NCBI RefSeq assembly: GCF_963676685.1
Contig: NC_092344.1
Location: 46,128,001 to 46,192,000, forward strand
DNA from: Mytilus edulis
Lineage: Eukaryota
Reading direction: 5' to 3'
Length of the DNA stretch: 64,000 nucleotides
The notes under the pieces are model-generated. The model did not search any database, had not been told where the DNA came from, and was given only the letters and a program-made list of their open reading frames with translations. Below are positions 1 to 64,000 of this stretch, piece after piece. Positions within the stretch are counted from its first letter, which is position 1, and every line of letters begins with the position of its first letter. The translations under genes were made by a program, and so were the position numbers.

Positions 1-181
1 TTGCCTCCAATGTTGCCATCTGTTTTAGCATAAATACTCTGTGATCCTCAGATCCTTTGATTTTCGAATGTCTCCTTCTCTTACAATTTTCACACAGAGT
101 AATATCACAGTTTATGCATTTCCATGCAGTTCTTTCAATGGAAAAGTCACAAAATTCACAAACAGCCAGATTTTGGGCCAT
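1..181 (-). CDS. 5' part of a B-box TRIM-like gene, paralogue of 4814-6457 (runs off the window start)
   Basis: ATG at 181 gives MAQNLAVCEFCDFSIERTAWKCINCDITLCENCKRRRHSKIKGSEDHRVF..., closely similar to the N-terminus of the 547-aa ORF; the upstream flanks (tgttaattttctaatcaaa / tgttggttttctaatcaaa) are also similar. Confidence 0.85.
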   Translation of the reverse strand, partial: MAQNLAVCEFCDFSIERTAWKCINCDITLCENCKRRRHSKIKGSEDHRVFMLKQMATLEA

Positions 182-1024
182 TTTGAAATGTTAATTTTCT
201 AATCAAATTTAAAATTATATATATATAACTTCCCTATCAACTGTCTTGTTATGTACACGTGACGTTTTATAAAAATAGACATTAACTGCCAAAATTATCA
301 ATATTTTTTCTTCGATTTTTAGATATGAGCAAAGGCCTACACACAAAGATATTTTGCTGTAAGATTGTAGTTGGCAATAAAAGTTCTAAACCATAATAAA
401 TACTGTATAATAAATCCTAAGACTTTTATTACTTTCTTACGAAAAGAATAGCAAAAAACTAAAAGATACATAGATTTATTCTTTATATCTTTCTAAAGTA
501 GTATAATAAATAATTTAAAATATTTTTACATTCTAATTACTACTCCCTGGATATTTAATTTATATCAGGTAAAAGTCATATTGTACTAAGTTTACAGAAT
601 ATTTTATGACTGTTTTGCTTTGACTCAATTTGAAAGTTTATAAAAGTTTGGTACAATAAAATATACATAGTAATGAAGTTCGCCAGCTTCCATTCATTTG
701 TTAGTATATTCCAATACCCCCTGATTATGACTATCAGTAGTGGTTTAGCTGTCTCTGCTATTGATTTTGTAATGTTCAATTTGCTACTTATTGTACTGAG
801 TTGTAGAGTGTAAGCAAGTTTTAAATCTCGTTCTGCTGTGCAGCCACTTCATGTTTGCGGATAAGATGTTCTTCAAGTGGTTCCCTTTCAGAAGCATATC
901 CAATGATCCGATCCAACAAATTGTCAAAAAGGCCCCCATTAAAAACAATCGCATTTTTAAGTGCTGAGTATGAAGAAAACAGAGATATCATAGTTAAAGA
1001 TAAATTACTACTGCACGTAAATTA

Positions 1025-1296
1025 AGACTTTGGTTAGCTTGTTTGCTTATTTTGTATAAATGTTTGTTCAAGCATTGTAATAAATATTGATATATGATAA
1101 CAAATTAACAATATAACTAGGCGGAGTTAGACCTGTATATGTTTGAATTTGATTATTAATTAATGCCAAATCAAATCTAAATATAATGTATACAGGTTTA
1201 ACTCCGTCTTTTTATATTATTTACATATGGTAATCCTAATTACAATACTTGAGCAAACGTTTATACAAACAAACCAAGCAAGTCACGCAAAGTCTG
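1025..1296. repeat. Degenerate ~270-bp fold-back (old MITE-like palindrome)
   Basis: Arms such as ggcggagttagacctgtata / tatacaggtttaactccgtc and ttgtataaatgtttgttcaag / cttgagcaaacgtttatacaa, centred on attaattaat near 1158. Confidence 0.6.
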
Positions 1297-2399
1297 TTTC
1301 TTCATGCATTAGGAAATTAGCTCTAAAAAGTTCACTGTTCCTATTTGAACAAAACTACTAGACTAATTATTTTATACACCAGACCCAAGTTTTCTTCTAC
1401 GCAAAGTTCAGTAGTAGCACACAAATCAGAACTGTTGGAATGACAAAATGATAAATTGCACAGCATCAAAAACCAAAAATTCAAAAATGGTGTGTCTTGC
1501 CTTAGGTTATATGTTAAACATTACACCTAAAAAGTATAATCAAGTTTTTAATCTTTGTAGATTTTAACTTGCATGAATTGTTCATTTGCTCATGTCTTGT
1601 GTGTGGTCCTTCTTCATTGAGTGAAATTGAACTATGATGCAAATGTTAGCTTGTACTGATTATTGAAAGCAACAAAAAGGAGTCATGATCATGACATTGT
1701 AATAAATTTGCCACAATTAATTGCCTGTTCTAATCTGGTATCTAGACCATATAGTGTATGTTTTTGGTTGTCAGCATGTGTAAAGTATTTTATCGGAAAA
1801 TTCAATTGATAATATTTGTTGTCTGTTAAACTGTGTTATTTTGGTGGTTCCTACTATCACATTTGAGACATCATAAAAGAAAAATATCAACATAATTCAA
1901 AATGTTTGATATGAATTAGGGTAGTTTTGGACTTTAGATTTGGATAGGCACATGAAATTGGCACAGCTAAATTAGTATTACCAGTACTAAATTAATCCTT
2001 CCCTTTGTCAGATAAATCACATAAAGGATCGAAAGTACAATAAAAAAAAGAGTTCAAAAAAGCCCCCAATCATATGAAAATTAAAATAGACAACAAAAAT
2101 TATAGGTACACATAAATATATCCTTGATTTTATTGTTCGAAAGCCTGATTGATATTTGATAGCTAATGTCCAGTGGCAAATAGGTGATGCATGTTCAGAA
2201 TGCCTGTATCAAGGAGAACATTTTATATTCCCAGAGTAATTACTAGTACCTAAAACAAGGTCATATTATTACTGGCGACCTTTGCATCGTTAATAATGAA
2301 TAACTAAGAGAGTAATTAGCCAAGGGACTAAAAATGTTGAATTCATCAGCTCATGAACGGTAAAAAGAACTTTATGTTACTGATGGGTGCAGTTTTTAG

Positions 2400-4140
2400 G
2401 TTATAATAATTCTTATTTTGTGAGAACCACACTGATTCTATCAGAAAATACAGTGAAGATGATATTATCAAAATGCTGCACGTTTTAATCGAATAGATTT
2501 GTTGAGTTTTGAGGATTGATATTTAAGCAGACAGTCGTAATTCCAATGGTAATAATTGCGCACTCCTTCTGATCGATTTGTTTTCGTACTCTTATAAGGC
2601 AGAATTTATCCAAAACCTTTTAAAAGACAAAATGAAAAGCACCATGCACAGTTCTTTAATCTTACTTTCAGATATATTGATGATGTCCTATCACTGAATA
2701 ATCCATATTTCAGTCAATACTTGCATCTCATATATTCTGAACTTGAAATTAAGGATACTACTAATACAAGAAAGACTGCTTCAGGTATTTCACATCCAAT
2801 TTTTTATGGAAATATTCTTTATAAAGCACAAAGGTGTCAGTATTCACCTCAAAAACTAACAAAACCTTTGAATAGACTTATTAAGAAGGGATAAAGTTAC
2901 GATACTGTTGTCAGGTCATTAAAGATTGCATATTTTGACGTTAATATTGATTCACTTATAGGGTCTTTTCATCGGAACTAAACACATTTATTAAAAAACC
3001 AGATGTTGGCATGACACGGGTTATGTTCTTCTCATATATGTTATGATGGTATGATACTAAACCCCTAACGGGAAGGATTGTGCCTGATGTTCATATGATG
3101 AAATCATAATCTTTCAGTCAGTTTAATTGAAGTCTGGAGCTGGCATGTCAGTTAACTGCTAGTAGTCTGTTGTTATTTAGGTATTATTGTCATTTTGTTT
3201 ATTTTCTTTGGTTACATCTTCTGACATCAGACTCGGACTTCTCTTGAACTGAATTTTAATGTGCGTATTGTTATGCGTTTACTTTTCTACATTGGCTAGA
3301 GGTATAGGGGAGGGTTGAGATCTCACAAACATGTTTAACCCCGCCGCATTTTTGCGCCTGTCCCAAGTCAGGAGCCTCTGGCCTTTGTTAGTCTTGTATT
3401 ATTTTAATTTTAGTTTCTTGTGTACAATTTGGAAATTAGTATGGCGTTCATTATCACTGAACTAGTATATATTTGTTTAGGGACCAGTTGAACGACGCCT
3501 CCGGGTGCGGGAATTTCTCGCTACATTAAAGACCTGTTGGTGACCTTCTGCTGTTGTTTTTTTCTATGGTCGGGTTGTTGTCTCTTTGGCACATTCCCCA
3601 TTTCCATTCTCAATTTTATTCATATCTTTTTTTCCTCAATATTGACACAACTGAACGACTTCACACAAAAATCTATCACAAACGGAGTGATTTTGACTTC
3701 CTAATTATTAATTTCCCATTTATCAGCAGTAACATATCCCGTGTTCCATCGTACAGTGTTTATATATCTCAATTGATACGTTATGCTCGTGCATGTTCAC
3801 ACTATACGGACTTCATATACAGGAGTGTGTTCCTTGTGAAAATAACTGGTAGAAGGAATCATTAAAAAGAAATCCATCACGAATTGGTTGATCTAAACGA
3901 TGCGTCTGTGACTTACTAACTTATGACATTTTTACCACGTCGTTATAGGTTACCAACTATTTCGTCTATCTGCTAAGTACCGAACGTGACCTATTCCCGA
4001 ATATGACTGTTTTGCCGAATGTGATTTTCTAATGCGTCACTGTTTTTATGTCCTGTGTTGTCTGGTGTTAAACGTGCGTCGTCTTATGTAGACGAAATAC
4101 ACGTCTGGCGTATTAAATTATAAACCTGGTACCTTTGATA
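2400..4140 (+). mobile_element. Decayed Penelope-like retroelement RT remnant, interrupted by a second repeat at ~2784-3620
   Basis: Broken translation reads NC..LL.DLF...Y.AEFIQ, FRYIDDVLSLNNP, ELEIKDTT, then resumes LHTKIYHKRSDFDF.IINFPFISSNI..VPSYSVYISQLIRYARACS (ORF 3554-3865); many stops and frameshifts. Confidence 0.75.
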
Positions 4141-4813
4141 CCTATTACGGAAGATGTCCGTTGTTGTTCTGCGGTTTGTATGTTGTTTACTATATATTTT
4201 TTTATTGCGTTTCTCTGTATGAGAGTTCATGTATATGTTTGTGTTGTATTTTTGTCACGTAGTGTTGTGGTTTTAGAGACATTTTTAAACATTGCCTTAA
4301 AAGCGGGAGGTTTGGCCAGCCATAAAACCAGGTTCAACCCACCATTTATTTTTACAATGTCCTGTACCAAGTCAGCAATATGGCATTTGTGATCAAATAC
4401 TTCTTTTCTATGTATGTAGGCGTTTATTTTTGTTGCACTTCAGTGTTCCTGTTGTTCCTTTGTTTTCAACTGATATAGTTGATGTGTTACCCTAGGTTTT
4501 AATTTGTAACCAGGATTTGTTTTCTCTCAATCGATTAATGACTTTTCAAAGAACAGTGGTATACTACTGTTGCCTTAATTATTCATAATAATTAGTTGTG
4601 TTAGTATAAGATACAGGTTTTATGTCATAAAAAATGTTAACAGGTATACTTTCTCATTCCATGAATAAAAAAAAACGCATTATTTTTTCTCTGTACATGA
4701 AGCTATAAACTTTACCTCCTTGTAGTTCATAGTAATCTAACAAAAATGTGTCTACGCTAAAACGTTAAAATCCTCAAAAACATCCCCTGCCCACGAACAT
4801 GTAGTATACACCT

Positions 4814-6457
4814 TTATGAGGATATATCTGCCACATGTATTGTGCCATCTCTACACCATATTATCAATTGTCCTTCTTTATCTAAATGGAGAACTTCGGG
4901 ATCAATAATGCCATGTTCTTTACCATAGTTTTTAACAAAGTCACCATCTTGTGTAAGAACATGAATAGAATGTGTGCTCTCATCTGTCACATAAATGAGT
5001 CCAGATGTAGAAACTGCAATATCCATTGGTTCAAATTTGACAATTGAGTTAATGCTGCTATGTCCTTCATACGTCCATTTTGATTCAAATGTACTGCTCA
5101 GTCCTTGTACAACTTTAATTAAACTTAAACGTTGTGATATAATTATATAAGTATCATGTTCACTTGCAGCAATCTTGTCAACATGGTATTTTAATGTAGA
5201 TCTGTTCTTTATCAAACCCTGATTATTCAGCAATATAGCATCAGATGTTCCGAAATGTCCTGCATTACACCCTAATAGTATATTTCCTACAGCAGTTATG
5301 CAAATACAATTATTAGGCGAACTGAGAACCATGTCGGATAGAAAAAATATTTCAAATTTATTTATTTCTGAAAGAGAAAATATTCTATCCTGACATATAA
5401 ACAAAATTTGATTGTTTTCAATAACTTTCATGTCACAAGGCTTAAAATGCAAACTTATTTTGCATTCTACAACAAAGTTTAAACCCTTGATTTGAAAGTA
5501 CTCCAAAGAACTTTGTGAATCGGTACCAGTTGGACTTACTATTGATACATATTTACCATTACTAAAGCTTTCCAAGCATTTGATTGATTTCAGTGGAGTG
5601 TGAACACTTTGTTTTATTGTTAGTTTTGGCATTACCAATGATCCAAACCTAAGAGGCAAAACTGGAGCAATAAAATCAACTTGGGACTTTACTGTAACAT
5701 CTAATTCTTTAATATCCCTTGACGGCAATTCTTTTTTAATTGAAATAGCTATGTCGAAAACTGATTTTGCATCGTTCGATTGAAGAATTTGATCAGTAAG
5801 GCTTACGGTTTGCTTCAAGTAGTCAATATTTTTTTGTAAAGTTTCTTTTGTTTTGTTTAAAGCATCTATTTGAGGTTTTAACAGAATATCAAGTTTTTGA
5901 AATAGAACTCCTGATTCTCGAGAAGCTATTTCTTTCATATCTTTCTCTCTTTGAACTATCTTTTGCTTTGCTTTTTCGTAGATTTCAGCTTCTTCCTGAC
6001 GCTTTAATTCCGTATTCTTCAAGATTGCATTAAAAAATGATATATCATCTTTCATTTTACTTTTTAAATTGTTAAGTTCAGAAACTTGTTCATTATAAAC
6101 AGTCTCAAGTTTTGAAATTTTATGATCTTGATGTTTTCCTTCAAAAGCACAGAAAGTGCACAATTCCTTGGAACAACTAATACAATATGCAGTACATTTC
6201 TCGTCTTTATGCACCAAGCATATTATATTTGCCAGTTCTAACTTTCTAACACTATCTTTAGCCTTCAATGTTCCCAATTGATTTAATCTTATTATACAGT
6301 GTTCTTTGGATCCTTTGATTTTTGAATGTCTCTTTCTGTTACAATTTCCACACAGATTTATATCACAGTTTATGCACTTCAATGCCTCTAATTTTTGTAT
6401 TCCAGTTGTTTCAAGCATTGTATCACAAAACGCACAGAAAGCAAGCTTTTGGGCCAT
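4814..6457 (-). CDS. Intronless TRIM-like protein (two B-boxes, coiled coil, NHL-like beta-propeller C-terminus; no RING), 547 aa
   Basis: CAFC..CINC..LCGNC..RH..H B-box; CLVH..C..YCISCSKELCTFC..H..H B-box; heptad-rich middle; FEPMDIAVSTSGLIYVTD..HSIHVLTQDG NHL-like repeat. Confidence 0.88.
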   Translation of the reverse strand: MAQKLAFCAFCDTMLETTGIQKLEALKCINCDINLCGNCNRKRHSKIKGSKEHCIIRLNQLGTLKAKDSVRKLELANIICLVHKDEKCTAYCISCSKELCTFCAFEGKHQDHKISKLETVYNEQVSELNNLKSKMKDDISFFNAILKNTELKRQEEAEIYEKAKQKIVQREKDMKEIASRESGVLFQKLDILLKPQIDALNKTKETLQKNIDYLKQTVSLTDQILQSNDAKSVFDIAISIKKELPSRDIKELDVTVKSQVDFIAPVLPLRFGSLVMPKLTIKQSVHTPLKSIKCLESFSNGKYVSIVSPTGTDSQSSLEYFQIKGLNFVVECKISLHFKPCDMKVIENNQILFICQDRIFSLSEINKFEIFFLSDMVLSSPNNCICITAVGNILLGCNAGHFGTSDAILLNNQGLIKNRSTLKYHVDKIAASEHDTYIIISQRLSLIKVVQGLSSTFESKWTYEGHSSINSIVKFEPMDIAVSTSGLIYVTDESTHSIHVLTQDGDFVKNYGKEHGIIDPEVLHLDKEGQLIIWCRDGTIHVADISS

Positions 6458-6665
6458 CTTGAATTGTTGGTTTTCTAATCAAAAGTAAAAATAAAACTGC
6501 AACTTTTTTTATCTTTAGTCATGTTATATTCACATGACTCTAGATAGCAATAAAATTCATTTATTACTGATATAGTTTTATTTCAATATGACATATTTTT
6601 ATTGATGATAAGAGAGATAATAAGATATGAGAAACATGCTTACTAACTTGATAAAATGTAAATTT

Positions 6666-8712
6666 AAACCAGGTGCTCCGTAGGGCGCAGCTTTATACGA
6701 CCGCAGAGGTCGAACCCTGAACAGTTGGGGCAAGTATGGACAAAACATTCAAGCATGATACAGCTCTGAATTTGAAATGTGATCAAATTTTTGACATAAC
6801 ATGGATTTTTTGACACAGCATAGGTTTCTGACACAGAATGAATGTGGTCTAATGAACTTAAAATTTGTTTTGCCTTTGAGCAATTCACTATGCTGTTGAA
6901 TATTAATCCTCTCAAAAAAATGTTTGAAGAAATTTTCTTTTTATTTATGTAATCTGAAATGAGAAAAATTTAAACAAGCCCCCCCCCCCCCCCCCCCTCC
7001 CCCCACCATTTTTTTTCACATCCCCGTTTCCCTTTTTCCAAAACTGATATCAATTCAAATTTCTAATGGAGTTTGCAACAATAACTACTCTTTTAAATAC
7101 ATCATAAAATATTAAAATGTAAAATAAAGTGCTTGTTATCACTGAATGGTAAAGATTGGTTGGTAGTAAAAGTGAATATACATTGTTTATTGTATAAAAC
7201 AATAAAAAAACTTCATCAGCAACATTTTATATTGGCAAATTTCCAATGAAGTTATTTACATAAAGTTATTGGCAAATAAAAATAGAAAATGACATCATAG
7301 TCATGTCTGGCAAATGTCCAACATACATTATCCAAAAACATTTTTAAAAGATAAGATAAAGAAAAAAAGCTTCATCAACAACATTTTATATTGGCAAATT
7401 TCCAATGAAGTTATTTACATAAAGTTATTGGCAAATAAAAATAGAAAATGACATCATAGTCATGTCTGGCAAATTTCCAACATATATTATCAACTACTAT
7501 TCTATACAAAGAAAGATAACTCCAATTGAAAATTAATTGCTATTGCACAATATTGTGCAATTAGATATTTTTTGCTATTGTGCAATACTGTGCAATTGAA
7601 AATTTCTTGCTATTGCACAATACTTGATATGGAATCATGATTTGGACCAACTTGAAAACTGGGCCCATAATCAAAAATCAAAGTACATGTTTAGATAAAG
7701 CATATCAAATAACCCCAAGAATTTAATTCAATTTTTGTTAAAATCAAACTTAGTTTAATTTTGGACCCTTTGGACCTTAATGTAGACCAATTTGAAAACT
7801 GGACCAAAAATTAAGAATCTACATACACAGTTAGATTTGGCATATCAAAGAACCCATTTATTCAATTTTTGATGAAATCAAACAAAGTTTAATTTTGGAC
7901 CCCCATTTGGACCAACTTGAAAACTAGGCCAATAATTAAAAATCTAAGTACATTTTTAAATTCAGCATATCAAAGAACCCCAAGGATTCAATTTTTGTTA
8001 AAATCAAACTAAGTTTAATTTTGGACCCTTTGGACCTTAATGTAGACCAATTTGAAAACGGGACCAAAAATTAAGAATCTACATACATAGTTAGATTCGG
8101 CATATCAAAGAACCCCAATTATTCAATTTTTTATGAAATCACACAAAGTTCAATTTTGGACCCTTTGGGCCTCTTATTCCTAAACTGTTAGGACCAAAAC
8201 TCCCAAAATCCAACCCAACCTTCCTTTTATGGTCATAAACCTTGTGTTTAAATTTCTTAGATTTCTATTTACTTATACTAAAGTTATGGTGCAAAAACCA
8301 AAAATAATGCTTATTTGGGCCCCTTTTTGGCCCCTAATTCATAAACGGTTGTGACCTCAACTCCAAAAATCAATCTCAACCTTCCTGTTGTGGTCATAAA
8401 CCTTGTGTTTAAATTTCATTGATTTCTATTCACTTATACTAAAGTTATAGTCCGAAAACCAAGAAAATGCTTATTTGGGCCCTTTTTGGCCCCTAATTCC
8501 TAAAATGTTGGGACCAAAACTCCCAAAATCAATCCCAACATTCCTTTTGTGGTCATAAACCTTGTGTTAAAATTTCATTGATTTCTATTCACTTTTACTA
8601 AAGTTAGAGTGCGAAAACTAAAAGTATTCGGACGCCGACGACGCAGGACGACGACGCCAACGTGATAGCAATATACGACCAAAAAATTAAAATTTTTGCG
8701 GTCGTATAAAAA
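6666..8712 (-). mobile_element. Non-autonomous Helentron (HINE/DINE-1-like) with internal tandem-repeat core
   Basis: Sub-terminal tatacgaccgca near 6689 is inverted at 8698-8709; short terminal hairpin (ggtgctccgtagggcgcagc); (GAC)n microsatellite at 8630-8657; internal arrays of ~160 and ~243 bp period; T-rich ends. Confidence 0.75.
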
Positions 8713-9085
8713 TGAAGATGTGGTATGATTGCCAATGAGTCAACTCTCCACAAGAGACCAAAATAAACACAGAAATTAACAACTATAGGTCACTGTACAG
8801 CCTTCAACAAAAGCAAAGCCCATACCGCATAGTCAGCTATAAAAGGCCCAGAATGACAACGTAAAACAATACAAACAAGAAAACTAACCGCCTAATTTAT
8901 GTACAAAAATTGAACTAAAAACAAATATGTAACACAGAAACAAACGACAACCACTGAATTACAGGCTCCTGACTTGGGACAGGCACATACATACATATTG
9001 TTGCGGGGTTAAACATGTTAGCGGGATCCCCCCCCCCCCCCCCCTAACCTGGGACAGTGGTACAACAGTACAACATAAGAAAATA
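8712..9085 (+). repeat. Copy of an abundant interspersed repeat (gaagatgtggtatgattgccaatgag...); related copies at ~12660-12925(-), ~26080-27050(-), ~30660-30961(-), ~50370-50708(-), ~63405-63615(+)
   Basis: Shared blocks ataccacatct, ctataggtcac, cctgacttgggacaggc and ggccttcaac recur across the window. Confidence 0.8.
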
Positions 9086-10022
9086 AGTAGGGTTTTATTT
9101 TTAAGTGTTAATCTTGTCAATATGCAGTGGAAATTGGAATGATATGTAAATAAGCAGGCTTGAAAACACATTCAAACTTTAACATATAACCAAAAATAGT
9201 TTTGAAATAATTCAAAAATTTCTATATTTCTGTAATTTTTTTACAGCCATAAAATTCAATAATTCAAACTATCTTGTTTAAATATGAACTTTGATTAATT
9301 ATCTAATTTTTATCATGACATTGAACATTATACAATATTTGATTATACAGAAATGTATGTGGTCATAAATAATCCTTTCCATTCTCAGCCTTTTTAAATA
9401 GTTGCTCCATTTCCATTCACTTGCTTAGTCTTAAAATACATGTATTTGGTCCATCATTCTTTATCATGAAGATAAATGCATGGATGAATTTGTAACTTTG
9501 AAAATATCCCATTTTAACCATAATAAACCGGAGGCAGGTCATGGGTACAACATTCATTACAAATGAATATTAACATAGAGATATGTCTCATCTGCAAGTA
9601 ATTTCAATAATTCATGTATAATGATAATGTTGTAATGAAATAGCAATACTTGCATATGTTAAGTATAAAATACTGTAAATTAAGAAATTATTGTGTGCAT
9701 TTATCATTGTGATTGGTGAAGAATAGACTTTATACAAAATAAATTATTAGATTTCAGGAAATTCTGCAAACAGATGCATGTATCAGATATCAGAATGCAA
9801 GTTCTATACAATATTCAAGAACAATACCATGTCTGAAGATGCAAGGCCAAATAATTCATGTGGAAATGAAAACTACCAATGCTAGTACAACTGCATATCA
9901 GAAACTGAAATTTTCTGCTCTTGTGTACCCTACTTATTCAGTTCATTAGTAGATTGTACTTGTCCTTAATATGCATGAAATATTTGTCACTGGATGTTAA
10001 GCAAACTTCAATTAACCATATG

Positions 10023-10270
10023 TTGTAAATTCAGAAATTATTGCAAAGTTTTTATTATTGCAATGTTTTTATTATTGCGATGTTTTTATTAATGCGAAAA
10101 ATGCAACAGGGTAATAATCACAATAATCTAAACTTGAATTTTGAAATTTTCTAATTGAATTTCAATTATACAGGATTTTTCCAAATATTGCAAAAATAAA
10201 ATTTGCATTTTAGTCTTAATTAAAAGAATTGCAATAAAAAATGCATGCAATAAATTCTGAATTTACAGTC
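10023..10270. mobile_element. MITE with tgtaaattcagaaattattgc terminal inverted repeats; second copy at ~62376-62583
   Basis: tgtaaattcagaaattattgc ... gcaataaattctgaatttacag; the same ends occur in a KDM5 intron. Confidence 0.65.
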
Positions 10271-10660
10271 ATTCAATGTAAACTCAAGTCAATTTTAATT
10301 GTTGTTGGTGATTATATGTGAAATGAACCTTTGTATATTCCATGTGTAAAATATGAAAGGGTTGTAAATCAAGACTTATCACCTGCTATCCCCAGCAATG
10401 CCCAGTTTCACACTGTATTACTCAACATCAGCAGCAGTTGTCTTCACTAAATCAACTTATGCTTACTATATCTACCCTCTATTATTACTCCAATTGTTTG
10501 ATCTGAGTGGAGGCTTATAGATCTTATCAAACAAACCAAAAACAATTTTCAACAAACATTATCAGCACAGCTTAAACCTCTGGTTTATAAAACTGTGGCA
10601 ATGGCTTTGGCAAGACTACAATAAGTTCAAATATAAGCCACATCTAACAATAAGACAAAC

Positions 10661-11320
10661 AACAGGCTCTCAAGAGCCTGAATCGCTCACCTTGATTTTT
10701 TGGCATTTATCTTTTGTTTAAGAGTTTAAGTGTCAAATTTCATCATAGTTTGTTTTTTAAACAAATTGTGTAAAATTGTCCTTAATGGGCAATAACTCTT
10801 AAAGGGGTCAATTGGCAATTTTGGTCATATAAACTTATTTGTAGATCTTTTAAATGTGCTGAACATATTTGCTGTTTACAGTTTATCTTTATCTTTAATA
10901 CACCAAAAACTGCAAAATTTCCTTAAAATTACCAATTTAGTGGCAGCAACACAACAATGGGTTATTAGATTTATCTGAAAATTTCAGGGCTGATGGAATG
11001 TTACCTTATGAACACTTTAACCTAGTCAGATTTGCTCTAACTGCTTTGGTTTTTGAGATATGAGCCAAAACTTCATTTTACCCCTATGTTCTATTTTTAG
11101 CCATGGCGGCCATGTTTTTTTACGAAACAGAAAATAGAACACAAACTTTATTCTAGATACCCTAAGGATCATTTAACTTAAGTTTGGTTGGAATTGCTTT
11201 AGTAGTTTCAGAGGAGAAGATGTTTGAAATAGTTTACACCAGACGGACGACGAAGACGATAACGACGGACGACAAGTGATGGCTAAAGCTCACAGTTCCT
11301 TTCGGAACTGTGAGCTAAAA
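10661..11320 (-). mobile_element. Non-autonomous Helentron-like element
   Basis: Terminal hairpin caggctctcaagagcctg, (GAC)-rich microsatellite at 11241-11272, inverted repeat agctcacagttcc..ggaactgtgagct next to a T-run. Confidence 0.65.
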
Positions 11321-12278
11321 ATTTAAACAGTAAAAAAATATTTTCAGTGTTAATAAATTTTATTAAATATAAAGTTTTATACAAAACATACATTATGAAA
11401 CAATGGGCTTTCTATCTAAAAAAAATGTACTTTTGCAGAATTTCATAGGTACCATCTGACCTCTGTTATTTTCTATTTCAATACTAAAAGTATGTACAAG
11501 ATATGTACTACTGACAACCTTTCTTCAAATGTACATGGCAGAATAAAATCAAAATCTAGCCATTTACTATTCAAAATCATAATATCTATCTGTTCTAATA
11601 ATACATGGATAATATTTTAATGTAGTCAAACTAACATTTTACATATATGTATGTCTAAAACAAAGTTATTTATAGGGTAAATATTTACTCAATAAATTAA
11701 TTTACATTTAAAAAAAAAAAATGTCCTATACTTTCAAGTGATATAATTTTTTAGTTAAATCTTTCAAAAAAAATCTTTAAAAGAGAGGTGAAAGATACCA
11801 GAGGAACAGTCAAACTCAAAAATCGAAAAATCCTTTAGGTAGTAATGTTTTAAAACATCATTTTCTTTTATGCATTTTCATCTTTTTTTCTTTAATTCAA
11901 ATATCTCTACCTTTCCAGCTTGCTTGAGATTGTAAATGATAAATATAAGTATCACATGAAAAACATTTTTAGATTATTAAGCCCAGTTTAATTAATATCA
12001 CAGCTTTTTAAGTTACAAATTCTGACATGTTTCACAATTTTAACTGTCAGAAACATTCATCAAGATTGTGTTCCATTGTTTTTAAATCAGTCAGTCATTC
12101 ATTCATATTCATGTCAATTTTCATCATATTTAACCTTTGACCTGTCAAAGGAACAATCACTATACTAGATTTCATTTCATCAGATCTTGATCAGGTTTTT
12201 AATACAATTAAGTCCTGATTGTATTGTCTTCAGTACAAATGCAAACTTCAAATATAAATCCTCCATTTTTCCTTCTTC

Positions 12279-22129
<9,851 letters not shown>

Positions 22130-22527
22130 TTTCAAAATTACGAAAACCGTGTAAAGTGTTCATTTGATCATGGTACGGGCAACTTGTAGGTCTTTCAGAA
22201 AATTTATCAATAAAAGTTAATTTTAACACATGACAATATTGATTATTTCATGAATAGTTTTGATGACTATATTATAAATATTTTGGATCATTTATTATTG
22301 GCATGATTATGATATTTAAAAATACTACATGATGATGATGTCATTAAAGGGACACGTAAGGGAATATTTAGTTGAGAAGGGTTTGCTATTACTGACATTA
22401 CTTTCGCTTGATTAAAAATAATAATTAAATATCATATTTTTTTTTATTCAAAACCTTTTGTTGCTGTTGCTCATATAAACACTTAAACTTCTTATCTAAA
22501 AAAATTTTAAAAAAAACTCTATTGCGT

Positions 22528-22593
22528 CAAGGATTTGTATAGTCTCACTCTGAGACTACTATAGTAGTCTCAGTCTCACTATACAAATCCTTG
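22528..22593. mobile_element. 66-bp palindromic micro-MITE with P-element-like CAAGG ends
   Basis: CAAGGATTTGTATAGT...ACTATACAAATCCTTG with inner palindrome TGAGACTACTATAGTAGTCTCA; flanks attgcgt / gttgcgt (6 of 7 match, TSD-like). Confidence 0.6.
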
Positions 22594-22965
22594 GTTGCGT
22601 ACACATTGAAAATTTGAAAAAAATAAAAATATGGTGAATCTATTAAGAATAGAAGTGAAGTAATAAGATAAATTTAAAAGTAAAAAATACAAATATGATA
22701 ATAGTCACTTTGTAGCTATACTACATTCTGGAAACTTGTATACTCTTTTCATTTATGGAACCAGCATTGTATTTGTGTTGCCGATGTAATGACAGAATGG
22801 TCTTAGCTTTCAGTACCATGAGAAGACTTGAGAAATACAATTATAATCAAGCGATTGTCTGGCTTGGTCTTTTGAACATAAACCGTGAAAAAATAAAAAT
22901 TTCACCAGACACATTTTTTTTCAGTATAAGAAAGGAAAGGAAATGGTCCTTGATTTTTATAATTA

Positions 22966-24812
22966 GGGGAGACTGGGGTTGAATGTGACACGGGTTGAAT
23001 GAGACAGTGACTGTAAATCTTCCTTTAGAGAAGAAATTATGGCATATTTAGAAAGTTTTCGTGAAGTCTTTTTTCAAATTGCATCGAGATAGAAATGGTT
23101 ATGCCATAGAAGCGTTTTTAAAGATTTTATGAAGTAAATACTGAAAATCTAAGCCGTAAGTATTTTTTACGATGTTCGAAATATTTTTTATAATATTGAT
23201 ATTAATGATACCTTGTAAATAATCAAGATATATAAATGAAGATAAAAATCCGGGGCTCAATGTGTGATATCATATAAAATCCAAGTACAATAAGTTTCTC
23301 CACGCCTGATCGCCACGTGACCAAACTTCATAGGGGCAGGTTGATACAGCACAAACGGGGCAGGTTGTGACAACCTCAGACAAGTATATTGTGAGTCTTT
23401 TCGCCCATTAATTCCAATAAGAATTATTTTCAATCAAAATAAGGGATATACTCAAACAACATCTGACGTAAAACACTTTTGTTTCCGGTGTTTTTGTTTC
23501 AACGTAGGAGAGAACTAGATTGTTCAGTCAAAAAGACGTACAATTGGACAGTGAGGAAAAGTTATGAAATAATGCAACATAAATACAATGTAACACACAA
23601 TGATATTTTCATTTGAGCAGCATCTGCTATATAAAACCTAATCCACAAATGACAATGCAAACCACACTCAGTCACATACCAACGCATCAGTATATCATTT
23701 AACTGCATTATGTATATATGGCATTATATGCATTATGTATATATGGCATTATATGCATTATATATATATACTTAAAAGTCAGCATTTATATGTCCTGTAA
23801 GCTTGTTCATTCATCTTAAACAAAATAATTTTTAAAGGGTAATACCCTTTCAGTCCAAGATTACACAGAAGTATGGTTGTATTAGAGCAGCATCTGCTAG
23901 TTTTTATACTTTTACAATTATGTAATGTAGTTTTATATGACAGCACAAACGGTTCCTTTTTTTTTTTTTTTTTTTTAATCTTCGTTCATATATCTTGATT
24001 ATTTTACAAAGTATTATTTATATTAATAGTATATTTTTTTTTCGAGCATCGTAAAAGATAGCCACTGCTTAGACATTCACTATATGGCATTACCATGTCT
24101 GAAATGTCTCGCCTGCTTTCATTATCATTGGATTTCATTCATATATAGATAAAGGAAGAAGTGGTGTGAGTGCTTCATTCATACACCGAATACAGTAGAC
24201 TATTGCATATTTCTAAGGGCATCTGTGATACGGACATGATAACTGATCCATGAAATGAGTTTGTCGGTTAACACTGTCTGAATGATATGTACACCTTGCA
24301 AGAATCCAATATACAAAATACCAAACATAGAAAATATCATACTAGTAACTAAATATAAGTGCGGTATTTCATATGACAAAACAGTTCCTTGACCATAAAA
24401 ATGAGGTCAAGGACAAAGAATACATGACTGACGGAAAAGCTCTTACCATATCGTATTTCACGACGCGCAATACAAGGTATGACCTATCTAGTAGGTTTTC
24501 CACCTTCTGAAATTGTGACAAAGCATGTACATCTGAACATGTAAACAGGACTACCAGTACTGTATGTATGTCACAACTTACCCCAACCTCTGTCTCAACG
24601 TACCCCGCACACGGGGTAGGTAGTGACATGCGACAACCCCCATTAAATCGTCAGATGTGACTTAAGAAATAGCCCTAGTGGATTCAAATCCTTTTTAAAA
24701 TGTACACGAGATGTTCGTCTAGTTTACTAGGTCTAGTGAGAAAGCTGCGTATAATTGATTTGTATATATAGACAAGAACATAAAAAGTGTCTCATTCAAC
24801 CCCGGTCTCCCC
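22966..24812. mobile_element. Non-autonomous TA-flanked DNA transposon (Tc1/mariner-pogo-like)
   Basis: TIRs GGGGAGACTGGGGTTGAATGTGACAC / GTGTCTCATTCAACCCCGGTCTCCCC; TA on both sides (22964-22965, 24813-24814); no transposase ORF. Confidence 0.75.
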
Positions 24813-27800
24813 TATATTTGAGAATTAAAAGTTGAAAAAAAAGATTAAAACATAAAAATGTAATTGTATTTATTTTTGTATTTTCTCATTTAAAAAATAT
24901 CATGTAAGTTACACAGACGCTGTTCCTTATTAATTAATCTAGCTCAACACAATACACATTAGCTCGTTTTTCTCTAATTATTGTTTTCTTCAAATTTATT
25001 TATCATATATTGAGTTTCAAAAATTGATTTTTAACTGCTGAAAATATGATTTTTGTGAGGTCATGTTAAGTCCCAGGAAATTGTTAGAATGCAGGATTTT
25101 TCACGTTTAACACCAAGCAAGCAACTATTAATATTGTCTGTCATGTCTGTTTTATGATGTAGTTTTTGCATAACACTATTTTTATCACTGGCAGGATATT
25201 TAAACCATAGATTTTACACAGATTTGAAAATCAACTTTTTTATAAATATTTTAGAAAAAAAAAATATATTTAATAATGTATTTACAAATGTGTTTTCATG
25301 CTTTTAATTAATATTATAAAGTTATTATGATAAATTATTTATTTATGAAAATCTTTTATTTTTGATTGTACTGTATTTTTATAAATGCTTGATATTGTGA
25401 TAAAATTATTTTAAATTATTTTTAAGCTTTTTCATTCTCTACTAATCACATCAATGAACAGTTTTATTCAGTGCCGGTCAAATAGCCACTGCCTTCTCAA
25501 TATCCTTGATTGGTGGTCGTTGCGTACCCCGAAAATGGGAAAGAGGGAAGGTCTGTCAATTTATGGTTATTAAACGTCCTCTATCGTGTTGTTTTTTATT
25601 TGAAATAATAAACTAATGCAGGAGGTTTTCTTTAGTTGTACTTTTCCGTGTATGACTCGTGTATAATCTATTAAAATGTGTTCATTTTCCAGAAAATGTA
25701 CACTTTGAAATAAGAATGTAAGCATTTGGATACATTATGAATGTATAAATTAATGAATCTTTATTTCCTCCATGTATACATATGAAGATTTGGATACAAA
25801 AAAAGAAAACAAGTAATTAAAAAGTAGCTCTGTATTAATGAGAACAGTTACACAATTTATATGATAAACCGTTTACTGGCTGAATGCTAGACTGAAATAG
25901 CATTTGCACAAACATGTATATTAAAAAGTTCTATCAACACCAGCGCTCTGGACTGACACTCTACATGTATACCACAGGACTGGCTAAATGCAAAAGTCTT
26001 GTCTGTGCACCAAAAAGGGGGACACCCGTACGAAAACTATGGACTTTCAATCAGTGTATGGGTTGAAGTACTATATTTAGTCTTAGATGCAAGATTTTTT
26101 TATTAGTTGTTAGTGGCTTTGAACTAGTGTCAATTAACTGCGAGTACTATCAGATCTGTTCCTAGTGTCTTTTTGTTGTTGGGATGTTCAAGTACCCGGC
26201 CACGTTCACTTGTATATTTTTGTCCATCTGATGAGTTAAGCCTTTATCAAAGAACATTGATTTTTATAGTTCGTTCTGATGTTGTACTGTTATAACACTG
26301 TCCTAGGTTAGGGGAGGGTTAGGACCCCGCTAACATTTTTAACCCCGCCACATTATGTATGTATGTGCCTGCTGTCCCAAGTCAGGAGCCTGTAATTTGC
26401 GAGTGGTTGTCGTTTGTTTATGGTTACATATTTGTTTTTCTATAAATAAGGCCGTTTGTTTTCTCGTTTGAATTGTTTTACATTGTCATTTCGGGGCTTT
26501 TTATAGCTGACTATGCGGTATGGGCTTTGTTCATTGGTGAAGGCCGTTCGGTGACCTATAAAGGCAACAGTAGTTTACCGCTGTTAGAAATTCATAAATC
26601 GATTGAAAAAAACAACAAATCCGGGTTACAAACTAAAACTGAGGGAAACGCATGAAATATAAGAGGAAAACTACGACACAACAGAAACACAACATTAAAA
26701 TTTAACACACACAGAAACGAACTATAATATAACAATGGCCATTTTCCTGACTTGGTACAGGACATTTTAAGAAAAAAAATGGTGGGTTGAACCTGATTTT
26801 GTGGCATGCCAAACCTCACACTTTATTGCAATGTTAAATATAACATTGAAATGACAACATTACATGACAGGATAACAATACAAATAAATGGGAGAAAATA
26901 TAGGACAGAGAAACACACGAATAATAGCTAACAAAAGGTATCAGGTTTAAAATGTAATACCCAGACGTGCGTTTAGTTGTTAATTTCTGTGTCATTTTGG
27001 TCTTTTGTAGAGAGTTGTCTCATTGTCAATCATACCACATCTTCTTTTTTATACATAGTATAGCTGCATTTTTTCTCGATAGACAATTTTATTGGTTAGC
27101 AGTTTAATTCAAATGCACAAGTCTTCAAGTATTTGTATAATTGATTATTCTGCAAGTTTGAAAAAAATGAATTCTTATACATGTTATTAGGTCTCGACTG
27201 CTTTACTTTGTGTTAACATTCATATAAGCTTTTCATCTATAAATGTATCTCAGTAATATACTATGTCTCACGGTTTATGGGTGGACTAATTAAAGATTCG
27301 TCTAGATTCCATTTAATTGATAAATTCTACAGCATTGTATCGTTACCTTAATGGACGATATTTTTCCGTTATTAATCAACAATTCTTCCAATTCTTTCAA
27401 TGTCATGTCTAATTTTACCCATAGATATATTGCCTATATTGTATTTAGGATTTACCCAAGGGACGTTACTTGATATAATATACATAATACATACAGCTAT
27501 AGCTTTCCTTTCGTAGATTTATGTATTTTGGTTATTAACCTGAAACTCTGTACCAAAAAAAAAAACCTCCAAAACTAATGGTACGGGTTTTTGTTCTTTA
27601 TGGTTAGTATTCCTTTCTGAACGATGATGTTCTTTGAATAAGACATTTGAATATTGATCTAATGTATTACAATTCTTAATTTTGTTTAATTGATAAACTT
27701 AAATATAACTAAATATATATGTGTATTCATCTACAGTAATGAACACTTACGGTTCTATATCCTGACTACTGATTTTTTTTTAAAGTGATTCGTCAAAACC

Positions 27801-29601
27801 AGTCGATTATCTTATAGTGTAAAAGAAAGTGTAAATTTTATTGTCGTGCACAAAACATTATCTTTGACGTCATTTGGCACTAATTTTAACTTATTCGTCA
27901 TGAAGGTATACCCCCATAACGACCCTCGTTATTGGGAGTACTCTTAGATCTTTCTTTTTGTATATTGTCTTTTTATTAGTTGTTCTTTGTGCATGTTCTT
28001 TTGCTGTATCGCAAATATGTTAAACACCGCCACATTTCGTATGTGTCTGTCCCAAGTCAGGAGACATTCAGTGGTTGCCATTGCTTGATTGCTTTCTATC
28101 ACATTTATTATTCATTTTTTTTTTGTGTTATTAAATCATGTTTTGGTTTTTCTCATTGGATTTTTTTTTTTATTTTGTCATGCCTTTGTTTATATCGTTC
28201 TTTACCGTTAGCTTTCAGTTTCTCCATTTTTAAGACCGTACGATGACCTAAAGTGGCTTATATCCGCGGTGATTTTGTCTCATGTAGAGTAAATTTGTCT
28301 CATTTGCAATCTTCGCTCAAACCGGTACTAGGTACCGTCGTAATTTTGCAGTTAGGTGAGAGGATTTGTTTCTGTTCCGTCAGTGTGACTTTGAGATGAA
28401 GAACAGCAATACACGCTGATCCTTTACTTTTTATTTTTTGTTGTGACAGTGTATATACTTTTGTTGTGTTATTGATGGATACTCATATCCTTTCCTTTCC
28501 TTTCTATGACATCATGTCTTCTTATTTGTAGATCTAGATAGATTATTCCTAAATCAGAATAAAGTTACTTAATTCATAATCCGCGATAAAAATGTTCACT
28601 ACATACATTTAACGTAGACTTTGATGATTGCAACTATCACATTGAACTTGAAATAAAGGATATCAATAATATTGGAAGGTCTGCTACACACTCAAAAAAT
28701 TGATAGCGATATTCAGTTGAGTGCTTAAAGATAAATGCAAGGAAGAACATCTTCCAGTTGTTAGATCTTGATAGGAATACAAGTCCGTCGCTTTGCTGAT
28801 GAATGTCTCGTAAAAAAACAACATTGGGGGACTTAACCTTCAACACCAAGAAGATCTTAAACATCTTGAAACATGGACAATTTCTTGGGGCGTGTCACTG
28901 TTCAAGTAGAACGCATAAAAGAAGAGGCATTTGTTCACCGCTTACTGTAATGGAGAACGGTGACTATCCAATGGCCACTGAATAAGCTTGAGCTCACATC
29001 ATGGATTAACAAGAATGTGGCCAAAAACACGGATGCCCCACTCACACTATAATTTTCCAAGTTCAGTTGACCATGCTATTTGAGTCAAAACTTTACTTTG
29101 GCATTAAAATTAGACAGGTCATATCATAGGGAACACGTGTACTAAGTTTCAAGTTGATTGGACTTCAACTTCATCAAAAACTACCTTGACCAAAAACCTA
29201 AAGCGGGACAGACGGACGGAAGGACGGACGAACGGACGAACGGACGGACGAACGAACAAACGCACGGACGGACGGACGACCGAACGGTATAAAGGACGAA
29301 CGAACGGACCGACGAACTCATGATCTCACCAAACCCAAAACAAAAACACGAACATAAGACAACAACTAAATCACGCGAGACTCTATAGTGAACAATCCTA
29401 TTAAAATTTATTCAATGGCTACATAAACATTAAATATTGATGCCATAGTTACTTTTCATCGCTACTTGTATTCTTGTATTTATGCGTAGGGTGAAATCTA
29501 TTTCCACACCGGCAGTACTTATGGCCGTTCTATAACTTGTCTGCATTAGGTCGTCTTGGTTGTGCGTGACGATCCTTCGCAGTTACACTCTTTGCTTTTA
29601 A

Positions 29602-30340
29602 GGTTTATGTACCCTTCTGTAGCCATTTTTGTACGAACTTTTCAAACTTCAATTGTATCAAAACTACAGATATAATGAATAATAGAGATAGGCCATTTTG
29701 TACCTATTCCAAGGGGAAACTTGATGCAAAGCATTATTTTTTACTGTTCCATTGCATTTAATAGAAAAAGAGGACTTTGTGTCAAATAAATCAAGATTTT
29801 TATAGAAAATCCACAGCCTTTATCCTTGTACTCTCATATTTGGCAATTTGATGACTGATAGATATAGGATTATTGCATGCAGTGCTAGCATTGATTTCCT
29901 TAAAATAAGTTTATAAATGTAGTTATTGGTTAAGACAAGTATAAATATGGCCAAAATCAAGTACACCTTTTAGGGTGCGCTCGACTTTAGTGACTCAGCA
30001 CGAGGTGTTTTGGAATTTACAGGTTACTTAGAACTTTTTGTAAAAAATAAACACTAGCACATCATAGAAAATCAAGTGAGTAATTTATGTTTCAAATTTT
30101 ATAACAAAAATCTCTGTATTAAAGGCTGTGGATTTTCTATAAAAATCTTGATTTATTTGCCACAAAGTCCTCTTTTTCTATCAAATGCAATGAAACAGTA
30201 AAAAATAATGCTGTGCATCAAGTTTCCCCTTGGAACATGTACTAAATGGCCTATCTCTATTATTTATTATATCTTTAGTTTTGATACAATTGAGGTTCGA
30301 AAAATTCGTAAAAAAATGGCTACAGAAGGGTACATAAACC
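29602..30340. mobile_element. Kolobok-type fold-back MITE with ~220-bp TIRs
   Basis: TTAA|GGTTTATGTACCCTTCTGTAGCCATTTTT ... AAAAATGGCTACAGAAGGGTACATAAACC|TTAA; arms ~29602-29822 and ~30121-30340. Confidence 0.8.
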
Positions 30341-30987
30341 TTAACCTTCTTAGCAGCTTCTTGAAGTGATAACGAGGTCTTGATAATCCATAACGGTTCT
30401 TAAAGAAATTTTGGAAAATATTTTCCAAAGTTGAAATGTTGCCATTCAAGCGTAATAACAAATCGATAAGTAGGTATATAAAATGTGTGTACTATAGTTG
30501 TGACTAGTGAGTAAAATCAAATTCGTGAAATTGCTTATTTTTATTTAGTTAATCTTTTTATCTTTATAATATGATAGAATGACCTTTGGTATCGTCTTTT
30601 TAATGACGTTTCAACTAAAAGGGTCATATCTTATGAAGAGAATTAATTATAAACTATAAACAAACGTTTAATCCCGCTGCAAATGTTTGCACCTGTCCTA
30701 AGTCAGGAATCTGATGTACAATAGTTGCCGTTTGTTTATGTAATTTATACGTGTTTCTCGTTTCTCGTTTTTTTATATTGATTAGACCGTTGGTTTTCCC
30801 GTTTGAATGGTTTTACACTAGTAATTTTGGGGCCCTTTATAGCTTGTTGGTCGGTGTGAGCCAAGGCTCCGTGTTGAAGGCCGTACATTGACCTATAATG
30901 GTTTACTTTTTTAAAATTGTTATTTGGATGGAGAGTTGTATCATTGGCACTCACACCACATCGTCAAGGCCTATATCTAATTTATTA

Positions 30988-31086
30988 CCCCGACCAGACG
31001 CGTACGGTCGGACCATACGCGTATGGTCGGACCATATGAGTATATACCCATATGATCCAAATACTCATATGGTCCGGAACATATAC
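30988..31086. repeat. Cluster of short palindromes, probably a DNA-transposon terminus fragment
   Basis: gaccatacgcgtatggtc and ggaccatatgagtat...atactcatatggtcc; starts with CCC; no partner end found. Confidence 0.45.
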
Positions 31087-33751
31087 ACTGGAAACACTAT
31101 AATACATTTCTATATATAACTATATAACGAAAATCATATATTTATTTATAAAGCATATATTTCTATATTATTGGATTATCTGAGTTGCTTTTCCATATAA
31201 AGCAAAGTTTTTTTTTTTTTTTATTTCTAAACAGAAAAAAATGTTCTTTTCCGAATAGTGCCAACTTGGGTAGATGTGGCGATAATTAGGAGTAAAACAG
31301 TGGGAATGCGGGGTAAAGGGGAAGTGGGTGAGGTTCTGTTGAAAGAGGAAGGGGAAAAGTCGGAAATAGTGTTGAAATTACACAAATGTGAAAATTGAGA
31401 AATATTTAGCATGCTGCATCAACGTATAAAGCCCCTCCCCTCCCCCTCAAATTTTTGGAGTCCGTTCCAAAAAAAATCTCACAATTAACTGTTAAATTTT
31501 TTTTTACCTTTATCTTCAAATAAGCGACTTAATCTGCTATTATAATGCCAAAAAAAATGATTCAAACACATTCAAAACGCCAAAATTTATCGGAAACTTA
31601 AAAATTTTGTCTTATGTGTTACTCGTTAAAAATGAAATGCACACTTTATTTAAGGATAAGTGCTTGCAAGTTCGCAGAAAAAGGGTTTAAAGTTTTTTAA
31701 TCATGAATTGAAATATAAGCAAGATGCAGATACTGGTTTATTAATTGTAGCCTGTGTCGATATGAATAAACCATATTTTTATTCTTTATTTTTATATGTA
31801 AATTTCATTTCTTCGAACCTGTCGGAAACAACTCTAACCATAGACTGGGATCCCGCTATATATAATCACCTTGTTCTATATATAGACAGGTGGAGACCAA
31901 CGCCATTTTAGTTCTTTTTTGAACTATTTAATGCGCAACCAGTCGCGCAGGAGATTCCGGATGTTTCATAGGAATTTCCTTATTATGAATACAGCTGAAT
32001 GGAAGAACGTCTGCTACAATAAAGATCGATAAGCGCATTTAAATGGTATTCTCAAAAAATAATTGAATGTATATAACATGTAAAAATATTTATTATAAAT
32101 ATAATTACCAAAACAAAAAGAAAGATCTACCCAAAAAATGAGGATTTAGATATTTTATTTTTATTTTTGGCAATAGCTATTTTTGCAGTACTGTCAGATC
32201 ACAGCCAAAGGAGTTCAAACTACATGTGCACTAATTAAAATTTAACAACTGCTGTGATTTAAGCCGTCAAAATAGCATTTTTCTATAGAAATGGCTATTT
32301 TCATTTATCTGCACCAGCAATGACAGCAATATATGACCCCCCCCCCCCCCATATATATAGACTATAGTGACTTGACTTGTTATTGTGCTGATGGAAAGTT
32401 TAATATCTATGAAAATGTGCAGTCAACATAAAAGAATCAAATACTTACTGATATAACAGTATTAAAATAAGAAAACAGCCAACAATATTTGAAATACATA
32501 TAATTGTTTGAAAATTTTAAACATCTATTGGTCAAAGTGAAAACATTAGTTCACCTCAGTATAAAAGCAACAGGGCATACAAATCTTTGGACCATCACTA
32601 GGATATTTAGTCGGGGAACATTTCTTTACTGAGAATTTAAACAAAATAGAAAAGTACAAAGAAGGGCTGTAAGATTTGTCACAAACCAATACACAGATAC
32701 AAATGTACACCTCAAGCGTTATAGTGACATAAAAAAAAACACACATTGTATGCATGCCTGGTCATGTTTTATAAAATCATATATTATCTCATTGCAATCA
32801 CAACAACAGACTAGTTCACCTGTTAGACAGTCCGGGAACATGCACACACTCTTACTATCAGATTCCATCCAGCAGAACACAAATAAGGCAATAATCATTT
32901 TTTAAATTATAGGCCATATTAATTTAAAGGATAAAAATGAAGATGTGGTATGATTGCCAACTCTCCACAAAAGACCAAATGACTCAGAAATTAACAACTA
33001 ACAAAGAAACAAAACAAAATTACCAATATTTAACAAAAAATAAACAAGTCACAACAAACATTTTCAAATTCAATTTATAAAAGATGACATACATGTAGAC
33101 TCCTTTGTAGAAAGCAGTATAATATCATATATAATATTATAAGTTGTTTTCATCTCTAACAAACTAACAAGGTGATCATTGGACATTTTTTTTCCATCTT
33201 AAATATAATACTGTCTTCTTTAAGATTTCATCAATTTCCCAGCTAGCTACTTTCTTCAATTTTATAAATTTATCTTCGTTATGGTAAACAACATTTTGAC
33301 CTGTGTTTCCCAGTATTTTGATTTAAAGAAATGATGAAACTTTCACCAAAACCAAATAATTGGAACATTCAAGTAAACATAGACTATCCAATACATGTAA
33401 AATGTACTAGTAATCTTCTCTTGGTTAGACAATGTAGAAAGTTTTCTTTTTAACTTATTTTTTTAATTAAGTTATGTCATTAAACTATAGACTGTTCTAA
33501 ACAAAAACAAAATTAAATGTTTTTTTCTGATATCAAATTTAATTCCCTGTACACTAGACAACATAATGGAAATAACTCTATTCATAGCTACCTATTTCTA
33601 CTACTGTGTTGCCTGTATTTATCTCATATTTATTTATATTATATATTTATACGAATTTATTGGTATTTAAACTAGAACAATTAACTCACAAACTTTTTGT
33701 GACTTCATAGGGTTGTAAAAGTGTTGACAGTGCGCACATTTTTAGAATTAA

Positions 33752-34171
33752 GGGTACAAAAATTTCAGCAAAAAATAGCTCCAAATTATCTCCCTTTGGT
33801 GCAAACATGCTACTTTTTGGCATCAAATTTGAAATAACTTTTTTTGATCATCGGTGACCTATATTTTTTTATCATTGTTTTCAAATAAGCTAAACATTAA
33901 CTAAATAATTGTAAAATTAAAGTGATTTCTGTAATTAAGTTCTTTTTTTTATCTCAATAGTACCTCTTTTTCTCCTATTTAGTTCAACAACAACAAAAGT
34001 AGTTTTACACAAATGTATGCTTCTTCCAAAGGCAGATTGTGAGCCTAAATGATAGGTGACCATTCTTTTTTATTTTATTTTTCTATTAGGCATAAGATAA
34101 AGTTCATTTTTAGAAAAATTAGCGAAATCTTATATTAAATTAAAAAAAAAGATTTAGACCTGCGAGCCCCC
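33752..34171. mobile_element. TTAA-flanked Kolobok-like non-autonomous insert nested in a hairpin repeat inside the large transposon
   Basis: TTAA at 33748-33751 and 34172-34175; GGG.../...GAGCCCCC ends; host-repeat arms cttcatagggttgtaaaagtgttgac / gtcaacgcttttacacccaatgaag are split by it. Confidence 0.5.
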
Positions 34172-34373
34172 TTAAGTGCTTTCGCACTTTATACAAAATG
34201 AACTTCCGTCAACGCTTTTACACCCAATGAAGTTTCAAAAAGAAGCATTCCATTCTTGAATAAGGAACTAATTTCTTTTTAAATGCTCAATGGTCATGAC
34301 CGTAATAAATTCAAAGATATTTTTTTGTTACAGATAGAAAGCTAACATCAAGCAGAAAATCGAACAACTATAT

Positions 34374-34638
34374 AGACAAGATGGAACACTATTAAGTTAA
34401 TAGTTACTAGACAGACAAGATGGAACACTATTAAGTTAATAGTTACTAGACAGACAAGATGGAACACTATTAAGTTAATAGTTACTAGACAGACAAGATG
34501 GAACACTATTAAGTTAATAGTTACTAGACAGACAAGATGGAACACTATTAAGTTAATAGTTACTAGACAGACAAGATGGAACACTATTAAGTTAATAGTT
34601 ACTAGACAGACAAGATGGAACACTATTAAGTTAATAAC
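34374..34638. repeat. 39-bp minisatellite, ~6.8 near-identical copies
   Basis: Unit acagacaagatggaacactattaagttaatagttactag; explains the 13-aa repeat of ORF 34348-34674. Confidence 0.95.
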
Positions 34639-35199
34639 ATATATTAAAGTAAGTAAGAATAGTAATGGTCCCAAAATTTAGTCATTTAAGGTGATTTCTG
34701 GATATTATAGTCTTCAAAATAAGAAGATAGTGTATGATTGCTAATGAAAAAAATATCCCCTAAAGACAATGGAACCATCGTAATCATCAACTCATTATAC
34801 TGGAAAATAAATACACACTTCATGTACAAAATATACTAAAGGCTCTTAAGCTTTGCTGGTTCCAATGTAGAATTATTCAGAGCATTTTAGGATATAATTC
34901 ACTACTTAACCATGTTTACAAGATAAAAATAAAAAGTAGTATCATATGTTCTTTGGCACCGTACAAAAATACTATATTTACCGAACAAAGTCACATAAAG
35001 TATTGCAAAAAAAAAAAGGGAACACATAAACTTAGAAAAATACATTTCATTGAAAAACCCCTCTGTAGAGAAATATAATAAATCTCGAAGATTTAGTGGT
35101 GTCTTCTTAATCTATCATGTCTATCTTGGACTGGTTTATTTTTCTTCCTTGTCTGAACCCTCAACTCTCATTAGAAATAGGATACCTAAAACTTTATTC

Positions 35200-36080
35200 A
35201 TCCAGTAGGTCAATAAAGCAAAAAAAATTATTACATTCATAGTATAAGGGAGATAATTCCTATTGATGTAATAAAAATATGTACTAAATTTTATTGGGAC
35301 AATATCAGCCAATCAAATTACGAAAAATTACTCCAGCATTCAGCCAATTTTTATTAGATATTTTTATTTATAGATGTGAAGAGACTTATGCACAAAGCTG
35401 AACAACGAGACAAAAATGAATTATATATGCAGAATTAGAAATAAAACAAAAAGCAAGGTAAGTTCAATTTGTGACACAGTTTGAACGTCAATAATAAAAA
35501 AGGGACATAATAATGTAAGATATTAAAAAAGGTTTTTGTAATTTGACAAAATTGAACCTTTTTGGCTGCAAAAAGCGAATTGTTATTTCACTATTTCACT
35601 TTCATTATTGATTGAACAAAAAAAATCAAACTTTAGATTTTTTATATATCTCGTAGCTAGTGCCCCTTTAAGCAATTGCATGCAACCGTACAGCATTCAA
35701 CTATGAGAAAAATCCATATACTTATTGTCAGCTATAAAAGACTCCAACATAATAAATCCAGTAGGTCTATAAAGCAAAAAAAAAAATTACGTTCATAGTA
35801 AAAGGGAGATAATTCCTATTGATGTAATAAAAATATGTACTGAATTTTATTTGGACAATATCAGCCAATCAAATTGCGAAAAATAACTCCAGCATTCAGC
35901 CAATTTTTATTTATAGATGTGAAGAGACTTATGCACAAAGCTGAACAACGAGACAAAAATGAATTATATAGGCAGAATTAGAAATTAAACAAAAAGCAAG
36001 GTAAGTTCAATTTGTGACACAGTTTGAACGTCAATAATAAAAAAGCGACATAATAATGTAACATATTAAAAAAGTTTTTT
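35200..36080 (+). repeat. ~330-bp local direct duplication (35200-35538 and 35756-36080)
   Basis: Both copies begin atccagtaggtc and contain the same 84-nt AG|...|GTAAGT-bounded segment. Confidence 0.9.
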
Positions 36081-36438
36081 TTATTGATATTGAATTGATA
36101 CTTGGATACACTAACTTGGGATAGACACAACAATGCAGCGGGTTAAAACATGCTTTTTGAGGTCTCAACCCTCCAATACCTCTAGACAATGTAAAAGAAA
36201 CAAATACATAACAATATGCACAATAAAACTCATCGTAGAAAAAAAAGTACATGTATGTGTCATTGCTTGAGTTTAAAAGCTTTATAGGCTGTGGATGGAT
36301 TCTTATGACTACTTTGTAAATTGCATAACTGTTTTAATTTCATGCAATACAGGCTTTTTACAGTTTAAAGGAAAACTGTATTAAACAATGCATACTTTTA
36401 ATCTTTCCTTTTTATAGTTGATTTCTAATACCAAGAGG

Positions 36439-39400
36439 ATGAATGTAGGTCTAGGTACACCTATCAAGCAGAGAGAATGTGATAGAGATTTTTGTTTAGT
36501 GTGTGGGAATTTTGCAAAGGAAGCCCGTAGAGTTGAAACCATCCGGAAGTTAAAAGGGAAAGATTACAGTTTAAAGGACTTATTGAAGAAATATGGTGGA
36601 ATTAATGTTGAAAGTGGAACAGTATGTAGAAAATGCAGTAAAAAAGTTGACTCTCTTCACAAAAAGAATACTGATTTTTACAATGAATGCCAAAAAAATG
36701 CTGGAATGTCAAAACGAATGGCTTCCTCACCACATATAAATCCACCAAAGAGAATAAATATGTCAACACCAAAAACATCTACTCAATATGCCGCAGTTTT
36801 CAGTGACAGTGAAGAAGAAGAAGATGACATTTCCATCATTGGTTTACATTTATCAGATGAAGGTAATTAAGTTAAAATATATGTTTACTTAAACCTGGCA
36901 ACAATGAGTTGGGTGGTGCCCAATGAAACCCTTGCAAAAATGCAGATAATACAGATTCTTTACTATAAAGTTTCTGGGGGACCAGGAACCATTGTAAATA
37001 CATATAAATGTAATTTTGTATACTTATTAATCAATAACTTTAAAAATTTAATAATTAGACACATAAGCTAACAAACATTATAAAAGAATTAAAATACCAT
37101 TTATGGTAGCCACACTATTGTGTTGATTTTAACTTTTGTCCTTGTACATTGAACATATCCTAGGGATCATAATTTCGTAAAAACCACGGTGGCTGAAATA
37201 ATTTTCACACTTTGATGTGTGGTTTCATGTGAATAAATGTAAGTGAAGTGCTATGTATATACATTATTTTTAATTGGAGTTATTTCCCATTGCTCAGAAT
37301 GGGACTAGAATTAATTTTTTTTTTGATAGGTGGCCTAGATTGATGCTTATGTTATGATCTATTTTAATTTATGAGTTATCTAAGTTTGAACAGGAATGGT
37401 TTAATTAATAAGTTTATGGTTAAATACATGTAGTATATCAATGAATGTATCTCTTCAAATGGTTTTAGTCAGAAGTTGTAAAAATATCATTATAACTATT
37501 TTTAAGTTATTTGTCTTTTTAATGTAGAAGTCCCAGTTGATCCTGTTTGATTTTCAAGATTTCCAAATATCATTTTCATGCAGGAATTATCACATTGGCA
37601 CTAATATCGCATCTTCCTATACCTAAATAACAGTTTACAGAACACAAAATGAAAAAAACTAAAGACTAAGCAACACAAACTCAACCAAAAACAGTTGGTG
37701 GTATGAGGTGCTCCAGAAGGGTAAGCAGATACTGCTCCACATGTGGCAGCAGTTGTCTTGTTCAAGTTATTACAAATCGTGCAAATAGTCTAACTGGGTA
37801 AAGTCACATGCATGAAAAGAGAAGGGGTGGTAGTAACTACATAAGGAGCATATATATCTGATGTCATCTGTCAAACTGCTCATCCATAACGGTCAACCAC
37901 CTCGTGACGGTCTCCCTCTAAATGAATTAACAAATTTCTTGGAACATAAGGTTGATATCAGATGTTGTTTAAGGGGGAGCACACTTGAATTGACTTATCT
38001 AAAAATATCAGTTAAAATCTGTTTGACAGTCAAAATGTGTTACACAGTAAAAATCTTATTTTCAAATTTGGTTCGATGAATCAATCTTTTCTATTCTGAA
38101 AATAGATTTTATTATTTGGAACAAATGTGTATACTTTTCTTTATTTTTTCATAACATTTTTATTATAGATACAGAAACAGACCAAGCACATGTATCAGGT
38201 ATCCTATCTTTACAGTCTGCATCATCTTTATCAGGATCATCTTCACATCCATTTTCATTAGATTCATTGACTTCTTCTGCTACATCTGATTCGGCAACAT
38301 CCTTTCAAACAGCTTCTATGACATCTTTGGCTTCATCTAATTCTGTAACATCAAACCAAACAGGTTCATGTTCAACATCTACTGATCACATATATTCCAA
38401 GAATAATGAGAAATCTTCAACCGTAAAATCTAAGGGTAAAGAAGATAAGCAAAGATCAACAATTCCTGCTGCCATAGATCACGATTATATTGTATCTAAG
38501 CCTTCCCCTGTTGTACAAAATGTAATGGTAGATAAAATCATGGATTTTAAAAACAATATAGATATAAATTCAAAAACAGAAATGAAAGAAGCAGACACAG
38601 AAATTCTTATTTCAATCTTGAAAACAAAAAACAAAAGAGAAGTTATCAAACATCTCCTCACAACTGAGGGTTTTAAAGACAGCATCCTGTGCCTTTTGAT
38701 GGAGGAAATAAATTTGATGTCCAATCGTCTAAGAAATAGGAAACTATTTTATGTTAGTGAGTTGATGAAAAAGAGACCAGAGGATTTGAAATTTTTTAAA
38801 TGGAATGAAATTATTTGTGAGTTCATGGTAAAATTTCCAACAGTTTTCAGTTTGATATTGACAATGTTCTTAACGCCACAAGACATGGAGAACAAAGATA
38901 AAATAGAAGCTATTATACCAAGAATAGGAATGGTTTACAGCATGCTAATGCAGGGAAGAAACAAAGAGCTCAGCAGAATTCAGCGAATAACATCACTGTT
39001 TTTGTTTGACAACATATGTGATCAAAAGGTAAATAAATGTTTTATACTATTAATGTACAGAGAATTCATCCTTGATTCCTTTATAATGCAATGGTGATCA
39101 ATCTGGTATTGTTTTTTCTAGGTGTTATACTGGAAATAGTTAAACAAGCAAAAAGGTGGAATATATATCTATGTGTTCAAATAAATTAAAAATTCATGAT
39201 AGCTAATAAGAAAACTCTCCCTAAGAGACCAAAAGCCACAGAAATTAACAACTTTAGGTCAGGATACAGCCTTTAACAATGAGCAATTAATAACAATGTA
39301 TAATGTCGACTCCAATTTTTTATAAATACAAAAAAAAGAAAAGAAAATCATTAATGATGAAAAATCTAGCAATACAATACATCAAATACTTAAAGGGTAC

Positions 39401-42400
39401 TTTGAAGTTTTGAACAACTGTGTGCAGTGCAGTATGGTACCATGTGAGGTATAACTTGAACCAGTAGACTTGTGGTATAATAATACTGTTCAGAAAAAAA
39501 CTAAACTTTTTTTCCTGAAAAGAAGATGGTTTTATTTAGGATAAATGTTACACTTCTGGTTTTAATGTGTTTTCTTTTCAAGTTTAGACAATTCAGAATA
39601 CCTGTGAATACAATTAAACTTCAATACACAGAATACTAATTTGTTTACTCACTTAGTTTGATTTTAAAAGAATTATTATTTTTCAAATATACTTCATATT
39701 AAGGAAGATTCATTTAACTTGCAGGTGTTTGATAGACTTCAGACGGTTGGCGTCTGCCTAAGTTATGAAAGAAGCCTACAAATTGTAGAGATGATTGGAG
39801 GCCATTTCAATGATAAGGTAGTGCAGCTGGTAAAGGACAACACTCGTTTCCGAATTATTGGTGACAACATCAATTGGACTGTTGGTGTTCATGACCAACG
39901 AATTAACAACAAACAGAAAATGATGCATGCTTTTGGTTCAGCAGTGATAGTACAAAACCTGACCTTCACCAATCTAGACAGAGTTGTACCACAACAGCTT
40001 TATAGTCAAACACCAGTTCAAAACTTCATACCATCAGAGGAAGATTACAACCTTATAACAACTGACTACATCATTCTAATGTCAAGGGTTGTTTTTGAAC
40101 ACATTCCATACTTCAAAAAATTTTCAGATATTGTTCCAATTAACATCAGCACACCATGTAGTTCTAATTTGAAAAAAAGTCAGAAGTCATACCATTACCT
40201 GTTCTGTTCAAAAATGAGCAATACTATCAAGATGTCGTAGGGATACTTGACTTCTATGAGAAATGTTTAAAAGATGCGCATGATAAAGCAGGAAAACAAC
40301 TCCATAATCAGACATATCAGATAGGAGGAGACCAGCTGACACGAGAGAGATTCTCAGGAGCAAAGTCACTCAGAGCACACCATCTTAATCCTAGTGACAA
40401 ATTNNNNNNNNNNNNNNNNNNNNNNNNNNNNNNNNNNNNNNNNNNNNNNNNNNNNNNNNNNNNNNNNNNNNNNNNNNNNNNNNNNNNNNNNNNNNNNNNN
40501 NNNAAATGATGCATGCTTTTGGTTCAGCAGTGATAGTACAAAACCTGACCTTCACCAATCTAGACAGAGTTGTACCACAACAGCTTTATAGTCAAACACC
40601 AGTTCAAAACTTCATACCATCAGAGGAAGATTACAACCTTATAACAACTGACTACATCATTCTAATGTCAAGGGTTGTTTTTGAACACATTCCATACTTC
40701 AAAAAATTTTCAGATATTGTTCCAATTAACATCAGCACACCATGTAGTTCTAATTTGAAAAAAAAGTCAGAAGTCATACCATTACCTGTTCTGTTCAAAA
40801 AATGAGCAATACTATCAAGATGTCGTAGGGATACTTGACTTCTATGAGAAATGTTTAAAAGATGCGCATGATAAAGCAGGAAAACAACTCCATAATCAGA
40901 CATATCAGATAGGAGGAGACCAGCTGACACGAGAGAGATTCTCAGGAGCAAAGTCACTCAGAGCACACCATCTTAATCCTAGTGACAAATTCACCCACTT
41001 GAGTCCAATAACTTTTGAACTTTTCCACATGTTGATGTCCTACCTCAAAATGTCATTGAACCTCACATACAAACAAGAAAGTGGTCAGGATATTGGAACC
41101 TTGAAATCACTCCAAGATAGACTTTCCAGAAAAAATATTGGTGACAATGTGAATGATCACTATGAAGCAAATAAAGACTTTTTTATTTCTGTTACTGACA
41201 TGTACATTGTGGAGTGTTTCTTGGAGTTTTTTGGTATGGAAGATAAATATTCAACGCCAACTAAACATGTGCCACCAACCTTTAACACAAATGATGAAAT
41301 GAAGGAATGGTATTTCAGTACTGTGGAGATGATAGTCAAACAACATGTTTTCCTCCAAACTATTACCACAGGTGCAAAACAACAAATGCTGGAAGGTATA
41401 TATATTTATATATATATATGTGTGTGTGAGCATGAAACATTAAATGAACTAAGTTCACTAACCATCATTATAAAATACTGATAAAAGCAACTGTTTGTCC
41501 AAATACACTTGATGTGTACATTACAATTCACCTTGGTCAAATTAAACATATATACTGAATCCTTGATCAGACACACTGACATATAAAGCAGGTTTAGACA
41601 GGCAGCAAGGGTTATATAAATTGGGCGTAAGATTTTAATTTTTACTATAGATGTTTCAATTAACACTGATCAAACTATAAACTAACTTTCAGCATGAATA
41701 AGTAAGAAAACAGATTTGTTTTTTTGATTAATTAATTATGACAGAATTCTAAACTTCAAAATCTGTTCTCATTGTGATTATATACATGAATAATTTAATT
41801 TTGGATGTAACGTGTCTTCTGATTGGCTGACGTTATTTTGTTATTAGCCCATAGACATAATTTAGTCATATGACCGTGACTTCATCAACGTTTTTTCATG
41901 GTTTTCTACGGTGTAAAATGGAATTTAGAATTAAATTATAAGAAATGACTGTAATATTTTTTCTGTCTATTCGAAATAACATATAAAATGTGGTGCACAC
42001 TGTTAAATAACCCGCTACGCGCGTTATTCAGTGTGCACCAAATTTTTTATGTTATTTCTTCATAGACAGAAAAAATAATACAGTCATTCCTTAATTGGAT
42101 AGTAATTTTTATTCAAATTTGATTGTGATATTGATTTAAAAAATATATCTAATTTTGAAAACTAATTCTTTACAGTTGATGGTCAAGTATTCCGGTTGGT
42201 TTTGGCGAATGGGAAAACCATCACACTCATGAAAAAAACAATATCAAAGTCAAAGAAAGGTGATCAGATTAGTAATTATGGAAATCAAATACTCCAACTA
42301 GGATTGTTATTTAAAGATTTGATAGATATGATACATATGCCAGAAAGAGTAAGAGGGCTACGTTTGTTGAAACTTGCAATGATGTATTTTAAAATCTATA

Positions 42401-42912
42401 ATAATCTATCTAAGTATGCCTTAGAAATACTCAGACTCCTGGTACATCAGTTATGTACTTTGTCTGAGAGAGGCTCCAATGAGGAGTTCTACGCCATGTT
42501 TGTGAATACAGGAGGAAAATTTGAAACACATATACCTGCTGATCGAAGAATGGAGTACCTTGTCAAAGAAGTGAAACAACATGTTAAGCATATGTACTCC
42601 AACAAAACAGAAGAGAATATTTCAAACCGTACCAGGGCAATATCTGGAATTCGTGAAATTTCAGTGAATTTTGACCAACAGTCAGGGGTAATTATACGCT
42701 CAAAAAAACATTCCGACAAATCATCTAAGGAAGATGAACTGGCTATTTTATCAGATTTACGAGATATTAGACCATTTCATTGTCAACCTGGTAGGAAACA
42801 TTCATGTTTTGGAGAAATGTCATCATCTGTTGTTCAAAACCTTGATGTGGACCATTATCACAATTGGATCAATACCAGAAAAGTTAAATTTGCTTTGGAA
42901 AATGGGAACTAA
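36439..42912 (+). CDS. Academ-type (DUF6589-like) DDE transposase with N-terminal C4 zinc finger, 4 coding exons, ~1034 aa after correcting the gap overlap
   Basis: Exons 36439-36862, 38169-39028, 39725-41395 (minus the duplicated overlap), 42176-42912; GT-AG, phases 1/0/1, 3105 nt; CLVC..CRKC finger; motifs IIGDNINW, IGGDQLTRER, ELFHML, IPADRRMEYLVK. Confidence 0.85.
37640..37920 (-). repeat. Fragment of a Penelope-associated 3' repeat in transposase intron 1
   Basis: ggtgctccagaagggtaagcagatactgctccac is the reverse complement of the gagcagtatctgcttacccttctggagcacc block I recall from bivalve PLE-derived repeats. Confidence 0.45.
40404..40503. other. 100-N scaffold gap flanked by an artefactual overlap (39918-40403 repeated as 40504-40991)
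   Basis: The two copies appear identical apart from two A-homopolymer length differences. Confidence 0.93.
41770..42093. repeat. Interspersed hairpin-containing repeat (MITE-like); inverted related copy at ~48716-48980
   Basis: tggtgcacactg..cagtgtgcacca hairpin with flanking atgactgtaatattttttctgtctat / atagacagaaaaaataatacagtcat. Confidence 0.6.
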
Positions 42913-43499
42913 ACATTGACATAATCAAATGACTATTAATAGTCTGTAATTTGCCAGGTCCAATTTGTTTTTTTGTAACTTGTTTTCTTTGGATTGATCT
43001 GAAGATTGAAGATATTTCATCAGATTTTTGTAGATTGTTGTTATGATGTATTTGATAATTACACGATTTTCCCTGGTTGGGTGAAGGGTTTGACACCTTC
43101 AAACTAGTTAAACCCAACCATAGTCTGTTGTTGTTGGTTGATCTAATATTTGTATTTTTTTTAATTTTTTTATATGAAATAGAGCACTTAGTTTTCTAAA
43201 AAAAAAATCTCACTTTTTTCAAGTGGGACCTTTTATAGCTGACTATAGGTTTATCTCATTGTTAAAGGCTATACTTATTTGATTGCTTACATTTAATTCT
43301 TTTGAACTTTGGTCATGAGAGTTGTCTCATTGGCAATCTTACCACATCTCCATATTTTTATGACAGTTCTTCTTAATTAAAACTACTATATAGCTTTTAT
43401 CCAATCAATCATTTTTTCTTCAAATATATTCCACCTGTGGTTTGTATTGATATTTGATATGTAAAGGTCATAAAGTTTTTTTTTTAAACCTGGTTAATG

Positions 43500-45160
43500 G
43501 TAAACATAAAATCAAAAGAACTAACATACAATATGCATATAGCTTTTTATATACTACAAATATTTTCAACTTTTTAACTAGTTACATGAAACATTTTTTA
43601 CCTATTATAAAGAAAATGCACGATTACTTACACTGTTTTCTTTAGTTTAAAAATCTACAGTTACCATATACAATGTAGAGAATATTGGACATTTTCTTTG
43701 CTGTTTCATATGATAGACCAGCAATAATTACTTTAGATTGGAAATAAAATATTCACCTTTTTTTTTAGATATTAGCAAAGGCAAAAATGATTATTCAAAA
43801 TTATTTTTTTTGTCAAAATAATTCACAAATTAAAATAGTGGAAAGATACAGATATTTAGAGTATTTTACCGGTAGTTATTGTATTTATTTTTTATTGAAA
43901 TTTAAAAAATGCCACAGATGATCTCTTTAATAAAGCTCTACAAGTCTTTTTCTCCGTTAAAAGTATATAATTGTAATTTCTGTGAGGTACCCTTGAAAAC
44001 CTGTCTTAAGGTGGTACCCAACACTTTCACTAAAATTAATTTGGTTGGTTTAATTTTCATAAAATTTCGTCAAAGTATTTACTTTGAGACTTTGATAAAT
44101 ATATAAAAAATTTAATTTTTTTGAACCAACCGTTTTGTCAGAAAAAATACACTGGTTATATAGCAATTTGACAAACTCCAATTTTGATCATTGAGAAGCT
44201 AAATATTCCTTTTACAACACAACGTAATTAAAACGTTTAGCTGATTTTACAGAGTTATCTCCCTGTAGTGTTAGGTACCACCTTAAACTTTTTGAAAGTC
44301 TGATTAAACCTTTTTTCACATATGGTAGTGAAATGTGGTTATTTGATCATTACATAAATTTGAATAATTTTGACAATCTACCAACTGATAGAATACAACA
44401 AAAGATGTGGGAATATATTCTGAGGGTCAAAACATAGTCATCAAATATGTCTAGTAGACTTGAATGTAACAGGAATCCAATGTTGTTTATTAATTTTGTT
44501 TAATGTATAGTTATCATAAAACAATACTTAAAATAAATATAGCTAGAATATTATATAGTGCATTTAATGCAGGTCAATAATTATCTCATGAAAACTTAAA
44601 ATGCTTGTTTTCTACACTGAATAAAATGTTAAAATACTTAAACTTAATACAAAAAAATTGACAATAAAAACTCTTATAAGATAATATAATCAGCAATCTG
44701 TCTTACAACCACAAATAATCATATCTGGAGCTGTGGACAGAAACCTGGTGTTTTTTAGTAATATTTTTGTTTCAAATTTTGTTCCCAGTACTATCTTCAA
44801 ACCAATCTTTTCAAAAATATGAAAAGTAAAATTACACACTTACATGTATGTGCTCAGTTTTTAAATTTTAAAATGGGAAGATACGATAAACCCAAAATTC
44901 CAAGATAACTACGTTTTTCACTCAGTACAGACTGAAGAAGATTTATAAAAATCTTGTGATGAATATAAAGTGTTTAAAGGTACCAGATTATATTACAAAA
45001 TATAAGGCACATTGTTTACCAATCTTATGGCTTAAATTTAAAAGATTCATGAAATAATCATTTTCTAAACTTTTAAATCCACAAAATATTACTGAATGTA
45101 CATGTAATCATTTATTCAAATTTGTCAGAGATGCATTAGACATAGGAAACAATTCATAAA
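43500..45160 (+). pseudogene. Highly decayed non-LTR retrotransposon ORF2 C-terminal remnant between the two transposon genes
   Basis: At ~44287-44340 LFESLIKPFFTYGSEMW resembles the LINE LF.SL.KPIL.YGSE.WG motif; otherwise riddled with stops; boundaries approximate. Confidence 0.4.
44010..44282. mobile_element. TTAA-flanked Kolobok-type MITE (273 bp)
   Basis: TTAA|GGTGGTACCCAACACT ... AGTGTTAGGTACCACC|TTAA. Confidence 0.8.
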
Positions 45161-45548
45161 AGGAGGGTTACAATTGTATAACATGTGAAACATTGAAATT
45201 TTGTTTTGTATGATATCATACATGTATGACATTTAATGGAGAATACTTATGTTATATTACTTATCTAATCTGAATCTGAAAATTTGGAGTTATCTCCCAT
45301 TGTTTTGACCAACTTTTTGTGAATGAAGTATTAGTGGTACATTTTATTTCTAACAGTCAAACATTTTAATTGAAAGGTGGCAAATTAGGTGTTCTTCAAC
45401 TTAATTATTTGTTTACTTCTGAAAATCATAACAAGATAGGCCTATTTTCTTGTGTTTTTTTTTATAAAAATTTGTTTAAACAATGAAATAGCCCAGTCAA
45501 TCCATTTTAACTTTCGACTATTAATATGCAGTTTTAAATTGTGTAGAT

Positions 45549-48500
45549 TTAATTTAATTTTTGTACAATGAGTAAAATGTTACTCAAATAATGCTGCTTT
45601 AGGTGAACATAAGGAAATAAGCCCTGGATGTCCTCTTCACATTTAATGTCTTTGTAGTTCAAAACAATTTTGTCACACAAAGTTTGGGTCAATCCTGTCA
45701 CAAGTTGTTGGTTTAACATGTTTATTTGATCATTTTCTGCATTGAAATAAGATTCTAGCATTTCCTTTAATTGTGTACAATCAGGTTCATCAGCACATTG
45801 ACAATTATCTATGACGTCACACTTTTCCACTTCACTTACAAGACAATGATCACATTCACACTCTTTTTCACATACATCACAGCAGTTATGCTTAAGTATT
45901 GAATCTAAATCAACCTTTGTCTCAAAATACTGGCTTAGAAACTTTCTTCTGCATGTTTTTAGGAGGCAGAATTCTCTCACTTCTGGTTGTACAATTGTGT
46001 TGGTGGCAATATCACTCATATTGTAATGCATATATGCACTGCTTTGTCGACCATCTCTACCAGCTCTACCAATTTCTTGTAGATAACCTAAACGAGTAAA
46101 CAATAATTGTTTTTGTTAAATCATTTCCTTTCATTTTTCAAATTTTTGGTTCTGACATTCATGAAAAAAACGAAACAATATTACATATTTCAAATCTTAG
46201 AACTGCAATTTTTTTCTAAGAACTAGGGGTTCAATTAGTCATAGTGAAATGTTTTTTTTTTCATTTTCTGTTAAAGTCTCATGTTTTTTTGCATGTTGGT
46301 GTATCAGCATATGAAAATGTGACCAACATACAGCATTGGCTTTTGATCTCAAGGTGAAAATATGGATTTTTGTATTGTAAATACTTGTGACCTATGACTT
46401 TTCATCTTTTTTTACAAAGTGTTATGATATTTGGAATATCACAAAAGGATGAAGTGTATGATTTTTAGGCGTCTATGTATATATATATATATAGTTACAA
46501 TTATTGGCCTTTCACTTGTTGTAAAATATGAAAGTCTTTGTGAAAATTAATTAATATATGCATAATCCAGAACTTTTCTATTTAGATAAATTTATTTATA
46601 TTTATAAATATGCAATTGTGTAATATATATGTATTAGACGGCAGTCAAATTTTTTAAGGTGCTTATGATCCAATTCTTGCAATTTAAATATTATAAACTG
46701 TTAACATAAATAGTTAGTTTTATGTTTCCATATGTAGATGGGAGATAACTACCCTTATATTTTATCAGTTGAGTCTGCTTTTTATGCAGCTCTGAACACC
46801 ATGGTTCTGTTGGTATTAATAGACACAGTCTAAAGGGGAATAATCCTTACATATGATACTGATTGTCTCCCATATCAATTATGTATTCAGTGTTTTATAA
46901 TGTTGTATTTTATTATATTATTATTTCATTGTTATCATATTGTATGAAATTTTGAAACCCTAATAACCTTTAGTGTAATACGTTATATAGCCTTAATACT
47001 TGCATTCCAAAGAACTTGGTGGTCCAATGTGGCAAACCCTTTCCACATCTGGGGCATCAGTGCCCATACCATAAGCTTGAGTGGCAAAAAGCAACTTTAT
47101 GGATCCATGTGTGTCTGCCATGTTCTGTGCTATATTTTTTTTCATCTAGAATTATACAATTTATTTCAAATGCAAATGATTTATAATGATTTCATTTTTC
47201 TTTATACATGTAAAATACTGTTTCATTCAATTCGTTGTTTATTGTTTAATACTAATGAAATATGTTGAATAAAGTGGACATGGACATTAATGTTCTGTAA
47301 CAATTAAACTGTTTTTTTTTGAATCCATGTACAAAGATGAATAAGGGTTCTGTCCATGGCCAAATATTAAAATTAAATCAAAGTCAAAAGCACTAAATGC
47401 ATGAGCGTTATGAGTATATGACCGCATTAAGTTAAAATGAAAATTCATAATATAAGTAGTAACCAATGGATGTCACTGTCATAATTTGTTGGACAATATT
47501 AGTGATGGGCACATCTAATGATTGGTTTATTTTTCAACTCTTAAAAAAAATATTTCTGAAATATGCTTATTTCTTGTAAACCATATTATGAAATTAAAAG
47601 AAAAATCTTCTACCTTAAGAATGGAAGTATTATTTATTACAAAAATATGTACAAAAACATCAGACCAAAATGAAAATAGAAAAAATATTTGTACTCCTGT
47701 GGAGTCAGTATACCAGATTTGAATCCATTCCTTTTTTTGAAAGTTTGCCTGGAGTTTGCTTGTCTATGTTTGATTTCTTAGTAGATTATAAAAGGAATGC
47801 TTTATCAATATTTAAAATAACCTCATCTGTGCAAGGTGCATGGAACTGTGACACTGCTGAAAGTATTTCATCGGTATTGTCTTCCAGGCGGGCTGCCTGT
47901 GACACCATGTCATAGCCTACTCCACACCATTTCAGTTTTGAATAAACAATAGTTTTGGGAACATTCCAGATCTGACTACAAAGTTCCTCAATATATGGGT
48001 TTAACACATCTTGATATGAACCTTCTGCTGTTGTTTTACCTCCAGTGAGAGGTAAACGTTTTTGAACTATAAGTTTGATGTTTGGTCTATCAACTGGACC
48101 TGATAGGGAAAACACATCTTTCATACAAAGTTGTTGTTGTATCTCTTTCCTCATTTTCGGTGTTGCTGTTGCTGTAAGTGCTAGGATTTTTGCCTGTGGC
48201 AATATTGCACGTAATTTTGAAATGTTTCTGAAATCTGGACGAAAATCGTGTCCCCATTGAACTACACAATGAGCCTCGTCTACTACAATGTGTGACACAT
48301 TTTCCCAACTCTTCTGCTTAAAAATGGTGCAAACTTCTTTTTTTAGAATTTGTTCAGGGTGGCCAAAAATGTACTCAAATTTACCATCCTTGAAATCTGC
48401 TGCCTCTGGTCCTGAAATATAAAAATTAAACCTTTTTGGTACATAAACACCATTTATTTTTAGACTTTGATTAATAATAAGATTAATATGTATTTACAGA

Positions 48501-50052
48501 TTTAATGTAAAAATATTATTAACAGTTTAATTCTTTAGAAACAGATGCATGAATGTAAGGTAATGTATTGCCCACAGGATTCATTTGACATTGGTCTCAT
48601 TTCATGTTTCTATTTCTATAACTAGCTGCAATCAATATTCTATATATGAAATGATTGTGAAGTGTACATGTATTTCCATCTTGGTTATCTGACATTAAAA
48701 TTTTGGTTTATTTTATTTAGGGAATTTTATGACTGTAACATTTTTTCGGTCTATGAAGAAATGTTATAAAAAAAGGTGCTGCACACTGAATAACCTGTAT
48801 ATGTGTTATACTAAAGTGTGCACCACATTTTTTATTGTTATTTGTCCATAATTTTATTCTAATTTTGAAAAGGTTGATGACGTCACAGTCACATTTCAAA
48901 ATTATGTCTACATGTATGAGCTGATAGACAAAACACTGTCAGCTAATCATAAGACTTGTTACATCCAAAATAAAATTTTGGTTTAATACTTGTATTTAAA
49001 TTTTTAATTTATGAATATCATTGCATAAAACATTTGGTTTGAAAAGCAGGAAAGACAGTTCAGCATGTGCAATTTTGTTTTAATAAATGATTGAAGACAA
49101 GTATTTTAACATGAAATATAAAATTAAACTTATCAATTTTTGGTTATATAAAGCAATAAGCACATCAACGGTTCCTGGTCCCCCAGATTATATCAAGAAT
49201 CTGTATTATCTGCCATAATGGCAGGGGTATCATTGGGCACCACCCAACTCATTGTTGCCAGGTTAAATGTGTCATGCAACAGTACTTGAACTTATTATAC
49301 ATAAGATGTAGTAAGAGGTCCAATGAGGCAACTATCAATACAAGTCACTAGCCTATTTTAAAAAGTATTGCCGAAACATTTTTCTGCAAAGTGTAGCGAG
49401 GCTAAAAATAATAAACGAAGGAATCATGCTTTCTGAGTGTTTCCCAGACCCTGTCTTAATCTGAAAGCTTGAATGTGTTCTGTTTCAAAATTGTTTATAT
49501 TTTGGACTCAAAGCAAAATGTATAGAATCTGTGTAAGACTTTAGTTTCTAGGGACAACATCTAAAGAAAAATATTTAGGATAAAGCAAAAATGTAATTCA
49601 CATAGTTCAGCATGTGGCCACTGGGTTTTCCTTTTTTTTTTGTGTGTGTGACTGTTTCAGCTTGCATAATTTTAATCTTTTATACCTGTAAATTATTAAA
49701 AAAAAATTCAAATAAGTCAAGAGGGGCTGAATATCATTGATATAACTATGTCAAGTAAGTTTTTATAACACATTTCAATTACAATTTGATGTAGCTCCTA
49801 TAAACTTGGATACAATTTTTAGTAGTTGAAAAGTTGTAATTTTATATTAGCTATATAATATAAAACTAAAAGGTATGCAAAAAAGAATCCAGGATCAGGT
49901 GTTTAGTGTTTGTAAGCTCATGATTATGGGATTGACCCTTTCAGGATAAAGGAATTCTTTTTTCAAAATTTCATGATTATGATTTGTTTTGATTTTGGAC
50001 TTCAGGATTTCATGTTTTTTAAGTCCAGGATTTGGGGATCACAACCCCTCCT

Positions 50053-50087
<35 letters not shown>

Positions 50088-53000
50088 TTTCCCTTCAATG
50101 CAGACATTTCAATTGTATCTAATTAATATTTATTCTTTTTTAAATAAAAGATATGGGAATTTTTTGCAGATTTTTTTTTTAAAAAGATGAATATTATAAA
50201 TAATCTGGTGCCCTCTCAAAGTATCAAACTATGAATAGCATTTATGAAATGGCTTAAAAGACCTGCTGAGTTATTTATTTTCAATAGTAAAACATTGCAA
50301 GTCAGATTAGTTTTTACAAATTACCACAGAACAAACCATTTATTTTTGTGATCATCAAGGCAGCCCCATGTTAGGGGAGGGGGATTCTGCCAACATGTTT
50401 AACTCAACACATTATATATGTATTTGCCTGTCCCAAGTCAGGAGCCTGTAATTCAGTGGTTGTCGTTTGTTTGTGTTACATATTAGATTTTCATTCATTT
50501 TTTTATACAAATAATGTAAGGCCGTTAGTTTTCTTGTTTTGAATAATTTTACATTGTCATATAGGGGCCTTTTATAGGTGACTATGCAGTATGGGCTTTG
50601 CTCATTGTTGAAGGCTGTATGGTGACCTATAGTTGTTAATGTCTGTGTCATTTTGGTCTCTTTTGGATAGTTGTCTCATTGGCAATCAATTACCACATCT
50701 TCTTTTTTAGTTATTTATTTCACCCCCCACCATGAAATGGTTGTTCCCTTACACAACATATTTTCTGTTGAAGAACAAATAAATATACATTTATAAATAT
50801 AATTTGTTCTTCTTCTTCTTCTTCTTTATAATTCAGCACTCCATCAACATACTGATGATAACGTGCCGGGCACTGATTTTACTATGCCGCGCGTGCGTGG
50901 GATATACATTTTATTTACAGTGAAAAATACAAAAATAAAAATAAAAATTTCAACATTTATAACTTCTTTTTCTTCTGTTTTTGTACTATACATTTTGGTT
51001 AAAACTATATACATTGTAGAATTTATTTAAATGTTAAGATGTTTATTGAGAACAGATATTGGAATCTGTTCTCGGAAGCTTTCAAGAGTAGTACATTGAA
51101 CTGCAGCTACTGGGAGAAGGTTCCATTGCAAGATGGTTCTAGGGTAGAATGAATACTTGTATGAGTCTTTAGTGGTTTGTATGGGTCTGAAAGAGTAAAT
51201 ATGTGAATGTTGTCGTGTTCTTGTATCAGATTGTGTAAGTAGGTCTGTCGGATATATGGCAACAAGATGATGTATAATTTTGTAGAGGAAAATGATGCGG
51301 GTTCTAATTCGCCTTTTCTCAAGTGTTGCCCAATTTAGAGTTTGTAGCATTTCAGTGACTGAGCTGGTGTTATGGTATCTGTTGCAGGTGTACCTTGCTG
51401 CTCTGCGCTGGACCATCTCAAGTTGGTGTGTTTGAGATTTGGTGTGCGGGTCCCAGACGCAGCTGCTGTATTCTAGCTTTGGTCTTACTAGTGCAATGTA
51501 TGCTTTTTCTTTGACTGTTTTTGAGTTGACTTTTAGATTCCTTTTAATAAAGTTCAGCTTTTGTGTGGCTGCAGCTGTGATATTGTTTACATGTTTGTTC
51601 CATTTGAGATCAGTTTGTATAGTTATTCCCAGATATTTTGTGGATGTTTCTTTTTGAAGTACATGTTGGTGGAGAGTATAGTCAAAATTTAATGGGTTTT
51701 TCTTAGTTGTTATCTGAAGGACTGAGCACTTGTCTGGATGGAATGACATGAGCCAGTCCTTCTCCCATTTTGCAGCTGATGTGAGATCTTCTTGCAGTTT
51801 TTGTGTGTCTTCTTTGTTTCGTATTGTTTTATAAATTATGCTATCATCTGCAAATAATCTGAGGGTACTGTGTTTGATGTATTCGTTAAAGTCGTTTATG
51901 TATACAAGGAAAAGGATCGGACCCAAAACTGTTCCTTGGGGAACACCAGATGTTACATTTATTTTGTCTGACTGAACACCATCAATGATCACTGTTTGTG
52001 TCCGAGATGTGAGAAAATCTTCTATCCATTTTAAGGTGTTGTCATCAATGCCATAATGTTTTAGTTTGTAGAGGAGTCTTTTGTGAGGAACTTTGTCAAA
52101 GGCTTTGGCAAAGTCCATCACAATTATGTCCGTTTGGATGTTACTGTTGTTATTTTTTGCTAGTTCTTGGATGAAGGATACTAGTTGGGTTTCGCATGAT
52201 CTATTTGCTCGAAATCCGTGTTGAAGGTCGTACAAAATATTGTTATTTTCTAGGTGGTCCATCATACTACTGGCTATTATGTGTTCCATGATCTTACAAA
52301 GTATGCATGTGAGAGATATGGGTCTATAATTTATTGCGTTGTGTTTATCACCTTTTTTAAAAACAGGACAGACATTTGCATGTTTCCAATCTTTTGGGAT
52401 TTTTCCTGTGTCGAGTGATTTTTGGAAGATGTAGGTGATTGCGGTTGAAATGTCACTACTAAGTTCTTTGAGTACTGTTCCGCAAATTTGATCTGGACCA
52501 GTTGCTTTGTTAGGATTGATCTTGTCCAGTAATTTTATGACACCTTTCTTAGAGATGGTGATCTTGTTCATTTTTGGATAGTTCGATTTTCCTTTATCCG
52601 GAATGGGTTCACTTGTTGTTTCTTCGGAAAATGCTTTTTGAAACTGACTATTTAGAATGTTAGTTTTGTCAGATGTATTGTCAGTAAGTTTACCATCTTT
52701 TCTAAGTGCAGCAATGCCTGTATTGTCATTTTTCATACTTTTTATGTATGTAAACAAGTTCTTAGGTTGTTTTTTCCTGATGTTGTCATCTGGTTCATCT
52801 ACTGGTAGGTCAAATATCATTTTTTCAATGTTATTCCAGTAGGCATTACGCATTTCTTTTTGTAATGTTCTTTTTAAGTATTTGTATTTTTTCATTTGCT
52901 CTGGACTGTTTTTGCTCTTTTTATGTAGTCTTTTAACTTTGTTTATCATGATTTTTAATGTTTTATCAACCCAGGGTAGTTTTTTCTTGTTTGTGATTGT

Positions 53001-53723
53001 TTTCTGGGGGATGTTTTTCTTGACTGATTGAAGTAGTCTTTCTGTAAATGTATTCCATAGTTCGTCAGTAGATGAACTATGGTAATGACCTTTGATTTCT
53101 TGTGTGAGTTTGTTCACATCTTGTTTGATGTTTTCCAAGTTAGCTTTTCTGTACTGCAACATGTTTAATATTCTGCAAAACTGGAACACAATTTAAATAT
53201 AATATCATTTATTTATATCTATTGGTATTTATAACAATAATATCAAACATATATCTGTATGAATATTTTTGGTGTCTCTGTTTATCTGTTTCATACTTGA
53301 GTTTCCCTAAAATTAAAAAGTGTCTCAATGACACTGCAGTCAAGAATGGAATGAATGAATATTACAAATACCTTCAAGACTATTTATTAGCGCTGAATTA
53401 ACATTAACAGCCTTTCTACCCAGCTTTCTTGTCTGCTCTTCAATAATGGCATTTAAGGGGCTGATTATTATGCATTTGGTGTTATTCATTTTTCCAAGCA
53501 TTTCAAAAATTAATGACTTCCCATAGCCAGTGGGTAGCATGATCAACGCATCACTTTTCATTGCACCTTGAATACTTTGCAATTGCAAAGGTTTCAAGTA
53601 GGTTAAATTAACGTTTCGCGTACAGTTGATCTTAGTTAAGGCAATTTTATGTATCAAGACATTCTTAAGTTTTTCTTTAAAATCTTTCACATCGTCTGCT
53701 GCCATATTGTTTATTGTTGTCAT
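45549..53723 (-). CDS. Transposon-encoded RecQ-like SF2 DNA helicase, 4 exons, 540 aa
   Basis: Exons 53723-53372, 48411-47822, 47145-47004, 46087-45549 (1623 nt); motifs LKPLQ, LPTGYGKS, ISPLNA, GHPE, VVDEAHCVVQWGHDFRPDF, ALTATA, FHA, ATQAYGMGTD, HIGPP, YLQEIGRAGRDG, and the Zn-binding CRR..CCDVC. Confidence 0.9.
50809..53155 (-). mobile_element. 5'-truncated CR1/L2-clade LINE in helicase intron 1
   Basis: Uninterrupted RT frame, ~200-nt 3' UTR, (AAG)n tail at ~50809-50826; endonuclease domain missing; no clear TSD. Confidence 0.85.
51027..53189 (-). CDS. Non-LTR retrotransposon ORF2 reverse transcriptase (N-truncated), 720-aa open frame
   Basis: KATGPDQI, NYRPISLT, QHGFR..RSC, DFAKAFDKV, GVPQGTVLGP, LFADD, KYLGI, RPKLEY. 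Confidence 0.9.
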   Translation of the reverse strand: MFQFCRILNMLQYRKANLENIKQDVNKLTQEIKGHYHSSSTDELWNTFTERLLQSVKKNIPQKTITNKKKLPWVDKTLKIMINKVKRLHKKSKNSPEQMKKYKYLKRTLQKEMRNAYWNNIEKMIFDLPVDEPDDNIRKKQPKNLFTYIKSMKNDNTGIAALRKDGKLTDNTSDKTNILNSQFQKAFSEETTSEPIPDKGKSNYPKMNKITISKKGVIKLLDKINPNKATGPDQICGTVLKELSSDISTAITYIFQKSLDTGKIPKDWKHANVCPVFKKGDKHNAINYRPISLTCILCKIMEHIIASSMMDHLENNNILYDLQHGFRANRSCETQLVSFIQELAKNNNSNIQTDIIVMDFAKAFDKVPHKRLLYKLKHYGIDDNTLKWIEDFLTSRTQTVIIDGVQSDKINVTSGVPQGTVLGPILFLVYINDFNEYIKHSTLRLFADDSIIYKTIRNKEDTQKLQEDLTSAAKWEKDWLMSFHPDKCSVLQITTKKNPLNFDYTLHQHVLQKETSTKYLGITIQTDLKWNKHVNNITAAATQKLNFIKRNLKVNSKTVKEKAYIALVRPKLEYSSCVWDPHTKSQTHQLEMVQRRAARYTCNRYHNTSSVTEMLQTLNWATLEKRRIRTRIIFLYKIIHHLVAIYPTDLLTQSDTRTRQHSHIYSFRPIQTTKDSYKYSFYPRTILQWNLLPVAAVQCTTLESFREQIPISVLNKHLNI

Positions 53724-54123
53724 TTACAAATGCATGCCGGGAGAAAACACCGGCTTTCCTATTTTGATGACGTCAATATTTTTAAATTTAGAACAACCTC
53801 GATTTCAAATAAAAAGATGGCGTTATACCCTACCTGTCTTGATATATGAAATATGTAATATGCACATTGATCTAGACAGGCGAACCAGTCTACTCTAACC
53901 AATCAAAAATTTGTTTGATTAAATTCATACGCACTGACAAGTGTGAAAACATTGGAAATAAACATTTTGGAAAAAAATATTAATACATGTTTAATTTATG
54001 CTAGTCCCTTTAAAGTTTTTATTTTATATGCTAAATTATGGTTGTGGAAAAACATTCGTTCATTTTGGTACATTAAAAGATACTTTAATTAGAACTACAT
54101 TGTACTTCCCATATTTAGAATAA

Positions 54124-63821
<9,698 letters not shown>

Positions 63822-64000
63822 GTTTGTTGTTATAAGTGTTGATACTTCAAGTCTTATTCAATAATCTGATGATCGTCATGAAAATTCATGAACTATTTCC
63901 CACTGGACATTGAGCAACCAACAATCAATCTTCTAACAATATTCTGTGGTTTCCATATTAAAGCTTCTAGTCACATGGTGCTTTGGTAGATGAGGGATCT

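What the first reader, a model, noticed from the sequence alone, without database searches (positions are those of the whole stretch)
31832..53901. Complete ~22-kb two-gene DNA transposon: DUF6589-like transposase plus RecQ helicase, with an exact 9-bp TSD
Seen in the sequence: CTCTAACCA|TAGACTGG...CCAGTCTA|CTCTAACCA, so the fragmentary ORFs from 36.4 to 53.7 kb belong to one mobile unit. They splice into two convergent genes (~1034 aa and 540 aa) with consistent exon phases. Established: TAG ends, 9-10-bp TSDs and a transposase plus RecQ-like helicase in opposite orientation define the AcademH lineage, so the class is described rather than new. The role of the helicase is, to my knowledge, unexplained, and such genes are easily mis-annotated as host RecQ and DUF genes. 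Inference: a perfect TSD and two open frames make this a candidate autonomous, recently mobile family.
Basis: partly seen in the sequence, partly recalled or inferred. Interest (0 to 1): 0.9.

Follow-up and report, generated by a model that had tools for sequence, protein, structure and literature searches.

The report
Mussel AcademH-type transposon copy, recently mobile
This is a real and recently active two-gene DNA transposon (a cutting enzyme plus a RecQ-like helicase) in a mussel genome. It belongs to an already described class, and this copy is inflated by an assembly artefact and two later insertions.

Summary
An 8-bp terminal inverted repeat (TAGACTGG / CCAGTCTA) flanked by the exact 9-bp repeat CTCTAACCA bounds 31841-53892.

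That signature alone is expected about 0.6 times per window by chance. Other copies decide the matter. The 1.37-Gb Mytilus genome holds 47 left and 47 right ends (reversed control 0). These include three other long copies and many 84-146-bp miniature copies, each with its own 9-10-bp duplication. Homology to other copies stops exactly at the termini.

The transposase has 4 exons and 1034 aa; a homologue folds as an RNase H-like DDE enzyme. The RecQ-like helicase has 4 exons and 540 aa, with all motifs intact.

- The gap at 40404-40503 sits between two redundant copies (486/488 bp) of one sequence, an unmerged contig overlap. Each version carries one homopolymer frameshift, so the transposase frame is not demonstrably open.
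- The largest ORF (51027-53189) is the reverse transcriptase of a nested, 5'-truncated LINE in helicase intron 1. It is absent from sister copies.

Verdict: a new member of a known kind (AcademH; Academ is known to be expanded in bivalves). Interest is modest. The scan has no record of this family on other DNA.

The parts
31832..31840 (.). Left target-site duplication, CTCTAACCA
   Evidence: Identical to 53893-53901.
31841..31950 (+). Left terminus: the 8-bp TIR TAGACTGG (31841-31848) and a subterminal TAGACAGG motif at 31883
   Evidence: Homology to copy C12 starts exactly at 31841. The first 44 bp are retained in the miniature copies.
34328..34678 (.). 39-bp tandem repeat array in the non-coding left arm
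   Evidence: D1. The left arm 31841-36210 is the most variable part between copies, about 87% identical to C12.
35190..36103 (.). Tandem duplication of about 550 bp (92-93% identical) in the left arm
   Evidence: D4, D5.
36439..36862 (+). Transposase exon 1 (ATG start, ZAD-like zinc finger; ends in phase 1, donor GTAATT)
38169..39028 (+). Transposase exon 2 (no Pfam domain; helical in the homologue's model)
   Evidence: The exon 2/3 junction is identical to that of the M. edulis gene model P0001.
39725..41395 (+). Transposase exon 3 (first part of DUF6589, with the GDN and GGDQ catalytic candidates). In this assembly it is interrupted by the gap and its duplicated flanks
   Evidence: It is one continuous 1084-nt exon in paralogues C12, C14 and C4.
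39918..40991 (.). Assembly artefact: 39918-40403 and 40504-40991 are redundant copies of one sequence on either side of the 100-N gap (40404-40503). They differ only by 1 nt at each of two A-runs (about 40172-40178 and 40210-40214 in the left copy, about 40758-40765 and 40797-40802 in the right copy)
   Evidence: The segment occurs once in each of three paralogues. Both window versions share a private substitution.
41790..42093 (.). Copy-specific insertion of about 300 bp with internal inverted repeats (MITE-like), in transposase intron 3
   Evidence: (I3, I4, I6, I11, I12). Absent from copy C14. A related sequence lies inverted at 48729-48977.
42176..42912 (+). Transposase exon 4 (second part of DUF6589, with the D-x3-E catalytic candidate; includes the stop codon)
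45549..46087 (-). Helicase exon 4 (motif VI QEIGRAGRDG, Cys-rich zinc subdomain, stop codon)
47004..47145 (-). Helicase exon 3 (Helicase_C, motif V). It is followed by a GC-AG intron with donor GCAAGT
   Evidence: The same junction position is used in the M. californianus RefSeq model of a paralogous family (P0157).
47822..48411 (-). Helicase exon 2 (DEAH motif II, motif III, start of the second RecA-like domain)
   Evidence: (RECQ1, BLM, WRN and RecQ at E down to 6.5e-20).
50813..53157 (-). Nested 5'-truncated non-LTR retrotransposon fragment with an RVT_1 reverse-transcriptase ORF and a (GAA)n tail. It lies in helicase intron 1, on the same strand as the helicase
   Evidence: It is absent from copies C12 and C4, which show the empty site.
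53372..53723 (-). Helicase exon 1 (ATG start, Walker A PTGYGKS; ends in phase 1, donor GTATTT)
53773..53892 (+). Right terminus: the TIR CCAGTCTA (53885-53892), preceded by TAGACAGG at 53873, which forms a near-palindrome with the terminal 8-mer
   Evidence: Homology to C12 and C4 ends exactly at 53892. The last 54 bp are retained in the miniature copies.
53893..53901 (.). Right target-site duplication, CTCTAACCA

Best explanation
Window 31841-53892 is one copy of a low-copy, recently mobile cut-and-paste DNA transposon family of a Mytilus genome. Its architecture is that described for AcademH.

Shown:
- Short TIRs, with repeated TAGACWGG motifs near both ends.
- 9-10-bp target-site duplications.
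- A 4-exon gene for a transposase of about 1034 aa with a DUF6589 core. A full-length, colinear homologue of this core folds as an RNase H-like DDE enzyme, most like the P-element and hAT transposases. The candidate catalytic residues D, D and E are present in the window.
- A convergent 4-exon gene for a 540-aa RecQ-family helicase with intact motifs.

Inferred:
- The transposase binds the terminal and subterminal motifs, excises the element, and joins it to a target cut with a 9-bp stagger.
- The helicase acts as an element-encoded accessory factor in excision, target joining or repair.
- The 84-146-bp miniature copies, made of the left ~44 and right ~54 bp, are mobilised in trans. The cis requirements therefore lie within about 100 bp.

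This particular copy has both termini and a perfect TSD, but it is not pristine. It contains an unmerged contig overlap with a gap, a nested LINE fragment in helicase intron 1, and a nested insertion of about 300 bp in transposase intron 3. Whether its transposase frame is open cannot be decided from the assembly.
For: - Termini and TSD.
- Boundaries of homology with C12, C14 and C4 fall exactly at the termini.
- 47 left and 47 right ends in the genome, reversed control 0.
- About 20 copies with different 9-10-bp TSDs, including C12 (18.8 kb), C4 (9.4 kb, internally deleted) and miniature copies.
- Substitution divergence from the window copy is 0.21% (C4), 1.13% (C12) and 1.17% (C14).
- Pfam DUF6589, DEAD and Helicase_C on the exons.
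- All PDB sequence hits for the helicase exons are RecQ-family.
- Exon models of 3105 nt (1034 aa) and 1623 nt (540 aa) have canonical splice sites, apart from one GC-AG intron. They agree with public Mytilus gene models and with a 980-aa Saccoglossus homologue that is colinear end to end.
- D, D and E columns are conserved in 44/45, 50/51 and 30/33 sequences.
- 12 further diverged DUF6589 + RecQ-like pairs lie within 10 kb in this genome, and all 12 are convergent. Their identities to this copy covary (Spearman 0.85).
- The literature states that AcademH makes 9-10-bp TSDs and encodes a helicase (PMC10045372), and that Academ is expanded in bivalves (PMC10294476).
Against: - No Repbase Academ/AcademH reference sequence was available, and the defining paper (Kojima 2020) is not held. 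Assignment of the transposase to the Academ superfamily therefore rests on architecture, TSD length and circumstantial links, not on a direct sequence comparison.
Splicing and expression are inferred.
- In the assembly as written, both versions of transposase exon 3 are frameshifted by 1 nt at a homopolymer.
- No empty allele of this insertion was found in the assembly.
- The role of the helicase is inference only.
Confidence: 0.85

Rival explanations
1. The family is real, but this copy is dead. The homopolymer frameshift in transposase exon 3 is genuine, or the sense-oriented LINE in helicase intron 1 truncates the helicase transcript, or both. Any recent movement was then driven in trans by another copy (C12 is the only other copy with all exons open) or by none that is still present.
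For: -: the left version has A7/A5 and the right version A8/A6. All three paralogues keep the in-frame total length (A8/A5 in C4 and C14; C12 is in frame with a C-to-A change at the second run).
- the LINE and the ~300-bp insertion are specific to this copy.
- C14 and C4 carry frameshifts, stop codons or deletions. Decay is therefore common in this family.
Against: - The two window versions each disagree with the paralogues at a different run, within about 300 nt of a contig end. This pattern fits sequencing error rather than mutation.
- All other exon sequence is open.
- Both nested insertions lie in introns.
- The TSD is perfect, and divergence from C4 is only 0.21%.
Confidence: 0.4
2. It is a helicase-encoding member of another DDE superfamily rather than AcademH. 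Candidates are the Kolobok lineages that carry RecQ helicases, or a lineage related to the P element.
For: - PMC9587614 reports that KolobokH, and one Kolobok family with a RecQ helicase on the complementary strand, exist.
- The best structural match of the transposase homologue is the P-element transposase.
Against: - The TSDs are 9-10 bp with varied sequence. I recall, without having checked it here, that Kolobok makes a 4-bp TTAA duplication.
- No THAP or P-element Pfam domain was found. The core matches DUF6589 only.
- The 9-10-bp TSD plus a helicase is the stated AcademH signature.
Confidence: 0.06
3. It is not a transposon. A host RecQ paralogue and a host DUF6589 gene happen to lie between chance repeats.
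For: - The 17-nt end signature alone is expected about 0.6 times per window.
- Public annotations name these genes recQ and DUF6589 domain-containing protein.
Against: - Multiple copies at unrelated loci share exact boundaries and have different TSDs.
- There are 47 + 47 ends in the genome against 0 for the controls.
- Miniature copies exist.
- The flank of this insertion is unique in the genome.
Confidence: 0.01

Closest known systems
AcademH lineage of the Academ superfamily (Kojima 2020, Mob DNA 11:15; paper not held, features taken from PMC10045372 and PMC10799480)
   Same: 9-10-bp TSDs; a DDE transposase plus an SF2 (DEAD/Helicase_C) helicase encoded in one TIR-bounded element; found in animals; low copy number.
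   Different: Nothing contradictory was found. The family itself, with its termini and its ~98-bp miniature derivatives in Mytilus, is not named in any paper I could read. Direct sequence comparison with Repbase AcademH was not possible.
AcademX lineage (transposase with XPG nuclease)
   Same: Presumed to share the transposase superfamily.
   Different: AcademX makes 3-4-bp TSDs and carries an XPG nuclease instead of a helicase. Here the TSDs are 9-10 bp, and no XPG domain was found in any ORF.
KolobokH and Kolobok-1_CCri (Kolobok elements with RecQ helicase; PMC9587614)
   Same: A DDE transposon that carries a RecQ-like helicase; in one case the helicase is on the complementary strand.
   Different: [quoted passage not shown] Here the TSDs are 9-10 bp and the transposase core is DUF6589.
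Drosophila P-element transposase and Hermes (hAT) transposase (PDB 6p5a, 8edg)
   Different: Sequence identity is only 7-10%. There is no THAP, GTP-binding or hAT dimerisation Pfam domain. TSD length differs (both make 8 bp, from my own knowledge), and neither encodes a helicase.
Cellular RecQ helicases (RECQ1, BLM, WRN, E. coli RecQ)
   Same: All seven helicase motifs are present, including the DEAH box with the following QWGHDFRP motif and QEIGRAGRDG, plus a Cys-rich zinc subdomain. PDB E-values reach 6.5e-20 on a single exon.
   Different: The gene is only 540 aa. No RQC winged-helix or HRDC Pfam match was found. It is multi-copy, lies inside a transposon, and is paired with a transposase at 12 other loci.

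Membership tests
AcademH | Target-site duplications of 9 or 10 bp | tested here: met
   This copy has a 9-bp TSD. About 20 other copies have different 9-bp TSDs, and a few read as 10 bp, at about the rate expected from a chance match of the next base. The feature is as stated in PMC10045372.
AcademH | A helicase gene (DEAD + Helicase_C) encoded inside the element in addition to the transposase | tested here: met
   Pfam and PDB hits on the four minus-strand exons. Intact 540-aa model. The gene lies within the TIR-bounded unit in all long copies.
AcademH | Transposase belongs to the Academ superfamily by sequence, that is, it clusters with Repbase Academ DDE cores | not testable with these tools
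   No Repbase or Yuan & Wessler Academ sequences are available here.

Indirect support:
- The core is DUF6589, with an RNase H-like DDE fold in a homologue.
- Academ is abundant in bivalves.
- In fungi Academ is most abundant in rusts, where DUF6589 is reported to be enriched.
AcademH | No XPG nuclease (this separates it from AcademX) | tested here: met
   No XPG Pfam hit in any exon or other ORF of the element, or in full-length homologues.
   Both features are present here, and the convergent orientation holds in 12 of 12 diverged pairs in this genome. Whether they are defining for AcademH could not be checked, because the paper is not held. The termini of two diverged families could not be located.
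Autonomous (self-sufficient) copy | Both termini intact and both ORFs open | tested here: inconclusive
   The termini, the TSD and the helicase ORF are intact. The transposase is open except between two A-runs, where each assembly version is off by 1 nt. No reads were available to resolve this.
Kolobok (including KolobokH) | 4-bp TTAA target-site duplication (feature recalled from my own knowledge) | tested here: not met
   TSDs are 9-10 bp with varied sequence.
Host single-copy RecQ orthologue | Single-copy gene outside mobile DNA | tested here: not met
   Near-identical copies lie on C1, C12, C14 and C4, always inside the element. Diverged copies are paired with transposases elsewhere.

The most novel reading that the evidence does not exclude
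The family may still be active in living Mytilus. Copies differ by as little as 0.2%, TSDs are perfect, and ~98-bp miniature derivatives define minimal ends. It could then serve as a tractable system for asking why a DDE transposase needs its own RecQ-like helicase, for example for the long 9-bp staggered integration or for repair of the donor site. A second possibility concerns the ~80-nt motif found in the first intron of both genes, sense to each. It is restricted to this family, plus one weak hit near a diverged family, and could be a shared cis-regulatory or RNA element that couples expression of the two genes.
Probability: 0.15. Interest if true: 0.55.

Novelty: new member of a known kind. 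Interest (0 to 1): 0.3.

Why it matters
The element gives a well-delimited AcademH-type family, with exact ends, TSD statistics, minimal derivatives and gene models, in a commercially and ecologically important mussel. It also documents that public annotations label its genes as 'recQ' and 'DUF6589 domain-containing protein'. Such labels can mislead gene-family counts and functional speculation. The biological open point, what the helicase does in transposition, is not resolved here. The family would be a reasonable substrate for testing it.

Tried and rejected
The M. edulis copy could not be compared in its genomic context.
- **The AcademH paper** (Kojima 2020) is not held, by DOI or by PMC id.
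- **Bivalve TE paper supplements** contain no mention of AcademH, helicase or DUF6589.
- **Foldseek against the PDB** with the full 980-aa model gave no hit at E <= 0.001. The top weak hits were transposases. The VIA wide search gave the usable result.
- **Empty site.** The 400-bp left flank is unique in the assembly, so there is no haplotig with an empty allele.
- **Termini of two diverged families** (C2:75.17-75.20 Mb and C13:1.31-1.33 Mb): an exact TIR + TSD scan found nothing convincing.
- **Third gene or XPG nuclease** in the non-coding arms: no Pfam hits.
- **Joined spliced proteins.** Exons were searched one by one by reference, and spliced lengths and frames were computed only in scripts.
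- **The N stretch.** I did not fill it or look it up. I only compared the sequence on both sides of it with each other and with the paralogues.
- **Complex prediction** for transposase and helicase was not run. I do not claim that the two proteins bind.
Full report
**1. Observation**

At the stated coordinates the sequence reads ctctaacca | TAGACTGG... (31832-31848) and ...CCAGTCTA | ctctaacca (53885-53901). This gives an 8-bp perfect terminal inverted repeat flanked by an exact 9-bp direct repeat, spanning 22,052 bp.

Beyond the 8-mer the two ends share only patchy similarity. The repeated motif TAGACWGG occurs six times in the window, and four of these lie within 52 bp of the two ends.

The 17-nt signature is not significant alone. 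The window holds two such pairs, against a mean of 0.6 in shuffles, and the second pair is AT-rich low complexity. The observation therefore needed outside support.

**2. Other copies settle the matter**

The window is C1:46128001-46192000 of a 1.37-Gb assembly. The best protein matches are Mytilus proteins, so the genome is a Mytilus species.

The two 200-bp ends recur elsewhere in the genome. The 20-nt left and right ends each occur 47 times at up to one mismatch, and the reversed controls occur 0 times.

Three other long copies exist:
- C12:73501809-73520579 is 18.8 kb.
- A copy on C14 of about 32.8 kb lacks the first 22 bp of the left end.
- C4:41604345-41613802 is 9.4 kb and internally deleted.

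blastn homology with these copies begins exactly at 31841 and ends exactly at 53892.

Many copies are 84-146 bp long and consist of roughly the left 44 and right 54 bp. One copy is 416 bp and one is about 2 kb.

Each copy has its own 9-10-bp duplication. Examples are tgaaaaaga, tataacatg, acagacttg, cgaattttg, ctatttatt, gacgtgggc, tacctgatc, tatattgca, ctgacagca (C4) and ggggtgaatg (C12). About a quarter read as 10 bp, which is near the chance rate for one extra matching base.

Substitution divergence from the window copy is 0.21% for C4, 1.13% for C12 and 1.17% for C14.

The left flank of this insertion is unique in the assembly, so the assembly holds no empty allele.

**3. The assembly gap (tested first, as asked)**

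The 100 N at 40404-40503 are flanked by 39918-40403 and 40504-40991, which are the same sequence. The two versions differ only by one A at each of two homopolymer runs. They share a private substitution that sets them apart from all paralogues.

In C12, C14 and C4 the segment occurs once. The blocks left and right of the gap map onto overlapping coordinates in those copies.

I read this as an unmerged contig overlap, not missing sequence. I neither filled nor looked up any N. Collapsing the overlap makes the element about 21.47 kb.

The segment lies inside transposase exon 3. In the three paralogues that exon is one continuous 1084-nt stretch, in frame.

In the window the left version has A7/A5 at the two runs and the right version has A8/A6. 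C4 and C14 have A8/A5, and C12 is in frame with a C-to-A change. Each window version is therefore off by 1 nt, at a different run, within about 300 nt of a contig end.

Everything upstream of the first run and downstream of the second run is open in a single frame. Sequencing error at contig ends is the simplest reading, but without reads it is unproven.

**4. Genes**

*Transposase, plus strand.* The exons are 36439-36862, 38169-39028, 39725-41395 (collapsed) and 42176-42912, with GT-AG introns and phases 1/0/1.

- The exon 2/3 and 3/4 junctions coincide with the M. edulis gene models P0001 and P0015.
- A 980-aa Saccoglossus protein (P0005) is colinear from residue 9 to its last residue.
- Pfam finds DUF6589 on exons 3-4 and a weak zf-AD on exon 1.
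- phmmer with exon 3 of the C12 copy finds 1304 homologues.
- Full-length homologues carry DUF6589 and nothing else.

An AlphaFold model of P0005, built with 55 aligned sequences, has mean pLDDT 81. Foldseek gave only weak hits.

The candidate catalytic columns are conserved in 44/45, 50/51 and 30/33 sequences. In the window they appear as GDN, GGDQ and D-x3-E.

*Helicase, minus strand.* The exons are 53723-53372, 48411-47822, 47145-47004 and 46087-45549.

- Intron 3 uses a GC-AG donor (GCAAGT). The RefSeq model of a paralogous family in M. californianus places its junction at the same position.
- All PDB sequence hits are RecQ-family: RECQ1, BLM, WRN, RecQ and RECQ5.
- Walker A, DEAH, motifs III, V and VI, and a Cys-rich zinc subdomain are present.

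The joined proteins were not sent to any search tool.

**5. What does not belong to the unit**

The longest ORF in the interval (51027-53189, minus strand, 720 aa) is a reverse transcriptase: RVT_1 at 3.8e-35. It belongs to a 2,345-bp, 5'-truncated non-LTR retrotransposon fragment with a (GAA)n tail at 50813-53157. C12 and C4 show the uninterrupted site there. The fragment sits in helicase intron 1 on the same strand as the helicase. That intron is 4,960 nt long.

A MITE-like insertion of about 300 bp at 41790-42093, in transposase intron 3, is absent from C14.

Without these insertions and the artefact the element would be about 18.8 kb, the size of C12.

No other ORF in the element has a Pfam domain, and there is no XPG nuclease.

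**6. State of the copies**

- C12 has every exon open.
- C14 has frameshifts in transposase exon 3 and helicase exon 2, large nested insertions, and a missing left terminus.
- C4 lacks the transposase N-terminal exons and exon 4, and has a stop codon in helicase exon 2.
- Only C12, and possibly this copy, can be autonomous.

**7. Is the helicase a host gene?**

No. It lies inside the element in all long copies.

Searches of the whole genome with transposase exon 4 and helicase exon 2 find 12 further loci where diverged versions lie within 10 kb of each other (25-57% and 32-52% amino-acid identity to this copy). All 12 are in convergent orientation. The two identities covary, with Spearman 0.85 for n = 12. 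This figure is descriptive, because the points are not independent.

Public annotations name these genes 'recQ [Mytilus edulis]' (P0165, 96-100% identical to the window's exons), 'putative ATP-dependent DNA helicase Q1', and 'DUF6589 domain-containing protein'. One preprint speculates that DUF6589 is a virulence factor in rust fungi.

**8. Mechanism**

Shown: the ends, the TSDs, the gene content, the fold of a homologue, and derivatives made only of the ends.

Inferred: this is DDE cut-and-paste transposition with a 9-bp staggered target cut. The transposase recognises the terminal and subterminal TAGACWGG motifs, possibly through the N-terminal zinc finger. Internally deleted and miniature derivatives are mobilised in trans. 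The helicase acts as an accessory factor.

PMC10045372 relays the view that the difference in TSD length between AcademH (9-10 bp) and AcademX (3-4 bp) relates to the helicase versus the nuclease.

**9. Comparison with the known**

The 9-10-bp TSD plus an SF2 helicase is the published AcademH signature.

Academ is known to be expanded in bivalves, with 100 curated consensus elements (PMC10294476).

Kolobok lineages with RecQ helicases exist (PMC9587614) but do not fit the TSDs found here.

I could not compare the transposase directly with Repbase Academ sequences. Membership in the superfamily by sequence therefore remains untested. The paper that defines AcademH is not held.

**10. Verdict**

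The element is real, recently mobile and well delimited, and it belongs to a described class: a new member of a known kind.

Three corrections apply:
- The gap is an assembly artefact, and it leaves the transposase frame formally unresolved.
- The largest ORF belongs to a nested LINE.
- The interest was overstated.

Noticed in passing
window 50813-53157 (-): A 5'-truncated non-LTR retrotransposon fragment with a 720-aa RVT_1 reading frame and a (GAA)n tail. The empty site is visible in sister copies C12 and C4, with about 4 bp of target lost.
   Followed up: partly
window 54160-54453 and 59399-59746 (+): ORFs with a JmjN domain (7e-18) and an ARID domain (4.5e-11), consistent with a KDM5/JARID1-type gene. 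Its first coding ORF begins about 270 bp from the transposon's right end, so the element sits in that gene's upstream region.
   Followed up: partly
window 36889-36960 and 49195-49267: An 80-100-nt motif lies in the first intron of both element genes, inverted relative to each other and therefore sense to each gene. Genome-wide it is found only in copies of this family, plus one weaker hit (79% over 76 nt) at C11:24064719-24064792. That hit is 1.3 kb from a diverged DUF6589 hit.
   Followed up: partly
window 41790-42093 and 48729-48977: A MITE-like sequence with internal inverted repeats is present twice in inverted orientation. The first copy is specific to this element copy. The second is shared by all long copies.
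   Followed up: partly
C4:41604345-41604410 (L022): The internally deleted C4 copy has a tandem duplication of its terminal 46 bp, which gives it two right ends. The 9-bp TSD (ctgacagca) pairs the left end with the outer right end.
   Followed up: partly
C3:17774803-17811844: Four left ends and two right ends of this family cluster within 37 kb. This may be nested or rearranged copies.
   Followed up: no
window 4814-6457 (-): A 547-aa intronless ORF with B-box and NHL-repeat Pfam hits (TRIM-like).
   Followed up: no
window 39197-39286, 50598-50688, 32959-32999, 43316-43349: Several fragments of one short interspersed repeat, sharing the core GTCTCATTGGCAAT, are scattered through the element's introns and non-coding arm in both orientations.
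   Followed up: no
window 44228-44434 (+): A 69-aa open stretch between the two genes looks by eye like the C-terminal part of a LINE reverse transcriptase. It has no Pfam hit. The stretch is shared by C12 and C14, and most of it (up to 44395) is deleted in C4.
   Followed up: no

Follow-up and report, generated by a model that had tools for sequence, protein, structure and literature searches.

To our knowledge, few classes of small self-cleaving RNAs are known, and in eukaryotes they are mostly tied to retroelements. Self-cleaving RNAs usually occur in varied contexts, and fast cleavage within an intron can reduce the mRNA yield. According to Perreault et al. (2011, PMC3088659), about 40% of the type I hammerheads use a pseudoknot between stem I and stem II, G5 contacts A15.1 in the standard fold, and mutants at positions 15.1/16.1 have an activity lowered at least tenfold; natural hammerheads with a deviating core include ones with an insertion bulging out after A13, with U4C or with 2 extra nt near C3. 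Hammerheads of salterns that have insertions near C3 are poorly active in standard conditions. The AcademH DNA transposons generate target duplications of 9 or 10 bp (PMC10045372) and code for DEAD-domain-type helicases (PMC10799480).

The window, i.e. the whole stretch of 64,000 nucleotides of Mytilus edulis DNA that was analysed, contains an AcademH element, and a copy of the same structured motif was found within each of its two genes. We conclude that the motif is a real, conserved and uncatalogued animal RNA fold.

The host element and the two introns

The element (Table 1) was assigned to AcademH on the basis of the target duplication CTCTAACCA present at either end, which has the length characteristic of this group (9-10 bp), and of the domain matches of its two convergent genes, DUF6589 on the plus strand and a DEAD-domain helicase on the minus strand. 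DUF6589 is taken by us to be a marker of the Academ transposase. Three further copies of the element were found, on contigs C4, C12 and C14; the first intron of the helicase is 2.6-2.7 kb long in the C4 and C12 copies, and the LINE which lies in this intron in the window is missing from all three. The remaining transposase exons include an N gap and a duplicated segment of approx. 490 bp at 39918-40991.

Table 1. Positions of the AcademH element, its genes and the parts of the motif in the window
Feature	Positions	Strand	Remarks
AcademH DNA transposon	31841..53892	.	approx. 22 kb, termini TAGACTGG
9-bp target duplication CTCTAACCA	31832-31840 and 53893-53901		flanks both AcademH ends
Transposase first coding exon	36418..36862	+	ATG 36439; weak zf-AD match
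Transposase first coding intron	36863..38168	+	contains motif A; GT..AG joint in one X15 contig
Motif A with outer stem P0	36878..37006	+	core 36894-36991
Motif A P1	36894-36898/36982-36986	+	
Motif A J1/2	36899-36907	+	
Motif A P2 hairpin	36908-36924	+	
Motif A J2/3	36925-36928	+	
Motif A CCC	36929-36931	+	pairs with G run at 36977-36980
Motif A short hairpin	36932-36945	+	
Motif A AUAAUA	36946-36951	+	
Motif A variable hairpin	36952-36976	+	
Motif A pseudoknot tail	36988-36991	+	
Remaining transposase exons	38169..42912	+	DUF6589
Helicase exons 2-4	45549..48411	-	DEAD domain
Helicase first intron (predicted)	48412..53371	-	contains motif B
Motif B with outer stem P0	49153..49277	-	core 49262-49169
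LINE with reverse transcriptase in helicase intron	50813..53157	-	private to window copy
Helicase exon 1	53372..53723	-	ATG 53723 or 53705

The first-pass annotation had described a motif common to the first coding introns of the transposase and the helicase and sense to both of them. The comparison bears this out: motifs A and B are 87% identical across 107 nt, and outside the motif the two introns are unrelated (the next best blastn match was 23 nt, E 0.01). In case of the transposase, the splicing could be observed, as 36862 was joined to 38169 across GT..AG in one contig of the X15 run, which is presumed to be RNA. Since the same contig has an extra upstream non-coding exon bearing an in-frame stop, another intron precedes that of motif A, which comes first only within the coding part. 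In case of the helicase, the GT/AG borders and the continuity of the frame suggest a first intron between 53371 and 48412; no RNA joint across it was seen in X15, though both flanking exons were covered. The raw RNA reads of X23 and X24 covered common repeats only.

Structure and conservation of the motif

In 5' to 3' direction the motif consists of P0, an A-rich loop strand, P1 (5 bp), CNACAAUGA, P2 (5-7 bp, closed by G.U, with a 5-nt loop), GANA and CCC, followed by a short hairpin, AUAAUA, a variable hairpin, GGGGA, P1', a link of 1-2 nt, the pseudoknot tail and P0'. The distal hairpin tolerates 19-67 nt, and in L090 there is an insert of 1.2 kb. The differences between motifs A and B that had been noticed in two hairpins indeed preserve the pairing, the second hairpin being better drawn with a 3-nt loop; the outer stem P0 and the loop-to-tail pseudoknot were not part of that description and were revealed by comparison of the members.

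In the alignment of 32 distinct rows 90.9% of the 788 cells were paired and two-sided (compensatory) changes were found at 13 of the 27 model pairs, these pair counts being biased toward the structure because the rows are related and were fitted to the model. The structure score was 0.302, as compared with 0.121 for shuffled alignments and at most 0.09 when the partners were slid; sliding by 1-3 columns left only 33-52% paired. P1 and P2 covary, and the CCC/GGG stem III is conserved but without two-sided change; its two possible registers were indistinguishable (93.1% paired in each). The scan pattern fixed CAAUGAG, UGA, ACCC and AGAUAAUAC, thus the invariance of these strings is a matter of construction. 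No such constraint was placed on P0, P1, GGGGA, the pseudoknot or, within J1/2, on the first C and the third A. G.U cells outnumbered A.C cells (62 versus 11); 31 of the 62 represent the P2 closing pair, which was set by the scan pattern.

P0 has no sequence conservation, but its own flanks gave -8.3 kcal/mol versus -3.8 kcal/mol for swapped flanks, and none of 5000 permutations was as good (16 representatives, chosen from the full-length rows). When the better of two registers was taken, all three pairs of the pseudoknot could be formed in 13 of the 16 representatives, with four sequence types, and two of the three in L049, L096 and L098; in fixed columns 70.7% were paired. The model fold including P0 lay within 0.2 kcal/mol of the minimum-energy fold in both window copies. 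The members scored 46-106 bits and the non-members at most 15.3 bits, thus the motif cannot be attributed to chance. The idea that it serves as a DNA substrate of the encoded proteins appears unlikely, because the sense strand folds with G.U pairs and forms a pseudoknot.

The search for known families, which the annotation had also proposed, gave no match in the window with Rfam 15 at the gathering threshold (TPP, SAM-I, twister, pistol, hatchet, HDV-like and others). At E<=10 the hammerhead models did not match and motif A yielded two sub-threshold chance matches only; the same kind of matches was obtained for six metagenome loci at E<=1, and the best snoRNA scores were far under the cut-off. 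The HDV-like, SAM-I, TPP, SECIS and snoRNA readings were dropped after comparison by eye. No structured RNA was described for Academ elements in the literature searched, which did not include subscription journals and Repbase Reports, and the available parts of PMC7229834, PMC13725137, PMC10886601 and PMC5751038 contained nothing resembling the motif. The proposal of an undescribed intronic structured RNA is therefore supported by the covariation, the low copy number, the sense orientation and the lack of an Rfam match.

Distribution among Academ elements and other genomes

Twelve copies were detected in the 1.37 Gb genome, 11 of them adjoining Academ genes. Seven were obtained by DNA search, every one in the AcademH family of the window, and five more by pattern searches on contig C11. 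Here two tandem pairs with 260 bp spacing adjoin a distant Academ transposase (27% identity) and lie upstream of helicase exons, sense to them; the fifth copy is decayed and has no gene nearby. The insertion of an unrelated tiny repeat on two occasions is not supported. The numbers are far from the thousands of randomly oriented non-Academ copies without covariation which had been named as the contrary outcome. No match was found in 13 other Academ loci of the genome (10-30 kb pieces, possibly partial elements), thus the motif is dispensable to Academ elements; a two-sequence model and nhmmer found nothing in seven other Academ loci. Looser patterns gave no new member among the 21 + 1 + 14 loci scored, and another 27 matches, for which no locus was given, comprise 7 known members and 20 without model score. 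When three copies of motif A were compared, 1 of 122 sites was variable, versus 34 of 543 flanking sites (p 0.012); for motif B the excess conservation was not significant (0/100 versus 21/1277).

One pattern scan of metagenome contigs returned 29 loci, of which 28 scored 57-106 bits with model R2 (built from 20 sequences, which match by construction) and one failed; locus L087 was discarded as a chance match. The 28 members form eight families by their shared flanks, some being an identical sequence filed twice. Three families (12 loci) belong to AcademH, and on six of these contigs the helicase lies downstream of the motif on the same strand. In L096, L098 and L103 a short ATG exon with a donor precedes the motif, which means that it is located in intron 1, although the codon position of this intron differs from that in the window. 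Altogether the motif is sense to the helicase in five AcademH families. In the other five metagenome families (16 loci) no Academ gene was visible on the short contigs: in one, the motif is found 3' of various single-exon ORFs, including a frameshifted TAF9 copy, in another after an acceptor-like site. The motif occurs outside Academ elements as well.

For the ORF preceding the motif in L097, neither Pfam nor Atlas gave a usable match. A link with hAT transposases (L085, L086, L100, L096) was rejected, the motif being outside the ORFs and antisense, with no shared element ends. No member was found in the prokaryote genomes scanned (0 strict and 5 loose pattern matches, best 11.6 bits), nor among the 12, 13 and at least 120 pattern matches from three scans of viral contigs. 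All 12 of the first viral set were scored by nhmmer (E>=0.29) and two by the model; in the other sets, the model was applied to all 13 and to 80 among the matches listed, with 14.4 bits as the best score.

On the helicase tree (17 rows, 5 short rows dropped) the five motif-bearing rows require three changes, two of them forced by well-supported branches, and 37 of 500 shuffles were as low; the transposase tree (12 rows) is compatible with a single origin of the motif. Repeated loss, or movement between elements, may possibly account for the patchy distribution.

The hammerhead-like scaffold and the possible function

The echo of a type I hammerhead with a non-canonical core, noticed in the first-pass annotation, proved correct in both respects. 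Three helices meet at the junction in the type I permutation, and the 3-bp pseudoknot provides a contact between stem I and stem II. In place of the C3 U4 G5 A6 N7 G8 A9 strand there is the 9-nt CNACAAUGA, which lacks G5; its second base is U, G, A or C in 10, 7, 5 and 3 of the 25 full-length rows, while the C3 equivalent, which is outside the scan pattern, is C in all 25. The G12 A13 A14 A15.1 strand is replaced by GANA (third base U14/A4/C4/G3 of 25) and CCC, which fit only with a 13a insertion and C15.1. Instead of the U16.1 H17 triplet, GGGGA precedes stem I, with no U in the 25 full-length rows. If a base is assumed to bulge out after A13, and C-G to replace A15.1-U16.1, eight of the 12 core positions have counterparts (C3, A6, G8, A9, G12, A13, A14 and H17), of which A6, G8, A9, G12, A13 and A14 lie in pattern-fixed letters, so that their invariance is not independent evidence, and a single H17 requires one of the two equally pairing CCC/GGG registers. 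U4, G5, A15 and U16 fail, and there are two insertions. Since G5 contacts A15.1, the losses of these two are neighbours, and their joint remodelling is conceivable.

The genome has 26,028 canonical hammerhead cores, and in the canonical hammerhead loci inspected the motif model gave no core match above background (19 of 19). A canonical hammerhead which was the best non-member in 100 kb (12 bits, E 0.087) was rejected as support for hammerhead kinship, because such cores occur approx. twice per 100 kb and the model missed all 19 control loci. A family with canonical cores at approx. 355-bp spacing is also present in the genome.

Our best reading, to which we give somewhat less than an even chance, is that the motif is a self-cleaving ribozyme with a type I hammerhead fold in remodelled form, competing with splicing. 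Stem 2 would dock onto the stem 1 tail through the pseudoknot, the retained G8 and G12 equivalents would carry out the catalysis, and the extra junction with its AUAAUA strand may replace the lost G5 and A15.1-U16.1 contacts. The cut is expected after the A preceding the 3' strand of P1, which by hammerhead analogy would be between 36981 and 36982 in motif A, 119 nt after the transposase donor, and between 49179 and 49178 in motif B, within the helicase intron. Cleavage of the nascent pre-mRNA in competition with splicing would keep the output of both transposase and helicase low. The contexts of the motif are indeed varied (introns, 3' of ORFs, 260-bp tandem pairs). The normal splicing of the transposase intron in X15 counts against a ribozyme; the existence of this contig indicates that splicing can win over cleavage.

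A kink-turn or k-junction could instead bind a protein of the L7Ae family (15.5K/Snu13, L30) or one encoded by the element, and repress or tune the splicing of its intron without cleavage. The sequence permits a bulge with tandem G.A/A.G at two places, partly set by the scan pattern; the tandem GA/GA at the P2 base after an AAU bulge has the standard layout and resembles the U4/U4atac kink-turn. There is, however, no C-stem, the -1n position can be any base, and the RUGAUGA/CUGA boxes are absent. In the k-junction variant J2/3 G-A-N-A-C and the 3' G-G-A fit the TPP type with interposed bases and a C-G 3b-3n pair, and the final A of G-G-A, outside the scan pattern, is present in 25 of 25 rows, but the coaxial C and T helices that it requires are hard to accommodate with P1 and P2 separated by 9 unpaired nt and held alongside each other through the pseudoknot. 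A protein site might be suggested by the start of motif A approx. 30 nt from the transposase 5' splice site, yet the distance from the donor varies (30, about 320, about 1100 and 1750 nt). Intronic K-loop RNAs reportedly repress their own intron (bioRxiv 10.64898/2026.08.03.742641). Taken together, we regard such a protein-binding role as rather unlikely, yet as the main rival of the ribozyme reading. A ligand-sensing, riboswitch-like aptamer governing splicing or RNA stability seems improbable to us: the three-way junction, the conserved joining strands, the remote tertiary contact, the k-junction resembling TPP riboswitches and the intronic position would suit it, the TPP switches of fungi and plants being intronic as well, but Rfam riboswitch models gave no match at E<=10, the host genes have no common metabolic theme, neither a conserved expression platform nor an overlapping splice site was seen, and members were lacking in the prokaryote genomes scanned.

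Equally improbable is a compact RNA without catalytic activity that, freed from the intron or halting exonucleases, would act as a stable RNA of the element. The closed outer stem, the pseudoknot next to the ends and the movement between introns, which is known for snoRNAs, are in keeping with it; against it, AUAAUA can be read as an H box, yet a 3' ACA box, C and D boxes and a variable guide strand are all lacking, and no reads or RNA ends were found on the motif, the depth being zero in the RNA runs examined, which capture small RNA poorly. That the motif is a self-serving mobile module or a relic, riding low-copy elements without benefit to them, we consider quite unlikely. It is patchy on the helicase tree, the similarity between families often ends at the motif edge and several copies (L058, L095, L102) are decayed; nevertheless, a passenger would hardly be expected in 12 copies only, beside the far more numerous canonical hammerhead cores, or sense in all six independent gene placements with known orientation, and both window copies retain every stem, including outer stems that evolved separately.

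The ribozyme reading can be extended to a new ribozyme class, with a hammerhead-like scaffold and an own active site completed by the second conserved junction, acting as an intronic throttle on both genes of animal cut-and-paste DNA transposons and moving between elements as a module; this full version we hold to be doubtful. The retention of a covarying, pseudoknotted RNA by both genes of one DNA transposon, and its presence in distant elements, suggest that transposition is controlled at the RNA level, in a manner not found in the literature searched. The motif is short and has a predicted cut site; even without cleavage it would represent a conserved fold of animal RNA that is missing from the catalogues and for which an alignment is at hand, and if the riboswitch-like reading were true and the RNA ligand-gated, it would be the first of its kind in animals.

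The motif shares with the TPP riboswitch k-junction (Wang et al. 2014, PMC4005666) the GA-rich three-way junction, and with the intronic K-loop RNAs (bioRxiv 10.64898/2026.08.03.742641) the intronic location and possible control of splicing, but differs from them in having no TPP model match, no C/D boxes, a 9-nt J1/2 and a pseudoknot. The metazoan non-LTR retrozymes (Cervera and de la Pena 2020, PMC7229834) are also RNAs of type I topology in animal mobile elements; they are, however, high-copy tandem repeats (170-400 bp) with canonical cores, whereas the motif is of low copy number (12), lies in introns of DNA transposons and is not detectably related to the retrozyme or canonical hammerhead cores of this genome. 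With the type I pseudoknot hammerheads (Perreault et al. 2011, PMC3088659) it has in common the open stem I, the three-way junction, the AUGA-stem II-GA arrangement and the pairing of loop II with the stem I tail. In contrast to these, it lacks U4, G5 and A15.1-U16.1, has 2 nt more in J1/2 and 1 nt more in J2/3, its stem II is closed by G.U, and its stem III leads to another three-way junction, which is conserved as well. Since U4, G5 and A15.1-U16.1 are absent and this extra junction is conserved, the motif is not a member of the hammerhead family.

Arrangement and transcripts of the AcademH genes

The transposase gene of the AcademH element in the window contains a segment of approx. 490 bp in two copies, which flank a gap of 100 N. 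Since this segment is single in the other copies of the element, the doubling is probably an artefact of the assembly. The left arm of the element carries a tandem array and a duplication of approx. 550 bp, the latter taking in the non-coding upstream exon. A JmjN-domain exon starts approx. 230 bp past the right end of the element, which places the transposon immediately 5' of a histone demethylase gene. In the distant AcademH family (loci L052 and L055), a transposase intron encloses helicase exons on the opposite strand, so that the two genes interleave.

Features located in the M. edulis sequences
Feature	Position	Strand
39-bp tandem array and ~550-bp duplication, element left arm	window 34328-34678 and 35190-36103	
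~490-bp transposase segment, two copies flanking 100-N gap	window 39918-40991	
JmjN-domain (KDM5-like) exon	window 54124-54453	+
Distant AcademH family, L052 and L055	G000 C11:25340000-25347000 and C11:24061900-24065000	
Canonical type I hammerhead, example locus	L067 8110-8170	

In one contig of the sequencing run X15 (RNA by its guessed label), transposase exon 2 continued into a helicase exon in antisense orientation (window 38839 and approx. 47100-47130). Splice signals were absent at this junction; the contig would either be chimeric or stem from a deletion derivative that is transcribed.

Surroundings of the motif in metagenome loci

In the contig loci L088, L097, L109 and L091 different single-exon ORFs, one of them a frameshifted TAF9 copy, were flanked by shared blocks, and the hammerhead-like motif went with the shared 3' block; a promoter-like block was seen in two loci, L097 and L109, and was common to them. 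This arrangement looks like that of a gene-capturing element. In L085, L086, L100, L108 and L110 an acceptor-like site was followed 22 nt on by the motif and then by a donor-like site; in L108 the frame from the upstream exon would stop at the UGA of the motif core. In L090 (945-2219) the distal hairpin had a 20-bp stem with a 1.2-kb insertion in its loop, beyond which the remaining motif continued.

Canonical hammerheads in the mussel genome

Genome-wide, 26,028 canonical type I hammerhead cores were found in G000, the M. edulis genome containing the window, versus 72 in the reversed control. These cores were often spaced by about 355 bp, like mussel retrozymes.
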